Shown here piece after piece: positions 1 through 64,000 of a stretch of DNA of 64,000 nt. Position 1 is the stretch's first letter, and each line of letters starts with the position of its first letter. The DNA comes from an uncultured Acidobacteriota bacterium. GTDB lineage: Bacteria > Acidobacteriota > UBA6911 > RPQK01 > CBDAPI01. Location of the stretch: contig CAZMGM010000004.1 of assembly GCA_964565865.1 (NCBI GenBank), positions 1,050 to 65,049 of the forward strand, in the 5' to 3' direction. Made by a program: the position numbers and the translations under genes. The notes under the pieces were generated by a model. That model was not told where the DNA came from. It ran no database searches and saw only the letters and a program-made list of their open reading frames with translations.

Positions 1-253
1 TCTTGGGGATTTGCTGTTTCGATCCCGCGCTTAGGACCACATTTCCCTCCAGTCGTACCGTGCCGGTCTTGGTGGGCTGGAGGCCCACCAGGACTCGGGC
101 CAGAGTTGTTTTTCCGCTCCCGCTCTCGCCAACCACTCCCACGACTTCACCGGGCTTGACGGAGAGCGTGGCGTCTTGAACGGCATCGAACACTTCCGAC
201 ACGTGGCCGAACTGTACCGTAATACCCCTGCCCTCGAGAAGCGCCCCGCTCAT
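1..253 (-). CDS. ABC transporter ATP-binding protein (peptide/nickel DppF/OppF-like), N-terminal part only; the gene continues past the window start
   Basis: Reverse translation from ATG at 253 gives [55 protein letters not shown] with a Walker A motif; the ATG overlaps the upstream gene's stop (ATGA). Confidence 0.75.
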   Translation of the reverse strand, partial: MSGALLEGRGITVQFGHVSEVFDAVQDATLSVKPGEVVGVVGESGSGKTTLARVLVGLQPTKTGTVRLEGNVVLSAGSKQQIPK

Positions 254-1293
254 GGATCGTTCTCCATCCGATCTGCATGCAGACAGGCGGTCAATTGCCG
301 GCCGGCCGGCAGCAATGGTAGTTGATCCTCCTTCTGGCAAGCCTCATCGGCCAAGGGGCAGCGTGGCCAGAACCGACATCCTCGAGGCCAGGCGCCTACA
401 GAAACCGGATCGCCCGGCACTGTTTCCAGTTTTTTTCCCGCCGCTGTCAGATCAACCCGGGAAGCCAGCAGGGCTCGAGTGTACGGATGAAGTGGCTTCT
501 TGTTCACCGCATCAATGGGACCGACCTCAACGGAGGCACCGGCATACATCACCATGACACTGTCACACACTTCCTCAATCACAGCCAGATCGTGCGACAC
601 AAATAGGAGAGTCATGTTCAGGCGCTTCCGCAATGAGTTGATCAGGCTGAGGATCTCGCGTTGAATAGTCACATCCAGCGCCGTGGTGGGTTCATCCGCA
701 ATCAGGACCTTCGGCTCCTGCGCAATGGCGGTTGCGATCATGACGCGCTGGCGCATTCCTCCTGAGAGTTGATGAGCCCGCGCCTCGAGGACCCTTTCAG
801 GGCGGGGGATCCGTACCAGTTTCAGGAGCTGGAGTGCTTCTTCCTCGGCCTGCCCCGGGGCCGGTGTCCGGGCCGCCCGGATGGCTTCGAGCAACTGTGT
901 CTTTACGGTCAGGACGGGATTAAGACCGGCCAGAGAACTCTGGGGAACATAGCCGATGTGCCGGCCCCGGATGCCCCGCCAGACGGTCTCGCCGGCAGCG
1001 GCTAGGTCCTGGCCGTCAAACAGAATCTTCCCTGAGGAGACGACTGCTCCATGGCGCCACAAAGTTCCGATCAGAGCCCGGCACAGCATGGTCTTCCCGG
1101 ATCCCGATTCGCCAACGATGCCCAGTGACTGGTTTCTCCGAAGCTGAAAGTCGGCCGTGTCTACGATGTGCAGCATTCGACTTCGGGCCCGAGGCACACT
1201 GATACGAAGACCTTCCACTTCCAAAATGTTGGTCTGCTGGGAGACGGGTGGTTCCGCGTTCAATTCCGTCAGGCTCCCACTGGCTTCTACCAT
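250..1293 (-). CDS. ABC transporter ATP-binding protein (DppD/OppD-like)
   Basis: Walker [12 protein letters not shown] signature LSGGMRQRV, Walker [12 protein letters not shown], oligopeptide-type C-terminal domain; start chosen at internal ATG 1293 (GGGAG 10 nt upstream), 1 nt after the permease stop; the ORF-track start at 1344 lies inside the upstream gene. Confidence 0.8.
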
Positions 1294-1294
1294 C

Positions 1295-2125
1295 TCACTC
1301 TTCTCCCGCGTAACGACCCACCAGACCGTGGGCGAGCAGGGCAACCCCGATCGCAGTCAGGGATAGAGCAAGTCCGGGAAAGACCGCAATCCACCACTGT
1401 GTCTGCAAGTAGACGCGGCCGTCTGCCATCATGGCCCCCCATTCGGGCGTGGGGGGACGAACTCCGGCTCCCAGGAATGACAGTGCAGAGACCGTGAGTA
1501 CGACAATCACGAAATCGCTCAGTCCGTAGGCAATCGTTTCACTATAGACGTTGGGGAGGAGGTGCCTCACCAGGACCCGGAGTCTCGAGTATCCAAGAAC
1601 CCTGGTCACCTCAACAAAATCGGATTTTCTCAAGATGAGAGCTCGAGCTCGGGCAATCCTCGCGTAACGGGCCCAGTTGACCGCTGCCAGACCGATGAGA
1701 AGGCCTGTCACTCCCGGGCCCATGATGGCAACAATCGCGATCACCAGCACCACGAAGGGAAAGGCATTAATAGCGTCGATCAACATCAGCCATAGCCAGG
1801 CCACCAGAGTGCTCCGCGTCGTGCCTAGCACGGCACCAAGAAGGGTCCCGATGATCAAAGGCCCGGAAACCCCAAGGAGAGCCAGCATCAGATCCAACCG
1901 GCCCGAGGCAAAGGTCCGTGTGAACACGTCTCGTCCCAACTGGTCGGTTCCAAAGAAATGGGAGCGGCTGGGTTCAGCAAGCGCCTGGCCGGTCCCCACC
2001 ACGGGATCATAAGGGCTGAAGAAAGGGACGGCGATGCTCAAAAGGACGATCACCACGACAATTCCCAACCCGCAGATCGTGGAATGGTTCAACTCCCTCA
2101 GGAAAGCAAACTTCAAGGGCTTCAT
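1295..2125 (-). CDS. ABC transporter permease (DppC/OppC-like)
   Basis: Multi-TM protein of the binding-protein-dependent inner-membrane component family; 4-nt ATGA overlap with the upstream permease gene. Confidence 0.8.
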   Translation of the reverse strand: MKPLKFAFLRELNHSTICGLGIVVVIVLLSIAVPFFSPYDPVVGTGQALAEPSRSHFFGTDQLGRDVFTRTFASGRLDLMLALLGVSGPLIIGTLLGAVLGTTRSTLVAWLWLMLIDAINAFPFVVLVIAIVAIMGPGVTGLLIGLAAVNWARYARIARARALILRKSDFVEVTRVLGYSRLRVLVRHLLPNVYSETIAYGLSDFVIVVLTVSALSFLGAGVRPPTPEWGAMMADGRVYLQTQWWIAVFPGLALSLTAIGVALLAHGLVGRYAGEE

Positions 2126-3126
2126 GAGCTTCTGGTCCTGGGGTCGAGCCAGCCGCTGACCGTGTCGGAAAGGAAGCTGACGACCACGACGATGAGGGCA
2201 AAAATCAGGATAATGCCCTGGACCAGGGGATAATCGCGAAGGAGGACTCCTTCAACCACCAGGGCTGTCCCCATTCCCGGAAGATTGAAAACAATCTCGA
2301 CTACGACCGTGGCACTCAACAACTGTCCCAGGATATAGCCCAGAAGGCTGATGGTCGGGGCCAGAGAGGGCCGCAGAAGATAGCGCCACACCAGGACGGG
2401 TTTGGGGAGCCCTCTGACGATCGCTGTCTCCACAAACTCCTGTTCCATAGTCTCAACAATCGAGCTCTGGAGGACCCTGGCGAGAATGGGAACCAGCGCC
2501 CCGCTCATGGTGAACGCAGGTAGCCACAGATAATAAAGGTTGCCCGGGAACCCTGGCTGATAACCGGCCACGGGAGCCAGACCCAGGCGCACCGCAAAGA
2601 GAAGAATAAAAAGCAGGCCCATATAGAAGCTGGGAGTGGCCAGAGAAATAGAGGTTGCAACCCGGAAAGCATGGTCAAACCAGGTTCCGCGGAGGATTGC
2701 TGCCGCGACCCCCAGCGGAATAGCCATCAGCAATGCCATGACCACCGTCACGGCAATCAGCCAGGTGGTCAGCGGCAGCGTTCGGGCGACCACGGCATTG
2801 ACACTTTGCCTGGTCAGGATAGAGGTGCCCAGATCTCCTCGTACCACCGCGCCCACATAGTCCAGGAACTGTCTGGGAAGAGTGCCCTCCAGGCCCAGGA
2901 TCTTCCGGTACTCGGCAACGAGTTCCTCAGTAGCAGCCTCGCCCAGCAGGATTTCCACCGGGTCGCCGGGAATGAGGTGGATGAGCGTGAAAGTCACAAT
3001 CAACACGCCCAGGGCGGCCAGCGCCGCCCTGGCCAGGTTGCGAAAAGACCTGATTGTGATGAACCGAAACTCAGCAGTCCTCGGTGCGGGCTGGGTTGCC
3101 TCAGGCGATGAGGCTGCCCTATTCAC
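2122..3126 (-). CDS. ABC transporter permease (DppB/OppB-like)
   Basis: Permease N-terminus FRFITIRSFRNLARAALAALGVLIV...PGDPV; there is no in-frame ATG near the N-terminus, so the start is placed at GTG 3126, 5 nt upstream of the SBP stop (coupling); exact start uncertain. Confidence 0.7.
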   Translation of the reverse strand: MNRAASSPEATQPAPRTAEFRFITIRSFRNLARAALAALGVLIVTFTLIHLIPGDPVEILLGEAATEELVAEYRKILGLEGTLPRQFLDYVGAVVRGDLGTSILTRQSVNAVVARTLPLTTWLIAVTVVMALLMAIPLGVAAAILRGTWFDHAFRVATSISLATPSFYMGLLFILLFAVRLGLAPVAGYQPGFPGNLYYLWLPAFTMSGALVPILARVLQSSIVETMEQEFVETAIVRGLPKPVLVWRYLLRPSLAPTISLLGYILGQLLSATVVVEIVFNLPGMGTALVVEGVLLRDYPLVQGIILIFALIVVVVSFLSDTVSGWLDPRTRSS

Positions 3127-4702
3127 GAGAGGGTGATCCGTTCTCACGCCTTTGCAACTCGGCCATGGTCGCCACCATGGGGTTCGTACCCGGAGGATAA
3201 TTGGCTTCGAAGAGAATATCCCGGTCAATCCGGTTCCCCACTAGCACGACGCGTTCCGACACCGGGATGAGCGGCATATCCTGTAGGGCCAGATCCTGGG
3301 CCGAGTGGATCAATTCAAGTCTCCGATCGAAAGACATGGCCGTTGCAGCCGCGTTCACCAGACGGGTCACCTCTGGATTATTGTAACGAAGAACACCGGC
3401 CCAGAAGGTGCCCGGCACAAACTGGTTTTTGAAGAAATTCATAGGACCCGACGCGTTGCCAGAGAACTGCATCTCATAGCGCCCGGCCCGCAGATTCGCT
3501 ACGGCCACGGCGTCCTCTAGGGGACTGACCTGAGCCTCAATTCCAAGTTCAGCCAGGTTGGCGGCGATGACCAGAACCGCGTCTGTCCAGCCGGCACGTT
3601 GCCCCCAGGTCTGCAGGCTCGTGCTGAAGCCACCGGCAAAAGGCGTCTGAGCCAGCAGCTCCCGCGCAGCTGGCAGGTTCCTTTTCCCTTCAAAAGGCAG
3701 GTTTTCCAGGGATTCCCGAGGGCCCGGGTACTGGAGTCCCCGGGCCGGGGTCGAAATTCCCCCGAAAGCCTTCTGGTTGATCTCCTCCCGGTCGATGGCC
3801 AGCGAGATGGCTTGGCGAACCTTCGAATGCCTCAAGGGGTGATCGGAAGGCAAACCGTTGTTGATGGCGATCATGTACTGGCCATTTTGGGGTGCCTGGT
3901 AGGTTTCCACCTCCGGGGGCAGGGAAGGGCGTGCCGTCACCGGCAGTTCATAAACGTAGTCAATGGCCCCCGACGCCAGTTGCAGCACCCTTGAAGTTGG
4001 ATCGGGCACCGCCACCAACTCGATTTGCTCAATGGCCATCGGTCCGCGTACATAGTGAGGATTGGACTCGATGACCCAGCGCGATGATCCGGGGATCCAT
4101 TCCTTAACCCTGTAAGGACCGGAGCTAACCGGATGGCGAAAGTAATCCGGATCCGCTTCGATCTTCGACTTGGAATGGATGGACATCGCCATGTGAGCGA
4201 GTGCCAGTTGAAGATCCAGATAGGGCTCCTTCAGTTTAAAGACAACGGTAATCGGGCCAGGGGCCTCGACCCTTTCAATGGGTGTGAGCAGGGTGGGAAA
4301 AAAGGGACCTGGAGTGTCACGATTCCGGGTATAGGCGAAAACGACGTCCTGGCCTGTCAGAGGCGTCCCGTCTGAATAGACTAGTCCCTCTCTCAGGTTC
4401 ACCGTGACAGTCAAACCGTCGTCGGAAACCTGCATCGACTTGGCCAGCTCGGGCTCCACCGACCAGTCGTGATTGAGCCGAAAGAGCCGACCGCTGGTCA
4501 GATAGACTGAGATGATGTCGGGCTGGGCCGTGGGGCCGATAGGGTCCAGGCTGCTCAGTTTGGAGCTGAGGCTGATGGTAACTGAGGAAATGGGAAGCTT
4601 ACGGTCCGTCCCGGTCCCGCTGGGCGGTCCTTCGCCCGGCGGTGCGCACCCTAGAGAGAGAGCCATGAAAAGCAGCCAGGCGGAGACCGCTAACCTTCGC
4701 AT
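3119..4702 (-). CDS. ABC transporter substrate-binding protein, family 5 (peptide/nickel), lipoprotein
   Basis: SBP_bac_5-like sequence; start at ATG 4702 gives MRRLAVSAWLLFMALSLGC (signal peptide + lipobox); the 56 aa before it in the ORF track look spurious. Confidence 0.85.
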   Translation of the reverse strand: MRRLAVSAWLLFMALSLGCAPPGEGPPSGTGTDRKLPISSVTISLSSKLSSLDPIGPTAQPDIISVYLTSGRLFRLNHDWSVEPELAKSMQVSDDGLTVTVNLREGLVYSDGTPLTGQDVVFAYTRNRDTPGPFFPTLLTPIERVEAPGPITVVFKLKEPYLDLQLALAHMAMSIHSKSKIEADPDYFRHPVSSGPYRVKEWIPGSSRWVIESNPHYVRGPMAIEQIELVAVPDPTSRVLQLASGAIDYVYELPVTARPSLPPEVETYQAPQNGQYMIAINNGLPSDHPLRHSKVRQAISLAIDREEINQKAFGGISTPARGLQYPGPRESLENLPFEGKRNLPAARELLAQTPFAGGFSTSLQTWGQRAGWTDAVLVIAANLAELGIEAQVSPLEDAVAVANLRAGRYEMQFSGNASGPMNFFKNQFVPGTFWAGVLRYNNPEVTRLVNAAATAMSFDRRLELIHSAQDLALQDMPLIPVSERVVLVGNRIDRDILFEANYPPGTNPMVATMAELQRRENGSPSRE

Positions 4703-4760
4703 AGGAGCTGATTTTAGTTTAGATCCGGACGAGTTTAAACCTATTGAGGGGTCTTGCTTA

Positions 4761-6245
4761 TTATTCTCGAGATTCTCTGGATCGAATCTCCTTGGCGCGC
4801 TGCTCCATTTGTTCGCCTTCCTCGCTCCGACCCGTCTCCCGAAGCAGCCTGGAATAATCTTCCAGCACATCGGCTACATCGAAATCCTGGGGACCTAGGG
4901 TTTTCTCCGAGATGGAGAGCGCGCGTTGATACAAGGGCTCCGCCTGAGCGTACTTTCCTTGTCTGGCGTAGATTTGTCCCAAAAGTTTGTTGAGGCCAAG
5001 TGCGGCACCAGGGTGGTCGGGCTTCGGGTTCTTCTCATAGATGCCCAGCATGCGCTCGAGAAAAGGCTCTGCCTGGGCGTACTTTCCCTGTTCAAGGTAA
5101 AGAGCTGCCAGGTTATTTAGGCCATCAGCGGTGTCGGGGTGGTCGGGACCGAGGGCTTTTTCTGAGATGGCCAGAGCGCGCGTGCATAAGGCCTCCGCGT
5201 CAGCGTACTTTCCCTGATCGCGATAGAGTCCCGCCAGGTTGTTGAGGCTGGCGGCAGTACTGGGGTGCTCAGGGCCCTGGACCTTCTCAGTAATGGCCAA
5301 AGCTCGTTGGTACAGGGGCTCAGCCTCAGGATATTTTCCCTGGTCATGGTACAGCAAAGCCAGACTGTTGAGACTCACTCCCGTATCAGGATGCTCGGCG
5401 CCCAGGGTTTTCTCAAAGATAGCCAGGGCCCGCTCGAGAAGAGGCTCAGCCTCAGGGTACTTTCCCTGCCCGAGATAGACCCCTGCGATGTTGGCAAGGC
5501 CGAGAGCAGTCGCGAAGTGGTCGGGGCCCCGCGTTTTCTCCATAATCGATAGAGATCGCTGGTACAAGGCTTCCGCGTCAGCGTACTTTCCCTGATCACG
5601 ATAAAGTGCTGCCAGGTTGTTGAGGCTGACGATTGTACTGGGGTGGTCCAGACCAAGGGTTCCTTCATAGATGGCTACTGAGCGGCGGAACAACGGTTCC
5701 GCTTCCAAGTACCTTTTCTGCTTAGCGTAGAGCCTACCCAGCCTGTTAAGACTGTTCCGAACGACGTATTCTCCGTTCTGCACTCCTTCTGCCAGCTCGA
5801 GGGCCGTACGCCAGGAGGCCTCGGCCTCCTGGTAACGACCTTGCTGGTATTCTCGCGCTCCCACGGCATCGTGTTTCTCCCAGAGCTCCCGTTGCCCGGG
5901 GTCATTGGTGAGTAGTTGCAGGATTTCGTTCTGACCTCTCGCACTTGCCAGATCCTGTGCGGTTTCTCCATCGTTGCCTCTCGCCTCGACATCAGCACCC
6001 GCATCCAGCAACGCGGCCACCGTCTTGTAGTGGCCTTCCAGAGCAGCCAGCAGCAACGCCGTACGGCCGTCATTATCTCTGGCGTTGATATCGGCACCTG
6101 CCTCGAGGAGCGTCTTGACTAGGGCATCCTGCCCGCCCCGGGCCATTTTCAAGAGATCTTGATTGAGGTAATCCTGCGACCAGAGAAGATTCGAATAGCA
6201 CAGCGCAACCATCAAGGAGATGCTTCGAAGGCGCATAGAACTCAC
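4761..6245 (-). CDS. secreted ankyrin-repeat + tetratricopeptide-repeat (TPR_12-like) protein
   Basis: N-terminal signal peptide, two ankyrin units (GADINARDNDGRTALLLAA / GADVEARGNDGETA), then at least 8 tandem 42-aa TPR units (LNNLAxLYxDQGKYAxAEPLYQRAL). Confidence 0.8.
   Translation of the reverse strand: MSSMRLRSISLMVALCYSNLLWSQDYLNQDLLKMARGGQDALVKTLLEAGADINARDNDGRTALLLAALEGHYKTVAALLDAGADVEARGNDGETAQDLASARGQNEILQLLTNDPGQRELWEKHDAVGAREYQQGRYQEAEASWRTALELAEGVQNGEYVVRNSLNRLGRLYAKQKRYLEAEPLFRRSVAIYEGTLGLDHPSTIVSLNNLAALYRDQGKYADAEALYQRSLSIMEKTRGPDHFATALGLANIAGVYLGQGKYPEAEPLLERALAIFEKTLGAEHPDTGVSLNSLALLYHDQGKYPEAEPLYQRALAITEKVQGPEHPSTAASLNNLAGLYRDQGKYADAEALCTRALAISEKALGPDHPDTADGLNNLAALYLEQGKYAQAEPFLERMLGIYEKNPKPDHPGAALGLNKLLGQIYARQGKYAQAEPLYQRALSISEKTLGPQDFDVADVLEDYSRLLRETGRSEEGEQMEQRAKEIRSRESRE
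4900..5720. repeat. intragenic tandem DNA repeats with 126-bp periodicity, encoding the TPR units
   Basis: For example 5191-5270 and 5569-5650 are about 90% identical over about 80 bp (ggcYtccgcgtcagcgtactttccctgatc...ccaggttgttgaggctg). Confidence 0.8.
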
Positions 6246-8521
6246 GGCGAGTGCTTTGACAGAGTCAGTTTCTTGAGCTGGAGTGACGTGTACCTCGCCT
6301 CGCCCTCAACGATTTGAATGAACCGGTCAAGGGGCACATCCCGGAAGGTCTGGGTGAGCCCGGTAGTTGGCCAGAGAATCTCGAGGCTCTCGATTCTGGA
6401 GGCTTTTCCAAGGCCAATGGTCTGCCGCAGCGGGTTGGCGCCGAAAGTCCCGCCGCTGTTGACATGTTTGTAGATGGAGCGTGGTAGGTCGTTTTCGATG
6501 ATCTGGACCTGAATCCGCGCGCCGATGGCTGATCGATTTGAGCGCACACCCACGAGTTGAATTGTAATCCAATGGTTGTCGAATCCAGGATTTTCATACA
6601 GGACGTTGCTGTATCCGTCACCTGCGTACGCACCTCCCATCTGCTCGAAAACATCCTGGTCTCCATCGTTGTCCAGATCCGCAAAGACAACGCCGTGGCC
6701 TTTTTGAAGGTGGCTGAATCCACCCGCCATACTTACGTCCGCGAAGCGTTTACCACGCTGATTGCGATACATGGCGTTGGGCATGATACTCCTGTAATCC
6801 GGGTAACCGGTACCGAGATAGAAGTCGAGGTAGCCGTCGTTGTCCAGGTCGCCGAAATTAGAGCCCATGGGTGCCGTAGGATGGATCAGGTTATACTGGC
6901 TTGCGACTTCCTCGAAATTACCGTTCCCATCCCCCCGATATAGGCTTGCCAATTCGATGTCTAGAGAGATGCCGAGCAAGCTTGACGTCAGGTGTTCGAT
7001 GCGGGCGGAATAGGCTGACACGTACAGATCCAGAATGCCATCGTTGTTGAAGTCCCAGAACCAAGCCGGGAAACTGACCTCCGGGCGGTCCACCTTAAGT
7101 TTGCCGGCCATCTCTGTAAAAGTCCCGTCACGGTTGTTGTGGTAGAGGCGATTGGCGTCCCTGTAATTGGACACGTATAAATCAGGCCAGCGATCCCCAT
7201 CGTAATCACCCCAGATTACTGACTTTGTGTAACGGTGGTTTTCCACACCCGCTTTCCCGGCCCGATCTGTAAAGGTCCCATCGCCGTTGTTGTGGAAGAG
7301 TTGACAGGGAGCGGATAGCTTCTCCGACAATTCGTTTCCAACGTACAAATCGAGGTCGCCGTCATTGTCGTAGTCGCCCCAGGACGCCGTTGGACTCGGG
7401 TAGTGGACCGCCCCCAAACCCGCAGCGAAAGTCACATCCGTAAATACGCCGTCACCATTGTTGCGCAGCAAAGAGTTCGGATGTTGCCCTTGTTTCTCGA
7501 TCCAGGCACCCCGCAGTACCAGGATGTCGACGTTCCCATCGTTGTTGTAGTCGGCCTGCACCAGGTTCAGCCCACCATATAAACCCCGTAATCCAGCTTC
7601 CTTTGTCCGTTCCATGAAGGTGCCGTCCCGGTTATTCTTGAAGTAGCGGATCTGCCCGACGGTGTTCCATGTCGACACCACAATGTCGAGATATCCGTCA
7701 TTGTCAAAATCGTCGGCGATGGCACCTCCGGACAAATCGAATGTGTCCAGACCCAGTTCTGGAGCGATGTTTTGGAAACGGGGTATTTGTTCCTCGGATT
7801 CAAAGAACTGTGGGGAGAGAAGATACGGCTTCTGCACTTTCTCCGGATAGCTTCCGACCGTCATATGTGCAATGTTGAGCAGCCATCGAGCAGCCAGGTG
7901 AAACGGTTCGCTTGCCGGCGTCGCCTGCAAGGTTTTGGTGAAACTCCAGATCGCTCCGCGAGATGGGTCTCGCTCGGTGTGAATAGCTCCTTCCCGGAGG
8001 GGCAAAATGCAGCTTTCGGGCGAGCCACGCACACAGCAGTTGCGGGTTTCGCCCTGCCGCATGTAGGCAACGCCCAGCCAGAAAGTGCTCTCCGCGACTA
8101 ACTCCGGCGGAGCCTCATCGCGGTTCGCCCGGATCAGCAGAAGCGCTTTTCTGAGATGAGTGATGGCCTCTGCTTCATGGCCGAGGCGCAGCTCCTCCTG
8201 TCCTAATTGCATACGAAGCTGCCACTTCATCCAGTCCGATGCATCGGGAGGCAGTCCGGTGAGCTGTCTGCGCAGTTCACGAGGCGTGGACTCACCCAGA
8301 TAGATGTTGTTGTTCGGGGTTGCGTCGGCAATCTGCTGGAGCAGTCTCAGCATTCTCTGATGACCCGGTGGCTGAAAGGGAGGGCCTTTCTCAGCATGCA
8401 CGAAGAGCATACTGCTGGGAACAGGCGCTGCTGAATTAGCGTTGCCAGCGGCAGCAACTCCCGCAATCGTGCTCACCGCCGATAGCGCAAGGAGAATCGT
8501 ACCCCAAACTGATCCTCTCAT
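6242..8521 (-). CDS. CRTAC1-family protein (FG-GAP/VCBS repeats + ASPIC/UnbV domain), secreted
   Basis: Signal peptide; repeated DNDGxxDxxV motifs (DNDGYLDIVVS, NNDGNVDILV, DNDGDLDLYV, NNDGILDLYV, DNDGYLDFYLG, DNDGDQDVF); C-terminal NHWITIQLVGVRSNRSAIGARIQV (UnbV_ASPIC); ATGA overlap with the downstream TPR gene. Confidence 0.8.
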   Translation of the reverse strand: MRGSVWGTILLALSAVSTIAGVAAAGNANSAAPVPSSMLFVHAEKGPPFQPPGHQRMLRLLQQIADATPNNNIYLGESTPRELRRQLTGLPPDASDWMKWQLRMQLGQEELRLGHEAEAITHLRKALLLIRANRDEAPPELVAESTFWLGVAYMRQGETRNCCVRGSPESCILPLREGAIHTERDPSRGAIWSFTKTLQATPASEPFHLAARWLLNIAHMTVGSYPEKVQKPYLLSPQFFESEEQIPRFQNIAPELGLDTFDLSGGAIADDFDNDGYLDIVVSTWNTVGQIRYFKNNRDGTFMERTKEAGLRGLYGGLNLVQADYNNDGNVDILVLRGAWIEKQGQHPNSLLRNNGDGVFTDVTFAAGLGAVHYPSPTASWGDYDNDGDLDLYVGNELSEKLSAPCQLFHNNGDGTFTDRAGKAGVENHRYTKSVIWGDYDGDRWPDLYVSNYRDANRLYHNNRDGTFTEMAGKLKVDRPEVSFPAWFWDFNNDGILDLYVSAYSARIEHLTSSLLGISLDIELASLYRGDGNGNFEEVASQYNLIHPTAPMGSNFGDLDNDGYLDFYLGTGYPDYRSIMPNAMYRNQRGKRFADVSMAGGFSHLQKGHGVVFADLDNDGDQDVFEQMGGAYAGDGYSNVLYENPGFDNHWITIQLVGVRSNRSAIGARIQVQIIENDLPRSIYKHVNSGGTFGANPLRQTIGLGKASRIESLEILWPTTGLTQTFRDVPLDRFIQIVEGEARYTSLQLKKLTLSKHSP

Positions 8522-8822
8522 CGCAGCCTCCGCTTCAACTGAATCAGGGTGGAATAGTCCTTGATCAATAACCCTTCAAACACAGTGTGCTGATCGTCAC
8601 TTCGAAAAATCAATTCTTGCTCGGTCCCATTGAGGGCGTCGGCAACCCAGGCGCTTTCCACATCAGGCATGGGCAGGGTGACATCACTCTTCGACTCGAC
8701 TAGGCCGTCTGTGATACCACCCGGGAGGGGATTCAAACAACTCTAGCGACAGCCACTGGCTGGCTGAGACACGGTCCATCCTGAGATAAGGTATCAGAAT
8801 GGCAGAGTGTAAGCTCACCGTT

Positions 8823-8858
8823 AACGGCCGGCTTACGTCCCGCCGTTCTGTTTTTTTT
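8823..8858 (+). terminator. Rho-independent-terminator-like hairpin + T8 on the plus strand, with no upstream plus-strand gene
   Basis: aacggccgg...cgtcccgccgtt stem followed by ctgTTTTTTTTg; on the minus strand the U-run would come before the hairpin, so it is not a canonical terminator for the adjacent minus-strand gene. Confidence 0.35.
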
Positions 8859-8874
8859 GAGCCAAACAAGTACC

Positions 8875-10566
8875 TCAGTACAGAGCGATCGCTCGGCCCG
8901 GCCCACCGTGGGCCCCTCGAATCCTGGGTGAGGCGAAAAGAAAATAGGCCTTGGGTGGCACGGCTCCCACGTTGGTCACGTACTCAACGCCGACCATCCC
9001 ACGGCTCCCCAGAGCCCAGTAGGTCATGAGTGCGCTCTTGGGGTCGGCACCCCCCAGCGTCGGTCCGTCGGTGGCAACGCAGCGCATTCCCTTGTCCGCC
9101 AGATAGTGGATGGTTTCCGGTCCGGGTGCCGGCCACCCTTCACGTTTCCCGTTGAGGGGCTCCGCCATGCAGGCGCCGTCCTGAGGAAACCGCTTGAGAA
9201 AGATGTCGCTGTAGCCGCTGTGGAAGATCACAATGCTGCCCGGCTCCAGTTCCCCCGATCGTTCTTCGTACTGCCTGACGTCATCGGGTCTGATCAGGGG
9301 AGAGGCCGGCCAGTCAGACTCACTGGTGGAGCCGATCAGATGTTTCACGTCGATCACCCGTGCCCAGCCGGACATCTGGGCGAGAGGCACCTTTTCGGTG
9401 GTCACGTCGCTGTTCCCGCGTCGGCCGTAGCGCTGTTCGTACTCGGCCAGCCACTGCTGTACTTGCGGGGCATAACCTCCGTTGTCGAATCCGGCTTCAG
9501 GGAGGGTATAAGTCGGCGGGACCAGGTGCGTACCCGTGTGGCTGTCGAAGGCTCGCACGTGCTGGGGCGGGCTCAGAAGCAGCGGAAGAACGTGCTGGTA
9601 GTAAGGATGGCGCGAATTGCCAGTCCCTGCACCCGGCCACCACACCGGCAGATCTTCTGCCAGCTGCACAGACAAGTCGATCACCCTTTTCCCACGAGCT
9701 GCTGCAATGAGCCACTTGGCCAGAGGGTTTCCGACCACTGCGAAGGCCCGAATTTCAGCACCGATGCCTCCTCCGTGCTTGGGGGGCAGGTGAGCATAAA
9801 ACGCTCCGGTGGGCGGAAGACTCCCCAGATTGGTAAGTCCTTCCGCCCAGTTCATCTCGTACTTGAGCCCGGCCGCGTGGGTTTCGCGACCCAGCGGAGG
9901 CCGCACCGGTGCCATGTTGGGCCCGTCGGTCCCGGCCGTCATGACACCCCCGCTTCCCAGATAGTCCATCGCCTCCGGAAGGGGCGCGGGCCAGGCCGGT
10001 GCCTTTTCATCCACTGGATCGGCCATAAAACGGCGGCCGGCCGGCAGCGGGAGATAATACTGGTCACTGTAACCGCTCCGGAAAAGCACCACATCGCCGG
10101 GGCCCAGCGGCCGGTGCTCCTTTTCCCAGGCCAGTATGTGCTCCTTGAGAATCAGAGGGGTTTTGCCGTCGGGAGCGTTGTCCAGAAGCCGGCGCAGGTC
10201 AATGACACAGGCTTCTCCTGTGAAGTTCCAGACGGGCACTCGCTCGGGGGTGATTTGGGCTGTCTGGGCGGAAACTGGACCATGCGACGGAGAATCGAAC
10301 TGGGTACCAGTGTTTTCGTCCAGGGTAATGAGGTCACTGTTATAAGGACTGGCTGGTCCGATCTTCAGGTAGTGGTTGATGTGAAAAGGGGGAAACCCTT
10401 TGACCCAGTTGCAGGGAAATCCGGATGCCACCAGAAGGGAGAGGTCCACGAACTGGACTTTCTCCGGAGGTGTGGGAGGTGCCCCGCCTGCGGACCCTGA
10501 GCAGGTGAGCAGGGTCAGTCCGAGAATCAGTAGGCAGCTCACGGTCTTTCTAATAGTGATTTTCAC
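8875..10566 (-). CDS. lipoprotein with two tandem putative-cyclase (kynurenine-formamidase-like, PF04199-like) domains
   Basis: Signal peptide + LLTC lipobox; two homologous halves (…DVVLFRSGYSDQYY… / …SIVIFHSGYSDIFL…; HTGTH motif in the second half); function assigned by motif similarity only. Confidence 0.5.
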   Translation of the reverse strand: MKITIRKTVSCLLILGLTLLTCSGSAGGAPPTPPEKVQFVDLSLLVASGFPCNWVKGFPPFHINHYLKIGPASPYNSDLITLDENTGTQFDSPSHGPVSAQTAQITPERVPVWNFTGEACVIDLRRLLDNAPDGKTPLILKEHILAWEKEHRPLGPGDVVLFRSGYSDQYYLPLPAGRRFMADPVDEKAPAWPAPLPEAMDYLGSGGVMTAGTDGPNMAPVRPPLGRETHAAGLKYEMNWAEGLTNLGSLPPTGAFYAHLPPKHGGGIGAEIRAFAVVGNPLAKWLIAAARGKRVIDLSVQLAEDLPVWWPGAGTGNSRHPYYQHVLPLLLSPPQHVRAFDSHTGTHLVPPTYTLPEAGFDNGGYAPQVQQWLAEYEQRYGRRGNSDVTTEKVPLAQMSGWARVIDVKHLIGSTSESDWPASPLIRPDDVRQYEERSGELEPGSIVIFHSGYSDIFLKRFPQDGACMAEPLNGKREGWPAPGPETIHYLADKGMRCVATDGPTLGGADPKSALMTYWALGSRGMVGVEYVTNVGAVPPKAYFLFASPRIRGAHGGPGRAIALY

Positions 10567-10607
10567 GATGTACCCTCATAGCTCTGCCGGTTGCCGGTTT
10601 CATCAGG

Positions 10608-11666
10608 CTATCCGCTGTCCGTCCCAGGCACCGAAAGTCCCAGCGAATCTGCCAATTCTACCAGCTCCTGCCACAGCTCATCCGGGATCGGGATCCCCTG
10701 CCGCATCCGATCAGAGCGGGTTCGCAGCTCCGGATCCCCGGGGATGAGAACTTCCTCGAAACCTGGTGCCGGAGGCACGGCTCGCACCCGTCCTTCCAGG
10801 CGGTCGGCACGCTCGGCGTAGTCGGCAAAGGGCTGGAAGAGGTCCGCTCTAAAAACCATCATGGTGGCGCCAGAACGACTGAAATAAAGCCCTCCTAGAT
10901 TGCCCTGGGCGAATCGGGAGGTTCCGGTAAAGACTCGAGCCAGCCACTCTGTTGTCATCAGCAGGGCGTAGCCCTTGTGTTCTCCAAAGGGCAACTGCCC
11001 GCCTCCCTCCAGCACGTCATCCGCATTGCGGGTGGGATTTCCGTCCTTATCGACGATCCAACCTTCAGGTACTTCTTGCTTCGTGCGCTGAGCATTGACG
11101 ATCTTGACACCCGACGAGGCGGCAGTTGCAAAGTCGAAAAGCATACGAGGCTCCTGTCCGGCCGGGAAACCCATCGCTATGGGGTTGGTCCCCAGGACAG
11201 CGCTGCGGCCTCCGTGGGGGACCACGACGGGGCGGTTCTCAGCGAATCCACCTGCCCAGATCATCGAAATCATCTTTTTGGAAGCTGCCATTTCCGCATA
11301 TTCTCCAACCCGGCCGATATGGTGACTCTCCACCACACCGACCAGCGCCAGGTCGTGCGCGGCCGCTTTGGCAATAGCCTGCTCCATGGCGAACTTTGCC
11401 GCCACCTGACCGAAGGTCCAGTTTCCTCTCACGAGAGCGCTGGTGGCTGTTTCCCGCTCGATCTCGGGCGCGGCGGCGGGAGCCAGTTCGCCGGCCTGGA
11501 TGGCGGCTATGTAGCCCGGCAACTGCCACACTCCATGCGTGTCTACGCCGCTCAGATTGGCCGTGACGAAATGCTCAGCCACAATCCGGGCGTTTGTCTC
11601 GCTGGCGTTCGCTGCCACCAGCATTCCGATCACCAGTTCTCTGAGCTCATCAGCACTTTTCGTCAT
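10608..11666 (-). CDS. Ldh_2-family malate/L-lactate/sulfolactate-type dehydrogenase
   Basis: MTKSADELRELV…SHHIGRVGEYAEMA…; start at ATG 11666 with GAGGG 8 nt upstream; the ORF-track N-terminal extension to 12314 overlaps a real plus-strand gene and is rejected. Confidence 0.75.
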   Translation of the reverse strand: MTKSADELRELVIGMLVAANASETNARIVAEHFVTANLSGVDTHGVWQLPGYIAAIQAGELAPAAAPEIERETATSALVRGNWTFGQVAAKFAMEQAIAKAAAHDLALVGVVESHHIGRVGEYAEMAASKKMISMIWAGGFAENRPVVVPHGGRSAVLGTNPIAMGFPAGQEPRMLFDFATAASSGVKIVNAQRTKQEVPEGWIVDKDGNPTRNADDVLEGGGQLPFGEHKGYALLMTTEWLARVFTGTSRFAQGNLGGLYFSRSGATMMVFRADLFQPFADYAERADRLEGRVRAVPPAPGFEEVLIPGDPELRTRSDRMRQGIPIPDELWQELVELADSLGLSVPGTDSG

Positions 11667-11729
11667 TCTTTGCGCCCTCATAAGGGCTAACAGTACAATA
11701 ATCTGAGTCAGCCTAAAACCGAGGAATGT

Positions 11730-12461
11730 ATGAAAAGACAAGTTTTCGTGACCCTGGTCGTTGTTCTGGGAGTGGGAGTCACCGCCCTTGGAACCAAGAA
11801 GTTCTGGGAGGGAAAGGAGTTTTCGGCTTGGAGCAAGAAGGAGATCAAGCAGATGCTCACAAAATCTCCCTGGGCACGTACTGTGACTATACCATCGGGT
11901 GGCATACCCACCCCTAATGTCAATGTTGAGGGCGGGAGCGGCCTTCCGAAACGGGTAGCGCCTGGCTCGACGATAGGACCAACCATCATTATGACGGTTC
12001 GCTGGTGCAGTGCTTTGCCCATCAAACAAGCCCTGGCAGCCCACCGGTTCGGGAGTAAGGCGCAGGAAGATGAGGACCTGAAGCGCGAAGAAACCCACTA
12101 CACGATCGGTCTCACCGGGGCGACAGAGGCTCTGTTTAGCGGTGCTGGCTCCGAGTCCGAACCCAACCCTGATCCCTGGAAGGCTATAACAGCGCGTCTG
12201 AAGGCGGACTCCATCCTGAAGATCTCGGGTCGCGAGCCAATTCAAGCAGTCGAGATCCAGCTGCGCAACTCTCCCGATCTGGATGTCGTAGATGCCCGGG
12301 AAGGGGGAGAGCAACCGGAGATTCTGGTGATGTTCCGGCGCAGCCAGGCCATTACGCTCAAGGATAAACAGGTTGAGTTTGTCACCCGGGTGGACCGCCA
12401 GAAGGTGAAGAGGAAGTTCAAGTTGAAAGACATGGTCTACAACGGGGAACTTACCCTCTAG
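11730..12461 (+). CDS. hypothetical secreted protein
   Basis: GAGGA RBS 8 nt upstream of ATG; N-terminal signal/TM MKRQVFVTLVVVLGVGVTALG; coding-like composition; no recognisable domain. Confidence 0.6.
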   Translation: MKRQVFVTLVVVLGVGVTALGTKKFWEGKEFSAWSKKEIKQMLTKSPWARTVTIPSGGIPTPNVNVEGGSGLPKRVAPGSTIGPTIIMTVRWCSALPIKQALAAHRFGSKAQEDEDLKREETHYTIGLTGATEALFSGAGSESEPNPDPWKAITARLKADSILKISGREPIQAVEIQLRNSPDLDVVDAREGGEQPEILVMFRRSQAITLKDKQVEFVTRVDRQKVKRKFKLKDMVYNGELTL

Positions 12462-12713
12462 CCGAGTTTTACCTTCATTTATAGTTGCCTCGGAAGGTTT
12501 TCTGCAGCCTTCCTGGCTCTGGTTAGTTTCGAACGTAGTTTCCGTGGGCTGCCGGGAGCAGAATTGATCACAGGACTTTCCGTTACTCGCCCCAGCAACT
12601 AAAATGACCAGCCAGGCCCCATTCTGACAAGGGACCCCGGCTTCAACAAAAAGAAGAGAGACATCAATCTCACCCTGTCTGGTAAGCGGACTATAGTCTC
12701 GAAAGGAACGCTC

Positions 12714-13511
12714 ATGGAAAATGCTGGAAAGTTAAGAGAGAAATGGCGTCGCGGGGAGATTCCCATTGGCAGCGGGATCAGCTTCACGGATCCCGCCATA
12801 TGCGAGGCGCTGGCCAACGTCCTTGATTTTGTGTTTATCGACATGGAGCACAATGCACTCTCGCTGGAAACAGTACAGGGTCACATCATGGCAACCAAAG
12901 GAACTGATGCAGCGGCTCTGGTCCGAGTGCCCTGGAATGATCCGGTGTTGATCAAGCCGGTTCTGGACATTGGGGCGGACGGGATCTGCGTCCCCTTGAT
13001 TCGCACTGCCGCAGATGCACAACTGGCCGTGCAGGCCTGCATGTATCCGCCGGATGGGATCCGGGGGTTCGGCCCGCGCCGGCCTCTCAAGTACGGGCTC
13101 ATCCAGGATATTGACTTTTGCCGGATAGCCAACGAAACAATCCTCGTCATCGTCCAGATCGAACATATTGATGCCGTCAACAACCTGGATGAGATTCTGG
13201 CGGTTCCGGGCCTGGACGCGGTGGTTATCGGGCCTAATGATCTGTCGGGATCCATGGGTCTCATGGGACAGACAAACCACCCCGACGTGGTGTCGGCGAT
13301 TGAGACGACGGTGAACAAGTGCCGCAAGGCAGGAATCTACGTCAGCATTGGACTCGCCAACGATCCTGAATTGCTAATCAAGTGGATCGACAAGGGGATG
13401 CAGTGGCTGCTAGCAGGAGTGGACTGGGCCCTGCTGATGAAGAGTGTCCTGGCCGTCTCGACGCGCGTCAGGGAGCATGTTCAAGCTTCTGGTCCCACTG
13501 CTGAGGAATGA
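12714..13511 (+). CDS. HpcH/HpaI-family class II aldolase
   Basis: …LDFVFIDMEHNALSLETV…DIGADGICVPLIRTAADAQ…GIRGFGP…; 4-nt ATGA overlap with the downstream transporter gene. Confidence 0.8.
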   Translation: MENAGKLREKWRRGEIPIGSGISFTDPAICEALANVLDFVFIDMEHNALSLETVQGHIMATKGTDAAALVRVPWNDPVLIKPVLDIGADGICVPLIRTAADAQLAVQACMYPPDGIRGFGPRRPLKYGLIQDIDFCRIANETILVIVQIEHIDAVNNLDEILAVPGLDAVVIGPNDLSGSMGLMGQTNHPDVVSAIETTVNKCRKAGIYVSIGLANDPELLIKWIDKGMQWLLAGVDWALLMKSVLAVSTRVREHVQASGPTAEE

Positions 13512-15007
13512 AAATTACCGGTCTCCCGCCTCCCCCGGGTGCCCTGATCTCCAGGAATCCACTGCAGTGGTTCCGCTACTTTGGCCCCGGAGCCGTCATT
13601 GCTTCCGTGACCATCGGCAGCGGTGAACTCGTCTTCCCGTCCCGGGGCGGCTCGATTTTTGGATACCGGCTGTTGTGGGTCTTTCTGGTCGTAGGATTCC
13701 TTAAATGGGTGCTGGCTTATTCCAGCATGCGCCACATGGTGCTGAGCGGGTCACATCCTCTGGAGAGGTGGGTTTCGCTCCCGGGACCCCGGGGCTGGCT
13801 ACACCTGTTCCTGCTGGTGTGTTGCCTGTTCACAATGCCGCTGACCTGTGCTTTTCTGCTTGGCATCCTTGGAACCGCCTGCAGCTGGATCTTCACAGTT
13901 GGTGACTACCACTTCTGGGCCTCGATCTGCGTGGCGATCGCCGTCGTCCTCCTTCTGGTCGGGGGCTATGGCTTTCTCGAGAAGGCCCAAACTGTGATCC
14001 TGGCGCTGATGCTGGGCTGCATTCTGGTCGCCATTTTCTATCTCAGCCCTGACTGGATCGCAATTGCCAAGGGCCTGGTGCCACAGCCCCTGGGCTATGC
14101 CGACTGGTTGTTTACAACGCTACCAGAGATGAGGGGTCGTTCCATCTGGGTGGAGGTTCTTGTTTATGTGTCTGTGATCGGGGGGACGGCCACCGACTAT
14201 TTTGCGTACACGTCCTTCCTGCGAGATAAAGGGTGGGGCCGAAGCCAACTGGGACCGGCCGACAAAGAGCAGTTCGAGCTAATGGCGGATTCGAGCAATC
14301 CAGCTCCCAGGCTGTGGCTGCGCGCGCCCTTGGTTGACAGCGTCGTTAGTTTCGTCGCAGTAGTCGTGCTCTCCTGCGCTTTTTGCATTCTGGGGACCAT
14401 GGTTTTGAGGCCTCAGCACCTGGTCCCAGAAGGAATCAACCTCTTGAACTACCAGGGCGCCTTCCTGACCTCGCTGGCCCCCTGGCTCCTGCCCCTCTAT
14501 CAGGTGGGGGTGTTCATGGCGTTCTTCGGCAGTATCTACGCTTTACCAGAAATCAATTACCGGATCATTTACGAGATCTTTCACTCCGTGCCGCGCTGGC
14601 GGGGGCGGGTCCAGCAAGGCAAGTTGAGAGTCGTGGTTTACGGATTGTCGCTGGGCGGCGGACTGCTGACCCTATGGCTGACGCGGATGTATCCAGGCAT
14701 CGAGCCTCTGGACCTCTACACGCCGGTGGCAATCTTTACAGGTTTCCTGCTCACCAGCCTCTATACCCTGGCCAACCCGTGGATGGACTGGCGCTTTCTT
14801 CCCGCCCGACTACGGATGCCCGGCTGGTTGGCCGGCGCCAACATCTTCGTGGCTGTGGTCTTCCTTGTTGCCGGTCTCAAAGCGCTCTGGGACTACGGGC
14901 AAGTGGGCGCCTGTCTGACCGTTGCCGTGCCGCTGCTGTCCTGTGGTCTGCTGGTTATCCCGCTGCGCTTCCTGTTTGAGGACGAGACGCCGCCCGCCGA
15001 ATCATAA
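13508..15007 (+). CDS. NRAMP-like (MntH-related) membrane transporter with a non-canonical TM1 motif
   Basis: About 11 TM helices; TM1 GPGAVIASVTIGSGELVF resembles the NRAMP GPGxxxSxxxxDPGN block, but DPGN is replaced by GSGE. Confidence 0.6.
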   Translation: MKITGLPPPPGALISRNPLQWFRYFGPGAVIASVTIGSGELVFPSRGGSIFGYRLLWVFLVVGFLKWVLAYSSMRHMVLSGSHPLERWVSLPGPRGWLHLFLLVCCLFTMPLTCAFLLGILGTACSWIFTVGDYHFWASICVAIAVVLLLVGGYGFLEKAQTVILALMLGCILVAIFYLSPDWIAIAKGLVPQPLGYADWLFTTLPEMRGRSIWVEVLVYVSVIGGTATDYFAYTSFLRDKGWGRSQLGPADKEQFELMADSSNPAPRLWLRAPLVDSVVSFVAVVVLSCAFCILGTMVLRPQHLVPEGINLLNYQGAFLTSLAPWLLPLYQVGVFMAFFGSIYALPEINYRIIYEIFHSVPRWRGRVQQGKLRVVVYGLSLGGGLLTLWLTRMYPGIEPLDLYTPVAIFTGFLLTSLYTLANPWMDWRFLPARLRMPGWLAGANIFVAVVFLVAGLKALWDYGQVGACLTVAVPLLSCGLLVIPLRFLFEDETPPAES

Positions 15008-15038
15008 ACCGGACTCTTCCTTCAACTTTCAACCTTCT

Positions 15039-15560
15039 TCAATCTTTGTCCAGGAAAAGGAGAAAGTTGTTGCGGGTCGGCTCTCCAGTTTCCCCCGTTT
15101 TTTGAAGCACAAAAAGAATCTCTTTATTCCCTGAATCGACCGATTGGAAAACTCTCATCGTGGCTTTCCAATCACGCGGTTCATACTCGTACTGGGCCTG
15201 TCCGGTTTTACTGTAGTGGCGTTCCTCGTCGGTCCCGATCGGTATCGCTGTGGGACGGAAAAAGAGCGTCCCCACGACGGGCACGACCCACGTCTGTGAC
15301 GCCTGTTTCTGGTGCGGCAGCCCATTGACAACGGCGATAATTCGTTCTCCTCTCAGAAACACCAGTGAGTGATGTCCTTTCTCAAAGTGCAGCTCCAGGT
15401 TATAACTCCCCTTTTCGATACGGACCCCTTCTCCGGTGTACAGGTCCATGGGAAGATACAGCTGGCTCACGTGTGAAGGCTGATCCGGGACTGGTATTGG
15501 TGAAGCCAACAGAAAGCCAGACAGAAAGAGCAAGGACAAGCCTCTCATCAGCATCGTCAT
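15039..15560 (-). CDS. hypothetical secreted protein
   Basis: Signal peptide MTMLMRGLSLLFLSGFLLASP; no known domain recognised; start among three nearby ATGs is uncertain. Confidence 0.5.
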   Translation of the reverse strand: MTMLMRGLSLLFLSGFLLASPIPVPDQPSHVSQLYLPMDLYTGEGVRIEKGSYNLELHFEKGHHSLVFLRGERIIAVVNGLPHQKQASQTWVVPVVGTLFFRPTAIPIGTDEERHYSKTGQAQYEYEPRDWKATMRVFQSVDSGNKEILFVLQKTGETGEPTRNNFLLFLDKD

Positions 15561-15651
15561 CACCGGCTTATTTTGCATTCTGCGGAGTTTTGTATCTGGA
15601 CCCACGGTCCGGGTCATAACACTACACAAGAAACTTCCGCCATGCGAGCCA

Positions 15652-17106
15652 CTAGGCTCGCGTGAGTCTTTCCGATAGATCGTTCTGTCCCCCGACGTCA
15701 GTCAAACGCATGTCGCGACCCTGGGTCAAGTAGGTGAGTCTGGTGTGATCGAGCCCCAGCAGCGACAGGATGGTGGCGTGCAGATCATGGATGTGTACCC
15801 GGTCCTCAATGGCCCGCAGGCCCAGTTCATCCGTCGCTCCGATCACCTTTCCGCCCCGGATCCCCCCCCCTGCCATCCAGCAGCTGAACCCGTGTGGATT
15901 GTGGTCCCTTCCCCTGTCACCCTGGGCAACGGCCGTGCGGCCAAACTCTCCTATCCAGACCACCAGAGTACTTTCCAGCAGGCCTCGCTGTTTCAGATCC
16001 GCCAGCAGTCCGGCAATGGGTTTGTCGGTCTTCCTCGCGTTAGAAACGTGATTTTCATCGCACTTGGCGTGTCCGTCCCAGCTTCCCTTGTAGAGCTGTA
16101 CAAAACGAACACCCCGTTCGACCATGCGCCGTGATAGTAGACAGATCCGACCGAACTCAGAAGTTTTTTCGTCGTTCAGGCCGTACATGCTTCGAATGGA
16201 CTCGGTCTCGCTGGCGAGGTCCGTCAATTCGGGGGCTTCCGTCTGCATTCGGAAGGCCAGTTCGTAATTCGAAATGCTGGCAGCCAGGCGGCTGTCATCC
16301 TGCCGCTCTTCCAGATGGCGGCGGTTCCATGACTGGAGCTGCTTCAGGATCCTATGTTGTTTGTTGGGACTGATCTGAGACGGAGGCTCCAGGTTTTGAA
16401 AGGGGGCTCCCTCGTTGTAGGCTCGCGTGGCCTGGTAGACCGCGGGCAAAAACCCCGAGCCGTGCAGGGATGCATCACTGGACGTGGCGGTCCCTTCTGC
16501 CATGGAGATAAAGCCTGGAAAATTCGCATTTTCGCTTCCCAGCCCGTAAGTGACCCAGGAACCCAGGGACGGGTGCCCCAGTCGAACCGACCCGGTGAAG
16601 AGCCTGCTGATAGAGGGACCGTGAATGAGAGAATCGTGATAGCAGGAGCGGACCACCGCCAGTTCATCGGCGTGTTGGCCCACGTTCTCGAAAAGATCCG
16701 AGATCTCGATCCCGGATTCGCCGTAGCGCTGGAACGTTCGGGGCGAGCCCATCAACTTCGCTTCGTGAGCCTTGACGAACTGCAGGTTCAGATCCTCAGG
16801 CCGGAAGCTGGGCGGCAAATACTGCCCGTCCAGGCGATTCAATTCGGGCTTGGGATCGAAGGTATCGAGGTGTGAAGGACCGCCCTGCATGAACATGAAG
16901 ATGACGTTCTTTGCCCTGGCCGGAAAATGTGGCGTCCGGGGTGCGAGAGGTCCATCCGTCACTGCTCCCCCCAAAGCCCTGCCGAAAGTGGCTTCCTCGG
17001 CCAGCAGGCATCCCAGGGCCACAGCTCCAAAGCCGAAGCCGGATCTAGCCAGGAATTCCCGCCTGGAACTCACCGTTTCATTCAGGTTACAGCACTCAAA
17101 GTTCAT
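15652..17106 (-). CDS. DUF1501-family protein (sulfatase/alkaline-phosphatase-like fold) with Tat signal
   Basis: RREFLARSGFGFGAVAL twin-arginine N-terminus; characteristic DUF1501 sequence; partner of the downstream PSCyt/DUF1549/DUF1553 protein. Confidence 0.8.
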   Translation of the reverse strand: MNFECCNLNETVSSRREFLARSGFGFGAVALGCLLAEEATFGRALGGAVTDGPLAPRTPHFPARAKNVIFMFMQGGPSHLDTFDPKPELNRLDGQYLPPSFRPEDLNLQFVKAHEAKLMGSPRTFQRYGESGIEISDLFENVGQHADELAVVRSCYHDSLIHGPSISRLFTGSVRLGHPSLGSWVTYGLGSENANFPGFISMAEGTATSSDASLHGSGFLPAVYQATRAYNEGAPFQNLEPPSQISPNKQHRILKQLQSWNRRHLEERQDDSRLAASISNYELAFRMQTEAPELTDLASETESIRSMYGLNDEKTSEFGRICLLSRRMVERGVRFVQLYKGSWDGHAKCDENHVSNARKTDKPIAGLLADLKQRGLLESTLVVWIGEFGRTAVAQGDRGRDHNPHGFSCWMAGGGIRGGKVIGATDELGLRAIEDRVHIHDLHATILSLLGLDHTRLTYLTQGRDMRLTDVGGQNDLSERLTRA

Positions 17107-17137
17107 AATAGATGTCCTTCTAATCAGTAGAGGCTCT

Positions 17138-19813
17138 TCAGTCGATGTATACGAACTCGTTCAGGTTGAAGAGGGTCAAGCACAGTTCCGTCAGAGCGGA
17201 GAGACGGGCCGGGCCGATCCCAGCCAGCCCGGACGGAGTGTTTTCCCGATCATCCTGCAGTGCTTCCTCACTGGCCAACCCTTCCAACAGGGCGAGAGCC
17301 TCATGCCTTTCATCTTCAGAAGGTGGCCGTCCCAGGGCCATCTGCCAGCCTGCATTCACCCAGGAGGAAGAATTGTCCCCATGCATGGTTACCAGGCGTT
17401 CGGCCATTTCTCTAGCCTGGCGAAGTACTATTCCATTGTTGAGTAACCAGAGGGCCTGGGGCGCCACCGTAGTCACGTCGCGAGTCGGGCAACTGGTCGA
17501 TGAGTCGGGCCGGTCGAATGTCCGGAACATCGGAAAAGTGAAGCTCCGCCTGGATAGGATGTAGATCCCCCGTCGGGTGTGCTCAGCCGGGTCGGCTGTG
17601 GTCGGCCACAGAAAGGTTGCAGGCAGCCCGGTCAGTTCATCAACCGGTAAGGACGGCAGCACGGGGCGGCCCCCCATCTTCAGATTGAGGGTCCCACCCA
17701 CGGCGTGAAGAGCATCCCACACTGCCTCGGCTTCTAGGCGCCGCCGGCTTATGCGCCACAGAAAACGGTTGTCAGGATCCATAGCGATGTTGTGCCGGTT
17801 CACATATCGGCTTGCCATACGGTAGGTGCTGGACAGCATGATCACCCGGTGCATTGCTTTGATGTTCCAGCCCCGGGCCACGAACTCAGTTGCCAACCAG
17901 TCCAGTAACCCAGGATGAGTTGGAGGTTCCCCCTGGACACCGTAATCGTTGGGCGTCAGCACGATCCCCTGTCCAAAGTGCCACTGCCACAGACGATTCA
18001 CCATTACCCGGGCAGTGAGAGGATGATCCGGACGGGTCAACCACAGGGCTAGTTGCTTGCGCGTCTGGTAAGCCGTGGTCTCGGCGGATGGCCTCTCTGC
18101 ATCCATCGTACTTCCAAGGTAATCGAATACAGCAGGGACGGCCGCCGCCACCCGCTCCTCCCTGTCCTCTAACTCTCCTCGGTTCAGAACATGGACTTCC
18201 GGGATCAGCTCTAGCTGACGGTGACCGAGTACCGACGCAGTAGGCAAGTCGTATAATCCATCGTAGTCGACCGTGTGTGAGAAGTCCTGGTGAGGCAGCT
18301 TGAGCAAGGTTTGCCCCATAGTCTTGAACCGTTTGTCTCGCTCAGCCTGCTCCTCCGGAGTCATCCGTTTTTCCCATTCAAGGGAGGATCCGAATCTGGG
18401 ATCAGAGAAAACGTCTTTTTCTAGGGACTTGAGCACCTCGACCAGGGGTATAACCAGCTCTTTCTGCTCGGGAGTCCTCTTCTCTTCGGAAAGTTCATAG
18501 GCTTCCACTACTGCGGGTGGAAATTCTGACTTGACCTCCCCTGTAATCCTTTCCTTGACCTGTGCCTCGTACAACCGGTAAGCCGTTCTCGCTTCATCGA
18601 CCGCAATCATCAGAGGATAGGACTCATTGCGGTGGAACATCCCCATCTTCGTGACCACTGGAATCTGTACAGGCTGGCTGGCCGCAAAAAAGGCCTGAAG
18701 GCGATAATAATCCCGCTGCGAAATGGGATCAAATTTGTGGGTGTGACAACGAGCACAGGCGACGGTCAGCCCCATAAACGCAGCACCTGTGGTGTCGACC
18801 CAGTCCGTCAACCGCTCGTGGACCAGTTTGGGGGCGTCAAGGAGGGACTCGATTATTTCAGGTCCAAACGTAAACAGGCCCGTACCGATTCGGGCTTCCA
18901 GATGTTCGAGCTTTTCTGGGGAAATACCATAGTACTCGTCGTGGAGATCGAGATTATTGGGCCACAGCTCGTCACCCGCAATTTGCTCTTGTATAAACCG
19001 ATCGTAAGGCTTGTTTTCGTTGAACGACTTAATCACGTAATCGCGATAACGCCAGGCGTTGGGGAAATATTCGTCAGTTTCATAGCCCTTGCTGTCGGCA
19101 TAGCGCACCACGTCCAGCCAGTGTCTGGCCCAGCGCTCTCCATAACGGGGAGAGACTAACAGGTCGTCAATCAGCTTTTTGTAGGCGTCGGGAGAAGAGT
19201 CTTCCAGAAAGCTTTCGACTTGTTTGGGGGTGGGGGGAAGGCCGGTCAAATCAAAGAAGGCTCGTCGAATCAGGGTGCGTTTGTTCGCCTCTGGAGCGTG
19301 CTCGAGCCCCTTTTCTTCCAGCTTTGCCAGGATAAAGGCGTCGATGGGATTGTGCCCCCAGCCGTCATTTTTCTTTGTCGCGGGCACAGGAGGGCGGCGG
19401 GGTCTGCGCAACGACCACCAGCCTGGCTCGGAGTGGGATGCCGTCACCAGTCCCCAGGGAGCCCCTACGTCAATCCACTCCCGCAGGGCTTCAAGGTCCT
19501 CGGCAGGAAGTGGCGGATTTTTGGGAGGCATTTTTAGCTCCCCGCTGTGAGAGACTGCCAGAAATAAAAGGCTCTCTTCTGCGTTCCCGGGCACCAGGGC
19601 CGGACCCCGCTGGCCGCCCGTCAGCATCGACTCACGATTTCTTAGATCGAGGCCCGATATTGCCACTTGCCCGTGGCAGACAAGACATTCACGCTGCAGG
19701 ATCCGCTGGGCTGTCCCCCACAGCGTGGATTCAGCTTGTGCAAGGGAAAACGAGGAAGTTCCCAGAAAAGATCCGATCAGTAAGGTAATGGCTCGGATTG
19801 AGGGGATCATCAC
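17138..19813 (-). CDS. PSCyt1/DUF1549/DUF1553 (PSD1) multidomain protein with CxxCH heme c motif
   Basis: Signal peptide; CLVCHGQ (CxxCH) near the N-terminus; 891 aa with the planctomycete-type DUF1549 and DUF1553 regions. Confidence 0.8.
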   Translation of the reverse strand: MMIPSIRAITLLIGSFLGTSSFSLAQAESTLWGTAQRILQRECLVCHGQVAISGLDLRNRESMLTGGQRGPALVPGNAEESLLFLAVSHSGELKMPPKNPPLPAEDLEALREWIDVGAPWGLVTASHSEPGWWSLRRPRRPPVPATKKNDGWGHNPIDAFILAKLEEKGLEHAPEANKRTLIRRAFFDLTGLPPTPKQVESFLEDSSPDAYKKLIDDLLVSPRYGERWARHWLDVVRYADSKGYETDEYFPNAWRYRDYVIKSFNENKPYDRFIQEQIAGDELWPNNLDLHDEYYGISPEKLEHLEARIGTGLFTFGPEIIESLLDAPKLVHERLTDWVDTTGAAFMGLTVACARCHTHKFDPISQRDYYRLQAFFAASQPVQIPVVTKMGMFHRNESYPLMIAVDEARTAYRLYEAQVKERITGEVKSEFPPAVVEAYELSEEKRTPEQKELVIPLVEVLKSLEKDVFSDPRFGSSLEWEKRMTPEEQAERDKRFKTMGQTLLKLPHQDFSHTVDYDGLYDLPTASVLGHRQLELIPEVHVLNRGELEDREERVAAAVPAVFDYLGSTMDAERPSAETTAYQTRKQLALWLTRPDHPLTARVMVNRLWQWHFGQGIVLTPNDYGVQGEPPTHPGLLDWLATEFVARGWNIKAMHRVIMLSSTYRMASRYVNRHNIAMDPDNRFLWRISRRRLEAEAVWDALHAVGGTLNLKMGGRPVLPSLPVDELTGLPATFLWPTTADPAEHTRRGIYILSRRSFTFPMFRTFDRPDSSTSCPTRDVTTVAPQALWLLNNGIVLRQAREMAERLVTMHGDNSSSWVNAGWQMALGRPPSEDERHEALALLEGLASEEALQDDRENTPSGLAGIGPARLSALTELCLTLFNLNEFVYID

Positions 19814-19866
19814 GCAAAAAAAATGTTAGCAGGAATGATTACTGGAAGCCACCAGAATCGCCGACC

Positions 19867-20870
19867 TCAGAACCACCTGGCTTTGTCGACCACGTTCCGC
19901 AGGTTTCTTCCCTGAGCAAATCGTTCAATATTGTCCAGCAGGACCTCCAGATGACGGCCGGCGATCCGGGGGGAGTGTCCGGCCATGTGAGGCGTGATGA
20001 TTACATTTTCCATTTTCCAGAGTGGATGTCCTGAGGGGAGTGGTTCCGTTTCAAAAACATCGAGCCCGGCTCCTCCCAGTTCGCCTGATTGTAGGGCTGC
20101 CGTCAGATCCTCCAAGTCTACAATCATGCCGCGGCCGATGTTGATCAAATAGGCGGTCTGCTTCATTTGACAGAACTGGGTGCTCCGGAAGAGCTTTTCA
20201 GTCTCCGGTGTGTGCGGCGCTGCGATCACAACAAAATCGCTTTCAGCCAGGAGGTCGGGGAGACGCTCCGGCCGCCACACGGCGTCGACTCCCTCGGGGG
20301 CTTCGGTTCGCACAGGATCGACGGCCACGACTCGCATTCCCATCACCAGCCCACGGCGTGCCACTTCTAAACCAATTCCGCCCAGGCCCACGATGCCAAG
20401 CACCGTATCTGCAAGGTGCACATGAGCACGGTCAACCGGACCCACTTCAGCCATTCCTGTGGTTACGGCTGGGCGCTCCGACTCACCCCCGACCGCTTCC
20501 CATCGGCCCTCCAGCTGGTGGCGAATATAGTGGTGAAAGTTGCGGGCGAAGCAGAGAATGTAGCCAAAGACGTGGTCCCCGATCACGTCCGAGAAAAGCC
20601 CCCGCATGTTGCTCAACCGGCAGGGGTGCTTGATCAACTCGGGAAACATGTAGTGCTCGAGGCTGGCTGTAGGTGACTGCACCCACACCAGCCGGCGGGA
20701 TGCAGAAAGGAGTTCTGGGGTAATCGTGCCGAAAAAGGCGTCGGCATCCACGATCTCCTGCAGGGCTTCAGCCTCGCTGGCGGCGTTTCGGACCGACATT
20801 GCTCCTGCAGCGGCAGTGATTTTTTCCAGACGCTTAGCTTCAACAGTTGGGTAGATAACCAGTTTCAAGA
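19867..20870 (-). CDS. D-isomer-specific 2-hydroxyacid dehydrogenase family protein
   Basis: GIVGLGGIGLEVARRGLVMGMRVVAVD NAD-binding fold; catalytic-domain motifs; start tentatively TTG 20870 (GGGAG 8 nt upstream); the ORF-track N-terminus (…SDRKRREGG…) looks spurious. Confidence 0.7.
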
Positions 20871-20905
20871 TGCGTTCTCCCTTCGAAAAAAGGGGATAGT
20901 TTATT

Positions 20906-22270
20906 CTACCCCCTTCCCTCCTTTTCCTGTCCGAACACACGTTCCATTTCCTTGCGAAAACGCAGGATCGAGTTCCGGGAATCAATCTTCACGTCCGACC
21001 ATAAGAGGGTCTGGCCTTCGGGAATATCATTCAAGAGCACAAGGTTGTTCGATAGTCCTATCGGCAGTGTTCCGGTACTGACGGCTTGTTCAGAGGACAT
21101 GAGCGTTCCATAAACGCAGTAACCCCCTTCGCCATCCAGGACTTCCCCGCTGGAAAGGGAGCGCTTGGCCGTGGCTGCCACGTCTCCCCTGAAGTAACAG
21201 GGGGAGCCGGTGGCCTCACCCCGCAGACCGACCTTGAGGACACTGATGCTCAACTCCAGACCAATCAGATGAGCAGGACGATAGAGAGCGGTGTAGCGCC
21301 CCGTAGAGTCGGTGACCATCCCATACTCGCTGAAACAACGCATGACGTATTCATTGGGGGCCTCGAAAGTTACGTAAACTCCCCAGCGCAGGTCCAGGAA
21401 CACAGGGCTTCCGTCCCGTTCCAAACTTGACACGACCTCAACGGTGCCCGAGTGGGACAACTGACCGCCGCTGGCACGAGGTCGGCAGACCTCGGGGAGG
21501 TCATTCACCCCGCAGGGGGGAAAGGACAGGCCCTCGGGTTGAGGCTTCAAACCAGTTGCATTCGCCACGGCGGCCATTTCAATGGCTGACTTCGTTCCGT
21601 CTAGAAAGGAGTTGAACATCTTGGTGTTGAGACCGCCGTCGGCTGCCTGCTTGGTGTTCAGGCCGTAGTAATCCCAGACCGTTTCTGGAGTTGAAGAATG
21701 GTAGATGGGCAGGTAGCTTGTACCCTTACCGGCGCAGACGACATCAAAGCCAGTGGAACGCGCCCAGTCGACCAGCTCGCAGATCAGGGCAGGCTGGTCC
21801 CCATAGGCCAGACTGTAGACTACCCCGGCGTCGCGCGCGCGGCGGGCCAGCAGGGGCCCTGCCACTGCATCCGCCTCCACGTTGACCATCACGACGTGGA
21901 CCCCTTCCTGGAAGGCTTTGAGGGCGTGGTCAATGCCTGCGCTCGGGTCACCCGTCGACTCGACCACGATGTCCAGACCGTCGGCCTGCAGGAGAGATTC
22001 AGCGTTGTCACAGATGCAAGTCGACCCGAATTTAAGGGCCGCCGTGAAGCTATCGGCAGCATATTGTTCTTCTGGCCAGTGTGCTCGGCTCAAGGCCAGA
22101 CGTGCCAGTTCCTGAGAGAGGTCTGCCACTCCGAGTACGTGCAGGCCTGGCAGACGCCTGGCCTGGCTCAAGAACATCGTGGCGAACTTGCCGGCTCCGA
22201 TGACTCCGACCCGCAGGGGTTTCTCGGCTTCCGCCCGCTTCGCCAGTTGTTTTACCAACGAACTTTGCAT
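20906..22270 (-). CDS. NAD(P)-binding oxidoreductase with C-terminal SAF domain (COG4091-like, predicted homoserine-DH-like)
   Basis: PLRVGVIGAGKFATMFL Rossmann motif 13 aa after ATG 22270; the ORF-track start is a GTG at 22324; C-terminal SAF-like region. Confidence 0.6.
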   Translation of the reverse strand: MQSSLVKQLAKRAEAEKPLRVGVIGAGKFATMFLSQARRLPGLHVLGVADLSQELARLALSRAHWPEEQYAADSFTAALKFGSTCICDNAESLLQADGLDIVVESTGDPSAGIDHALKAFQEGVHVVMVNVEADAVAGPLLARRARDAGVVYSLAYGDQPALICELVDWARSTGFDVVCAGKGTSYLPIYHSSTPETVWDYYGLNTKQAADGGLNTKMFNSFLDGTKSAIEMAAVANATGLKPQPEGLSFPPCGVNDLPEVCRPRASGGQLSHSGTVEVVSSLERDGSPVFLDLRWGVYVTFEAPNEYVMRCFSEYGMVTDSTGRYTALYRPAHLIGLELSISVLKVGLRGEATGSPCYFRGDVAATAKRSLSSGEVLDGEGGYCVYGTLMSSEQAVSTGTLPIGLSNNLVLLNDIPEGQTLLWSDVKIDSRNSILRFRKEMERVFGQEKEGRG

Positions 22271-22350
22271 CAAGATTCTGCTTAGAGTTGCCGGGCCCTT
22301 GTCCCGGTTGACCTCATCTCCCACCCGTCGGGAATAGGTGCCGGAGTAAA

Positions 22351-22542
22351 CTACCCCTTTTCATAGTACTCGTTTGGTAACTTGTGGCAGAGCAGACTGC
22401 CTCCTTTGCCAAGTAAGGCATCGATATCGTCATGCCAAAGTTCAATGGCCTCATAGCCAGCTTCTCCAGCCACCGCGATCTTCTCGAGAATGGGAGTGGT
22501 CTTGATGTTGCTGCCGTTCAGGCAGTCTTGAAAATCGGCCAC
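22351..22542 (-). pseudogene. 63-aa remnant of a xylose-isomerase-like TIM-barrel (sugar phosphate isomerase/epimerase) gene
   Basis: …ILEKIAVAGEAGYEAIELWHDDIDAL… matches only the N-terminal about 60 aa of roughly 270-aa AP-endonuclease-2/xylose-isomerase-like proteins; an in-frame stop follows and there is no room for the rest before the next gene. Confidence 0.35.
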
Positions 22543-22798
22543 GGGCGTGAATTCTGGTATCGAGATATCCTCAGGGAGTCCCCTTATAACACAGCTTGTC
22601 TTCAGCGTCTTTTTGCACAGTGCAGATTGATCTTCTCTGCCGCCCTTCCCGGGCTGGGGATTGCTTTGTCTGCCGTCCTCCGTGGGCTTGCGCCCACGGC
22701 CATTTTCTTGCGGCCGCTCCGCGGCCTCCGAGCCAGTCTCCGATTGGGGGCGGCAGAGAACCGGGGGTCCGAAAGGCCCCGCAACAGCCCACCCGGAG

Positions 22799-23398
22799 TC
22801 ACGACTTCCTGAGAACTAACAGATAGAAGTCCTTCTCATCCGTGAAGTGGACGACCTCGAGTGGGATTTCAAGGATAAGCTCACCCAGACGCTCCTGATC
22901 GGGAAGAAGATGCGGTGTGCGGCGGGAATCACCGCGATTTAGATCGGCCACAAAACGGGAACCCAGGGGATGGCTTATGCAGATTCGGCCGCCGCTGCGC
23001 TGCCTGTCTACAACTTTCTCAAGGGTGGCTCGCTGATCCCACACGTTGCCGAACATGGCGTTGAGGAACACGGCATCGAAACGGCCTAGGCTTTCCGGTA
23101 GATCGATGACGTCTCCAAGCCAGAAGATGACCCCGTCATGCTGTTTCCGTGCCATTGCCAGCATGGTTGCGCTCAGATCGCATCCTACAACCTCGTCGAT
23201 TCCGTACTCCCGAATCAATGGAATCAGGACACCCGTGCCCGTGCCCACGTCCAAAGCCCGCTCGCCCCTGGAAAGCGCGGCCCTAGCAACGATGCGTTTC
23301 AGGCGTTCTTCCACCTCGTCTGGAATGGGCATGCAGAAGTTGTCAAGCTCCTCAGCAAAGATTTTCTGCTGGTACTTATTATGAGCAACACGAGCCAC
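22799..23398 (-). CDS. class I SAM-dependent methyltransferase (Methyltransf_11/25-like)
   Basis: Motif I LDVGTGTGVL, then DVIDLPESLGRFDAVFLNAMFGNV. Confidence 0.8.
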   Translation of the reverse strand: MARVAHNKYQQKIFAEELDNFCMPIPDEVEERLKRIVARAALSRGERALDVGTGTGVLIPLIREYGIDEVVGCDLSATMLAMARKQHDGVIFWLGDVIDLPESLGRFDAVFLNAMFGNVWDQRATLEKVVDRQRSGGRICISHPLGSRFVADLNRGDSRRTPHLLPDQERLGELILEIPLEVVHFTDEKDFYLLVLRKS

Positions 23399-23800
23399 AG
23401 AATTACCTGGAGTGCGGCACTCAGAGTGCCGCCTTAACGGGCGGAAGTCAACCTGTTGGCACTTGGAGGTGCGAATCTCCCAGGAGCGGGATTGTTCTCG
23501 AAAACCTTAACACGGTGTCGACAGGAAATAGCCGTGGTCGTAACCCCAAGGGAAACGGCTCTTGCATCTGACCAGCAGGGGCGAAGGGGCGACAGAGTTC
23601 GACAATTGAAGGTCAAGGACCCTGCTGGGCGGAACGATTCCATGGGGGGCCCATCAAAGCCCGCTGCGGAAGCAGCTGGAAGGGATCCTGGTGAGGTTGG
23701 CTCAGAATCCTACCCCCCGGGTTTTAGACGGGGGCTCTGACTCACCCGCCAGAACAGCGATCTTCCCCCCAACAAGAGGGGACAGAGCAAGGCCGGCACC

Positions 23801-24562
23801 CTATTGGTCGATGACAGATACCGGGGTTTTTTCCTCGATTCCCAGCAGCTCCTTGGCCTTCTCTACACAGGCTACGGCATCGCGGCCGTAACCGTCGGCC
23901 TTCATCTCTTTGGCCATCTCAACGGACAGGGCCGCACCGCCGGCCATCAGCTTGATCCGATCTCGCAGGCCGGCCTCTTTAAAGGCCTTGTGGTTTCGGC
24001 CAATGTTCTCCATGGTCGTTGTCAGCAGAGCTGACATGCCCACTATGTCGGCATCGTGCTCCCTCACGGCCTCGATGAACTCCTCGGCTTTAGTGTCTAC
24101 GCCCAAATCGTGAACCTCGAATCCGGCTCCCCGTAGCATCATTGTGCACAGGTTCTTTCCGATGTCGTGCAGATCCCCTTTTACCGTGCCCATGATCACT
24201 CTCCCGAGGGGCTCGATTTCGGAGGCGGAAAGAATGGGTTCCAGGTGGGTCATCCCGGCCTTCATGGCACGGGCCGCAACCAGTACCTCCGGGACAAAAA
24301 TGACATTGTCCCGAAATTTGACGCCTACGACCGACATACCTCCAATGAGCCCGTCGTCCAAAATTGTCTCAGCGTTCATACCGCTGTCCAGGGCCTCTCT
24401 GGTCAACCGGTCAACCTCATGTTGATCTCCGACAATCACCCCGTAGGCCATGTCTTGCAGGATGCCCCTCGCGTTTTCCAGTACCCCGCGAATACGCAGG
24501 TTTTCCTCGGGTTTCGTCACCCATTCAAGCTCTTTGTTCAGCCCTTCGTTCACTATTGCCAT
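23801..24562 (-). CDS. corrinoid (cobalamin)-binding protein of a methyltransferase system (B12-binding_2 + B12-binding domains), copy 1
   Basis: DxHxxG motif GDLHDIGKNL, GMSALLTTTM, helical cap domain; paralogous to 28870-29667. Confidence 0.85.
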   Translation of the reverse strand: MAIVNEGLNKELEWVTKPEENLRIRGVLENARGILQDMAYGVIVGDQHEVDRLTREALDSGMNAETILDDGLIGGMSVVGVKFRDNVIFVPEVLVAARAMKAGMTHLEPILSASEIEPLGRVIMGTVKGDLHDIGKNLCTMMLRGAGFEVHDLGVDTKAEEFIEAVREHDADIVGMSALLTTTMENIGRNHKAFKEAGLRDRIKLMAGGAALSVEMAKEMKADGYGRDAVACVEKAKELLGIEEKTPVSVIDQ

Positions 24563-24661
24563 CTGTGCCTTATTGCTTACTTCAATGAATCGAGGTCGTT
24601 AGTGTTCAACAATGGTGATGGGGGAGACTAGTCAATGTTGAGAGCGTAAAATCTACAGTTC

Positions 24662-25792
24662 TTACTGGAGAGAAATCGGGTATTTCCCATACCGAAAAGT
24701 AGCTTCTAGCATCGCCGCATAGTTGTCAATGGGGACATACTCCGGAACCGAATTACCGGAGGAGACACAATACCCACCACCCGGCCCCAGATCACGAATC
24801 CTGGTCCGAACCTCGTCCTCGACCTCCCCGGGGGTCCCTTTGGTCAAGGTGTACTGCAGATCGATGTTGCCTAAAAGGGCGATCCGATCTCCGTACTTGG
24901 CTTTTATCTCGTTAATATCGTGGGCCTGCTTTTCAACTGGATGCCAACCGTTGATCCCCATGTCAATCAGGTCCTCGATGACCATCGAGATATCCCCGTC
25001 GGTGTGATAGATAAAGGGCTTGTCCGCTGCCTTGGCCATCTCACACATAGTACGGTAGCAGGGAAACGCATACTTCCGGTAGTGATCTGGATGAACGAGC
25101 GGACCACCCTTCCCTGACAGATCGTCGGCATGAAAGCTCATACCCACGGCGGGGTGGTCCATGGCCACCTGCATCGCCCGTTGCTGTAGGGGCACGATTT
25201 TGTCATACATCATTTCGATGAATTCGGGGTCGTCGATGTAGGCCAGCATGAACGTCTCCATGCCCAGCATGAACCAGACGCCGGTAAAAATCTTGCCGAT
25301 GACAACGGCGATCTTCATGTCGTCCGGGAGTAGCGCCCCAACCTCGTCCAGGACGGAAAAGTCCAGGTCGTCAGGATTGGGCCAGGGATAAGCGTCGAAC
25401 TCTTCTCTGGTGCTGATGATTCCCTTGTGCATTTCCGCCCAGTGGCGTTCTGTGTAGGCTTCGAGAGTGGCCTTGCTCATGGCCTGTGTGGTAATCGCCA
25501 GGCCGGTTACCTTGTCGAGTTCGCTCGGGGTGTCGTCGACTGTGTGGTAGTTCAGTACGGACAGAGATACGGGATAGGCGTCGTATCCGGCCGTCCTATA
25601 AAACTGGATTTCATCTTCGTGCCCTTTGAGAGGGCGGCCCATGAACTGCTGCTTGATTTCCGGTTCTATGCCCATCTCAAAAATGGGCACATAATCCGGC
25701 TCCTGGTGAGAGATCGTCGCCTTGACCCTCTCAAAGTCCGTTTTCCGATCACCCTTGGCAGCTATGGCTCGTTCTACGGACTCCGGAATCAT
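24662..25792 (-). CDS. URO-D-family methyltransferase (MtaA/CmuA/MtvB-like) without the His/Cys zinc motif
   Basis: Uroporphyrinogen-decarboxylase-like fold (…PDYVPIFEMGIEPE… C-terminal …LGPGGGYCVSSGNSVPEYVPIDNYAAMLEA); the position of the MtaA zinc ligands reads YHTDGD, with no Cys. Confidence 0.75.
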   Translation of the reverse strand: MIPESVERAIAAKGDRKTDFERVKATISHQEPDYVPIFEMGIEPEIKQQFMGRPLKGHEDEIQFYRTAGYDAYPVSLSVLNYHTVDDTPSELDKVTGLAITTQAMSKATLEAYTERHWAEMHKGIISTREEFDAYPWPNPDDLDFSVLDEVGALLPDDMKIAVVIGKIFTGVWFMLGMETFMLAYIDDPEFIEMMYDKIVPLQQRAMQVAMDHPAVGMSFHADDLSGKGGPLVHPDHYRKYAFPCYRTMCEMAKAADKPFIYHTDGDISMVIEDLIDMGINGWHPVEKQAHDINEIKAKYGDRIALLGNIDLQYTLTKGTPGEVEDEVRTRIRDLGPGGGYCVSSGNSVPEYVPIDNYAAMLEATFRYGKYPISLQ

Positions 25793-26025
25793 AATCTACC
25801 TCCTATTCCGGAGATTAGCGTGGCTGTGTTACCGAGTCAAGCTCGTCTCTCTCAACCTCCCTCTCTGGCGGCGCTGCGGACTCTGCTCAAAACCCACGGT
25901 AGCATCAGTTCCCCTCTGGCAAAAGCTCGAATTCCGGCAAACAGTTCTGGTCCAAACAAGTCCAAGCAGCGGCAGAGAAGCAATCCGACGCGCTTTCGTT
26001 TATCATAGCCCCTCGTGACTCGAAT

Positions 26026-26793
26026 TTGGAGAAGGAGACTATGAGAGAAAACCGGGCAAAACGAAAACTAAATGACGGCGAGGTGGTGACAATTCTGCAG
26101 GGTGATGGCACCGCCGATATGATCGATTTCGTGGGGCAGCTGGGCGTGGATGGAGTCTGGCTGGAGGGTGAGCATGGTGCTCTCAGCTGGGAACAAATCG
26201 GTAACCGCTCGCGCGCCTGTGACCTGTGGGGGATGACCTCCGTTACCCGCGTGAACAAGAACGATGAAGGGCTGATCATGCGCACCCTGGACCGGGGCAG
26301 CATGGGCGTGGTAGTTCCTCACGTAAACAGTCGAATAGCCGCCCGGCAGGTGGTGCAGGCCGCCAAGTATGCTCCCGTCGGGTTACGGGGAATGTTCGGG
26401 GGACGTCAGTCCTACGGTGTTGAGAACTACTTTCGGCAGGCCAACGACCAGACTCTGGTGGTGGTGCTGATCGAGGAGCTGGAAGCGGTTCAGAACCTGG
26501 CAGAGATCCTGACCGTCGAGCATATCGATGTCTTTTTAGTGGCACCTTCAGATCTGGCCCAAACTATGGGGCATATCGGAAACCATCAGCACCCCGAAGT
26601 TCAGGCAACGGTCGATAGTGCTCTGGCTCAGATTGTCGCTGCGGGGAAAAATGCCGGGACACTAGTTTCTGACGAGACAGTAGAACGATATGTCGCTGCT
26701 GGAGTGAGCTTCCTCCTCACGCCCTGGAACCTGTGGGTGGCAAAAGGTGCACGGGCATTTCTCGAAAAGGTCCGATCAGCCGCTGCTTCGTAA
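26026..26793 (+). CDS. HpcH/HpaI-family class II aldolase (second copy), embedded divergently in the methyltransferase cluster
   Basis: GGAGAAGGAG RBS; …VDGVWLEGEHGALSWE…DRGSMGVVVPHVNS…GLRGMFG… family motifs. Confidence 0.8.
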   Translation: MEKETMRENRAKRKLNDGEVVTILQGDGTADMIDFVGQLGVDGVWLEGEHGALSWEQIGNRSRACDLWGMTSVTRVNKNDEGLIMRTLDRGSMGVVVPHVNSRIAARQVVQAAKYAPVGLRGMFGGRQSYGVENYFRQANDQTLVVVLIEELEAVQNLAEILTVEHIDVFLVAPSDLAQTMGHIGNHQHPEVQATVDSALAQIVAAGKNAGTLVSDETVERYVAAGVSFLLTPWNLWVAKGARAFLEKVRSAAAS

Positions 26794-26867
26794 GCGCTCG
26801 CCTGATCAAAAAAGATTGGAAGACGGCCTGGGGCCAGGAGGAGTTGCCGGGGGCCGACTTTACGGGC

Positions 26868-28493
26868 TCATTGGATTTGGGACTTGGTGCTGGGCTGGAA
26901 CATGCACCCCTCCACGAAAATATCAAAGAAATCCTCCGTGGTCTCCAGTTCGATGTGTTCGATCTCTTTCGCCGTCTTTTCTACCCACTGACGCAGGTCC
27001 TTCGACAGCAGCATGAGCGTGGCCCCCTGCAGAGCAGCATTGCCGACCTTCACTATTTTCTCCTGGGAAACATCAGGGATAAAGCCGATTCTGCGGGCAC
27101 TCTTCACGTCGATGTAATTGGCGAATCCCCCGGCCAGATAGACTTTGCTAATTTCTTCCACGGCCACGCCGAAGCGGCGGCGCACGATGTGCTGCCCACA
27201 GAAGTTAGCTGCCTTGGCCTGGGCCAGAGCGCTGATGTCGGCCCTTGAAAGGGACATCCCCTGGCCCGGAACAAATTCAAAGGCCTGACGATTGTCCGTA
27301 AAGACGCCCAACTTAGTCATGGAGCCGGTGCGCCGCAGCTCCGCCAGCAGATCGATCAGACCAGAGCCGCAGATTCCCAGAGGAGGGGCGTCCCCGATGG
27401 TGCGCCATTTCACATTGCCGTCCTCGAGCTTGACTGACTCAACTGCCCCTTCATAGCCGGGCATGCCATAGGTGATTTCCCCGCCCTCGAAAGCCGGGCC
27501 CGCTGGACAGGAGGCTGCCATCATGCGGTTTCGGTTGCCCACCACGATCTCCGTGTTGGTTCCCACATCGATGAGCATGACCTCGTCGTTTTCCCGGTCC
27601 ATGCCAATCGCCAAAAGGTCCGCCGCCAAGTCGGCCCCCACGTGAGAAGCGATCAAAGGCCCGCCGTAGATGTTGCCCTTGGGAAAAATTCTGAGGCCCA
27701 AATCACGGGCCTGCACATTGAGGGCAGTCGTGTCCCTTTTTCCGTCAAGCATTTCGTGTTCGGTGACCGACTTATAGGGCTTCTCGCCGATGGACTGGAC
27801 ATCGAAGCCAAACAGGATATCCCGCATTGTGGAGTTGCCTACCACGACCATCTCGTAAATCTGCCTCCTGGGGATTCCCGTTCGCTGACACATCTCCCGA
27901 ATCTCAAAGTTCAACCCGGACAGGATCGCCTGCTGTAGTTCACCGTGGAACTGGGTTCCGTCATAGGAGATGCGGTTCATGATGTCGCTTCCACCGAAGC
28001 GCTGAGGGTTTTCAAAAGAATTTGTGTGTAGCACGTCACCATTCTTCAAGTCGACCACATTAAAGACGACCGTGGTGGTTCCCAGGTCAACCGCTAGCCC
28101 TAAAAGGTTGCCCCGATATCGATCGATTCGAGTCTCCCGATCGTAGACATCGCCGTTGCTTCGTCTTATGAGAGGGTCGACTCTTACCTGGCGATGAATC
28201 GAGTCACTGAGGATCTTGGGTTCCCTTCGCAGCAGGGAGAATTCGACGTCGGCGTCGGGATTCTTCACCCGAGCCTGACAGGCAAGCCGGTAGTTCCCAC
28301 GCAGGAAGCTCTCTGCGTGGGTGGGTTCGCAAAGGGCTTCCATTCCCTGCCCGATCTGGACCACGCATTCATGACACTCACCACTGCGTCCACAGGAGGT
28401 AGGCACTCGAACCTCCAGCTCGTCGGCGTAATCAAAAATGGTTCGATTGACGACCAGCTTCAGCTCCTGGTCATCGTGTCGGATTCGAGACAT
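26868..28493 (-). CDS. RACo-type reductive activator of corrinoid proteins (N-terminal plant-type 2Fe-2S ferredoxin + ASKHA ATPase domain)
   Basis: CGRSGECHECVV…LACQARV (Cx5Cx2C…C), linker, then GLAVDLGTTTVV (ASKHA phosphate-1) and a DUF4445-like remainder. Confidence 0.8.
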   Translation of the reverse strand: MSRIRHDDQELKLVVNRTIFDYADELEVRVPTSCGRSGECHECVVQIGQGMEALCEPTHAESFLRGNYRLACQARVKNPDADVEFSLLRREPKILSDSIHRQVRVDPLIRRSNGDVYDRETRIDRYRGNLLGLAVDLGTTTVVFNVVDLKNGDVLHTNSFENPQRFGGSDIMNRISYDGTQFHGELQQAILSGLNFEIREMCQRTGIPRRQIYEMVVVGNSTMRDILFGFDVQSIGEKPYKSVTEHEMLDGKRDTTALNVQARDLGLRIFPKGNIYGGPLIASHVGADLAADLLAIGMDRENDEVMLIDVGTNTEIVVGNRNRMMAASCPAGPAFEGGEITYGMPGYEGAVESVKLEDGNVKWRTIGDAPPLGICGSGLIDLLAELRRTGSMTKLGVFTDNRQAFEFVPGQGMSLSRADISALAQAKAANFCGQHIVRRRFGVAVEEISKVYLAGGFANYIDVKSARRIGFIPDVSQEKIVKVGNAALQGATLMLLSKDLRQWVEKTAKEIEHIELETTEDFFDIFVEGCMFQPSTKSQIQ

Positions 28494-28544
28494 GGCTCCG
28501 TAGCTCCCTTAAACAAACGTCCGCTTATTTATAAAAGAGAGTAC

Positions 28545-28796
28545 TTACTCTACTTCCCAGGCACTCCGGTAGTCTAACTTGTCGCTGCCGGTGCAGATGG
28601 CCAACTGGTCGCGGCCGTCCTCGTAGCGCTGGTAGCGGCAGCCAAAGCGGGCGGTGCAGCGGTCATCCTTGTTCTTGTAGGGACAGCGCCACTGTGAAAC
28701 TTCGTTGGCGGTTTGGCCGATGTCCTGGTAGATCTCCCACAAGCGGTCGAGACTTCTCTGCAACTTTGCTTTGTCAGTTTGCGCATTGGAAGACAT
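28545..28796 (-). CDS. small hypothetical protein, 83 aa, four Cys (possible metal-binding)
   Basis: ORF in the same orientation between the corrinoid-2 and RACo genes; …WRCPYKNKDDRCTARFGCRYQRYEDGRDQLAIC…; no known family recognised. Confidence 0.45.
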   Translation of the reverse strand: MSSNAQTDKAKLQRSLDRLWEIYQDIGQTANEVSQWRCPYKNKDDRCTARFGCRYQRYEDGRDQLAICTGSDKLDYRSAWEVE

Positions 28797-28869
28797 CGGA
28801 CGACTCCCGTCTTTCGGGTATTCAGTGTGCCGGTAACAGCACTAGTATTCTACCAGCCGTGGTCCGAAG

Positions 28870-29667
28870 TTATTCCTCAACCGAGGAGCCGGCCGTTGCT
28901 TCTTGTGGAGGGGCAACAGGCGAGGACGCAGATTTGTCCTGGATACCTAACAGCTGTTTGGTCTTTTCCACGCAGGCAATCGCATCCTTGCCGTAGCCGT
29001 CCGCTCCCATATCGTCCGCGAATTCCTGGGTGACAGGGGCTCCTCCGACCATGGTCTTGACCCTGCTCTGGAGCCCCGCTTCTTCAAAAGCCTGGATGGT
29101 CTTCCCCATGTTGGGCATGGTAGTGGTCAGCAAGGCCGACATTCCCACCACCTGTGCACCGTGCTCCATGACCGCGTCGATGAACTCGTCGGGCTTCGTA
29201 TCCACTCCCAGATCCTCAACCGTGAAGCCGGACCCACGCAGCATCATGATGCACAGGTTCTTGCCAATATCGTGAAGGTCGCCCTTGACTGTCCCCATGA
29301 TTACAGTACCCAACGGAGGGAGGTCAGAGGCCGAGAGAATAGGCTCCAGGTGGGCCATGCCAGCCTTCATAGCTCGAGCTGAGATCAGAACCTCGGGAAC
29401 AAAAATGATGTTGTCTCGAAACTTGACACCGACCAGAGCCATCCCCGCAATGAGCCCGTCATCCAGCACAGTACTTGCCTCAAAACCCTCGTCTAGGGCC
29501 TGTTTGCTCAACCGGTCCACATCGTGCTGATTGCCTACGATGAGGGCGTAGCTGATGTCCTGCATTAGTGGATCTGCCCCTTCGAAAGTCGTACTGATCC
29601 GTTGCAACTCGTTGGGCCGGGTCACATGAACCAGCTCCTTAATGAGACCCTCATTTACGATCGGCAT
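28870..29667 (-). CDS. corrinoid (cobalamin)-binding protein of a methyltransferase system, copy 2
   Basis: AAGGAG 6 nt upstream of ATG 29667 (MPIVNEGL…); GDLHDIGKNL DxHxxG; about 70-75% identical to copy 1 with a Pro/Ser-rich C-terminal tail. Confidence 0.85.
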   Translation of the reverse strand: MPIVNEGLIKELVHVTRPNELQRISTTFEGADPLMQDISYALIVGNQHDVDRLSKQALDEGFEASTVLDDGLIAGMALVGVKFRDNIIFVPEVLISARAMKAGMAHLEPILSASDLPPLGTVIMGTVKGDLHDIGKNLCIMMLRGSGFTVEDLGVDTKPDEFIDAVMEHGAQVVGMSALLTTTMPNMGKTIQAFEEAGLQSRVKTMVGGAPVTQEFADDMGADGYGKDAIACVEKTKQLLGIQDKSASSPVAPPQEATAGSSVEE

Positions 29668-29717
29668 TCTCTTCTCCTTCACAGCCGGCCGTTAGCCTCG
29701 GCCGCTTTCCCAGCCTC

Positions 29718-30761
29718 TCACGATTCCAGGCGCCCGTCCCTCCAGGCCTGTATGTAGTTGACGCAGAATTCGTCTTGGCCCAGTAAAACCTCGCGGGCCA
29801 AACGGATCCCCTTCGACTCGATGTCCAGATCCAGGATCGCTTCGATGTCGCACTGAACCGGATCGATGATGCCACTGTCAATTCCTGCTTCCAGACTCAG
29901 GTGAATGAACGCTAGATTGATCAGCTTTCTCTGGGGCAGTCCAAAGGAAACATTGCTTAGCCCACCCGTTATATGAACTTCGGGCCCGTAAAGCTCCCGC
30001 ATCTCGGTCACGGCATCCAGGTAATGCTGGCCGTAATCGGCAGCCACCGAGATCGGAAATACCAGGCCGTCGATGTACACGTCGTCCAGCTGAATCCCTC
30101 TGGCTTCTACCATATCCATCAGCTGCTTCACGTTGGCTACCCTTTCAGCCGCGTCGGAAGGCATGCCCTCAGCTCCCGCCGCAGTCACGATGATCCTGGC
30201 GTTGTATTGTTCTACCAGATCCAGGGTCTGTGGTCGCTCCAAGGCCAGAGAGTTCAGCATGGGCCGACCGGCCCGGCCGTCGTATTGAGCCAGACCTGCT
30301 TCAATGATCTCGGCATTGGAAGAGTCCACGCTGAGCGGAATCGGAGACACCTCCTGAACGGTCCTGACCAGCCACTCCATGGCCCGTTTCTGGACATCTA
30401 CCCGATAGGACACTTCGTCTACGTTCAAATCCAGAAAGTGGGCTCCCGCATCAACCTGTCGTCTGACGCCGTAGTGTACGTAGTCCTTCGCCTGCGCCTG
30501 ATCGTCGGGGTCGTCACTGAGCCCCTTGTTCACCGCAATCATGTAGTGCTTGACATGACCTTGCTGATAGGGCTGAGTCTCTTTGTAGCTCTCGGGAATG
30601 GGCATGAGGCGCCTCTCCCCCGACTCCCCGCGAAACAGAACGGCTTCCGTCCCATCTTCGAGGGTGGTCACACGGATCCCCTTCACCAAGACGACCCGAG
30701 TGGCGTGGATGTTTTCTCCAATAATGACAAAATCCCGGGCCGATTCAACGATTCTTGGCAT
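29718..30761 (-). CDS. pterin-binding methyltransferase (methyl-tetrahydrofolate:corrinoid methyltransferase, AcsE/MtrH/MtvA-like)
   Basis: IIGENIH N-terminal pterin-binding signature and TIM-barrel DHPS-like remainder (…DGLVFPISVAADYG…GGLSNVSFG…). Confidence 0.75.
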   Translation of the reverse strand: MPRIVESARDFVIIGENIHATRVVLVKGIRVTTLEDGTEAVLFRGESGERRLMPIPESYKETQPYQQGHVKHYMIAVNKGLSDDPDDQAQAKDYVHYGVRRQVDAGAHFLDLNVDEVSYRVDVQKRAMEWLVRTVQEVSPIPLSVDSSNAEIIEAGLAQYDGRAGRPMLNSLALERPQTLDLVEQYNARIIVTAAGAEGMPSDAAERVANVKQLMDMVEARGIQLDDVYIDGLVFPISVAADYGQHYLDAVTEMRELYGPEVHITGGLSNVSFGLPQRKLINLAFIHLSLEAGIDSGIIDPVQCDIEAILDLDIESKGIRLAREVLLGQDEFCVNYIQAWRDGRLES

Positions 30762-30798
30762 GACGAAGACGATCTAAGTGATTACTTTACTTAGGAAA

Positions 30799-31836
30799 TC
30801 AGTTGGAGTGTTTTTTGCACCATTCTTTGACAGACTTGGGTATCTCGAGCAGATTTTCGAGTCTGGTTGCCAGGGGAATGGCACATTCGGGAGCGATCAA
30901 ATTTACCCCGGCATCCATGCATGCATTGACCGCCTCACGCACTTCTTCGGGTCCGCGAGCATAGAGCAGCTCGGGATTATTGAGGTTCCCCACCAGCTGG
31001 ATCCGTCCGTCCGCAATCTCCATGGCCTTCTTCGGATCGTTTTTGGAGTCGAAATGGAAACAGGCCATCCCTGTCTGGGCGATGAAATCCAATCGGTCAA
31101 GAGTAGCCCCGCAAATGTGCAGGATGAGCGGGCATGGGATCCGCTCCACTATTTCCTTATGGAGTTCCAGCAGAAACTTCCGGTAATACTCTCCACTCAC
31201 GAGATCTCCGGTTGCGTGATCCGGAAAAGTAAGAGCATCGGCTCCGGCTTCGATTTGTGCATTGGAGAACAGAACCGAGATTTCCGTGAGGCGCTCCAGG
31301 CACTGCATGGTCCTACCCGGATCATCAATGCTCATGAGCAGAAACTGCTCGACTCCGAAGACGTGGTAGGCAAGTGTCCAGGGCCCCATCGCTTTCCCGA
31401 TAATGGCAGCTTCGTCCCCGTACTCCTTCTTTAAAATAGACAGACAGTCAAGCACGCAGCGATTGTCCGGGTGGGTCAGAAAATCCTTGGGGATGTGAAC
31501 GTCTTCCGGTCCTTCCCAGATGGGCTTGTACATGCGTACGGTGGGCCAGTTGTCTTTTACTTCCCATTGCATTTCACAACCCAGGGCCGAGGATTCTTGA
31601 ATGATGGTGAAGACCGGCATAATGCTGTCGAAACCTAGCTCGGTGTACCCCGTTGCGGCCAGTCGGGCATTCAATTCGGGATCTCGGCAGGCGTCCGGAA
31701 ACGGAGCGCCCACCAAGTCCATCAACTCGACGGTAGCCACATTCGTAGGATTGGATATGGGCGGCCTGTCAACTGGTTTGCCAGCCAGAGCATTGAGAAC
31801 CCGGTCTCGAGGTTTCATTGTTTCAAGAAAAGCCAT
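30799..31836 (-). CDS. MtaA/MtbA/MtsA-like URO-D-family methyltransferase with zinc-binding motif
   Basis: MtaA-like N-terminus …RVLNALAGKPVDRPP…; ILHICG (His-x-Cys) and a downstream APECAIP Cys as in methylcobamide:thiol methyltransferases. Confidence 0.8.
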   Translation of the reverse strand: MAFLETMKPRDRVLNALAGKPVDRPPISNPTNVATVELMDLVGAPFPDACRDPELNARLAATGYTELGFDSIMPVFTIIQESSALGCEMQWEVKDNWPTVRMYKPIWEGPEDVHIPKDFLTHPDNRCVLDCLSILKKEYGDEAAIIGKAMGPWTLAYHVFGVEQFLLMSIDDPGRTMQCLERLTEISVLFSNAQIEAGADALTFPDHATGDLVSGEYYRKFLLELHKEIVERIPCPLILHICGATLDRLDFIAQTGMACFHFDSKNDPKKAMEIADGRIQLVGNLNNPELLYARGPEEVREAVNACMDAGVNLIAPECAIPLATRLENLLEIPKSVKEWCKKHSN

Positions 31837-31888
31837 TAGGAGTTACTCCTCAACAATTGGCATCGTGGCGAACCAGTGGAGCCAATGA

Positions 31889-32581
31889 TCACATGGGGCT
31901 GAATCCAGCGGTTCCGGTTGTCAGCTGTCCCCGCATGGCTGACTCCTCCAGCATTGTTTCCACCGCGCTGATGTTGCGCGAGTAGGGGAGCAGAAGCCTG
32001 AGTAATTCATCGTGGCGTTGTCCGCACTCAAACGCAACCAGATTCTCTCCTGCTTTCTCCATTTCGCCGTAACGGATGAAGCCTGCCTGCAGGGCCGGAA
32101 GTCGCCAGGGAATTTTTTCCGGATCGCCGGCGGCAGAAATCCGATAAACCCAGCGGTCACCCTGGCCACTGCCCTCAACGTTGATCGTCAGGTCAGTTTT
32201 GGTGTCAGGTATCGACAGCGGCCCTTCAGGATGCCTGTAGTCGGGCGATTTCTCGACTGCCTGGGCCAGCAGGAACTTGAGGGGTCTGGCATGCTGGGAG
32301 CCACACCAGAATCTCGCCTGGTCGTTGGTATCCTCGACCACCTCCAGGCCACCCAGCTTGATCAGCTGATCACGAATGTTTCGAATCCGCTTTGTCGCAC
32401 CGTCCTTCTGGCTATAGGTCCAGACCGTTAGAATGTTGCCTTTCCGGTAAAGTCCCACCGTAATGTCTTCGAAGTGCGGGTCCATCGAAATCAACTCTAG
32501 GCACTTTCCGTACCGCTCGACAACATCAATCACCCGAAGGCTGTGCTCCTCTCCTGTTTCTACCATAAGGCTCTCCTCCAT
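31889..32581 (-). CDS. hypothetical protein (230 aa)
   Basis: ORF in the same orientation immediately upstream of the mtaA-like gene; no recognisable domain. Confidence 0.5.
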   Translation of the reverse strand: MEESLMVETGEEHSLRVIDVVERYGKCLELISMDPHFEDITVGLYRKGNILTVWTYSQKDGATKRIRNIRDQLIKLGGLEVVEDTNDQARFWCGSQHARPLKFLLAQAVEKSPDYRHPEGPLSIPDTKTDLTINVEGSGQGDRWVYRISAAGDPEKIPWRLPALQAGFIRYGEMEKAGENLVAFECGQRHDELLRLLLPYSRNISAVETMLEESAMRGQLTTGTAGFSPM

Positions 32582-32608
32582 TTGGATCTGCCTCTACGAG
32601 AATCTCTG

Positions 32609-32959
32609 CTATTCAGAAATCCATCCGTCCGCAGCACCCGGGTAGGGGTTGCGCTCTCCCGATTTCTGTAGACTCCGAACCCGGCTCACGAAGTCTTCTG
32701 GGAAACCTTGATTGTAACGATCCGCCAGCTTCACAGCCGCCTCGGCTGCAGTAGCTTCCACTGCAAAGTACTCTCCCCAGGCCCATCCATTCAGATAACT
32801 CTCCGAGTCGAGGCTTCCATCCAGCATGGCTAGCCGGTCGATCCCTTCCTGGAAACGGCCGGCAAGTGGCTGTGACACCTGCCCGTGCTCGTCCTCAGTT
32901 TGGACCTGGACAGGAATCTCCTTCCAGTAAAGAACCCGCGCCTTCGTACTCCTTTTCAC
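32609..32959 (-). CDS. hypothetical protein (116 aa)
   Basis: ORF in the same orientation with a 27-nt gap to the next gene; …VLYWKEIPVQVQTEDEHG…; no confident family. Confidence 0.5.
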   Translation of the reverse strand: MKRSTKARVLYWKEIPVQVQTEDEHGQVSQPLAGRFQEGIDRLAMLDGSLDSESYLNGWAWGEYFAVEATAAEAAVKLADRYNQGFPEDFVSRVRSLQKSGERNPYPGAADGWISE

Positions 32960-33250
32960 GAACAGAGGCCCATGTCTATAGTAACTCTCCTTCTTGTTTC
33001 CCCACCCCCAGCAAATGACTTTCTATTAATGGAAAGAAAGGCTGAGTGGTGCCCATTCTGTCAGGCTCCGGCGCAAAAGTACGGGGGACATACTACATGA
33101 ATTTCGGTCTGGTTTCCAAGCAGCCTGTGGGACTCTCACCACGGGCTGCAAAGGCAGCCGAGTTCCTGACGCCACTTTAAAAAAAGGGGGCGGGACTTCA
33201 CATTTCCTTACCAACTAACGGATAATTGCATCTTCTGGCGGAGGTGAGAA

Positions 33251-34003
33251 ATGAGTTTTCGACTGGATGGGCGTGTTGCCCTGGTAACCGGAGCAGCCAC
33301 GGGCATTGGCGAAGCCACAGCCCGGAGACTAGCAGATTACGGGGCCAGGGTTTGTATCGTGGACATCGATCCCGAGGCTGCCTCAGAGGCCGCCGCTCGA
33401 CTTTCCTCGGCGGGGCACAAATCCCAGATCATTACTGCGGATGTCTCTGTCCCGGAGGATGCCGAGAGAATGGTTCTGGAAGCGCTGGAACAACTCGGTC
33501 AGATCGACATCCTCGTGAACAACGCGGGAATTGCCGGGAAAAGTGCCCCGTTATGGGAACAGACCGATGAGGACTGGGGGCGGATCGTGGGCATCAATCT
33601 GCACGGAGTGTTTTATTGTTGCCGTGCCGTGGTCCCTCATATGCGGGAGCGAAACCAAGGACGAATCATCAATGTTGCCTCGATTGCCGGCAAGGAAGGG
33701 AACCCCCTGGCTACCCCCTATTCGACTACCAAAGCCGCTGTCATCGGGCTCACAAAGGCGCTGGCCAAGGAAGTTGTCGCTGAAAGCATCAGGGTTAACT
33801 GTGTTGCGCCGGCGGTGATCCAAACCCGGATCCTGGATCAAATGAGTCAGCAGCACATTGACTACATGGTGAGTAAGATCCCCCTCGGGCGGGTGGGAAC
33901 CCCCGAAGAGGTAGCTGCTGTGATCCATTTTCTGGCCTCAGACGACTCCAGTTTTGTGACCGGCCAGTGTTACGACGTCAGCGGTGGCAGAGCCACCTAT
34001 TGA
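33251..34003 (+). CDS. SDR-family oxidoreductase (FabG-like)
   Basis: GGAGG RBS; TGAATGIG Rossmann motif, NNAG, catalytic S…YxxxK. Confidence 0.85.
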   Translation: MSFRLDGRVALVTGAATGIGEATARRLADYGARVCIVDIDPEAASEAAARLSSAGHKSQIITADVSVPEDAERMVLEALEQLGQIDILVNNAGIAGKSAPLWEQTDEDWGRIVGINLHGVFYCCRAVVPHMRERNQGRIINVASIAGKEGNPLATPYSTTKAAVIGLTKALAKEVVAESIRVNCVAPAVIQTRILDQMSQQHIDYMVSKIPLGRVGTPEEVAAVIHFLASDDSSFVTGQCYDVSGGRATY

Positions 34004-34018
34004 AGGGGGAGTGGTGAT

Positions 34019-34987
34019 TTACCCCTGATCGTCAGTGGAGGCCCCAAAACGGCGTGACAGCAACCCGGCTTCTTCAATGATTTCCGCCACCAGTTCCTCC
34101 TGGCGATAGGCCATGACATGAACACCCGAGACTCCAGGGATCTCGCTCACCTGCTGAATGATCTCAACACAAATGTTTCGGCCTTCCTCACGCTGATTCC
34201 CGGTCGGAACCGATTTCAAACGCTGGATGATCGGGTCTGGAATCACGACACCGGGAATATTCGTTCTGATCCACTCGGCGGCCCCGGCAGACCGCAAGGG
34301 ACCCACCCCAACCAGTATGAAGACCTGTTCATGGATTCCCAGGTCACGGACCGCCGTCATGAAAGTCTCCAGGCGGGGAACATCGAAACAGTACTGGGTC
34401 TGGATAAAATCGGCACCTGCCTCGACTTTCTTCTTTAGCCTCAGGGGGCGGAAGTCGAAGGGCGGAACGAAGGGATTGGCAGCAGCTCCCAGAAACAAAG
34501 GTGGTGGTGTTTCCAGCTTCCGGCCACTCAAGAAGCGGGATTCGTCGCGCAGGATCCGGGCGGTTCTGAGCAGAGTCATCGAGTCGAGGTCGAAAACCGG
34601 TCGGGCGTCGGGCTGGTCGCCCACCTGCACGCCGTCGCCGGTCAAGCACAGGACGTTCCGTACGCCCAGTGCGGCGGCACCCAGCAGATCTCCCTGAATG
34701 GAGATTCGATTGCGATCCCGGCAGGAAACCTGCAAAACGGGCTCATATCCCGCCTGGGTGAGAAGGGAACAGACTCCCACGCTGGACATGTGTACATGTG
34801 CTCCCGAGGCGTCGGTGGCGTTGATGGCATCACAGACGGAAGCCAGCACCAGGGCCCGATCATAAACCTCATTTGGATCCGCCGTGTCGGGAGGATTCAG
34901 CTCGGCAGTCACGGCAAAGCGACCCGACCGCAATACGTGCTCAAGGCGCGAACCGGCTCGCATTCTGGTTTTCTCCATCATTCCCAC
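34019..34987 (-). CDS. metF: 5,10-methylenetetrahydrofolate reductase, acetogen-type large subunit
   Basis: MTHFR TIM-barrel sequence (…FAVTAELNPP…LCLTGDG…FIQTQYCFD…); the start could be ATG 34978/34981 (TGATG coupling with metV) or GTG 34987. Confidence 0.8.
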   Translation of the reverse strand: MGMMEKTRMRAGSRLEHVLRSGRFAVTAELNPPDTADPNEVYDRALVLASVCDAINATDASGAHVHMSSVGVCSLLTQAGYEPVLQVSCRDRNRISIQGDLLGAAALGVRNVLCLTGDGVQVGDQPDARPVFDLDSMTLLRTARILRDESRFLSGRKLETPPPLFLGAAANPFVPPFDFRPLRLKKKVEAGADFIQTQYCFDVPRLETFMTAVRDLGIHEQVFILVGVGPLRSAGAAEWIRTNIPGVVIPDPIIQRLKSVPTGNQREEGRNICVEIIQQVSEIPGVSGVHVMAYRQEELVAEIIEEAGLLSRRFGASTDDQG

Positions 34988-35427
34988 CCAGGTGGCGGGT
35001 TGCCCTTACCGGCGAAATCGTTCACCCAGGCGGAAGTCCCTTCGAGTTGACGATTGAGCGGGGGTAGAACCTTGAGTATTTCCGAACCGTTGGAGGGCAT
35101 TCTCTGGGATCGCTCCCAGGCCTCGACCCAGACGCAAGGCATGTCGGGAACGATCTCGCAGTGCCCATTGGTCCGTACTCCTCCACAGGGACCGTTCCGC
35201 AGGTTCTTGGGACAGGTCATGGGGCAGGTCATTCCCGTCACGTGCAATACGCACTGGCCGCACATACGGCAATCAAACACGATTCCCTTGCCGACTCGTT
35301 CGGCGTAAATCAGGAAAGATTCCACCCAGCCCCCCGGCTTCAACCAGGGGCGAAAAGGACGCAGCAGTTGACGGGTGGCAGAATACGCCAACTCAAGAAG
35401 ATGAGGATACTCCTGTAGGATTCTCAC
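34978..35427 (-). CDS. metV: MetV-like small subunit (MTHFR_C Cys-rich domain)
   Basis: Cys-rich CRMCGQCVLHVTGMTCPMTCPKNLRNGPCGG typical of the MTHFR C-terminal/MetV domain; overlaps the metF start. Confidence 0.7.
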   Translation of the reverse strand: MRILQEYPHLLELAYSATRQLLRPFRPWLKPGGWVESFLIYAERVGKGIVFDCRMCGQCVLHVTGMTCPMTCPKNLRNGPCGGVRTNGHCEIVPDMPCVWVEAWERSQRMPSNGSEILKVLPPLNRQLEGTSAWVNDFAGKGNPPPGWE

Positions 35428-35519
35428 CGTTTTTTCTCCACTGTCCAGAGTCGCGTTTTCGACGGGCTCACCGCCGGCAGTCTAACAGCCCGTGGTTAGA
35501 GTCGTGCTTCAGCGCACTT

Positions 35520-36470
35520 CTAACCGACTATGTTGCGGGGCGTCCCGGCGAAAAAAGCTCGAATATTTTCTCCGGTTTCATCCACTAACTTCTGTCGCGC
35601 CTGGCGGGCTGACCAGGCGCAGTGAGGCGTAATGATCATGTTTTTTGCGTCTAGAAGGACATTACCGTCAACTGGAGGTTCGATAGTAAGAACGTCGAAT
35701 CCTGCCCCGGCAATTCGACCGCTGTTCAGGGCGGCAGCCAGGGCCTGCTCGTCCACGATCCCGCCCCGTGCCGTATTGATAATCATGGCCGTTGGCTTCA
35801 TCCTGCTCAAGGCATCCGCATCGATCAAGTTGCGAGTATGATCGGTCAGGGGGCTGTGCACGGTCACAAAGTCGGACTCCCGAAAAATGGTTCTAAGATC
35901 GGTGTTGGTGTAGTCGGACCCTCGAATCTCAATGATGTCGTAGGCCAGTACCCTCATACCGAAGCCCTCAGCAATCCGCGCCACTCCCCGCCCAATGGTC
36001 CCAAAGCCAATGATTCCAATGGTCAGGCCCGAGAGCTCGAATGCCGGGTACTTCAACAGGTTGAACGAGGCGGCTCTGGCCCACTCCCCCGCCATGACAT
36101 CGGCATGATAGAGATGAGCTTTGGTGGCCAGGTTGAGAATCAGAGCAAAGGTGTGCTGGGGGACCGTGTTGGAGGCATATCCGGCTACATTGCAGACCGC
36201 AACTCCCTTTTCCCTGGCAGCTTCCAAATCGACGTTGTCGTATCCCGTTGCGATTTCAGCGATTAGCCGGAGTGAATCCAAGGACTCGATCACCTTTGAG
36301 GTGATCAGAACCTTGTTGGGAATCACCACCTCGGCACCGGAGGCTCTTTCGACGACCTCGTCCTCGGACGAGTGGGCGTAACCAACATAGTCTCCCAGTC
36401 CTTCAAAGACGGAGAAGTCAATGTCGTTTTTGAGACTGATAGTCGATTCGTCCGGAAAAACGATCTTCAT
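35520..36470 (-). CDS. D-isomer-specific 2-hydroxyacid dehydrogenase (glycerate/phosphoglycerate-DH-like)
   Basis: MKIVFPD… start at ATG 36470 with an AGGGAA RBS; GIIGFGTIGRGVARIAEGFGMRV NAD motif; catalytic R/E/H. Confidence 0.8.
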   Translation of the reverse strand: MKIVFPDESTISLKNDIDFSVFEGLGDYVGYAHSSEDEVVERASGAEVVIPNKVLITSKVIESLDSLRLIAEIATGYDNVDLEAAREKGVAVCNVAGYASNTVPQHTFALILNLATKAHLYHADVMAGEWARAASFNLLKYPAFELSGLTIGIIGFGTIGRGVARIAEGFGMRVLAYDIIEIRGSDYTNTDLRTIFRESDFVTVHSPLTDHTRNLIDADALSRMKPTAMIINTARGGIVDEQALAAALNSGRIAGAGFDVLTIEPPVDGNVLLDAKNMIITPHCAWSARQARQKLVDETGENIRAFFAGTPRNIVG

Positions 36471-36699
36471 TTCCCTGAGCCCCTTTATATACTCTCTTAT
36501 CCTCGCAGATACGGAAAAGCTTACAGCATTTGAATCATTCCACAAGGGCAGGGCCCCAGAATTTGATCACCACAGCCACAGAAATACGGTGATTTGCCGG
36601 TTCTGGCAGCCCATCGACTGCGGGCTCCTCAGGAATCCGACCAGATCTCTGTCTCAAAGGACAGGGGTTCTGCCTTATTGAATCGCCAGGCCTCCTCTT

Positions 36700-37110
36700 A
36701 CAGGTCAGCCTTCAGACAAAGGTTGCCAAGAAACCCCTCAACGTCCGCACCCGTACAGTACGACCACCTGGGGTAGCAGAAGTCCTTTCCTTTTCTTTCT
36801 GTATGATCATAAGGTCATGCTTCCCGATGCGGATCTGCTGGGTCAAAGATATGTGAGGGCGTTGATCTCGATACGGAGATCCGGAAGTTCTGCGATGGTC
36901 ACCGCCGGAAAACGTGGATCGCGAGTGGCCGCGGAGATTGCCATGCCAGTCACCGATTTGATGAAAGGCTGACGAAAGCTCCTTGCTGCTTCAAGTAGAG
37001 ACTGCGACTTGGTATCCCAAGCCGGGAGCTCGCCGATGGTCAGGTACGCCGTAATCAATGTTCGGGCCAGGCAAAGCAGCTCGTCACTCTGACATTCTCG
37101 TTCTCAAGCT
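36700..37110 (-). pseudogene. AMMECR1-domain gene remnant (frameshifted and truncated)
   Basis: The 36843-37058 frame reads …MAISAATRDPRFPAVTIAELPDLRIEINALTYL* (AMMECR1 DPRFPP…IEISVLT block) with the RGCIG motif degenerate; the homologous continuation (…RIGKHDLMII…) lies in another frame. Confidence 0.35.
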
Positions 37111-37369
37111 ATTCGACTATTCAAGTCTGATAGGGAGCGGTAATCAACCTGGCCTTCACCGTCCAGGCAAAATACGCGTCGAAGTTGGGGCGGACTGACA
37201 CCCGCTCCTTCCCGGCTGGCGCCACAGCAGACTCTGATCCTCTCGACAACTGCGTCCGGAAGAGGGGTTGCCGGTTAACAGTTGTTGGTGGAAGATCGCA
37301 CGTTTGTGGAACCTGAAATAGGGGAGGCATGGCCTTGGGTGACAGTTCTTCCCTGTAAACTAAATTACC

Positions 37370-38644
37370 ATGTCCAGGGGTGACTGTGTTCAGACGGCCT
37401 TTCTTTGCGGGCGGGCATCTGGGAGGGCCTTGCTTTCAATTGCCCTTGGAGTGGGCTTGATGACGCTCCATTCCAGCAGGCTGGTTGGCAAGGATCAGCC
37501 ATCTCTGAACATCCGGGATCTCTACAGCCCGATGAATAAGAAAAGACCTGTACGTCCCTTTACGAAGTACATCGTCCTGCATACGACCGAAGGTCGGGAA
37601 GAGGGCTCCCTCAAGAAGATTCGCCGCCTGGGCGAAGCCCACTATTTCGTGGGTCTGAACGGAAGGATCTATCGGATCATCCACCGGACCAGAATCGCGA
37701 CTCATGCGGGAAGGAGCTACTGGGACGGCCAGAAGGGCATCGACGCCCACTCGATCGGCATCGAAATCGCAGGCTATCATAATCGCGACATCACCTCACA
37801 ACAGTATTCCGCTCTGGCGGAGCTCCTGCGCCAGCTGCGTTCACTCTACGACGTTCCCGATGATCGCATTCTGACCCATTCCATGGTCGCTTACGGTAGT
37901 CCCAACCGCTTTCACCGCTACTACCATCGGGGACGCAAGCGTTGCGCGATGATCTTCGCCAAGCCGAACGTTCGAGAGCGGCTGGGAATTCCAGGCAAAC
38001 CCCTCGAAGATCCTGAAGTCAAGGCCAGACGGCTTCGCGTTGCCGACCCGGAGCTGCACCGTTTTCTGTACGCAACGATGCCGGAAAGACAACCGATTCA
38101 TTCCAATGTGATCGCCCGAGGATGGTCTGCCTGGACCATCGCCCGAGAGGAATATGACAGCCCTGGGACGCTTTACCACTTTCCCGACGGCAAGACCCTG
38201 CGGGGGGATGAAATCAGGAACTGGGACCAGATTCCGCCCGGTACCCGAGTGAAGCTCGGACAACCGGCCCCCAGTGTCGAATTCGAAGGATTCGTGGAAG
38301 TCAGAGATCAGGCCAGGGGTGCCCTAGACATCGTAGGCGATGTCTTTGCCGAAGATACGACGATCTATTTCCTTCCCAGTGGCTCGGTTCTCACGGGCGA
38401 GCAGATTCAGGGGGATTCCGAAAGTAGGTCGCTCCTGGCGAGTTTGCCTCCGGGGACCCGAATCCTGGTCGGCTATGTGTACGGGGGGCATATTACCCGC
38501 GGTCGGTTGCCCCGTCAGATCGCCGGGGCCAAATGGAATTATCCCTCGACTTTTTATCGGCTACCGGATGGACGAATCTTAAGTGGTGAGGAAATTGACC
38601 AGCACCGGATCCCACACAATACGTTGGTCTTCTATCAGAGCTGA
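37370..38644 (+). CDS. N-acetylmuramoyl-L-alanine amidase (Amidase_2/PGRP domain) with three C-terminal repeats, secreted
   Basis: …YIVLHTTEG…HAGRSYWDG…IGIEIAG…LTHSMVA zinc-amidase motifs; signal peptide; C-terminal triple repeat Y[HR]FPDG[KR]xLxG[DE]EI…PxxTxV. Confidence 0.8.
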   Translation: MSRGDCVQTAFLCGRASGRALLSIALGVGLMTLHSSRLVGKDQPSLNIRDLYSPMNKKRPVRPFTKYIVLHTTEGREEGSLKKIRRLGEAHYFVGLNGRIYRIIHRTRIATHAGRSYWDGQKGIDAHSIGIEIAGYHNRDITSQQYSALAELLRQLRSLYDVPDDRILTHSMVAYGSPNRFHRYYHRGRKRCAMIFAKPNVRERLGIPGKPLEDPEVKARRLRVADPELHRFLYATMPERQPIHSNVIARGWSAWTIAREEYDSPGTLYHFPDGKTLRGDEIRNWDQIPPGTRVKLGQPAPSVEFEGFVEVRDQARGALDIVGDVFAEDTTIYFLPSGSVLTGEQIQGDSESRSLLASLPPGTRILVGYVYGGHITRGRLPRQIAGAKWNYPSTFYRLPDGRILSGEEIDQHRIPHNTLVFYQS

Positions 38645-38944
38645 GCGCTATCAGTCCCGCCTCCAAACCGTGCCGTTGACAAGGATTGTAGGGGCGACCC
38701 TGTTGGTTGCCGGGTACCAGTTGAATGTTGCAATTTGTGGAACGTGAAAGGAAGAACGCGAAACTTCGAGGGAGGCCTCCGATCGCACAATCCAGTCAGG
38801 GGCCGAAAGTACAAAGTGCCTTGAACCTTGAAATCACAGCCCGGCGAAACCACCTTGCATGGGTCGGGTTGTCAGCAAGGGGTGGCGTGGTCTAACCTGA
38901 GTTTGGTCTCAAGGGAGCAAAAAGGGGAAAAGCGGAGGTGAAAT

Positions 38945-39451
38945 GTGCCCAAAGCCGTGTTCCTCTTTCGCCATGGAAAATCCGACTGGAACGCGGCCTC
39001 TCCGCGTGATCATGAGAGACCGGTAGCACCGCGCGGCACTAAAGCCGCCCGGTTGATGGGGCAGTTCCTCCGCGACACCGACCAAATCCCAGACCTGGTC
39101 ATTACATCTTCGGCCCTGCGGGCCCGTTCTACAGCCGAGTCGGCGATGACGGCGGGAAGATGGGCTTCACGGCTGAGTGTGGAGCCCCGGCTCTACGGGG
39201 CCCACGCCTCGACGATCCTGGAGCTGGCGCAGGCCCTTCCCGATGGCCTGGCAACCGTTCTTTTTGCAGGTCACGAGCCGACCTGCTCGGCGGCACTCGG
39301 TCTCCTGACAGGACACGTGAGTGTGCGTTTTCCCACGGCAGCCATGGCCCGCGTTAATTTTGAGGGGGATTCCTGGAAACAGGTTCGGGCCGGAAAAGGA
39401 TGCCTGATCTGGCTGTTGCCCCCCCGCCTCCTGAAGCGGGTTGCCGGTTGA
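38945..39451 (+). CDS. sixA: histidine phosphatase family protein (SixA-like phosphohistidine phosphatase)
   Basis: GTG start with GGAGGT RBS; FLFRHGKS (RHG motif) and a second conserved His (AGHEP). Confidence 0.75.
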   Translation: MPKAVFLFRHGKSDWNAASPRDHERPVAPRGTKAARLMGQFLRDTDQIPDLVITSSALRARSTAESAMTAGRWASRLSVEPRLYGAHASTILELAQALPDGLATVLFAGHEPTCSAALGLLTGHVSVRFPTAAMARVNFEGDSWKQVRAGKGCLIWLLPPRLLKRVAG

Positions 39452-39994
39452 AAATGCGTGGAACCTGCAAGGTCGAACCGCACGCACATCGGAGCCAGGT
39501 GGTGAAGCGACCGGATGGAAAGGTTTTTAGGTGACATCCAGAGCCTTCCTCGAGTTTGCGTCGAGAGCTCTAATTCCCCATACAAAACCAGAAACAAGAA
39601 ACCAGTAACAGCCGGGCACCAGACCTAACGGGCACGTTACAATCTATTGTTGCAAATAGGGAACCGGGCTCCTCTGAATTCACAGGAAGTGAGGAGCTTT
39701 CACCTGATACTCACCCAGCTGGATGAATTCCGGAATCAACTCCTGAAACCTACCCGCCTCGTCCATGACCAGTTCCAGCCGTCCCTAGATAGTGGCTGCG
39801 CCGCCCGTCACCCAAAGGGCACCAGGAGTTTGCTCCCGCTGGCTGCGTTTCTCGTCGTTGTAAATGACCAAGCATTGACTGCTTCCTCCTGCCTTGCCAG
39901 CGAAAACAGTGGCCCTGGCGTGCAACCTCGTTCTACTTTTACCACGGACTTCTAGAGCAGAGAGATGCACGGAATCGGAGAGGTTGTAAAACCC

Positions 39995-42070
39995 TTACTC
40001 GATGAGTTGAAGTTCTACCAGGCCTGCCTTCTCCAGGTCGCGGATGTAATGGTCTATGGCCCGCAGAGGCACCGGCTGAGTGGCGGATGAGAGCGTGTTT
40101 CGGATCTCCAGAATGGAGCGCTGGCCATCGATCAGGTTGACCAGAAAATAGAAATACAGCCGGGACAACTCTGTCGTTGAATACCAGAAACGGTCTTCTT
40201 CTCTCAACAGTAGTTCCGGGACGCCCTCGGCCAGCGGCCCCCGGGTCAATCGCCTTGGAATAACTTTGGAAGCTTGCCGTTCGGGCTCGCTGAGGATCGT
40301 TGGTATGGGAAGTCGGCCCGCCCGCTGATAAAAAATGGCGTGCAGGGTTCGCCTTTGTAGTTCAGCCTGACCTTCTAGGCTCTGTGTCCAGGTATCGACC
40401 AGGCGCCGGGTCAATTCGAAAGGAGCAAAATCAAGGACGCTCTTGAGCGCCATGGTTTCACGCTCGAGTGCAAAGTCAATCACTCGCTTAGCGTCATGAT
40501 AGTTCACTTCCAGGACTTCGATGGGTGATTGGAGAATCCAGGAGACCGCCTTTCGGGTGTCTTGAATCAATCGTGCCTGTGCATTTGCCGCCACCAGGTT
40601 CGTCAGGTCCAGGCTTTGATCGGGTGTGAGAGTAGCCAGAGTCCAGAACACCGAGGTCGCAATTAGTTCCGCTCTCTCCAGCTCTACAGGGTCGACTTTG
40701 TCGGGCGTATCTTCAGTTGTGTGACGTGTGTAGTCGGGCCAGTGCCCGATCATCATGGCGGGCACTGCTACCGCGCCGTCGTTGAACACGACATGGTCAC
40801 TCCCCCCACTGAATGCAGTGATTCGGTAGTTGAAGTTGCTGGAGCTGCCACCTGGGTTGGCAATCCCCTGCCTGTCGACCCGCTCAGCGACCAGAGCAGT
40901 CAAATCTGCCAATACACTGCTAATGGTGGGCGGAGTCCATGTGATGTTCATCCTGGTGTGCAAAAGGTCCAGATTCTCGCCGACCATGTCGAGGTTGAGA
41001 TTGGCCAGTACCCGCCCTCCCAGGCTGGGACCCTTCAGTTCGGGATGGGAGTCGAGATAGGCCATGGTCCCATAAAGTCCCGGCACCCAGAGAAAACGGA
41101 TGGTTCTTTTGGGACCTGGGAGCTTTCCGAGCTTGATCAGATCATCCAGGGCGCGGGCCATGTCAAGCAGGGCCGCACTTCCACTGGCATTGTCATTGGC
41201 GGATTCCTTCGGATGATCCAGATGGGCCGTAAACACCAGTTCCTGACTTGAATTCTCACTCCCTGGGATCAACGCAACAATGACATCCATTCTCCAAGGC
41301 TCCAGACCTCGGCCTACTACTCTCCCGTCCAGAACTACCCGTTTGTCCTCCTGCAGGAGGCTCTTGAGCGCGCGACCCTGACGGTTGCTGATGTTGAATC
41401 CAAACGTCACATTGGGAATTTCCTCTGTCCTTGGCCACATTCCGGTGGATCCGATCATGTCCGGGTGCTCCGTTGCCCGGAAGTCATCGAGGTAACACAC
41501 CACAGCAGCGGCGCCATACTTGAGAACGGCAAAGCGATGGACCTCACCTCCATCGCCTGTTGCAAGAACGATTTTCCCTCTCACATCCTTACCTCTGTAA
41601 TCCGAATCTGAAGTGCCCGTACCCACATCCACCAGTTCTGCGCGGGCTTGGCCGGCATTCGAGTAGGTGATCACACTCATTCCAATCTCGGGATACCGGA
41701 CCAGGAGTTCGTCCTGCGGTTCGATCATGCGCAGCTCTGCCGATTCAATATCCCAACCGGATGGAGACTGCCAGGTCTGATAAACGACCCTTCCGTCAGA
41801 GGGGAAGCTCTCGATCCAGGCCTGCTCTTTCTGGAAGCCGAACTCTCGAAGCATACTCAAAACGTATTGGGCGGCATCTGAATACCCTCGAGACCCCAGG
41901 ATTCGGTGGTGGCGAGTGATTTCAATAACGTGATCTTTGGCCAGCTGGCCAGACAACTCATCGCGTAGAAGTTCGAAGACTTCGCTTGAAGGAAGCTGAA
42001 GGGGCGGTTCGGCCACCAGGGTGGTAGGTAGGCGCAGGGCCAGGGACGCTGCGAGAATTCCCCACTTCAT
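39995..42070 (-). CDS. M28-family zinc peptidase with PA-like insert and a roughly 230-aa C-terminal extension
   Basis: Signal peptide from ATG 42070; …FTAHLDHPKESANDNASGSAALLDMARAL… M28 metal-ligand block; C-terminal region of unknown function. Confidence 0.75.
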   Translation of the reverse strand: MKWGILAASLALRLPTTLVAEPPLQLPSSEVFELLRDELSGQLAKDHVIEITRHHRILGSRGYSDAAQYVLSMLREFGFQKEQAWIESFPSDGRVVYQTWQSPSGWDIESAELRMIEPQDELLVRYPEIGMSVITYSNAGQARAELVDVGTGTSDSDYRGKDVRGKIVLATGDGGEVHRFAVLKYGAAAVVCYLDDFRATEHPDMIGSTGMWPRTEEIPNVTFGFNISNRQGRALKSLLQEDKRVVLDGRVVGRGLEPWRMDVIVALIPGSENSSQELVFTAHLDHPKESANDNASGSAALLDMARALDDLIKLGKLPGPKRTIRFLWVPGLYGTMAYLDSHPELKGPSLGGRVLANLNLDMVGENLDLLHTRMNITWTPPTISSVLADLTALVAERVDRQGIANPGGSSSNFNYRITAFSGGSDHVVFNDGAVAVPAMMIGHWPDYTRHTTEDTPDKVDPVELERAELIATSVFWTLATLTPDQSLDLTNLVAANAQARLIQDTRKAVSWILQSPIEVLEVNYHDAKRVIDFALERETMALKSVLDFAPFELTRRLVDTWTQSLEGQAELQRRTLHAIFYQRAGRLPIPTILSEPERQASKVIPRRLTRGPLAEGVPELLLREEDRFWYSTTELSRLYFYFLVNLIDGQRSILEIRNTLSSATQPVPLRAIDHYIRDLEKAGLVELQLIE

Positions 42071-42297
42071 CTGTGCGATCAAGCTCCGCGATCTCCTCGA
42101 CATCCTACCTACTATGCCTGAGCCAACTGTATCTTTCATCTCGTAGAGTCAAGTTTCGAACGGACTGGATTTGCTTGGGACCACCAGGGGTTCTCAGCTC
42201 GGGCTGAGCGGTTGCCCCTTTTTTTGGAGAGTATGATGTCGAAGGACACACATGAACAATTGAACGCAGACTACAAGGAGGTGTCCTCCAAACGGGC

Positions 42298-43878
42298 CTA
42301 TGCCGTGAGGCGTTCTTCGCCTAGGAAGACCAGCTTGAAGAGAATTGAGTCCCCAATTGCTCTCCAGCTCGCCTCAATCACGTTGTGTGAGACACCGACC
42401 GTCGACCAGGATTCATCCCCGTCGGTCGACTCGATCAGCACCCTCACCCTTGCGGCCGTGCCGTCTTTGGCGTCCAGAACCCGGACCTTGTAATCGGTCA
42501 GGCGAATGCTCTCCACTTCGGGAAAGAATCGGGCGACGGCTTTTTTTATGGCGCGATCCAGCGCATGGATCGGCCCGTTCCCATCGGCCGCAGTATGTTC
42601 CTCCGATCCGTCTACCGAGACCTTGACGGTCGCCTCACTCAGGAACTCTCCCGAGACCTGGTCAATAAAGATGCGGAATCCGGTGAATTCGAAGGGGTCA
42701 GCTTCGTGCTCTCCAAACTCCCGAACCAGCAGCTTCAAGCTCGCATCCGCTCCCTCGAATTGAGAGCCCTCGAACTCGAGCTCCTTGATTCGGGCGAGTA
42801 GCGCAGTCAAGTCAATCGATTCCGGCTCGAGGCCGAGTTCCCTCAGTTTGTAATTCAAGCTGCTCCTGCCGGACAGATCGGAGATGAGAACCTGGCGGTC
42901 GTTGCCAACCGTCTGTGGATCGATGTGCTCGTAGGTTCGTGTATCCTTTACCAGAGCATTCACATGGATTCCCCCCTTGTGGGCGAAGGCGCTGTTGCCG
43001 GCAAAGGGAAGGTTGTGAGGAACTGCTATGTTTGCGATTTCGCCAACAAAATGAGACATGGGTGTCAACTGCCGGAGTGCCTCCTCTCCCACACAATGGC
43101 GTTCTGCCATTTTCAGATCGATCACGGGAATGATCGATGTGAGATTGGCGTTTCCAGTGCGCTCGCCTAGACCGTTGATGGTGCCCTGTACCATGACGGC
43201 ACCTGCTTCTATCGCGGCAATTGTACCGGCCACACCCAGCTCACAATCGTTATGGGCGTGGATACCGACCCGGTCGAAACGAGAGACCACTTTGCGGGTT
43301 ACTTCATGGATCAGGGAGGGAAGGGAGCCTCCCCTCGTGTCGCACAGAACAATCCAGTCTGCTCCGGACTCCTGCGCCACGGACAGGACACGCAGAGCAT
43401 ATTCGGGATTGTGGCGGTAGCCGTCGAAGAAGTGTTCGGCGTCGAAGACAACTTCTTTCCCTTCAGCCTTCACATAGGAAAGGCTCTCTCGAATCAGGAC
43501 AAAATTCTCTTCCAGGGAGATTCCAAGAGCCTTCTTGACGTGGAAGTCCCAGCTTTTGGCCACGATGGTGAGAACGGGTGTTTGGGCCTCGAGTAAGGCT
43601 TTTAGATTAGGGTCCTTGTCCACCCGGTTCTTGTAGTGCCGGGTCGATCCGAAAGCACAGACCTTGCTCTTTTTCCACTCCAGAGAGGCTGCTTCTCTAA
43701 AGAATCCGACATCAGTCGGGTTTGATCCCGGCCACCCGCCCTCGATAAAGTCAACTCCAAAGTCGTCAAGGCGCTGAGCTATTCTAATTTTGTCGGCGAC
43801 GCTGAGAGAGATCTCCCCCCCCTGCGTTCCATCCCGAAGCGTACAATCGTAAACAAACACCTGCTCTGACACAATCAT
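42298..43878 (-). CDS. cimA: (R)-citramalate synthase / 2-isopropylmalate-synthase family (CimA-type, LeuA_dimer C-terminal)
   Basis: AAGGAG RBS before ATG 43878; VFVYDCTLRDGTQG…FIEGGWPGSNPTD (the GWPG(A/S)NP block is typical of CimA), HMGL-like barrel + LeuA dimer domain. Confidence 0.75.
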   Translation of the reverse strand: MIVSEQVFVYDCTLRDGTQGGEISLSVADKIRIAQRLDDFGVDFIEGGWPGSNPTDVGFFREAASLEWKKSKVCAFGSTRHYKNRVDKDPNLKALLEAQTPVLTIVAKSWDFHVKKALGISLEENFVLIRESLSYVKAEGKEVVFDAEHFFDGYRHNPEYALRVLSVAQESGADWIVLCDTRGGSLPSLIHEVTRKVVSRFDRVGIHAHNDCELGVAGTIAAIEAGAVMVQGTINGLGERTGNANLTSIIPVIDLKMAERHCVGEEALRQLTPMSHFVGEIANIAVPHNLPFAGNSAFAHKGGIHVNALVKDTRTYEHIDPQTVGNDRQVLISDLSGRSSLNYKLRELGLEPESIDLTALLARIKELEFEGSQFEGADASLKLLVREFGEHEADPFEFTGFRIFIDQVSGEFLSEATVKVSVDGSEEHTAADGNGPIHALDRAIKKAVARFFPEVESIRLTDYKVRVLDAKDGTAARVRVLIESTDGDESWSTVGVSHNVIEASWRAIGDSILFKLVFLGEERLTA

Positions 43879-44576
43879 CTCCTTGTGGCTGGTCGAAAGC
43901 CGAATCTGGCCTGCAACAAAAATAGCGAAGAAAAAGAAGTTCGTTGCAGGGACTCGGTCAGGGACGACCAGTCTGCCCTCCACTACGAATGGGAGGTAAT
44001 AACCTTAATATTACAGATGCATCTGGAAGACCGGCTTATTTCCCCAACTGAAAATTTCCGGTTCGATATTGCCTGCATTTTCAAATCAATTGTGGGGTTT
44101 TCCCTGACGGTGAGTCAACAGGAAAAAGGGGCACCCTTACGTGAGAATCTCACTTGAGCTCAGCTTTTTAATCCCACTGTGTAACGTTGTGCAACAGCTT
44201 GTGACAAAAAGAATCGCCAAAAGGTGATCAGGCGAACTGTAACTTAGGGACATGACTGGCAAGCTTTCTAAGGACAATAAGAGAATCCTGAGTGGGGGTA
44301 GGTCCCTTCCCCACAGCATTATGAACCGAGCCGGAAAGATCTATCCGGGCACACCTCTGAAGGTCAAGACGCGGACGGAGCTTCTGCCTTCCATAACACC
44401 CGTCTATTGAAAACATCTGCGGGCTGACTGCGGTGACCTGCCCCAGGGCTTTTAGCCGGGATTGGTCGGCAAGGACAGGAGCCCGGTAGGCTTATCAGTC
44501 GGAGCTTGAATCCAAATGCCCACAAGAATTCCAGATTCCAGACTTTCAGCATCACGTGGACGTTTGTTTCCAGAAC

Positions 44577-44966
44577 CTAGCACCCTGTATGGGGAGCCGA
44601 CCCTCTCAGGTAGGCATCTTCCCCCTTAACCCAGTCCTCCCGCGGGGGACTAAACAGATCCAGCACAACTGAATCTTCGAGAGCCTCCACCTTGTGAGGT
44701 AGATGGGCCGGCAACAGCAGAGTCTCCTCGACTCCCACCACGATTGCCTCTCCCTCCTCTGCACCGATCCAGAACTTCAGGGCTCCTTCCAGAATGTAGC
44801 TCAACTGCTCATTGTGATGGCTGTGTAATGGAACGACGGCACCACGAGCCATACGGAGTTGAGCCAGCATGATCGATTCGCCATGGACGAATCTGCGCCG
44901 TATGAGTTTTCCCAGTTTCTCAAAGGGCATTTCCTCCCACTTCAAGTGTCGAGAACTGTTCATCAT
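44577..44966 (-). CDS. cupin-domain protein
   Basis: …VVPLHSHHNEQLSYILEG… two-His cupin motif; 129 aa. Confidence 0.7.
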   Translation of the reverse strand: MMNSSRHLKWEEMPFEKLGKLIRRRFVHGESIMLAQLRMARGAVVPLHSHHNEQLSYILEGALKFWIGAEEGEAIVVGVEETLLLPAHLPHKVEALEDSVVLDLFSPPREDWVKGEDAYLRGSAPHTGC

Positions 44967-45187
44967 TCGCGTATCTTCCTCCTAGGAAACTGCCGACAGA
45001 CTCACAATTCCTATGTCTCTCCCTCCGGGACGCGCGCACAATCGGCCTGTCAATTCTTGAGCCAGAAAAGGGGCTACATTGGCCTTTCGAATTGTTCTGG
45101 GGTATAGCATCTTAGGATGGAGCGCTGGAGCAGGGTAATGAACGCTCAAAAAGTGGGTCCAGCCTCCACGACTTCCGCATCGACTAC

Positions 45188-46774
45188 CTACTCATAAATC
45201 GAGAAATTCGTTCTGAATCGCTGGGCTAGTTGAGCTGCCTGTTCCCCGTATGCTGTCTGATCGGCCCAGGTACTCATCGGGTTCAGGATTTCAGAAGGGA
45301 CGTTGGGACAGTCTTTGGGAAAGGAAAGACCGAAAACAGGGTCGACCTGATAGTCCACGTCGTCCAGGGACCCCCGATGGATGGCGTCAACGAGGGCACG
45401 TGTAAGGGGCAGACTGATGCGTTCCCCGGTACCAAAAGATCCACCCGTCCACCCCGTATTCACTAGCCAGGTCTTCACCCCCAGAGTGCGGATACGATCG
45501 GCCAGCATTTCCGCATACCGGCGGGGATGCCAGACCAGAAACGGGGCCCCGAAACAAGCTGAGAAAGTCGCCTCGGGTTCTTGCACGCCGACTTCCGTTC
45601 CGGCGACTTTCGCGGTGTAGCCGTTTATGAAATGGTACATGGCCTGTTTCGGCGTCAGGCGGCTAACAGGGGGGAGGATGCCAAAGGCATCGCAGGTCAG
45701 AAAAATCACGTTGGTGGGATGGCCGGCAATACAGGGGATCTTGGCGTTGGCAATGAACTCGATGGGATAAGACCCGCGGGTGTTCATCGTAATCGACGTG
45801 TCTGCAAAATCCACATCGCGCGACTGTGAGCCATAAATCACATTCTCCAGGACCGCACCAAAACGGATGGCCCCGTAAATCTCCGGCTCGTACTGTGGGG
45901 ACAGGTCGATAACCTTGGCGTAACATCCGCCCTCGATGTTGAAGATCCCGTTGTGTGTCCAGCAGTGTTCGTCGTCCCCGATAAGTGCCCGGTTGGGGTC
46001 GGCAGAAAGCGTCGTTTTTCCCGTCCCGGAAAGACCGAAGAACAGAGAGACGTCGTCATTTTCTCCCTGATTTGCGGAGCAGTGCATAGAGAGCACACCC
46101 TGACGGGGCATCAGGTAATTCATCAGCGTGAAAACCCCCTTTTTCATCTCGCCGGCGTATTCGGTACCCAGGATAACGGTCTCTGCACGCTCCAGGTGCA
46201 AGGCAACGCTGGTTTCAGAACCTACTCCTTCTAGGGCCGGGTCGGCCGGAATGCTTCCCGCGTTGTAAATGACTGCATCCGGTTCTCCGAAACTCTCAAG
46301 CTGTTCGCGATCCGGCCTGATCAGCATATTGTGCATAAAGAGGGCATGGTAGGCTCGCTCGCAGATGACACGGATCTTCAACCGGTGTTGCGGATCCCAA
46401 CCAGCAAAACCGTCAATGACAAACAACCGGTCACGACTGTTCAGATACTCGATGGCCCTCTGCCGATTGGACCGAAAGGAATCTTCGGGGAGTGGGATAT
46501 TCACGCTTCCCCACCAGACGTCTCCTTCCGTGGCGGCCGTCCTGACAACCCTCTTGTCCGCGGGTGATCGGCCCGTCTTGGCACCGGAGAGTGCCACCAG
46601 CGCCCCGCTCGCAACTACCGCTGTGTCGGCTTCGTTTTGAAGGGCTTCCTCGTAGAGCACTGCGGGAGCAGGATTGCGAACGATGGTTCCTGCATTGATT
46701 CCGTGTATTTTCAAGTCGAAGTCCCCCCCTTGGTCGCTTTCTGCATGATCGTTTACTGCTTTGGAACGGATCAT
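45188..46774 (-). CDS. pckA: phosphoenolpyruvate carboxykinase (ATP)
   Basis: …FFGLSGTGKTTLS (kinase-1a) …GDDEHCW… PEPCK_ATP family throughout; start at ATG 46774 gives 528 aa (the ORF-track extension is discarded). Confidence 0.85.
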   Translation of the reverse strand: MIRSKAVNDHAESDQGGDFDLKIHGINAGTIVRNPAPAVLYEEALQNEADTAVVASGALVALSGAKTGRSPADKRVVRTAATEGDVWWGSVNIPLPEDSFRSNRQRAIEYLNSRDRLFVIDGFAGWDPQHRLKIRVICERAYHALFMHNMLIRPDREQLESFGEPDAVIYNAGSIPADPALEGVGSETSVALHLERAETVILGTEYAGEMKKGVFTLMNYLMPRQGVLSMHCSANQGENDDVSLFFGLSGTGKTTLSADPNRALIGDDEHCWTHNGIFNIEGGCYAKVIDLSPQYEPEIYGAIRFGAVLENVIYGSQSRDVDFADTSITMNTRGSYPIEFIANAKIPCIAGHPTNVIFLTCDAFGILPPVSRLTPKQAMYHFINGYTAKVAGTEVGVQEPEATFSACFGAPFLVWHPRRYAEMLADRIRTLGVKTWLVNTGWTGGSFGTGERISLPLTRALVDAIHRGSLDDVDYQVDPVFGLSFPKDCPNVPSEILNPMSTWADQTAYGEQAAQLAQRFRTNFSIYE

Positions 46775-46944
46775 TCTAGAGAAAGAGCCTCGGAAGTTCC
46801 ATCTCATTTCGAAAGTTGAACTTTCAACCTTTGACTTCTGACCCTCAACCAGGAGGGCAAGGGTTGCCCGGAGCCAGTACCAAACATAGAATCCCGGGGC
46901 GGGGAGACATAGAATCAGCACGGAGGTATGGAGGAATCTCGGGC

Positions 46945-48063
46945 GTGAAAATCGGTATTACATGCCACCCCACGTATGGCGGAAGCGGCGTTGTCGCAAC
47001 CGAGCTAGGTATGGAGCTGGCCGTTCGCGGGCACGAGGTCCACTTTGTCACCTATGCCAACCCGATCCGTCTGCAGGCCGAGATGCCCGGAATTCACTAT
47101 CATGAAGTTAAGGTAACCAGTTATCCGCTGTTTCAACACCAGCCCTATACCTTGGCACTAGCCTCCAGAATGTCAGAAGTAGCCACGCGTCACAAACTCG
47201 ACCTACTGCATGTACACTATGCGATCCCTCATTCCGTTTCCGCATTTCTAGCCAAGAGAATCCTCGGGACTTCCGTTAGGCTTCCCGTGGTGACGACCCT
47301 CCACGGCACCGATATCACCCTGGTAGGAATCGAGCGGGCCTATTTCCCTATTACGCGCTACGCCATCGAGAACTCTGACGGGATTACGGCGATCAGCCAG
47401 TATCTGGCCCAGAGCACAAAAGAAGTATTCAAAATCCGCCGCCCCATTCGGGTCATTCCCAACTTCGTGAACTGTGATCTCTATAAGCCGGAACCCGGAG
47501 AAAAGGCCGGGCAAGACGACCAAAAGATTCTCATCCACATCTCCAACTTTCGAAGCGTGAAACGAGTAAACGACTGCCTACATATACTGGACGAGGTTCG
47601 ACGCAAGGTGCCCGCCCGCCTGCTAATGGTCGGGGACGGTCCAGAGCGAAGCTCCGCAGGGCATCTGGCCAAAACACTCGGGATTTCGCATGCCGTTGAT
47701 TTTCTGGGAAAACAGCTCGGCATCGATCAGCTGCTTCCCGGGGCTCACGTGCTTCTTCTGCCCAGCGAACTGGAGGGCTTTGGTTTGGTTGCCCTGGAAG
47801 CAATGGCCTGCGGCGTGCCAGTGGTGGCGACAAGGACCGGCGGCGTGCCGGAGCTCATAACGGACGGACAGGACGGCTTCTTGGAACCGGTAGGAGACAT
47901 TCGCAGACAGGCGGGACGTGCCATCCAACTTCTTCGGGATCCCGACTTGCACCGGAAAATTTCGGACGCCGCACGGCGCACGGCGAAAGAGCGATTCGAT
48001 ATCCGCAGGATCATTCCCCTGTATGAACAGTATTATGAGGAGGTCAAGGACTCTGGTTCATGA
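46945..48063 (+). CDS. bshA: GT4 glycosyltransferase, BshA-like (N-acetyl-alpha-D-glucosaminyl L-malate synthase-like)
   Basis: GTG start 8 nt after GGAGGA; N-terminus VKIGITCHPTYGGSGVVATELG…GHEVHFVT is very similar to the BshA N-terminus; C-terminal GT1/GT4 E-x7-E region. Confidence 0.65.
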   Translation: MKIGITCHPTYGGSGVVATELGMELAVRGHEVHFVTYANPIRLQAEMPGIHYHEVKVTSYPLFQHQPYTLALASRMSEVATRHKLDLLHVHYAIPHSVSAFLAKRILGTSVRLPVVTTLHGTDITLVGIERAYFPITRYAIENSDGITAISQYLAQSTKEVFKIRRPIRVIPNFVNCDLYKPEPGEKAGQDDQKILIHISNFRSVKRVNDCLHILDEVRRKVPARLLMVGDGPERSSAGHLAKTLGISHAVDFLGKQLGIDQLLPGAHVLLLPSELEGFGLVALEAMACGVPVVATRTGGVPELITDGQDGFLEPVGDIRRQAGRAIQLLRDPDLHRKISDAARRTAKERFDIRRIIPLYEQYYEEVKDSGS

Positions 48064-48099
48064 ATACGATAGGACCCGTCCGCACACCTCGCTACAGCC

Positions 48100-49371
48100 G
48101 TGAAAGGAAGCACCAGAGTGAATTCTGGCAAACTGACCGTCCGTCCTGAAGAATCTGTCTACCAAAGTTGCTACACGCCGGTTTCGCTGGGCGATATGCT
48201 GGCGGACGGGATGGCCCGCGGAAAGATTAGACGGATCCCTGTAGCCCAGCTCTTCTTCGGCATTTCCGAATTGAGTGAACCCGAGCTCGCCGCCCTGATG
48301 CCCCAGATTACCGAGGAACAGTGGAGCGGTATTCTGGATCTGAGCATTTGGAGGCGGGACCGAACCAGCAGTATTGAGTTTCTGTCCCGATCCCGTCATC
48401 TACTGGTTGCTGATGAGCCGGTTGCCAGGAAGCTGCTGCGGGGATCCGACCCGGAACTCTGGCAGCTGGCCTTCAACCGGCTTCTCGAGGTCATTCCACG
48501 ACACGAGCAAGGAGCTGGGCCGGATCTACCCGAAGGCGACTGGATCACAACTCCCGACGACGGGTTTTGGATCAGGCTACCAGATGATCCAGAGGCCTCG
48601 CGGTTGATCCGCCCGCTCCTGCTCAAGCTTTATGAGCTCGATCCTGACCAGGCTACCCAGCTCATTCTCCTGTCCAAGGCCAGAACTGCTTCCGAGCTGG
48701 AGGAAACTGCTTACCAGAAGCGTCAGCGTCGCATGGAAGATCTTGGCTTTCAGGACTACTTCGACTCCATCTCCGTTTTCAGCCCTCTCACCTTGGAAGA
48801 CAGCTTTCCCAATAAAGCGTGGCTGCGGTCCCCTGAGAGTGTCGCAATCGCCCCCCTGAACAAGACCCTGGCAGGACTTTTCTTCTTCAAGACGCTCGCG
48901 AGGCTGGATGAACGGAGCCGGCAGGAAGAGATCCTTGAAGAGCTGTTCTACGTCTCCAACAAAGTGCTCTCGGCCGATCTCGTGTCGCCGGATCTTCCAT
49001 CTCGAGTAAAGACCGGAATCCGGAAAACGATTCTGGGCATCAACATCGGACTCGAACTCGCGGCGGGAAGAGATGTCCACCAGGCTGCCAGGTTGTTGGA
49101 AACCAGATATCTACAATCGTTTTTCCAGCTCTCCTATGGACTCTTGCTGGAGTTGCAGGTCCTGGCCCGGCAACTTCAGCAAGACGTCGGCTCGTCCCTC
49201 GATTCTTACCCGGATCAGCTCGTCAGAGGTCTGCTGCGCCGCTACCCCCTGCTGGCCGTTCGTACTCCCACCCGTATCAAAAAAAGGTTTTTTCAAACGC
49301 TGACCGACACGGAACGGTGCCGAGGGATTCTGGGACATTTAAGGTCGGCGGTTGGGGAAAAGCGTGGATGA
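48100..49371 (+). CDS. hypothetical protein (423 aa)
   Basis: Long ORF 37 nt downstream of the bshA-like gene; no recognisable domain; start uncertain. Confidence 0.5.
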   Translation: MKGSTRVNSGKLTVRPEESVYQSCYTPVSLGDMLADGMARGKIRRIPVAQLFFGISELSEPELAALMPQITEEQWSGILDLSIWRRDRTSSIEFLSRSRHLLVADEPVARKLLRGSDPELWQLAFNRLLEVIPRHEQGAGPDLPEGDWITTPDDGFWIRLPDDPEASRLIRPLLLKLYELDPDQATQLILLSKARTASELEETAYQKRQRRMEDLGFQDYFDSISVFSPLTLEDSFPNKAWLRSPESVAIAPLNKTLAGLFFFKTLARLDERSRQEEILEELFYVSNKVLSADLVSPDLPSRVKTGIRKTILGINIGLELAAGRDVHQAARLLETRYLQSFFQLSYGLLLELQVLARQLQQDVGSSLDSYPDQLVRGLLRRYPLLAVRTPTRIKKRFFQTLTDTERCRGILGHLRSAVGEKRG

Positions 49372-49440
49372 GCTACTTTCTCATCTGACCGATCGGATCG
49401 AATACAGCCTTGAATGGACCGCCGTATCGCTAGCGGGCCG

Positions 49441-50055
49441 CTAGAGAATAAGGTAGAGGAGTAGAAGCAGGACCAGGATCCCGCCACCAATCCAGACGGA
49501 TGTTGGCACCAGCTCCGTGGCCACCTCCTTTGTCACCCTGGCAGCAAACTCGGTCTGCGAGGGGGCTGCCTGCCCTGGGACTACCGGGGACTTAGCGCTG
49601 CTGGTCGGAGTAGTATGCCGGGCCTTTAAAGTGGCATTTAAGCCTTCCAGGCTCTGCCTGATGATGGCCCTGGCCGAGCTCTCCATGAGACGCTGACCAA
49701 CGCTGGCGATCCGGCCACCGACCACGGCATTCCCATCGTAGGTGATCTGCGTCTTTTCTTCCGCCGAGGCGATAACAATGCGAGCGGTCGCCCTTACGAA
49801 TCCCTGGGGTCCCTGGCCATCCACTTTTATCGTGTAGCTGTTGGGTGGATCGATGTCCTCGAGCTGGATCCGGCCACGAAACTGACCCTGGACAGGGCCA
49901 ACCTTAATGTTGAGGGTGCTCTCGTACTGGTTCTCGCCCACCAGCTCGAGCTTTTCCGCACCCGGCATGGTTGCCGCCATCACCTCCGGATTCATCAACC
50001 CGTCCCAGACCTCGTCCGAGGGAACATCGAATGTGGATTCACCGGTAATCTGCAT
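49441..50055 (-). CDS. coxG: CoxG-family (SRPBCC, carbon monoxide dehydrogenase subunit G-like) protein with C-terminal membrane anchor
   Basis: MQITGESTFDVPSDEVWDGLMNPEVMAATMPGAEKLE…KVGPVQGQFRGRIQLEDIDPP… matches CoxG; C-terminal hydrophobic WIGGGILVLLLLLYLIL. Confidence 0.75.
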   Translation of the reverse strand: MQITGESTFDVPSDEVWDGLMNPEVMAATMPGAEKLELVGENQYESTLNIKVGPVQGQFRGRIQLEDIDPPNSYTIKVDGQGPQGFVRATARIVIASAEEKTQITYDGNAVVGGRIASVGQRLMESSARAIIRQSLEGLNATLKARHTTPTSSAKSPVVPGQAAPSQTEFAARVTKEVATELVPTSVWIGGGILVLLLLLYLIL

Positions 50056-50399
50056 CGATCAGAGAAGTTCGCGTAACAACTCAAAAGAGGTCGGATCAGT
50101 GCACCGGGCCGGCCCAGGAGGGATCAGGTGCAAGGTCAAACAATATCGCTTCTGAATCCTACCATAAAATTCGCCTGCGAACTCGCTCTCCGAGGTGCGC
50201 TCCTAGCACCTGTGGAAAGGGAAGGTGCGAAGTGGAAAATAGCTTGAGCTCTTTATTTTCAACTTTGAACTTGTGACCGGGGATGTACGATCCGATCGCC
50301 GCGGAGAACCGGCTCCCATACCTTCAACCCAACCTCCCGTCATCCGGTACAGTCCCTGTTGGGTCCGAGGCCCTGCTGCGAAAACGGTATACTTGATCC

Positions 50400-51089
50400 G
50401 TGAGTTCCATTGCCACTAGGCTGCAGAGACTCAATTGCCAGGTATGCGAGGCTGTGCGAGAGAGTGGAAGAGACTCCGGGGCGGTCCAGATCCTGGCGGT
50501 TTCCAAGACCTTCCCGCCACAGGCGGTGGAGGAGGCCTACGGCGCTGGTCAGACCGCCTTCGGCGAGAACCGGGTCCAGGAAGCTGCCTCGAAGATTCCC
50601 TTGTGTCCAGGGAAGATCGAGTGGCACCTGATCGGACCGCTCCAGTCCAACAAAGCGCGTAAAGCCGTGGAACTGTTCGATGTGATCCAGACGCTGGACC
50701 GCCCCAGGATCATTCACAAGACGGGTCGAGCCGCGGCAGATCTGGGTAAAAAACTAAGAGTTTATCTTGAAATCAACCTGGCTGGAGAAGTCCAGAAGCA
50801 CGGCGCCCGCCCCGACGACTTTCCCTATCTACTGGATGCTGTGGAGCGATATCCGAGCCTCCAGCTGCAGGGTCTCATGTGTATTCCACCCTACAGCCCC
50901 GATTCCGAAATGAGCCGACCTTTCTTCCGCCAACTTCGACGTCTCCTCGAACCGATCAACCAGTCGCATTCAGCGCCGCTGCGGCAGCTATCCATGGGAA
51001 TGAGCCAAGATTACGAGGTAGCCATCCAGGAGGGTGCCACCCTAATCCGGGTTGGAACGGCTATCTTCGGGCCGCGCGGGACTCGATAA
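50400..51089 (+). CDS. yggS: YggS-family pyridoxal-phosphate homeostasis protein
   Basis: …ILAVSKTFP…FGENRVQE…WHLIGPLQSNKARK…LQGLMCIPP…SMGMSQDYEVAI…. Confidence 0.85.
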   Translation: MSSIATRLQRLNCQVCEAVRESGRDSGAVQILAVSKTFPPQAVEEAYGAGQTAFGENRVQEAASKIPLCPGKIEWHLIGPLQSNKARKAVELFDVIQTLDRPRIIHKTGRAAADLGKKLRVYLEINLAGEVQKHGARPDDFPYLLDAVERYPSLQLQGLMCIPPYSPDSEMSRPFFRQLRRLLEPINQSHSAPLRQLSMGMSQDYEVAIQEGATLIRVGTAIFGPRGTR

Positions 51090-51364
51090 TCACGATTTTG
51101 AAACAGGGAGAATAACCGAGCGTCTGGGTCTGCGTACAGCCCAGAAGCAGCAAGTTAGGCATCACCGGATGCGGGCAACAGGTCCTCAGCGTACATTTGC
51201 CGGCTCATCCTCTAGGAGACCTTGTAAATCGACAATTGGTTGAATTACTGGCGAGATTCCTGGACGTTTCCAACGCCTCCATCAAACTCCTGGCCGGAGG
51301 CCGAAGCTGGCTCAACAGTGTCCAGGTTCTGAGTCTCTCTACAAAAAACCTGAAAAGCCCAATT

Positions 51365-51412
51365 ACACTATATCTGGTGTAGTCTCGACACCAATAACAC
51401 CATATAATGGGT
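51365..51412 (+). promoter_or_regulatory. two tandem NrdR-box-like operators upstream of nrdJ
   Basis: ACACTATATCTGGTGT (51365-51380) and ACACCATATAATGGGT (51397-51412) fit acaCwAtATaTwGtgt; the box starts are 32 bp apart; about 130 bp upstream of the nrdJ start. Confidence 0.5.
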
Positions 51413-51543
51413 AGTGAGGCGTCCATCAAATTCCTCCGCTTAATGTCAGATCCGATGTCTAGACTAGCCGAACTTTCGACGCTTTCGAGCCACTCTAACG
51501 AGGAAGAAATCGAGGTTGTATCCAAAATCAGACAGGAGAGGGA

Positions 51544-54267
51544 ATGAAGAAACTGGCCAAGGTCACCCCCAAGAACGGGCTGAAGTGTGAGCGTTACTTT
51601 ACCCGCGATGAGGCCCATCCGTTTAAGCAGGTGAAATGGGAGAATCGTGTCGCCCAAATCAAAGACTGGAAGACCGGCAAAGTGGCCTTCCAGCAGGAGG
51701 ACCTCGAGTTTCCTGATTTCTGGTCTCAAAGGGCGACCGATATCGTGGCCAGCAAGTATTTTCGAGGACACCTGGGCAAACCCGGGCGGGAAAGAAGCCT
51801 CAAAGAGCTAGTGGGCCGAATTGCAGATACGATCAGCGGGTGGGGCGAAAAGATGGATTACTTCGCCAGCCAGGATGATGTTCTTTCCTTCAATCACGAA
51901 TTGACCCACATCCTTCTGCACCAGATGGCTGCGTTTAACTCTCCGGTGCAGTTCAACGTGGGTATCAAACCGCACCCCCAGTGTTCGGCCTGTTTTATCA
52001 ACAGCGTGGACGACTCCATGGAATCGATCATGAAGTTGGCCAGGACGGAAGCCAACATTTTCAAGGGAGGATCCGGATCCGGGATCAACCTTTCCCGGAT
52101 CCGCTCTTCCCGGGAGCCACTGAGCGTCGGAGGTTTTGCTTCCGGTCCGGTTTCCTTCATGCGAGGTTATGACAGCTTTGCAGGGGCTATCAAGTCGGGT
52201 GGTGCCACCCGCAGAGCTGCGAAAATGGCGATCCTGAACGCCGATCATCCCGACGTTAAGGAGTTCATCTGGTGCAAGGCTCGAGAAGAACAAAAAGCCC
52301 AGAAGTTGATCGAACTAGGATACGACGACTCCATCGACGGAGAAGCGTACTCAAGCATCCAGTTTCAGAATGCCAACAACAGCGTCAGTGTCACCAGTGA
52401 ATTCATGGAGGCGGTTTCCAAGGAGGAGAAATGGAACACCCGCGAGGTTACGAGTGGAGAGATCGATGAGACTTTCACCGCCAGTGAAATGATGGACTGG
52501 ATCGCCGAGGCGACATGGATCTGTGGAGATCCGGGCCTCCAGTATTATTCCACGATCAACGACTGGCACACCTGTCCGAACACAGATGTGATTCGCGGCT
52601 GCAACCCCTGTTCGGAGTACGTATTCTTGGACAACTCCTCCTGTAATCTTTCCTCCATCAACCTTATGAAGTTTACCGGGAAAGATGGAGTCTTTGACAT
52701 TCAAAGCTTCAAGCATACGGTGCGGACCATGATTACGGCACAGGAGATCATTGTTGACAACGCGAGTTATCCGACTCGTGAGATCAAGAAGATCAGCCAC
52801 GAGTATCGAACTCTGGGGCTGGGATATGCCAACCTCGGGGCCTATCTGATGTCGCGAGGCCTGCCCTATGACAGTGACGGCGCCCGCAATCTGGCGGCTG
52901 TCATCACCGCCGTCATGACAGGCGAAGCCTATGTGACGAGCGCGGAGATTGCCGAGAAGAAGGAGCCATTTCGAGGCTTCGAAAAGAACCGGGTGCCCAT
53001 GATGCGGGTCATGCACAAGCATCGGGACGCCTTGGCGACCATCGACAGTGCTCTTGTCCCCATGGATCTGCTCCATACAGCCATGGAATGCTGGGACGAC
53101 GCGATTGTGAAAGGATCCCAGTCAGGCTACCGGAATGCTCAGGTTACCCTTCTGGCGCCCACCGGAACCATCGCGTTCATGATGGACTGCGACACGACCG
53201 GCATCGAACCCGATTTCTCACTCGTCAAAGTAAAGAAGCTAGTGGGAGGGGGCACTCTCAAGATCGTCAACAACACGATTCCCCTCGCTCTTCGCAAGTT
53301 GGGATACAGCGATGAGGAGATCACGAACATCTGTGGACATGTGGAACAGCAGGAGACGATTGAAGGCGCTCCAGAACTGAACGACCAGCATCTTCCGATC
53401 TTCGACTGTGCCGACCGTTCCGCCAACGGGGAAAGGAGTATTCACCGCCTGGGTCACATCAAGATGTGCGGAGCCGTTCAGCCGTTTCTCTCTGGAGCCA
53501 TATCGAAAACGGTCAATCTACCCCATGAGGCAACTGTCTCCGAAATACGGGAGGCCTACATCCAGGGTTGGAAGCATGGAATGAAGTCCATCTCGGTATA
53601 CCGGGACGGTTGCAAAATGGTTCAACCTCTCTCCAACAAGGATCGCGACAAGGCTGGAACTGGAGCCTCGGTGGGACCGATCCATCGCAATATGCCGAAG
53701 GATCACCCGGCCTATCAGCACGAGTTCAGGATCAAGGGTTTTAAGGGTTTCCTGACCATGGGTTTGTATCCCGAGGATGGTGAACTAGGTGAGATTTTTG
53801 TCAATTTCGCAAAACAGGGTTCCACCCTGCAGGGCATGGCTATGGCCTGGGCGATTGCCATTTCTATGGGGCTTCAAAGAGGGGTCCCGCTGGAAGACTA
53901 TGTACGAATGTTTGCCCACATGAGCTTCGAACCCGCGGGTTTCACCGACAATTCGCAGATACCGTTCGCAACCTCCATACCCGATTACGCCGTGCGCTAT
54001 CTTGCCAGCAAGTTCATGCCGGTCGAGGCCCAGCAGGCTCTCGGCATTCACGCGATGAAGCCGAATGGCTCTATCCAGGACGGCGTGCAGATCAATTTCT
54101 CGGAGGCGAACGGCAAGGCTTTGCAGGCTGTCGCCGGAACGGTCGAGAAGCGGATGGTTAATTCCGAATCCGAAGCGGCAACCTGCCACTCCTGTGGCAA
54201 CCTGATGCAACGCAACGGCAACTGCCATGTCTGCACCGTCTGTGGTGCCACGTCCGGGTGTTCCTAG
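51544..54267 (+). CDS. nrdJ: class II (adenosylcobalamin-dependent) ribonucleotide reductase
   Basis: RNR_II fold with active site …GCNPCSEYVFLDNSSCNLSSINL…; C-terminal zinc ribbon CHSCGN…CHVCTVCG. Confidence 0.9.
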   Translation: MKKLAKVTPKNGLKCERYFTRDEAHPFKQVKWENRVAQIKDWKTGKVAFQQEDLEFPDFWSQRATDIVASKYFRGHLGKPGRERSLKELVGRIADTISGWGEKMDYFASQDDVLSFNHELTHILLHQMAAFNSPVQFNVGIKPHPQCSACFINSVDDSMESIMKLARTEANIFKGGSGSGINLSRIRSSREPLSVGGFASGPVSFMRGYDSFAGAIKSGGATRRAAKMAILNADHPDVKEFIWCKAREEQKAQKLIELGYDDSIDGEAYSSIQFQNANNSVSVTSEFMEAVSKEEKWNTREVTSGEIDETFTASEMMDWIAEATWICGDPGLQYYSTINDWHTCPNTDVIRGCNPCSEYVFLDNSSCNLSSINLMKFTGKDGVFDIQSFKHTVRTMITAQEIIVDNASYPTREIKKISHEYRTLGLGYANLGAYLMSRGLPYDSDGARNLAAVITAVMTGEAYVTSAEIAEKKEPFRGFEKNRVPMMRVMHKHRDALATIDSALVPMDLLHTAMECWDDAIVKGSQSGYRNAQVTLLAPTGTIAFMMDCDTTGIEPDFSLVKVKKLVGGGTLKIVNNTIPLALRKLGYSDEEITNICGHVEQQETIEGAPELNDQHLPIFDCADRSANGERSIHRLGHIKMCGAVQPFLSGAISKTVNLPHEATVSEIREAYIQGWKHGMKSISVYRDGCKMVQPLSNKDRDKAGTGASVGPIHRNMPKDHPAYQHEFRIKGFKGFLTMGLYPEDGELGEIFVNFAKQGSTLQGMAMAWAIAISMGLQRGVPLEDYVRMFAHMSFEPAGFTDNSQIPFATSIPDYAVRYLASKFMPVEAQQALGIHAMKPNGSIQDGVQINFSEANGKALQAVAGTVEKRMVNSESEAATCHSCGNLMQRNGNCHVCTVCGATSGCS

Positions 54268-54307
54268 TAGTCCGTGGTAAAAGTAGGGTTACTGCACCTT
54301 GGGCCCT

Positions 54308-55138
54308 CTACCAGAGCTGAAAATCCTTGGAAAGCCCTACAATGATTCCGGAGTCTGGGTCCGTGTCTTCGAGACCCCAGAAGCCTGCTAGGTCCCATAC
54401 AACCCCGCCTGCCTCGAACTGAATCCCGACTCGCAGCCCGGCCTGGTCCTCCGTGCCGATCCCAGACGGCCCTGTCCGGGCATTGATCTCCGCTAGAATG
54501 CTCAGTCCCGGAGTCGTTTCTACGATAGCGGCAAATCCGTAGGTGAAGAGATCATCCTGCGCACCAGCGTCCACGGGATCGCCTAAAATCACAACGCCGG
54601 CACTGCCAATCAGATCAAGGCGGCCGAGCCGCTTCTCGAGCAGCAGCTCGAAAAAAGAATTCGTCTCGTCCGTACCCAGCCCCTTCTCGTTGGAAGAGTT
54701 TGGCAACTCGACTCCAAACCGGAAGCCGACCACCGGTTTCTCCTGCACACCCTCGGTAAGTCGCACCTTGGTGGCTAGAGCAACGTTTCCAAAGTCACTG
54801 GTCGAGTTTCCGGAAAAGTCAAGATTTCCGGATCCGGGAGCTTCGAAACGTTCGTTGATATTCAGAAACTTCTGTGCGGCCCAGAACATTTGGACCTCTA
54901 CCCGGCTTCCGACGCCAAAGCGGGCACCGAGCACACCGGCCCTGGTCAGATCGCCCTTCAGACCCGAGAAAGGGAAACTTGCACCCTGCAGGGCTTCAAA
55001 TCCAATGTCGAAGAGAAAGTGTCCCTCCTCCACGGTTCTGGCCCGTTCCGTAACCAGAGGACGCTGCTGTCCGCTGCAAGGAAGAGCGCAGAAAAGGCAT
55101 GTGAGAAGGAACAGAGCTGCCGGCCGAGTCCACAGCAT
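54308..55138 (-). CDS. outer-membrane beta-barrel protein (hypothetical)
   Basis: Signal peptide MLWTRPAALFLLTCLFCALPCSGQ; alternating amphipathic strands; C-terminus …SKDFQLW (aromatic terminal residue typical of OMPs). Confidence 0.6.
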   Translation of the reverse strand: MLWTRPAALFLLTCLFCALPCSGQQRPLVTERARTVEEGHFLFDIGFEALQGASFPFSGLKGDLTRAGVLGARFGVGSRVEVQMFWAAQKFLNINERFEAPGSGNLDFSGNSTSDFGNVALATKVRLTEGVQEKPVVGFRFGVELPNSSNEKGLGTDETNSFFELLLEKRLGRLDLIGSAGVVILGDPVDAGAQDDLFTYGFAAIVETTPGLSILAEINARTGPSGIGTEDQAGLRVGIQFEAGGVVWDLAGFWGLEDTDPDSGIIVGLSKDFQLW

Positions 55139-55174
55139 CCGGCGAGTGTAGTGAATGGTCCCTGGTGAGTCAAT

Positions 55175-55924
55175 TTAGCTGTCGGCAGGGCCGACGTCGC
55201 CCCACAGAAACTGAGCAATGGAGAGTGTTGCGAGTGCGGCTGTCTCGGCGCGGAGAGTTCTGGGACCGATGTGAAAGGATCTGGCTTCATGCCGTCTGAA
55301 AAGGTCATGTTCCTCGCTACTCCATCCCCCTTCCGGACCCGTGAGAAGCATCAGGCTTCGAGGCGGGGCAGGGGTGGTAGCCTTCCCCAGGGCGTCTTGA
55401 AGGTTCATCCGGCTTTTCGGGTCGAGAACGAGTCTCAAGTCTGGCAGCGGTCGTTTCAGGAACTCGTCCAAAGGGGTGGTGGGACTCAGGACAGGGACTC
55501 TACTGCGCCCGCACTGCTTGACACTTTCCTCCAGAATCCTCTCCCAGCGAGCCAGCAGCCGGTTAGCCTTTGGCGGGCGGCGAGGGTCGACGTAGCGAGT
55601 ATTCAATGGGACGATCTCCATAACCCCCAGTTCGCAGGCTTTTTGAATCATCCACTCGAACCGGTCCTTCTTGATTATGGCAGCTGCCAGCACGATCTCC
55701 AGCGGCGACTCTGCGAGGGTACCAACACAATATTCGGTCTCAATCCTCCACTGGCCTGCCTTGCGACCCAGCCTGCACTCGTACCAGGCGGCCTCCTCCA
55801 GGTGCAGCCCCAGGAATGTTTCTCCCGGCGAGAGGCGTCGAACGCGCACCAGGTGGTGGATTTCGTTTTCCGACAGAGACGGACGGCCCTGGTCATCGAC
55901 CTGAATCAACGCCCGGTAGGTCAT
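55175..55924 (-). CDS. rsmE: 16S rRNA (uracil1498-N3)-methyltransferase
   Basis: …HHLVRVRRLSPGETF… PUA-like N-terminus and …LLTGPEGGWSSEE… SPOUT motif; ATG 55924 overlaps the prmA stop (ATGA). Confidence 0.8.
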   Translation of the reverse strand: MTYRALIQVDDQGRPSLSENEIHHLVRVRRLSPGETFLGLHLEEAAWYECRLGRKAGQWRIETEYCVGTLAESPLEIVLAAAIIKKDRFEWMIQKACELGVMEIVPLNTRYVDPRRPPKANRLLARWERILEESVKQCGRSRVPVLSPTTPLDEFLKRPLPDLRLVLDPKSRMNLQDALGKATTPAPPRSLMLLTGPEGGWSSEEHDLFRRHEARSFHIGPRTLRAETAALATLSIAQFLWGDVGPADS

Positions 55925-56775
55925 TTGAATCTCCGCAGATGCAGCGACGACCAGCCCCGGTCGACAAGTTCCCGATGTCTCTGAAATCCGTACTCCGAAA
56001 AACTCTCGAGTACCCTGCTGCTGGCTTCGCACGGAAAACCCGAGACGATCAGGTCGCCACCCGTAATCCGGTCAATTTCCCCCGATAGTTTGTCCAGGAT
56101 AGGCCCCGTCAAGTTCGCTACCACAAGATCCCATCTAGAGGCCATGGCCTCCACGCCTGCCTGCACCAGGTGGATGTGGAAGACCCAGTTTTTCAAGAAG
56201 TTTGAGGCAGCACAACGCGTTGCCTGCCCATCGATATCAATCGCCGTCACCTGCGCAGCCGGGTTCAACTTTGCCGCTGCCATGGCCAGAATTCCGCTAC
56301 CTGTTCCAATGTCGAGGACTGTGCGAGATCCAAGGGCGGCTTTCTCAAGGTTTCTGAGTGCCAGGCGGGTCGATTCATGGGTGCCTGTACCGAAGGCCCG
56401 TCCCGGTTCCATGAGAATACTCACTGGAGAGTCGGGAGGGGGTTCCACCCAGCCTGGATGGATGTAGAAAGTCTGTCCGATGGAGAACCCGCGAAAATGG
56501 CGGCGCACTTCCTGAAGCCATTGACCGGGGTCAATCCTTATCTTTGAGAGATGGAAGCCGGATGCCAGTTTGCGCTGGACCATAGCAGTTGAGAAGCTCT
56601 TCCGGAATTCTGCAATGGATCTGTCAGCAGGAAAGAATGCGGAGAGATGTGTGCCCCCGGCCTCCGTATCTTCCTGGATGCCACATGTTTCGAAGTCCGT
56701 CAACAGAGCAATGAGCAACTCATACTCGTCCGGATGTGCATGCAGGTCCAGCTGGATCCACATCTGGCTGTCCAC
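55921..56775 (-). CDS. prmA: ribosomal protein L11 methyltransferase
   Basis: …FYIHPGWVEPP…VLDIGTGSGILAMAAAKL…. Confidence 0.85.
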   Translation of the reverse strand: MDSQMWIQLDLHAHPDEYELLIALLTDFETCGIQEDTEAGGTHLSAFFPADRSIAEFRKSFSTAMVQRKLASGFHLSKIRIDPGQWLQEVRRHFRGFSIGQTFYIHPGWVEPPPDSPVSILMEPGRAFGTGTHESTRLALRNLEKAALGSRTVLDIGTGSGILAMAAAKLNPAAQVTAIDIDGQATRCAASNFLKNWVFHIHLVQAGVEAMASRWDLVVANLTGPILDKLSGEIDRITGGDLIVSGFPCEASSRVLESFSEYGFQRHRELVDRGWSSLHLRRFK

Positions 56776-56778
56776 GAA

Positions 56779-57891
56779 TCAACCGAATATCTCTTTGACC
56801 TTTTCAAAAAGCCCCCAGCCTTCATCGACTTCATCGCCTGAGACCTCGGCAAGCCTCTTGAAAAGCTCTCTCTGTTCCTGGCTAAGTCGGGAGGGCGTGA
56901 CAAGTCGCACGGTAACATACTGATCGCCCTTTCCCCGCCCGTTGAGACTTGCGATGCCGTGTTGCTTGAGGCGCAAGACGGTGCCGCTGTGAGTCCCCTC
57001 GGGAATCTTGATGGTCTCCCTGCCTGAGAGAGTGGGGACTTCGATCTCGGCTCCCAATGCAGCCTGACTGAAGGTCAGTGGCATCTCACAGTAAATGTTC
57101 TGGTTTTGCCGCTTGAAAAAGGGGTGGTCCTTGACAACTGTAACGACAAAGAGGTCACCCGGGGGACCGCCCTGCGAACCGGGCTCGCCTTCTCCGGCGA
57201 CTCTAAGCTGCATGCCATCATCCACACCAGGTGGAATCGCGATCTCGAGGACCTTCTCTCTTCGAATCCGACCCTGGCCCTTACAGGATGTACAGGCAGT
57301 CCGGATGATCTGACCTCGACCCTGGCAGGAACTGCACGTTCGTGTGATTGAGAAGAAACCCTGCTGGAATCGAGTCTGTCCCTTACCCCCGCACTGAGTA
57401 CACGTAACCAAACCACCACTGGGTTTGGCACCGGTACCTTCGCAGGTTAAGCAGTCTTCGGGCCGAGGGATCTTGATCCTGGTCTTGACACCAAAAGCCG
57501 CTTTTTCAAAGTCAAGCTCCAGGTCGTACCTGAGATCGGCCCCCGCCCGCGCGCGGCCCTCGCTCGATCTCCCGCCAAAAAGATCCCCAAATCCGAAGAA
57601 ATCACCTAGGATGTCACCAAAATCGGAGAAGACCTCGGGATCAAATCCAGCTGGGGCGGAACCCACTCCAGCGTGTCCGAAGCGGTCGTATTTTGCCCGC
57701 TGATTCTCGTCGCTGAGAACGCTGTAGGCCTCTGCGGCTTCTTTGAACTTTTCCTCTGCCCGTCGATTGTCGGGATTACGATCAGGGTGATATTGAACGG
57801 CGGCCTGACGGTAGGCTTTTTTGATCTCCGAAAGGGCGGCCTTTCGAGGCACCCCGAGAACTTCGTAATAGTCTCGCTTCGACACTTCCAC
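56779..57891 (-). CDS. dnaJ: molecular chaperone DnaJ
   Basis: J-domain with HPD (YHPDRNP), G/F-rich region, four CxxCxGxG zinc-finger repeats, C-terminal domains. Confidence 0.9.
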
Positions 57892-57973
57892 TCCGGTATT
57901 CGTTCTTCTGAAAAGCTATAAGATTCAGATCAGCTGCTGGCAAGGGGATCGGGGGAAACACAGGGAAGGCCGC

Positions 57974-58540
57974 TCACTCCTCCTTCGCCGGGTCTGCCGA
58001 GGCTACCTTCACTTGAGCGGGACGAAGCAGGCGGCCTTTCATAGTATATCCTTTCCGAAATAGCTCCATGACCTCGCCTTCCGCATGACTATCAGTTTGC
58101 TCGACCGCCAGTGCCTCATGAACAGTCGGGTCAAAGGAGTGACCAACTCCAGGCACCTCCGAGACCTCAAAGCGGGTCAGCACTCCCTTCAGTTCTTTCA
58201 CAAGAAGTTGGATCCCGTCGCGGTAGACTTGTAAATCGCCTGACTGTGTCTGGGCTTCCAGTAAGTCAATCCCTTTTTCAGAGGAATCGATAACTGGCAG
58301 GATGGTCTGCAGAACCGAGGCACGCACCGAATCCACCACCTCTATTCTTTCCCTGGCAACCCGCTTTCGAAAATTCTGGATCTCTGCCTCTTTGCGCAGC
58401 CAACGGTCACGGAGGTCGTCCCTTTCCTTACGCAGGAACTCCCGTGATTCTTCGGCAGACTGGGAATTCTCGACCTTGTCGGGAACGGTATCTGCAGGAT
58501 CGAAGTCGGTCAGGTCTTCAGTAGCCTTCTCTTCGCTCAA
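57974..58540 (-). CDS. grpE: nucleotide exchange factor GrpE
   Basis: GrpE coiled-coil and C-terminal beta domain; start moved to TTG 58540 (GGAGG 10 nt upstream, TTGA overlap with the hrcA stop) instead of the GTG at 58588 that would overlap hrcA by 52 nt. Confidence 0.75.
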   Translation of the reverse strand: MSEEKATEDLTDFDPADTVPDKVENSQSAEESREFLRKERDDLRDRWLRKEAEIQNFRKRVARERIEVVDSVRASVLQTILPVIDSSEKGIDLLEAQTQSGDLQVYRDGIQLLVKELKGVLTRFEVSEVPGVGHSFDPTVHEALAVEQTDSHAEGEVMELFRKGYTMKGRLLRPAQVKVASADPAKEE

Positions 58541-59601
58541 TCCGAGGTGGCCTCCTGGCTCCCAGCAGAACCCATCACCTGACAGCACAATCTGGCGACG
58601 CAGTCAACCACGCTGATGGCTTTCTCATACTCCATCCTGCGGGGCCCGAGCACACCCAGAGTCCCCCGACCTTGCCCCCAGCTGTAGGAAGAGGAAACGA
58701 GGCTGAAATCGCGGCCACCGGGGAAATGATCCTCCAGACCGATCGTGACATGGGTCCCATCTTCATCGCCAATGCAGGCATTCACAATTCTGACAAGACG
58801 GTTTTTCCGCTCAAAAGCGCTGAAGAGCATGGTCAACTGGTCGAGATCGCGCTCTCCCATCGCACCGATCATGGTGGTCGTTCCGCCCAGGTAGACGTCA
58901 AACTCACCGGACCCCTCTCGCATGAGACCGGCCGATCCAAGGACGATTATACTTTTCAGCAGACTATCGTACCTTGCCTTGTCTTCGGACATGAGTTGAA
59001 TCAGATTCGCCCGAATTTGGGCCAGAGTTTCACCCGCGTAGTTCCCTGTCAGGTACTTTCCTGCGGCATCCAACTCGCGCTGGCTGAACGTATCCTCGAC
59101 TCGGAGCAACCGGTTTTGTACCAGGCCGCTCTGAGAAACCAGGATAGCGAGAACCCGGTGGGGTGACAGTTTCAGGAACTCTATCTGCCGAATGGGGGCG
59201 CCCGACAGGGGAGGAGCCACCATGAATCCCACCTGATCGGACAAATTGGCCAGGATCTGCGAAACTTGATTCATCAGATGCCCTGGATCCGTTTCTGTTT
59301 CAAGGACACTCCGGATCCAATTCACGTTAAGACCCGACACTTCCGTGAGGCGGATCAGAGAATTGACATAAAGAGAATATCCCTTTTCAGTGGGAACGCG
59401 GCCGGCCGACGTGTGCGGTTGAGACACGAAACCTGCTCTTTCCAGCTCGGCGACAACAGTACGAATCGAGGCGGGACTTATGCCTTCACGGTTGAAGACC
59501 GCCAGACGTCTCGAACCTACCGGTTTGCCGGTGCGGATATACTCTCGCACCAGGTCTCTGAGGATCTCATTTTTCCGACGTGACAGGGTCTCTTCGTTCA
59601 T
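58537..59601 (-). CDS. hrcA: heat-inducible transcription repressor HrcA
   Basis: MNEETLSRRKNEILRDLVREYIRTGKPVGSRRLA… winged-helix N-terminus, full-length HrcA. Confidence 0.85.
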   Translation of the reverse strand: MNEETLSRRKNEILRDLVREYIRTGKPVGSRRLAVFNREGISPASIRTVVAELERAGFVSQPHTSAGRVPTEKGYSLYVNSLIRLTEVSGLNVNWIRSVLETETDPGHLMNQVSQILANLSDQVGFMVAPPLSGAPIRQIEFLKLSPHRVLAILVSQSGLVQNRLLRVEDTFSQRELDAAGKYLTGNYAGETLAQIRANLIQLMSEDKARYDSLLKSIIVLGSAGLMREGSGEFDVYLGGTTTMIGAMGERDLDQLTMLFSAFERKNRLVRIVNACIGDEDGTHVTIGLEDHFPGGRDFSLVSSSYSWGQGRGTLGVLGPRRMEYEKAISVVDCVARLCCQVMGSAGSQEATSD

Positions 59602-59769
59602 GAAGGTTGGGTTTCTTATAGCACAGGGCTCTGGCGAGGCGCAATTTGCCCCGTCACTCGAGAAAGAACCGGGGAAAACGTATCTTACAGGGAAATTTCG
59701 AGTGCGCTTTTGTTCGCAAACGTCATCGTATTTTTAGAGAGAATCGCGTACTATATAGCTCCTACTCCA

Positions 59770-61662
59770 ATGAACCTTGCAGCACATCAGTTGCCCGGGG
59801 GTTCGGTCTTCGTCGGATTCCTTTTGACTCTTGTCGCTTCGGAGCTTGCAATCATGGCTCTGCATGCGCAATCCGATTTCCCATCTTCCGCTCCGGCGAG
59901 GCTCCTCGAATCCATTCAAGAAGTGCTGCGCGAAACGGATACACCGGGCGCTGGTCTCGCTCTCGTGAGCCGCGAGCGCCTGGAGTGGGCTGGTGGAGTG
60001 GGCTATGCTGATGTGGAAGCCGGACGTGTTGTAACGGGTACAACCCTTTTCCGAATCGGGTCGATTTCGAACATCTTCGTAGCCCTTTCCGTTCTCAGGC
60101 TGCAGGAGAGAGGGCACCTCGAGCTGGGAGATTTTGTGAGCTCCCTGGCGCCTGGCCTCGAAGTCCAAAACCCCTGGACCCAAAGCCACCCTTTGACACT
60201 GGCTCACCTTCTCGAGCACACAGGAGGTCTTGCTGACTTGCAGGCGCACGAGTGTGCTCACAACGCCCCCAGCCCGATTTCGCTCCGCGAAGGACTGGCT
60301 CTCCGTCCTGTGCACCTCTGTCGATGGCCGCCGGGGAAGCTCTTTTCCTACTCCGACGCCGGTCCGGCCATGGCTGCTCTAGTCGTAGAGCAAATCACGG
60401 GCCAGCCCTTTGAGTCATACGTACAGGAAGAACTGTTTGCTCCTCTGGGAATGGAGACGTCTACTTTCTACCCGAATGAGAGCCTGGCCAGAGGCTATGT
60501 GAAGGGCAGGGTGGCTGACTACCAGCACCTTGGCCTCCGCGCTTCCGGGGGGGTCAATTCTTCGCCCGGTGAGATGGCTGCGCTGCTGCTCTTGTTCCTG
60601 AATCGGGGTCGGTACGGGCAGCGACAGGTTCTCACACCCGAATCCATCTACCGAATGGAGACGCCATCCACCAGCCTGGCCGCCAGGAACGGCATAAGAA
60701 CGGGATACGGTCTTTGTCTGAATACGACGATTCTAGACGGCTTTCTGGTTCGTGGACACTCCGGGAGCATAAGGGGATACCGGTCTCACTTCGAGTATCT
60801 TCCACGGTGCGGAAAGGGATTTGTCCTGTTCATCAATTCAACCAGCACAGCGGCTCTTTCCCGATCAGCCCGGATCATCCGCCAGCACCTGCTGAAAGAT
60901 CTTCCACAGTCCCAACCACCTCGCTCCGAAATCCCGGCCTGGCGAATAGCCGGCCTGGCTGGATACTATCGACCCATCTCCCCACGCCGGGAACTGAATC
61001 GTTTCCTGGGCAATCTCCTGGGCGTGATCCGGCTGGATTTGGAAGGGAACCAGTTGCGGGTCGCTGGCAAAAATCCCAACCAGATTCTCATCCCGCTTAC
61101 AGATCGCCGGTTTCGGGGGCCGGATGATCCCATCCCCAGCGCTGTCTTCGTGAAGGACCAGGGAAGAATGATCCTCCAGGGTACCGGACGAATTATCGAG
61201 GGCAGCTATCTCGCGGTTCCCTCATGGCGGTTGTGGTCGGAGAGAGCTGCGGCCGTGACAGCTTGCGTCCTCATGCTCTCCGGTCTGGCTTTCGCCTTCT
61301 CCTGGGTCCCTCTCCGGTTGATGGTGCGGCTCCGGGAGCGGAAATGGATTGGGCTGGGTCTGCTGCCCGCTCTGGCCTCAGCGACGATGCTTCTGGGCAC
61401 AGCTGTTGTTGCGGCAGCATTACACGATCCTGTTCAGCGACTCGGCAACCTGACCTTCTGGTCTTTTTCGATTTTCGCTCTGGGTAGTCTCTTTGCGGCT
61501 TTCGCTATCCTGGGTATGTTTCAGTCGGTCAGAGGCCTAACCTGGACAAAAACCCGTCTGGAAGTCCGAATTCTGGCCCTGGCTTCTTCATGTGGCAGCC
61601 TTGGAATCGCAGTCTACCTCTGGAGTCACGGAATCGTGGGGCTGCGAACCTGGGTCTACTGA
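59770..61662 (+). CDS. beta-lactamase/transpeptidase-like (class C/esterase-type) protein with SxxN in place of SxxK, plus a C-terminal 4-TM membrane domain
   Basis: Signal peptide from ATG 59770; …TLFRIGSISNIFVAL… (the Ser-x-x-Lys position reads SISN, 60061-60072), YSD at the YxN position; four hydrophobic helices in the last about 160 aa. Confidence 0.65.
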   Translation: MNLAAHQLPGGSVFVGFLLTLVASELAIMALHAQSDFPSSAPARLLESIQEVLRETDTPGAGLALVSRERLEWAGGVGYADVEAGRVVTGTTLFRIGSISNIFVALSVLRLQERGHLELGDFVSSLAPGLEVQNPWTQSHPLTLAHLLEHTGGLADLQAHECAHNAPSPISLREGLALRPVHLCRWPPGKLFSYSDAGPAMAALVVEQITGQPFESYVQEELFAPLGMETSTFYPNESLARGYVKGRVADYQHLGLRASGGVNSSPGEMAALLLLFLNRGRYGQRQVLTPESIYRMETPSTSLAARNGIRTGYGLCLNTTILDGFLVRGHSGSIRGYRSHFEYLPRCGKGFVLFINSTSTAALSRSARIIRQHLLKDLPQSQPPRSEIPAWRIAGLAGYYRPISPRRELNRFLGNLLGVIRLDLEGNQLRVAGKNPNQILIPLTDRRFRGPDDPIPSAVFVKDQGRMILQGTGRIIEGSYLAVPSWRLWSERAAAVTACVLMLSGLAFAFSWVPLRLMVRLRERKWIGLGLLPALASATMLLGTAVVAAALHDPVQRLGNLTFWSFSIFALGSLFAAFAILGMFQSVRGLTWTKTRLEVRILALASSCGSLGIAVYLWSHGIVGLRTWVY

Positions 61663-61803
61663 CCATTCCACGTGTCACCTTCGAGGCTGATCGGGATGGA
61701 GCCATATCGGAGAAAGTTGCGTCGAAATTGGCACTGGTCGCTTTCCATCATCTTTTTTCTTGAAACAGCAGTTCATGCCGTGTTTCTGCAACAAAACAGC
61801 GAC

Positions 61804-62200
61804 TCAAGGTGCCCGGGCTTTGCTTAGCCAATTGTCTCCCTCGCTGCAGAGTTCCCTTCGGGCCAGGTTCCTCATCGCGTCTGTAATCAAGTCAGAAATC
61901 CGGTGATAGGTCCCGCTGATATCACCTACAGGAAACAGTTGCGTGTCATTGGAAACGTCGGCATAGGTAAGTTCTTGATCGTGCACGACTCCACGACCTC
62001 CGGTCAACCTCCTGACCCACTGGATTCCGTTTCTTGCACAGTACGACAAATCAGCCACCTGCTCCAGATCCTGGTTGCATCGCACCCAAACGGTTGGGTC
62101 TGACCAGTGCTAAAAACTAACTACCGTGATGGAGATCCGGGAAGCTTCCGCGCGTTCCAGAAGAGTCCGATCCCTGTACATGTTTGCTGCGCCGGAGGCA
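61804..62200 (-). pseudogene. lipoate-protein ligase (LplA/BPL_LplA_LipB) gene remnant
   Basis: The 93-aa frame reads …WVRRLTGGRGVVHDQELTYADV…SEGDNWL (compare LplA …ARRSSGGGAVFHDLGN…SGRNDLV) and then stops; the N-terminal part (…GLFWNARKL…) lies in a broken upstream frame; about 200 C-terminal aa are absent. Confidence 0.4.
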
Positions 62201-62476
62201 GCGGGATCGAGGCATACACACTGGCAGGTGGTGTGTCTCGACAGCTCTCCGGACCTCTGAGGTGCAACACTCGCCAGAGTTTCCCTTGGGAGGGGCGATT
62301 TTGTAGTCTTCAGGCTGCCTGTTGCTAGATGCAGCTCAAAGGCTAAGGGTTGAAAGTTGGCGGTGAGTCATGTCGAAACTGTCTGAATGGGTAAATGGTG
62401 ATCCCACAACCTGACATGAACCCCCGGACCGCGGAACCAGTACAGGCACGAGCGGCTCCACAAATGCGGAATCCAG

Positions 62477-64000
62477 TCAAGGCTTCACGAACGAAGAATA
62501 TCGGATTCCCTTCTCGCGATCCGCCGAATAGACGACGCGCAGTACGACGCCGGCTCCGGATTCGAGATTGAGGATTTTGTCCCTGAACTCTGGCCCCGAA
62601 GTCACGGGCTCACCGTTGACGTGAGTAACAATCTCTCCCTGTCTCAGAGCAGCGTCATCGGCCAGACTGGTCGGAGTTACCTCGAGAATGAGAATTCCCT
62701 TTTCGTCCTCAATCCCGAGCCGTTCCAGATCACGCTCCGTTGCTGACCTGACTTCCAGGCCGATCTCCTTTTTCCTATCCCGCTCAACCTTCTCATCCAG
62801 AGAGATCCCCTTAGTCTGAGCCTCCAGCTCCTGTTCCAGAGTTCTTTCCTCAAGTACCACGGTCACCTCGAGAACCTGTCCCTTGCGAACCGCCACAATC
62901 GGGACTTCTTCGTTGGGAGGCGTGTTGGCGATCGCAGCGCGCAGGTCCCAGGAAGTCTGCACCTCACGACCGTCCACTTTGACGATGACGTCTTCGGCTT
63001 GCAGTCCTGCCTGGTCGGCCGGGCCGGATTCAATCACTTCGGTTACGAGTATTCCATCGCCGTCGGTGACACCTTCAGGGTCATTTCCCATAACACCGAA
63101 AAAATCGGCCATTTCAGGAGTCAAGGATCCGACATTCATCTTGATTCCCATGAAGCCTCGCTCGATTTTTCCCTTGGTGACCAGCTGATTGTAGGAGTTG
63201 ATAAAAACGGTCGAGGGAATAGCGAAACCAACTCCCAGAGATCCACCGGTCTGGGTTGTGATGAAAGCGTTCAGACCAACCACTTCGCCTCGAGTATTGA
63301 CCAGCGGCCCCCCGCTGTTCCCAGGGTTTATGGCAGCATCCGTCTGGATGTAATCACCGAATATCTCGGTCAGGCCCACTCGGCCCGTTGCTGACACAAT
63401 CCCGGCAGTGACGGTTTTTGACAAGCCAAAGGGACTCCCAAGGGCCAGGACCCAGTCTCCAACCTTCACCGTATCCGAGTCCCCAATCTTGGCAAAGGGA
63501 ATGGGCTCATTAGCATCTATCTTGAGCACCGCAAGGTCCGACTGCCGGTCTATTCCGATGACCTCGGCCGAGTACTTAGAATTGTTGGCAAGTGTCACCG
63601 TGATCTTATCTGCCTGCTGCACCACGTGGTTGTTGGTCAAGATATAGCCTGCACTGTCGACGATAACACCCGATCCAACACCCAATCGCTTGCGCTCACG
63701 CGGCCGCTCTTGCTGGTCGAAAAAGCGGTCAAAGAGCTCTGGACCGAAAAAATTTCGGAAGGCGTCCGGGGGCATATTCGCCCCAAGCTCGACAAGTCCT
63801 TGAGTCCGGATATTCACGACGGCGGGTCCAACCGTCTCGACCAAACGGGCAAAACCTTCACGAAGAGGAGCTTCACGATCCAATACAAGAGGGGTGCCCC
63901 CTCCTTTACGCGTCAGCTTTGAAACCTGCCCCTCGGAGGGATTGGCTCCAACCCCGTTCAAAACAATCGAGCCAATCACTACTCCCAGCGCCAGCGTGAC
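62477..64000 (-). CDS. htrA: serine protease Do/HtrA/DegP (trypsin domain + two PDZ), 5' end beyond the window
   Basis: …ILTNNHVV…D…GNSGGPLVN catalytic triad context; two PDZ-like regions; the frame stays open to position 64000 (hydrophobic N-terminal signal region …VTLALGVVIGSIVL…). Confidence 0.85.
   Translation of the reverse strand, partial: VTLALGVVIGSIVLNGVGANPSEGQVSKLTRKGGGTPLVLDREAPLREGFARLVETVGPAVVNIRTQGLVELGANMPPDAFRNFFGPELFDRFFDQQERPRERKRLGVGSGVIVDSAGYILTNNHVVQQADKITVTLANNSKYSAEVIGIDRQSDLAVLKIDANEPIPFAKIGDSDTVKVGDWVLALGSPFGLSKTVTAGIVSATGRVGLTEIFGDYIQTDAAINPGNSGGPLVNTRGEVVGLNAFITTQTGGSLGVGFAIPSTVFINSYNQLVTKGKIERGFMGIKMNVGSLTPEMADFFGVMGNDPEGVTDGDGILVTEVIESGPADQAGLQAEDVIVKVDGREVQTSWDLRAAIANTPPNEEVPIVAVRKGQVLEVTVVLEERTLEQELEAQTKGISLDEKVERDRKKEIGLEVRSATERDLERLGIEDEKGILILEVTPTSLADDAALRQGEIVTHVNGEPVTSGPEFRDKILNLESGAGVVLRVVYSADREKGIRYSSFVKP

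Follow-up and report, generated by a model that had tools for sequence, protein, structure and literature searches.

Several described systems bear on the methyl-transfer locus reported here. MtaA methylates coenzyme M, a thiol; the cmu pathway for chloromethane is reportedly linked to metF; and Holophaga foetida is said, after Kreft and Schink, to link corrinoid- and tetrahydrofolate (THF)-dependent O-demethylation to sulfide methylation. According to PMC10418091, PMC13222342 and bioRxiv 548461, MtaA/CmuA-type members, characterised and proposed, act on thiols, thioethers or halomethanes, and other UroD-superfamily clades include O-demethylases. The Mlp proteins of type 1 MGC have been proposed to function in methyl-sulfur or methyl-selenide metabolism (PMC10418091). 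Phaeobacter and Ruegeria are known to use a split MetH together with a RamA-like activator (PMC5764234; PMC12478193), and Ruegeria MtgBCDE sets a precedent, among aerobic marine bacteria, for a corrinoid/pterin core that is shared and runs in both directions (PMC12478193).

The cassette described here, found in a 64,000-nucleotide stretch (the window) of contig CAZMGM010000004.1 from an uncultured Acidobacteriota bacterium, does not match the mec, cmu, Cdm, O-demethylase, type 1 MGC or MtgBCDE systems. Its MtaA-like enzyme has intact zinc ligands, whereas CdmB lacks zinc (PMC13222342). Pfam and NCBIfam profiles detect neither MtaB nor any MttB-family enzyme (MttB, MtbB, MtmB or MtgB) in the island or the scanned neighbouring genes, in agreement with the first-pass annotation, which had set the locus apart from the methanol, methylamine and glycine-betaine systems. 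No biochemically characterised syntenic cluster was found in the literature searched.

A seven-gene cassette conserved in two phyla

The core of the locus consists of seven genes on the minus strand, separated by gaps of 27–73 nt, which encode a PF13769 protein, a 225-residue protein (unk230), an MtaA/CmuA-type zinc methyltransferase, a MeTr-like enzyme, a corrinoid protein, a four-cysteine mini-protein (Cys4) and a RACo-type activator, in this order (Table 1). The order is kept in 47 loci, 26 from Acidobacteriota and 21 from Dehalococcoidia (SAR202) MAGs. The methyl-transfer gene content proposed in the first-pass annotation is matched throughout by Pfam and NCBIfam profiles: two corrinoid proteins (PF02607 and PF02310), two URO-D-superfamily enzymes (PF01208), a MeTr-type enzyme (PF00809), the RACo domains, an adjoining MetV–MetF pair (PF12225 and PF02219), an SDR and an HpcH aldolase. 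All parts are thus present for a complete corrinoid route that is tied to THF and MetVF and whose corrinoid is activated reductively at the expense of ATP. Instead of the single ~15-kb island envisaged there, gene-neighbourhood comparison reveals a composite locus, in which the seven-gene cassette and MetVF are conserved across two phyla and several other genes are lineage-specific additions.

Table 1. Features of the methyl-transfer locus and its edges (positions in the window)
Feature	Position	Strand	Evidence or remark
63-aa ORF	22351..22542	-	TIM-barrel reading unsupported
Class I SAM-dependent methyltransferase	22799..23398	-	Methyltransf_25/11; downstream of second pair
Corrinoid protein 2	23801..24562	-	PF02607+PF02310; partner of divergent URO-D protein
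Divergent URO-D-superfamily methyltransferase without Cys zinc ligands	24662..25792	-	PF01208 7e-21
HpcH/HpaI class II aldolase	26026..26793	+	PF03328 4e-27; convergent with RACo
RACo-type ATP-dependent reductive activator (N-terminal 2Fe-2S + ASKHA)	26868..28493	-	PF00111+PF17651+PF14574
Cys4 mini-protein, 83 aa	28545..28796	-	between corrinoid protein 1 and RACo
Corrinoid protein 1 (B12 cap + Rossmann domain, DxHxxG)	28870..29682	-	PF02607+PF02310
MeTr-like methyl-THF:corrinoid-protein methyltransferase	29718..30761	-	PF00809
MtaA/CmuA-family zinc methyltransferase	30799..31836	-	PF01208 1e-68; TIGR01463, NF004889 above cut-offs
Conserved protein unk230	31889..32581	-	likely true start 32566, giving 225 aa
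PF13769 ('Virulence_fact') protein, 116 aa	32609..32959	-	PF13769 4e-11; first cassette gene
SDR oxidoreductase	33251..34003	+	PF13561/PF00106; between metF and cassette
MetF, methylene-THF reductase	34019..34987	-	PF02219 1e-34
MetV, small Cys-rich subunit of MetVF-type methylene-THF reductase	34978..35427	-	PF12225 6e-27
D-2-hydroxyacid dehydrogenase	35520..36545	-	PF02826+PF00389
AMMECR1 pseudogene	about 36630..37100	-	PF01871 fragment

The MtaA-like protein, proposed to be the substrate-facing methyltransferase, scores 249.8 bits against TIGR01463 (cut-off 235.4). Its closest PDB match is MtaA (4AY7, 8.6e-50), whose zinc ligands it keeps, but the MtaA equivalog model, like that of MtbA, stays below its own NCBIfam cut-off. 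The ligands H240, C242, D263 and C318 are invariant across 55 orthologues. Conservation is very high: its database relatives number more than 4500, the best 120 listed are all at least 73% identical to it, and identity among the matches listed is 73–95% and spans two phyla. Seven SAR202 loci carry tandem paralogues, 66–69% identical to the window protein. The gene for unk230, a predicted metal binder, always lies immediately upstream, and the pair is present in 47/47 loci.

Corrinoid protein 1 is most similar to PDB entry 1Y80 (1e-62), and its GDLHDIGKN (DxHxxG) motif is invariant in 42 orthologues. RACo is built of Fer2, Raco_middle and RACo_C_ter domains (Pfam) and stays below the cut-offs of the NCBIfam AcsV and RamA models. 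The Cys4 mini-protein matches no Pfam family; its orthologues, found in 25/26 Acidobacteriota and 18/21 Dehalococcoidia loci, share the invariant pattern RCPY...CTA.F.CR.Q...C.G.D.L.Y..AW with four invariant cysteines, and it probably binds metal. Orthologues of the PF13769 protein, with invariant W, E, P, Q, RF, YL, W-W and PG positions, occur in 19 Acidobacteriota and 13 Dehalococcoidia loci. Thus the small Cys protein and the two further ORFs that had been listed as non-canonical members are real genes, with counterparts in more than 40 loci of other genomes, but the HpcH aldolase, listed with them, is not a conserved member, and neither is the SDR.

The methyltransferase that accompanies the MtaA-like enzyme differs between the phyla. 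The MeTr-like gene is present in all 26 Acidobacteriota loci and in 11 of the 21 Dehalococcoidia loci. A PF02574 homocysteine methyltransferase, in contrast, is found in 0/26 Acidobacteriota and 21/21 Dehalococcoidia loci. Ten Dehalococcoidia loci have PF02574 and no pterin enzyme within 10 kb, and seven of these also carry the corrinoid protein and RACo; the pterin enzyme may be encoded elsewhere in such genomes. The MeTr-like protein scores 214 bits against NF005719, below the cut-off of 259; MeTr/AcsE (2YCI, 4e-35) is its best PDB match, with 2E7F and the Desulfitobacterium O-demethylase MT2 (4O0Q) among the best. It contains an insertion of ~55 residues after strand β1 and retains the GLSN motif. 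MetVF adjoins the cassette in 24/26 Acidobacteriota loci. In the window, metV and metF overlap by 10 nt; the top NCBIfam model for MetF is the MTHFR half of a bifunctional Hcy-MT/MTHFR, and MetF is 75–94% identical among related loci.

Flanking genes of the Acidobacteriota cassettes are housekeeping genes, and across the loci the flanks show no consistent association with genes for substrate transport or product processing. The DUF1501/PSCyt context, once read as pointing to a lineage not classically linked to demethylating acetogens, is no argument for an exotic host, because the host phylum, Acidobacteriota, includes Holophaga foetida, reportedly a demethylating homoacetogen.

Lineage-specific neighbours

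The second URO-D/corrinoid pair, the SDR and the HpcH aldolase are lineage-specific add-ons. The divergent URO-D protein is 24% identical to the MtaA-like protein, and in its family invariant H263-x-D265 and N347-S348 replace HxC...C. Its profile matches MtaA (5.6e-13) and CdmB (3.8e-8) in the PDB, some relatives are fused to B12-binding domains, and it is proposed to be a second substrate-specific MT-I. Its partner, corrinoid protein 2, is 66.5% identical to corrinoid protein 1 and has the same GDLHDIGKN motif. The pair travels as a two-gene module, which in another genome is found elsewhere (L005/L006), and the second URO-D gene is missing from most cassettes. Only the nearest relatives (L003, L004, L007 and L012) have the SDR at this place, between metF and the cassette. 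The HpcH/HpaI aldolase, for which the HpaI and GarL models fall below their cut-offs, is restricted to L004, L007, L009, L010 and L012.

Other neighbours are less closely tied to the system. The SAM-dependent methyltransferase (40.9 bits against the CpaM model NF043040, cut-off 180) is specific to the window, synteny with the closest relative stopping just before it at 23790, and its membership of the system is doubtful. The D-2-hydroxyacid dehydrogenase, which reaches no NCBIfam equivalog, lies beside 10/26 Acidobacteriota and 11/21 Dehalococcoidia cassettes; it is a recurrent neighbour and not part of the core.

Edges of the locus

Gene remnants reported at both edges had suggested insertion or rearrangement. 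The AMMECR1 pseudogene, placed at ~36700–37110, holds up: in tblastn against the intact orthologue L007:1144–1755 it has lost ~20 residues and is broken by in-frame stops and a frameshift. An ISAZ013-family transposase adjoins the intact gene in L007. The supposed TIM-barrel remnant at the left edge (22351–22542) has no Pfam match at E<=10, no PDB match and no conserved counterpart in related loci. A 69-aa ORF at 23434–23643 is likewise not conserved in related loci and is probably not a gene. The region shows no GC anomaly, no tRNA, flanking repeat or mobility gene was found around it, and on its right side synteny with relatives extends over the AMMECR1 locus and an amidase; nothing marks the region as inserted.

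Proposed function and alternatives

We consider it moderately likely that the conserved core operon serves a methyl shuttle that is based on a corrinoid protein and activated by RACo. RACo would draw on its 2Fe-2S cluster and ATP to bring the corrinoid protein from the inactive Co(II) to the Co(I) state, possibly with help from the Cys4 mini-protein, the PF13769 protein or both. The MtaA-like enzyme, together with unk230, would then demethylate a small substrate to give CH3-Co(III), the MeTr-like enzyme would hand the methyl group on to THF, and the adjacent MetVF would oxidise CH3-THF to CH2-THF, available for oxidation or assimilation of C1 units. In Dehalococcoidia/SAR202 the in-operon homocysteine S-methyltransferase could turn the same methyl-corrinoid directly into methionine. 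The second URO-D/corrinoid pair has neither its own THF methyltransferase nor its own activator; presumably it lets the same hub draw on a second methyl donor. Whereas family memberships, cofactor and metal-ligand motifs, gene organisation and conservation are observed, we infer the direction of flux from gene co-occurrence only, and likewise infer the substrate and the roles of unk230, the Cys4 mini-protein and the PF13769 protein. The MtaA-like enzyme is placed on the donor side, as a putative demethylase supplying THF/MetVF or methionine, because its pairing with unk230 is constant and the partner methyltransferase varies by phylum; moreover, in the seven loci with PF02574, corrinoid protein and RACo but no nearby pterin enzyme, the homocysteine enzyme is the obvious acceptor, which leaves the MtaA-like enzyme as the donor side.

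Chemically, a place on the acceptor side is just as possible, since what MtaA methylates is a thiol, and the high conservation and housekeeping neighbourhood suit biosynthesis, e.g. of methionine, no less than catabolism. The cassette could then be an anabolic split methionine synthase, in which MetVF makes CH3-THF, the MeTr-like enzyme charges the corrinoid protein and, in Acidobacteriota, the MtaA-like enzyme methylates homocysteine; compared with MetH, the PF02574 homocysteine domain would be exchanged for a URO-D-fold module and the reactivation domain for RACo. metF is classically a methionine-biosynthesis gene, the intact zinc site suits the zinc-dependent thiol methylation of MtaA, and the split MetH of Phaeobacter and Ruegeria is a precedent. 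Because Acidobacteriota cassettes lack PF02574, the thiol-methylating enzyme is "missing" where the MtaA-like protein is the sole candidate; PF02574 could, however, sit elsewhere in these genomes, like the split parts in Ruegeria. We regard this reading as unlikely: in every Dehalococcoidia locus the MtaA-like protein coexists with a bona fide homocysteine methyltransferase and must therefore do something else there, seven SAR202 loci carry tandem MtaA-like paralogues, and the obligatory unk230 has no counterpart in any methionine synthase.

Two further readings seem to us quite improbable. The MtaA-like enzyme might pass methyl groups from CH3-THF or the second pair to sulfide, methanethiol or another thiol, yielding methanethiol, DMS or a methyl-thioether. 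Its MtaA-type zinc-thiolate site and the host phylum fit such an output, the sulfide methylation reported for Holophaga foetida would be a parallel, and the Mlp proposal (PMC10418091) also counts in its favour; yet many genomes with only the core cassette would have no obvious gain from spending CH3-THF, the SAR202 homocysteine methyltransferase is left unexplained, and no sulfide metabolism genes are linked in the flanks. The locus might also be related, as a marine form, to the dehalogenating mec (dichloromethane) or cmu/Cdm (chloromethane) methyltransferase systems, with the MtaA/CmuA-type and divergent URO-D enzymes as MecE and MecC. Its part list resembles that of mec (corrinoid protein, MtaA/CmuA-family enzyme, second UroD enzyme, THF-side methyltransferase and RACo), and Mec-like cassettes are reported from marine oxygen-minimum-zone metagenomes; the metF link recalls what is reported of cmu. 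However, the order differs from the marine mecBCFGHE, MecF is reported to be of the MtrH family and the THF enzyme here is PF00809/MeTr-like, and Pfam detects no DUF1638, MecA/D regulator or MecJ antiporter. The B12-reactivation proteins of Price et al., one RamA-like and one DUF1638, reportedly have the same domain organisation as MecG/MecH. Most cassettes also lack the second URO-D gene, and the halomethane-specific CdmB has no zinc (PMC13222342).

For the methyl shuttle that we favour, the substrate of the MtaA-like enzyme would, by analogy with its family, most likely be a methylated sulfur compound (DMS, methanethiol or methylmercaptopropionate) or a methyl halide. The tandem SAR202 paralogues and the docked URO-D/corrinoid module are typical of substrate-specific MT-I diversification. 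The core is not peculiar to this genome but recurs nearly unchanged in many uncultured marine Acidobacteriota and SAR202-type bacteria.

Organization of the corrinoid region

The ORF listing and profile searches bear out, almost item by item, the gene content that the first-pass annotation had read from the sequence (Table). Seven of the genes, from the PF13769 protein to the RACo activator, form a tight operon with intergenic gaps of 27–73 nt, which we call the cassette. The metV and metF genes overlap by 10 nt, and the adjacency of PF02219 and PF12225 is that of a MetVF-type methylene-THF reductase. An Rfam scan of the window returned no match, so no B12 riboswitch or other RNA control is seen, and a scan for sigma-70 promoters and terminators gave results no better than shuffles. 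A 69-aa ORF at 23434–23643, which shows no conservation in related loci, was rejected as a gene.

Table. Genes of the corrinoid region in descending order of position (cut-off, Pfam profile cut-off)
Gene product	Position	Strand	Profile match
D-2-hydroxyacid dehydrogenase	35520–36545	-	
MetV	34978–35427	-	PF12225, above cut-off
MetF	34019–34987	-	PF02219, above cut-off
SDR	33251–34003	+	
PF13769 'Virulence_fact' protein	32609–32959	-	
Unknown 225–230 aa protein	31889–32581	-	
MtaA/CmuA-family methyltransferase	30799–31836	-	
Pterin-binding methyltransferase	29718–30761	-	PF00809
Corrinoid protein 1	28870–29682	-	PF02607+PF02310
83-aa Cys-rich protein	28545–28796	-	
RACo activator	26868–28493	-	PF00111, PF17651, PF14574
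HpcH/HpaI aldolase	26026–26793	+	
Second, divergent URO-D protein	24662–25792	-	
Corrinoid protein 2	23801–24562	-	PF02607+PF02310
SAM-dependent methyltransferase	22799–23398	-	

The region had been described as a single 15-kb island. It is composite instead, with a widely kept cassette and add-ons that are limited to close relatives. The SDR and the second URO-D/corrinoid pair are found only in the closest related loci (L003, L004, L007 and L012), and the HpcH aldolase in L004, L007, L009, L010 and L012. The URO-D/corrinoid pair also sits alone, elsewhere, in another genome (loci L005 and L006), and behaves as a portable two-gene module. Class I SAM methyltransferases recur 2–5 kb downstream of the pair in both of these loci, in unrelated contexts and with no detectable orthology to the one in the window.

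Nucleotide synteny with the closest relative spans positions 23790 to 38390 and ends exactly past the second corrinoid gene, so the SAM methyltransferase, a 63-aa ORF and the oxidoreductases at the left are window-specific context. The 63-aa ORF had been taken for a TIM-barrel remnant, for which profile, PDB and related-locus comparisons give no support. The AMMECR1 pseudogene at the opposite edge is real: relative to the intact gene of L007, about 20 residues are lost and both stops and a frameshift have appeared. It is a gene that has decayed in its syntenic place and not the scar of an island insertion. In L007, an ISAZ013-family DDE transposase (L007:1778–2992, minus strand) lies between the intact AMMECR1 (L007:1144–1755) and the 2-hydroxyacid dehydrogenase, a sign that IS elements have been active here. 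No IS is present at 36541–37100 of the window, yet its AMMECR1 is a pseudogene. A mobile or recently inserted island was rejected: the GC content is unremarkable and shows no shift, there is no tRNA, flanking repeat, integrase or mobility gene, and synteny extends through the right flank.

The immediate left neighbours of the region (15652–19813) are a DUF1501 protein, confirmed by Pfam, and a large one named PSCyt in the first-pass annotation. As the host is an Acidobacteriota MAG, this pair is not planctomycete-specific. The listed ORFs of a 2-hydroxyacid dehydrogenase (19867–20985) and a DRL/SAF-domain oxidoreductase (20906–22324) overlap by 80 nt; the dehydrogenase probably starts downstream of the listed TTG. 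Farther away, a second HpcH/HpaI aldolase (12714–13511) is located beside an Nramp-like transporter (13508–15007) and an Ldh_2-family dehydrogenase (10608–12314). The segment 10608–15007 may be a small 2-oxoacid/hydroxyacid catabolic group that is unrelated to the cassette.

Methyltransferases, corrinoid proteins and activator

The 345-residue methyltransferase of the cassette, hereafter the MtaA-like enzyme, belongs to the MtaA/CmuA family (TIGR01463, 249.8 bits for a cut-off of 235.4; NF004889, 260.7 for 244) and scores below the MtaA and MtbA equivalog cut-offs (NF040654, 222 vs 400 bits; NF041608, 200 vs 600 bits). Among solved structures, the nearest is that of Methanosarcina MtaA (4AY7, 8.6e-50), whose zinc ligands H240, C242, E263 and C319 align with the LHICG, FDSK and PEC segments of the MtaA-like enzyme. 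All 55 orthologues compared keep the corresponding H240, C242, D263 and C318. The second URO-D protein (376 residues) is 24% identical to the MtaA-like enzyme, and its family has invariant H-x-D and N-S at the positions of the H-x-C and C of MtaA. The family profile matches MtaA (5.6e-13) and, weakly, the zinc-free chloromethane enzyme CdmB (3.8e-8). Judged by this low identity, the replaced motifs and the profile matches, the 376-aa protein represents an uncharacterised clade of its own among UroD-superfamily corrinoid methyltransferases. In some of its distant relatives only (proteins P0198 and P0203), the methyltransferase is fused to a B12-binding domain, and the genomic contexts of relatives with 38–41% identity gave no functional clue. 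Both URO-D proteins are distinct from true uroporphyrinogen decarboxylases, in agreement with their original reading as URO-D/MtaA-family methyltransferases: against the hemE equivalog TIGR01464, the 345-aa protein scores 77.6 bits (cut-off 302.95) and the 376-aa protein has no match.

The pterin enzyme (PF00809, 84.7 bits for a cut-off of 25.5) matches MeTr/AcsE (2YCI, 4e-35), with the GLSNVS motif aligned, and the Desulfitobacterium O-demethylase MT2 (4O0Q, 7e-30). Since it reaches 214 bits in NF005719, below the cut-off of 259, it is assigned by profile to a divergent MeTr/AcsE-like subfamily. Compared to MeTr structures, it has an N-terminal insertion of about 55 residues (residues ~20–95) after the first barrel strand (IIGENIH). 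The annotated orthologues in cassettes L001 and L002 are of equal length (345–347 aa).

The two corrinoid proteins are 66.5% identical and, as proposed initially, both fall within the B12-binding family. The GDLHDIGKN segment, which contains the DxHxxG motif, is invariant in 42 orthologues of corrinoid protein 1, and in both proteins the B12-binding cap and the Rossmann domain are present; the nearest structure to corrinoid protein 1 is that of Moorella 1Y80. Both score under the cut-offs of TIGR02370 and the MtgC models. The activator has the complete RACo domain set (an N-terminal 2Fe-2S ferredoxin domain, the middle domain and the ASKHA ATPase domain), with each of the three profiles above cut-off, and scores 326 bits in the AcsV equivalog model, whose cut-off is 800.

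Conserved accessory proteins

The 225-aa protein and the 83-aa protein are genuine genes. In the former, C22, C88, H92, C181 and H185 are invariant and the C-terminal tail is conserved; a metal site is suggested by the C-G-x-x-H motifs, which occur as a pair. Its gene adjoins that of the MtaA-like enzyme in 47/47 loci, and this adjacency, which persists in three loci that have no corrinoid protein and RACo nearby, suggests that the protein is a subunit or chaperone of the MtaA-like enzyme. The last ~15 residues, RGQ[LM]TTGT[AL]GF[ST]P, are nearly invariant yet predicted to be disordered (pLDDT<50). The tail may dock into a partner enzyme. The 83-aa Cys4 mini-protein contains four invariant cysteines.

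Distribution and conservation of the cassette

The host scan was limited to one genome per species. It finds the MtaA-like enzyme at 73–95% identity in 43 loci, all of them in Acidobacteriota or Dehalococcoidia/Chloroflexota MAGs, the nearest relative (95%) being on an Acidobacteriota contig; the window is therefore assigned to an uncultured member of the Acidobacteriota rather than to a planctomycete. More than 4500 relatives of this enzyme are on record in the protein database; identity is 73% or higher throughout the best 120, some of which carry a SAR202 label. The nearest non-cassette homologues (44–47% identity; L050–L052, in Latescibacterota and Armatimonadota) are separated from the cassette clade by a long branch, lie in unrelated gene surroundings that lack a corrinoid protein, and offer no functional clue. 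The MAGs are presumably marine and possibly sponge-associated, going by record names. SAR202-type Dehalococcoidia and marine Acidobacteriota count among the uncultured heterotrophs that are most abundant in the deep ocean and in sponges.

The proteins of the window were compared to 46 loci by tblastn, giving 47 loci with the window included (26 Acidobacteriota and 21 Dehalococcoidia). The gene order of the cassette is kept, from the PF13769 protein through the 225-aa protein, MtaA-like enzyme, pterin methyltransferase, corrinoid protein and Cys4 protein to RACo, and MetV-MetF flanks it on a side that varies among loci. No conserved transporters or product-processing genes surround the cassette, just lineage-specific housekeeping neighbours. 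The pterin enzyme is present in 26/26 Acidobacteriota and 11/21 Dehalococcoidia loci, and a PF02574 homocysteine S-methyltransferase in 0/26 and 21/21, respectively; the 64-kb window has no PF02574 homologue. Ten Dehalococcoidia loci have the homocysteine enzyme and no pterin enzyme within 10 kb, and in seven of these ten a corrinoid protein and RACo are also nearby. In seven SAR202-type loci (L002 and L041–L046), a tandem MtaA-like paralogue with 66–69% identity to the protein of the window lies some 1.1 kb upstream of the MtaA-like match. In L002, a homocysteine-methyltransferase/MTHFR fusion gene is also found within the cassette.

Trees were built by neighbour-joining only. In those of both the MtaA-like enzyme and the corrinoid protein, a Dehalococcoidia subclade (L018 and L024–L027) joins Acidobacteriota L028/L029, so that the whole cassette has likely been transferred across phyla in the past.

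Comparison with described corrinoid systems

The closest parallel in logic is MtgBCDE of Ruegeria pomeroyi and Phaeobacter inhibens (PMC12478193, PMC5764234), a split methionine synthase that doubles as a glycine-betaine demethylase. Like the cassette, it has a stand-alone corrinoid protein, a stand-alone pterin-binding methyltransferase, a RamA/RACo-type activator and a metF paralogue nearby. In both, the corrinoid hub would be shared by a demethylation route and homocysteine methylation (in the cassettes, by the PF02574 homocysteine methyltransferase of SAR202). The hosts of MtgBCDE are aerobic marine bacteria, which may be a further likeness. MtgC_2 is the best NCBIfam match for both corrinoid proteins, yet at 199 bits for an MtgC cut-off of 370. 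In contrast to the MttB-family MtgB, the proposed donor-side enzyme of the cassette is of the URO-D/MtaA family; no MttB-family methyltransferase (PF06253; the type used for TMA, glycine betaine, carnitine and proline betaine) or methanol-type MtaB is found among the island genes and 10 larger neighbouring genes scanned. Furthermore, the cassette has no Pfam-detectable DUF1638, contains PF13769, the 225-aa protein and the Cys4 mini-protein, and is a single operon, whereas the MtgBCDE genes are dispersed.

The O-demethylase and Cdm systems (OdmABCD, VdmB, MtvABC, MtoABCD, CdmBCA) likewise combine a UroD-superfamily MT-I, a corrinoid protein, a pterin MT-II and an ATP-dependent activator; the MT2 match of the pterin enzyme and the weak CdmB match of the 376-aa family are in line with this. 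However, the main MT-I of the cassette is in the zinc-dependent MtaA/CmuA branch and not in the O-demethylase branch, and the cassette has extra conserved accessory genes. These systems are known in acetogens, organohalide respirers and methanogens, unlike the cassette of uncultured Acidobacteriota and SAR202-type MAGs. The soluble coenzyme M methyltransferases of methanogens, MtaA, MtbA, MtsA and MtpA, include the closest structure, with an identical H-x-C...(D/E)...C zinc site, but no coenzyme M metabolism is expected in the bacteria that carry the cassette. Type 1 mlp clusters (Kountz & Balskus, PMC10418091) of obligate anaerobes consist of Mlp2 and Mlp3, a corrinoid protein and Ram/RACE, with no THF methyltransferase; most cassettes have a single MtaA-like gene plus a THF methyltransferase and MetVF, and thus are not of this type.

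The literature searched holds no description of the cassette, and thus no biochemically described identical cluster. Tested against mec, cmu, Cdm/O-demethylase, type 1 MGC, MtgBCDE, MtaABC and MttB-type systems, the cassette resembles three-/four-component corrinoid methyltransferase systems in its predicted working and departs from the defining features of each. New here are a putative donor-side enzyme clade, the partner protein it apparently requires and another two conserved accessory proteins; the uncultured lineages that carry them are ecologically important.

Proposed function

In the proposed working, a RACo-activated corrinoid protein would shuttle methyl groups between a substrate-facing methyltransferase and THF, and MetVF would link CH3-THF to CH2-THF. 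The MtaA-like enzyme and its 225-aa partner would be the donor-side methyltransferase, and either THF (and MetVF) or homocysteine would take the methyl group from the methyl-corrinoid. The direction is read from the comparison of loci and not from the window alone. Gene co-occurrence makes the MtaA-like enzyme as donor side the simplest reading, since the homocysteine methyltransferase, with which it coexists in Dehalococcoidia, is an acceptor-side enzyme. The logic would be analogous to that of Ruegeria MtgBCDE, in which glycine-betaine demethylation and methionine synthesis share a single corrinoid protein and a pterin enzyme that works in both directions (PMC12478193). The seven tandem MtaA-like paralogues in SAR202 and the extra URO-D/corrinoid pair in the window fit a diversification of donor-side substrates.

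The main competing reading is that the MtaA-like zinc enzyme could itself methylate homocysteine in Acidobacteriota, within a split methionine synthase of a new kind. A split cobalamin-dependent methionine synthase with a PF02574 module is not what is found there, as this module is absent from the 64-kb window and from 26/26 Acidobacteriota loci, and this absence leaves room for a substitute. The adjacent metF, housekeeping flanks and very high conservation also fit such a role, whereas in each Dehalococcoidia locus the MtaA-like enzyme occurs beside a real homocysteine methyltransferase, which speaks against it. A Holophaga-like methylation of thiols or sulfides is chemically possible and poorly motivated.

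A dehalogenase like mec or cmu shares much of the part list. The dichloromethane mec cluster, of which marine variants exist (bioRxiv 10.1101/2021.08.30.458270), has the MtaA/CmuA-family MecE, UroD-superfamily MecC, corrinoid MecB, THF-side methyltransferase MecF and RACo MecH; MecG/MecH reportedly share their domain organisation with the DUF1638/RamA-like reactivation pair. However, the gene order of the cassette differs from both mecA-J and marine mecBCFGHE, MecF is MtrH-type whereas the THF enzyme of the cassette is PF00809, and the accessory genes differ. The second URO-D gene is missing in most cassettes, and the island has no DUF1638, PocR histidine kinase, MecA/D regulators or MecJ antiporter. 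Identity with mec was rejected on gene order and component families. The cmu system (CmuA/CmuB/MetF2) links an MtaA/CmuA-family methyltransferase, a corrinoid domain, a pterin-binding methyltransferase and metF in a similar way. Unlike the separate cassette genes, CmuA fuses the methyltransferase and corrinoid domains, and the island has no cmuC, folD or purU and contains RACo and three extra accessory proteins.

Within the donor-side reading, a methyl-sulfur compound or a methyl halide is the favoured substrate by analogy, because the MtaA/CmuA-type branch (MtaA/MtbA/MtsA/MtpA, CmuA, MecE and proposed Mlp roles) acts on thiols, thioethers and halomethanes, according to PMC10418091, PMC13222342 and bioRxiv 548461. 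A more specific proposal, which we consider unlikely, is that the 225-aa/MtaA-like pair and the corrinoid protein form a cobalamin-dependent demethylase for DMS, methanethiol, MMPA or methyl halides. Under this equally doubtful extension, abundant SAR202 and marine Acidobacteriota would be its users and would pass the methyl group to homocysteine and THF, respectively; with similarly low confidence, the system would require a metal-binding partner of a new type and include another two accessory proteins that are new as well. That aerobic bacteria have a cobalamin-dependent 'DMS methyltransferase' was postulated in 1993 and since, and as of 2019 the enzyme was still unidentified (PMC6548844). 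The cassette would be a structurally suitable, if improbable, candidate for such an enzyme in aerobic marine bacteria.

Corrinoid methyltransferase systems decide which methylated compounds, such as osmolytes, methyl-sulfur gases, methyl halides and methoxy-aromatics, can be used. Should the MtaA-like enzyme prove to be a demethylase for DMS, methanethiol, MMPA or methyl halides, a missing enzyme of marine sulfur or halocarbon cycling would gain a name, and a new route from these compounds to methionine would open. If it methylates homocysteine instead, the cassette would represent a new methionine synthase architecture. Either direction of flux provides a testable context for the 225-aa Cys/His protein, the Cys4 mini-protein and PF13769.

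Follow-up and report, generated by a model that had tools for sequence, protein, structure and literature searches.

The window, a stretch of 64,000 nucleotides from an uncultured Acidobacteriota bacterium, carries three ORFs on the minus strand that the initial annotation described as a corrinoid protein, a pterin-binding methyltransferase and an MtaA-like protein. The domains found in our searches agree with this description. The three genes belong to a larger operon, which also encodes MetV and MetF, a RACo-accessory domain protein, a 225-residue protein called unk230 and RACo. A second corrinoid protein gene and a divergent methyltransferase gene, forming module 1, are located nearby. The features are the following:

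34978-35427, minus strand: MetV, small zinc-ribbon subunit of a MetFV-type MTHFR, 149 aa (PF12225)
34019-34987, minus strand: MetF-type methylenetetrahydrofolate reductase, 322 aa (PF02219; MTHFR half of NF006396)
32609-32959, minus strand: PF13769 ('Virulence_fact') protein, 116 aa (PF13769, E 4e-11)
31889-32566, minus strand: unk230, 225 aa, new family (homologues, conserved position)
30799-31836, minus strand: predicted MtaA/CmuA-family zinc methyltransferase, URO-D fold, 345 aa (Pfam, NCBIfam, 4AY7 alignment, AF2 model)
29718-30761, minus strand: pterin-binding methyltransferase (MeTr/AcsE, MT-II or MtgD-like), 347 aa (PF00809, NF005719, PDB matches)
28870-29682, minus strand: corrinoid protein CP2 (B12-binding cap and Rossmann), 270 aa (PF02607, PF02310, 1Y80)
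26868-28493, minus strand: RACo/RamA-type activase of corrinoid proteins, 541 aa (PF00111, PF17651, PF14574)
24662-25792, minus strand: module-1 divergent URO-D methyltransferase, 376 aa (PF01208, E 7e-21)
23801-24562, minus strand: module-1 corrinoid protein CP1, 253 aa (PF02607, PF02310)

All four component types (MT-I, CP, MT-II and AE) are found at this one locus. As computed from the coordinates, the metV and metF ORFs share a 10 bp overlap. The longest ORF for unk230 extends to 32581 and its start was placed at Met6, as in the homologues.

The MtaA-like protein matches PF01208 at E 1e-68 in a Pfam profile search. It exceeds the curated thresholds for TIGR01463 'MtaA/CmuA family' (249.8 versus 235.4) and PRK06252 (260.7 versus 244) and stays below those of the MtaA and MtbA equivalogs NF040654 and NF041608 (222 versus 400 and 200 versus 600 bits). 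Search with phmmer aligned it with M. mazei MtaA (PDB 4AY7) over 321 columns, with 32% identity and E 8.6e-50. In this alignment, His240 and Cys242 of the ILHICG motif (residues 238-243) and Cys318 of the APECAIP motif (residues 315-321) correspond to chain residues His246, Cys248 and Cys325 of 4AY7, the zinc ligands of MtaA. The 4AY7 chain numbering is offset by 6 from the H240/C242/C319 numbering used initially. The AlphaFold model of the protein (pLDDT 87.8) superimposes on 4AY7 and 4AY8 with TM scores of 0.90-0.92 (about 0.91) and an rmsd of 2.1 Å; confidence is low in a conserved loop (residues 92-101). A related fold is seen in the Zn/homocysteine barrel of MetE.

The His-Cys-Cys triad is invariant in 120 out of 120 family clusters of close homologues. 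It is also kept in one SAR202 paralogue, in three relatives at 44-47% identity and, among more distant clusters at 50% identity, in 79 of 86 full-length representatives. This conservation is far above chance but characterises the family as a whole, not this protein in particular. In the clade of the MtaA-like protein, the third-ligand motif is Pro-Glu-Cys, not Pro-Gly-Cys. A rough NJ tree places M. mazei MtaA in a separate clade and CmuA outside the MtaA-like clade. CmuA is 21-24% identical to the protein (E 3e-10) and has FTHTCTF...MPGCDI at the triad positions. Alignment and family membership support the view that the enzyme is a true zinc methyltransferase of the MtaA type, having a His-Cys-Cys site and predicted zinc.

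The triad had been taken to point to a thiol. Part of this argument stands: in a published family analysis, the triad marks S/Se-methyltransferases, O-demethylases have the cysteines replaced and carboxylate substitutions go with O substrates (PMC10418091). However, the triad also occurs outside thiol enzymes and does not prove thiol chemistry, because the chloromethane:corrinoid methyltransferase CmuA carries it too.

The pterin-binding protein matches PF00809, and NF005719 at 214 bits. Its best PDB matches are the MeTr structures 2YCI/2E7F (E 4e-35) and 4O0Q, the MT2 of D. hafniense, and it is closer to these than to MetH pterin domains (E 1e-17). The pterin motifs DS, NS, ID and SN line up, and about 55 additional residues are present near the N-terminus compared with MeTr. 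No BLAST similarity to CmuB was detected at E < 0.01. The enzyme is predicted to exchange methyl groups between THF and the corrinoid. CP2, a predicted methyl carrier, matches PF02310 and PF02607 and contains a GDLHDIGKN (DxHxxG) motif; its best PDB match is 1Y80 (E 1e-62), and it shares 36% identity with the CmuA corrinoid domain. RACo is composed of 2Fe-2S ferredoxin, middle and ASKHA domains and is a predicted ATP-dependent reductive activase of corrinoid proteins. MetF is predicted to interconvert CH2-THF and CH3-THF.

The PF13769 domain, stand-alone in the operon, also forms the N-terminal part of RamA/RACo activases in Alphaproteobacteria, and we therefore assign the protein to corrinoid reactivation. 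By its domain architectures, PF13769 is a RACo-associated domain: a 760-residue Terrarubrum protein fuses Virulence_fact, Fer2, RACo linker, middle and C domains, and its gene adjoins those of a B12-binding protein and a DUF1638 protein. A stand-alone copy is also present in a related cluster (L053). For unk230, no Pfam, NCBIfam or PDB match was obtained, and its 424 homologues are all annotated 'hypothetical'. Their alignment reveals invariant Cys22, Cys88, His92, Cys181 and His185. The AF2 model (pLDDT 84.7) has a fold that looks duplicated; a structure search with this model gave no significant fold match, and hhalign detected no similarity to DUF1638. This 225-residue protein represents a new family.

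In module 1, the URO-D protein matches 4AY7 weakly and has His-x-Asp and Asn at the positions of the Cys ligands, as expected of an O-demethylase-type MT-I. Its gene is also found with the cluster in two other loci (L001 and L006), where the CP1 orthologues are 64-65% identical to CP2. Module 1 probably feeds the same methyl hub as the operon described here.

Synteny of the operon extends over 43 loci of marine Acidobacteriota and SAR202. The order unk230, MtaA-like enzyme, pterin enzyme, corrinoid protein and RACo, with MetV/MetF, is kept across the two phyla. unk230, directly upstream of the MtaA-like gene, is present in 43/43 loci; the RACo gene comes after CP2 in 38 and MetF accompanies the cluster in about 26. 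SAR202 orthologues of the MtaA-like enzyme are 73-84% identical to it. In all 20 SAR202 (Dehalococcoidia) loci, a stand-alone PF02574 homocysteine S-methyltransferase gene is located directly upstream of unk230. No PF02574 gene was found within 8 kb in the 23 Acidobacteriota loci, nor in the 64-kb window; an orphan close homologue is encoded elsewhere in one marine Acidobacteria SAG. At 10 of the 20 SAR202 loci no pterin enzyme was found within 8 kb, and some SAR202 loci (L035-L040) carry two MtaA-like paralogues in tandem. An MFS transporter gene lies directly downstream in one locus (L027); the flanks of the others are housekeeping genes. This MFS gene apart, the flanking genes examined include no transporter or regulator, nor a gene for downstream thiol handling. 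A relative at 40% identity is a fused MT::corrinoid protein, as in CmuA, encoded beside a pterin methyltransferase and RACo and flanked by transposases.

The initial annotation proposed a corrinoid-dependent methylthio-demethylase. The gene context is not that of a catabolic island. It points instead to a split methionine-synthase-like hub, because MetV/MetF and corrinoid-reactivation genes accompany the module, the surroundings are housekeeping genes and a homocysteine S-methyltransferase gene is adjacent in SAR202. We consider it likely (probability about 0.8) that these three genes form the core of such a cobalamin methyl hub and, with the same confidence, that the MtaA-like enzyme is its S/Se/halide 'soft-atom' port. 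Aerobic marine bacteria offer a precedent for a split MetH hub, with MetF2, a RamA-like activase and a pterin enzyme that acts in both directions (PMC12478193; PMC5764234).

In the proposed mechanism, MetVF would interconvert methylene-THF and methyl-THF, and the MeTr/MtgD-like pterin enzyme would swap the methyl group between THF and the cobalt of the 270-residue corrinoid protein. RACo would hold the cobalt as Co(I), assisted by the PF13769 protein and perhaps also by unk230. The MtaA-like enzyme would be a zinc port (His240/Cys242/Cys318) for a soft heteroatom, most likely sulfur. As in MtaA and in the homocysteine domain of MetH, a zinc-bound thiolate would accept the methyl group from methyl-Co(III). 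The net flow would run from CH3-THF, or from O-methyl donors via module 1, which would share the pterin methyltransferase and RACo, to cobalt and then to R-S-CH3; the system would not be a demethylase feeding folate oxidation. Candidate thiols are homocysteine, sulfide or methanethiol, and 3-mercaptopropionate. Homocysteine is disfavoured as substrate of the MtaA-like enzyme, since SAR202 encodes a homocysteine methyltransferase besides this enzyme, which is sometimes present in two copies.

Thermodynamics and context suggest this thiol-acceptor direction, which we hold tentatively, at a little less than even odds. The passage of a methyl group from CH3-pterin to a thiol, as catalysed by MetH and Mtr, has a free energy change of about -30 kJ/mol. 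For cob(I)alamin, methylation by methylmercaptopropionate (MMPA) is at about +20 kJ/mol and was observed only at 40 mM substrate, whereas MtpA works far better in the direction of thiol methylation; MtsF/CmtA provides a precedent for a corrinoid/MT2-type protein preferring a methyl-pterin donor (10.1101/548461). With the operon's own ports, pterin and Zn-thiol, a downhill path would exist only from THF to the thiol.

Several observations go against this direction. Classical four-component demethylases have the same gene order, MT, MT-II, CP, AE. The presence of a homocysteine methyltransferase together with the MtaA-like enzyme in SAR202 looks as if a donor-specific enzyme had diversified in its substrates. 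Half of the SAR202 loci lack a nearby pterin enzyme, and a search for a SAM or B12 riboswitch that would tie the operon to methionine regulation found none. To our knowledge, the bacterial His-Cys-Cys URO-D enzymes characterised or proposed so far (CmuA, MecE, Mlp/Sdm) are all thought to be donor-side.

A donor-side role could be S/Se-methyl salvage, in which the methyl group of a thioether or selenoether would be passed via the corrinoid protein to homocysteine, not to THF, giving methionine. Methanethiol, DMS, MMPA, MTA-derived methylthio compounds and methylselenides are envisaged as donors. Such a thioether-to-thioether transfer would be isoenergetic, as with MtsA/MtsB or in the pathway proposed for mlp clusters, and the same logic was put forward by Kountz and Balskus for bacterial SCMT homologues. 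The contiguity of homocysteine methyltransferase, unk230 and MtaA-like genes in every Dehalococcoidia locus fits this scheme, as do the ten loci without a nearby pterin gene, which would leave two zinc-thiol enzymes around one corrinoid protein. The tandem paralogues and the single MFS gene also fit. However, since there is no PF02574 gene within 8 kb, the Acidobacteriota operon as encoded, the window included, would have no feasible methyl sink, although the orphan homologue of the SAG does exist. The +20 kJ/mol half-reaction demands high substrate while marine methylthiols are nanomolar, and the missing pterin genes may be encoded elsewhere in the genome, as in roseobacters. We regard salvage as a rather unlikely explanation.

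Halomethane use is an improbable one. The system would then be a split CmuA analogue taking the methyl group from CH3Cl, CH3Br or CH3I, with the pterin enzyme in the role of CmuB and methyl-THF oxidised by MetF. Transfer from halide to THF is downhill, and haloalkane methyltransferases arose several times in the URO-D superfamily. The shared triad positions, the likeness of CP2 to the CmuA corrinoid domain, the CmuA-like fusion of the 40%-identity relative and the make-up of the cmu cluster, where metF and a pterin methyltransferase likewise accompany a URO-D-type methyltransferase and a corrinoid domain, are all consistent with it. Against this, the enzyme is much closer to MtaA (32%, E 9e-50) than to CmuA, which also falls outside its clade in the rough tree, and the pterin enzyme does not resemble CmuB by BLAST. 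Also, cmuC, purU and folD were not found near the operon, a homocysteine methyltransferase gene adjoins the SAR202 cluster, and methyl halides are picomolar in seawater.

It is still less probable that the MtaA-like enzyme itself methylates homocysteine, a URO-D-type zinc enzyme standing in for the PF02574 domain of MetH, and that the Acidobacteriota operon is a complete methionine synthase. This operon does provide all MetH functions (MetVF supply, pterin, B12, reactivation) except the homocysteine domain, sits amid housekeeping genes and encodes a fold akin to the MetE barrel. Yet each SAR202 locus has a bona fide PF02574 gene beside the orthologue, and two isofunctional neighbours would be odd. 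The close PF02574 homologue in a marine Acidobacteria genome and the negative SAM riboswitch search also argue against it.

The catabolic model of the initial annotation, methyl transfer from methanethiol, DMS or MMPA to cobalt and via the pterin enzyme to THF, with methyl-THF oxidised for energy, fits the four-component layout, the His-Cys-Cys site and the presence of MetF, as in catabolic cmu and mtg systems, but is very improbable: the thioether-to-cob(I) step at about +20 kJ/mol disfavours it, the overall reaction is uphill by about +30 kJ/mol when the remainder is taken from MetH/Mtr energetics, methanogens need a sodium gradient for the equivalent step, and neither a transporter or regulator nor any gene for downstream handling of the thiol was found nearby.

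No description of an operon of this kind was found in the searchable literature. A possible, though doubtful, reading is that the abundant pelagic bacteria SAR202 and marine Acidobacteriota connect their folate/methionine methyl pool directly to small sulfur compounds through a B12-dependent MtaA-type zinc enzyme, together with unk230. Either a URO-D-type enzyme would replace the homocysteine domain, giving a new methionine synthase architecture, or methanethiol, DMS or MMPA would be made or consumed independently of SAM in oxic seawater. If the port handles sulfur, B12, folate C1, methionine synthesis and volatile organosulfur cycling would be joined in two of the most abundant bacterial lineages of the deep ocean by an enzyme type hitherto linked to strict anaerobes and methanogens. 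The B12 demand recently recognised for split methionine-synthase hubs in the ocean would increase further, and the spurious assignment of 'methylotrophic methanogenesis' pathways in oxic marine metagenomes would be accounted for. Two orphan families would gain a function, unk230 and the PF13769 'virulence factor' domain, really a RACo accessory.

The MtaA-like enzyme shares with the methanogen CoM methyltransferases MtaA, MtbA and MtsA the URO-D TIM-barrel, the aligned His-x-Cys...Cys and a separate corrinoid protein as partner, and its 32% identity is as near as those enzymes are to one another. It differs in being bacterial, from presumably aerobic marine lineages, in its scores below the MtaA/MtbA cut-offs and its own Pro-Glu-Cys clade, and in its partnership with a folate methyltransferase and MetFV; use of CoM is not expected.

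The split methionine synthase MtgBCDE of Ruegeria pomeroyi and Phaeobacter inhibens likewise has separate pterin and corrinoid proteins, RamA/RACo, an adjacent MetF paralogue and exchangeable ports (PMC12478193, PMC5764234). Within the 43 loci, its stand-alone PF02574 homocysteine module, MtgE, has a counterpart at the 20 SAR202 ones. The plug-in there is an MttB-family (PF06253) betaine methyltransferase, and here a URO-D/MtaA-type zinc enzyme. A scan of the larger ORFs of the window detected neither a DUF1638 protein nor an MttB-family methyltransferase; the unrelated 225-residue family occupies a slot similar to that of DUF1638. Here, MetF is of the MetFV type and the lineages are Acidobacteriota and Dehalococcoidia.

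In Methylobacterium and Hyphomicrobium, the CmuA/CmuB cluster likewise holds metF and a pterin methyltransferase beside a URO-D-type methyltransferase that has the zinc triad and a related corrinoid module. However, CmuA is a 614-residue fusion of low identity, whereas separate 345- and 270-residue proteins are found here, with a pterin enzyme unlike CmuB by BLAST and with no cmuC, purU or folD.

S/Se-methyl metabolism was also proposed for the Type 1 mlp clusters of Kountz and Balskus, which lack a folate methyltransferase and contain at least Mlp2 and Mlp3, together with Ram/RACE and a corrinoid protein (PMC10418091). Those clusters have two or three different Mlps and occur in obligate anaerobes only; here, one MtaA-like enzyme (two in some SAR202) is accompanied by a pterin enzyme and MetFV.

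Finally, the O-demethylases OdmABCD, MtvABC, MtoABCD and CdmBCA of anaerobes also group an MT-I of the URO-D superfamily, a corrinoid protein, a pterin MT-II and an activase at a single locus, a type to which module 1 of the window conforms. Their MT-I lacks the Cys ligands or zinc, whereas the MtaA-like enzyme has both cysteines.

The three genes under study (28870-31836) are closely packed minus-strand ORFs, spaced 35 and 37 bp apart. They are part of a larger same-strand unit that extends from MetV through RACo, an ATP-dependent reductive activase of corrinoid proteins:

34978-35427, minus strand: MetV, first in transcription order, with a 10-bp overlap with MetF
34019-34987, minus strand: MetF, second in transcription order
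between MetF and the PF13769 gene, opposite orientation: SDR gene
32609-32959, minus strand: PF13769 protein, 116 aa, upstream of unk230
31889-32566, minus strand: unk230, 225 aa, without Pfam, NCBIfam or PDB relative, upstream of the three genes
30799-31836, minus strand: MtaA-like protein, 345 aa, Pfam URO-D family
29718-30761, minus strand: pterin-binding methyltransferase, 347 aa, PF00809
28870-29682, minus strand: corrinoid protein CP2, 270 aa, PF02607 and PF02310, DxHxxG motif present as GDLHDIGKN
26868-28493, minus strand: RACo-type corrinoid reductive activase, after a 376-bp gap

Compared with MeTr, the pterin methyltransferase carries about 55 extra residues past the first strand (residues ~20-95). 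Its PDB and Pfam alignments start near residue 95.

The MtaA-like protein passes the curated thresholds of TIGR01463 ("MtaA/CmuA family") and PRK06252 but falls far short of the equivalog cut-offs of methanogen MtaA and MtbA. Compared with all PDB sequences, it strongly resembles just one, M. mazei MtaA (4AY7, E 8.6e-50; 32% identity over 321 columns). In this alignment, ILHICG is opposite VLHICG and APECAIP is opposite APGCGIA. Counted along it, His240, Cys242 and Cys318 fall on residues 246, 248 and 325 of the 4AY7 chain, a numbering offset by 6 from the H240/C242/C319 of the initial annotation, which had placed the pattern on the MtaA zinc ligands. The AlphaFold model (pLDDT 87.8) superposes on 4AY7/4AY8 with a TM score of 0.91 and an rmsd of 2.1 Å; UroD ranks next and the MetE zinc barrels lower. 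The triad is invariant in 120/120 clusters of close homologues, also in paralogues, and is kept in 79 of the 86 full-length representatives of more distant clusters. Because it is common to close and distant relatives, the motif is a family trait and not a chance effect, and the original observation is correct.

Distant cluster representatives bear only generic "MtaA/CmuA family" labels. A tblastn search of plasmid sequences for characterised relatives returned mostly hemE matches, with one useful match, the cloned cmu operon. The contexts of relatives with 44-47% identity, from Latescibacterota and Armatimonadetes, were uninformative since no corrinoid genes were found nearby. A rough neighbour-joining tree places the MtaA-like protein inside a clade that comprises 29 cluster representatives at 36-50% identity and is marked by a Glu before the third ligand; M. 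mazei MtaA stands apart and CmuA falls outside. The VKDNWPTVRM loop (residues 92-101) is almost invariant family-wide, yet it alone drops under pLDDT 50 in the model, and it could act as a mobile lid in docking of the substrate or the corrinoid protein.

With one genome per species, the locus search gave 43 close loci, in which the MtaA-like protein is 73-95% identical to that of the window. The label is Acidobacteriota for 23 of them and Dehalococcoidia or Chloroflexota, of the marine SAR202 type, for 20. The unk230 gene is directly upstream of the MtaA-like gene in all 43. The corrinoid protein is found within 39 loci, RACo within 38, the pterin enzyme within 33 (including 23/23 in Acidobacteriota) and MetV/MetF within about 26. 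Immediately upstream of the unk230 gene, a stand-alone PF02574 homocysteine S-methyltransferase is encoded in 20/20 Dehalococcoidia loci and in none of the 23 Acidobacteriota loci. An orphan homologue, 73% identical to the SAR202 one, occurs in a marine Acidobacteria single-cell genome and shows that the PF02574 module can be unlinked in Acidobacteriota. The MtaA-like gene is present as a tandem pair in six SAR202 loci. In L035-L040, loci of one SAR202 clade, the tandem copies (~6904-9020) are 66-69% and 73% identical to the window protein, and both keep the zinc triad. Flanking genes vary by locus and are of housekeeping type (MgsA, SpoU, Sua5, XdhC). They include no transporter or regulator, save an MFS transporter in L027 (9169-10626), immediately downstream of the MtaA-like gene in a SAR202 genome without nearby corrinoid protein or RACo. 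This transporter may import the substrate.

Since an identical copy of the 225-aa protein turns up in Tara Oceans and other seawater assemblies, the host is a pelagic marine acidobacterium. On the same grounds we dropped a sponge-symbiont origin, suspected from a 494-aa eukaryote-like repeat protein with ankyrin and many TPR repeats (4761-6245) and from UUID-style isolate names on matching MAG records. The window also contains a Planctomycete-type gene pair (PSCyt1/PSCyt2/PSD1, then DUF1501; 15652-19813); in the related locus L033 such a pair is directly upstream of the cluster (2233-7115). A class II (B12-dependent) ribonucleotide reductase at 51544-54267 is a second B12-dependent function within 64 kb, so the organism relies heavily on cobalamin.

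All 424 detectable members of the 225-aa family are annotated "hypothetical". The unk230 model (pLDDT 84.7) predicts two similar alpha/beta halves, and no fold match was found for it. The sequence repeat has weak statistical support (z 3.6). Cys22, Cys88, His92, Cys181 and His185 are invariant in the family; the two F-x-C-G-x-x-H motifs, with Cys22, may form a metal site. The idea that unk230 is a divergent DUF1638 was rejected at the sequence level (hhalign probability 0.2%), but a positional analogy remains despite this lack of similarity. At 40% identity, one relative of the MtaA-like protein shows a CmuA-like fusion to a corrinoid domain; its neighbours are DUF1638, a stand-alone PF13769 protein (L053 4109-4411), a pterin enzyme and RACo. 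The window has this same set, except that the 225-aa protein takes the slot of DUF1638.

PF13769 ("Virulence factor") is found at the N-terminus of an alphaproteobacterial activase of 760 aa, where Fer2 and the RACo linker, middle and C domains follow it. The gene of this activase (L052 8986-11268) adjoins a B12-binding protein and DUF1638. PF13769 thus belongs with the RamA/RACo corrinoid activases, as their accessory or N-terminal domain, and its Pfam name is misleading. Because PF13769 forms the N-terminus of this activase, we assign the 116-aa protein of the window to corrinoid reactivation. No discussion of PF13769 was found in the literature searched.

Module 1 lies further downstream:

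24662-25792, minus strand: divergent URO-D methyltransferase, with His-x-Asp and Asn at the ligand positions
23801-24562, minus strand: corrinoid protein CP1

His-x-Asp and Asn are the pattern of O-demethylase MT-I enzymes. According to a published rule, Cys ligands go with S/Se substrates and carboxylates with O substrates (PMC10418091); the URO-D proteins of modules 2 and 1 fit it. An HpcH/HpaI aldolase (26026-26793) adjoins module 1. The same pairing of HpcH aldolase and weak URO-D gene is seen in the related loci L054/L055, beside a DHQ-synthase-like::URO-D fusion, and hints that module 1 serves methoxy-aromatic catabolism, sharing the pterin methyltransferase and RACo of module 2.

We consider it very probable that module 2 is a hub, that is a split methionine-synthase (MetH)-like cobalamin methyl relay, with a zinc soft-atom port, a plug-in methyltransferase. 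Energetics bear on the direction of methyl flow. The Mtr and MetH reactions lie at about -30 kJ/mol toward the thioether, and thioether to pterin methyl transfer costs methanogens a sodium gradient. [quoted passage not shown] The operon's own pterin and Zn-thiol ports would give two downhill routes, from CH3-THF (THF, tetrahydrofolate) to a thiol or from a halomethane to THF.

We tentatively favour a thiol-methylating port (probability about 0.4), in which the methyl group would pass from CH3-THF via cobalt to a thiol. A thioether or selenoether donor feeding homocysteine is possible, though less likely: transfer from thioether to homocysteine is isoenergetic, and it is feasible given access to a homocysteine module such as the adjacent one in SAR202. 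A split Cmu-like halomethane system is doubtful. At the positions aligned with the triad, CmuA of the cloned cmu operon reads His-Thr-Cys and Pro-Gly-Cys; the triad is thus compatible with a halide leaving group too, and the route to THF is downhill. However, the MtaA-like protein resembles MtaA (32%, E 9e-50) far more than CmuA (21-24%, E 3e-10), which lies outside its clade. Slightly less probable still, the MtaA-like enzyme could itself be the homocysteine module, a reading weakened by the orphan PF02574 homologue. No riboswitch supports a methionine/B12 link of the operon: Rfam searches of the whole window at gathering threshold, of 28400-37500 at E up to 1 and of eight related loci found none. 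Their sole match is a group II intron (RF00029 and RF01999; L022 14172-15980), which follows the cluster by a few kb in a single genome of the Acidobacteriota. Finally, the catabolic scheme of the initial annotation, from methylthiol via cobalt to THF and oxidation, is very improbable because these thioether/pterin energetics make it about 30 kJ/mol uphill overall.

None of the component types is new, and publications of 2018-2025 already set out the hub concept. Three points appear undescribed: the coupling, in abundant and presumably aerobic marine lineages, of an SCMT-like His-Cys-Cys enzyme to a folate methyltransferase and MetFV; the 225-aa family as obligate partner of the MtaA-like gene; and the PF13769 reassignment. 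The finding would carry considerably greater weight if the port makes or consumes methanethiol or DMS, or if it replaces the homocysteine domain of methionine synthase.

In the literature searched, we found no description of a hub combined with an SCMT-type enzyme, nor anything relevant that connects MtaA or corrinoid methyltransferases to SAR202 or to sponge symbionts. The closest systems each show part of the arrangement. A split methionine synthase operates in aerobic marine bacteria (Price et al., PMC5764234; Mausz et al., PMC12478193); its parts are MtgD (pterin, bidirectional), MtgC (corrinoid), MtgE (PF02574), a RamA-like activase and DUF1638. Donor enzymes of the MttB family plug into this system, and a paralogue of MetF is found alongside. 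Bacterial SCMT homologues with His-Cys-Cys sites were described by Kountz and Balskus, who argue for S/Se-methyl chemistry; their clusters contain two or three such enzymes, without folate enzyme, and occur in anaerobes only (PMC10418091). CmuA, CmuB and MetF are coupled in the cmu operon. The operon of the window joins the hub of the split methionine synthase with an enzyme of the SCMT-homologue type.
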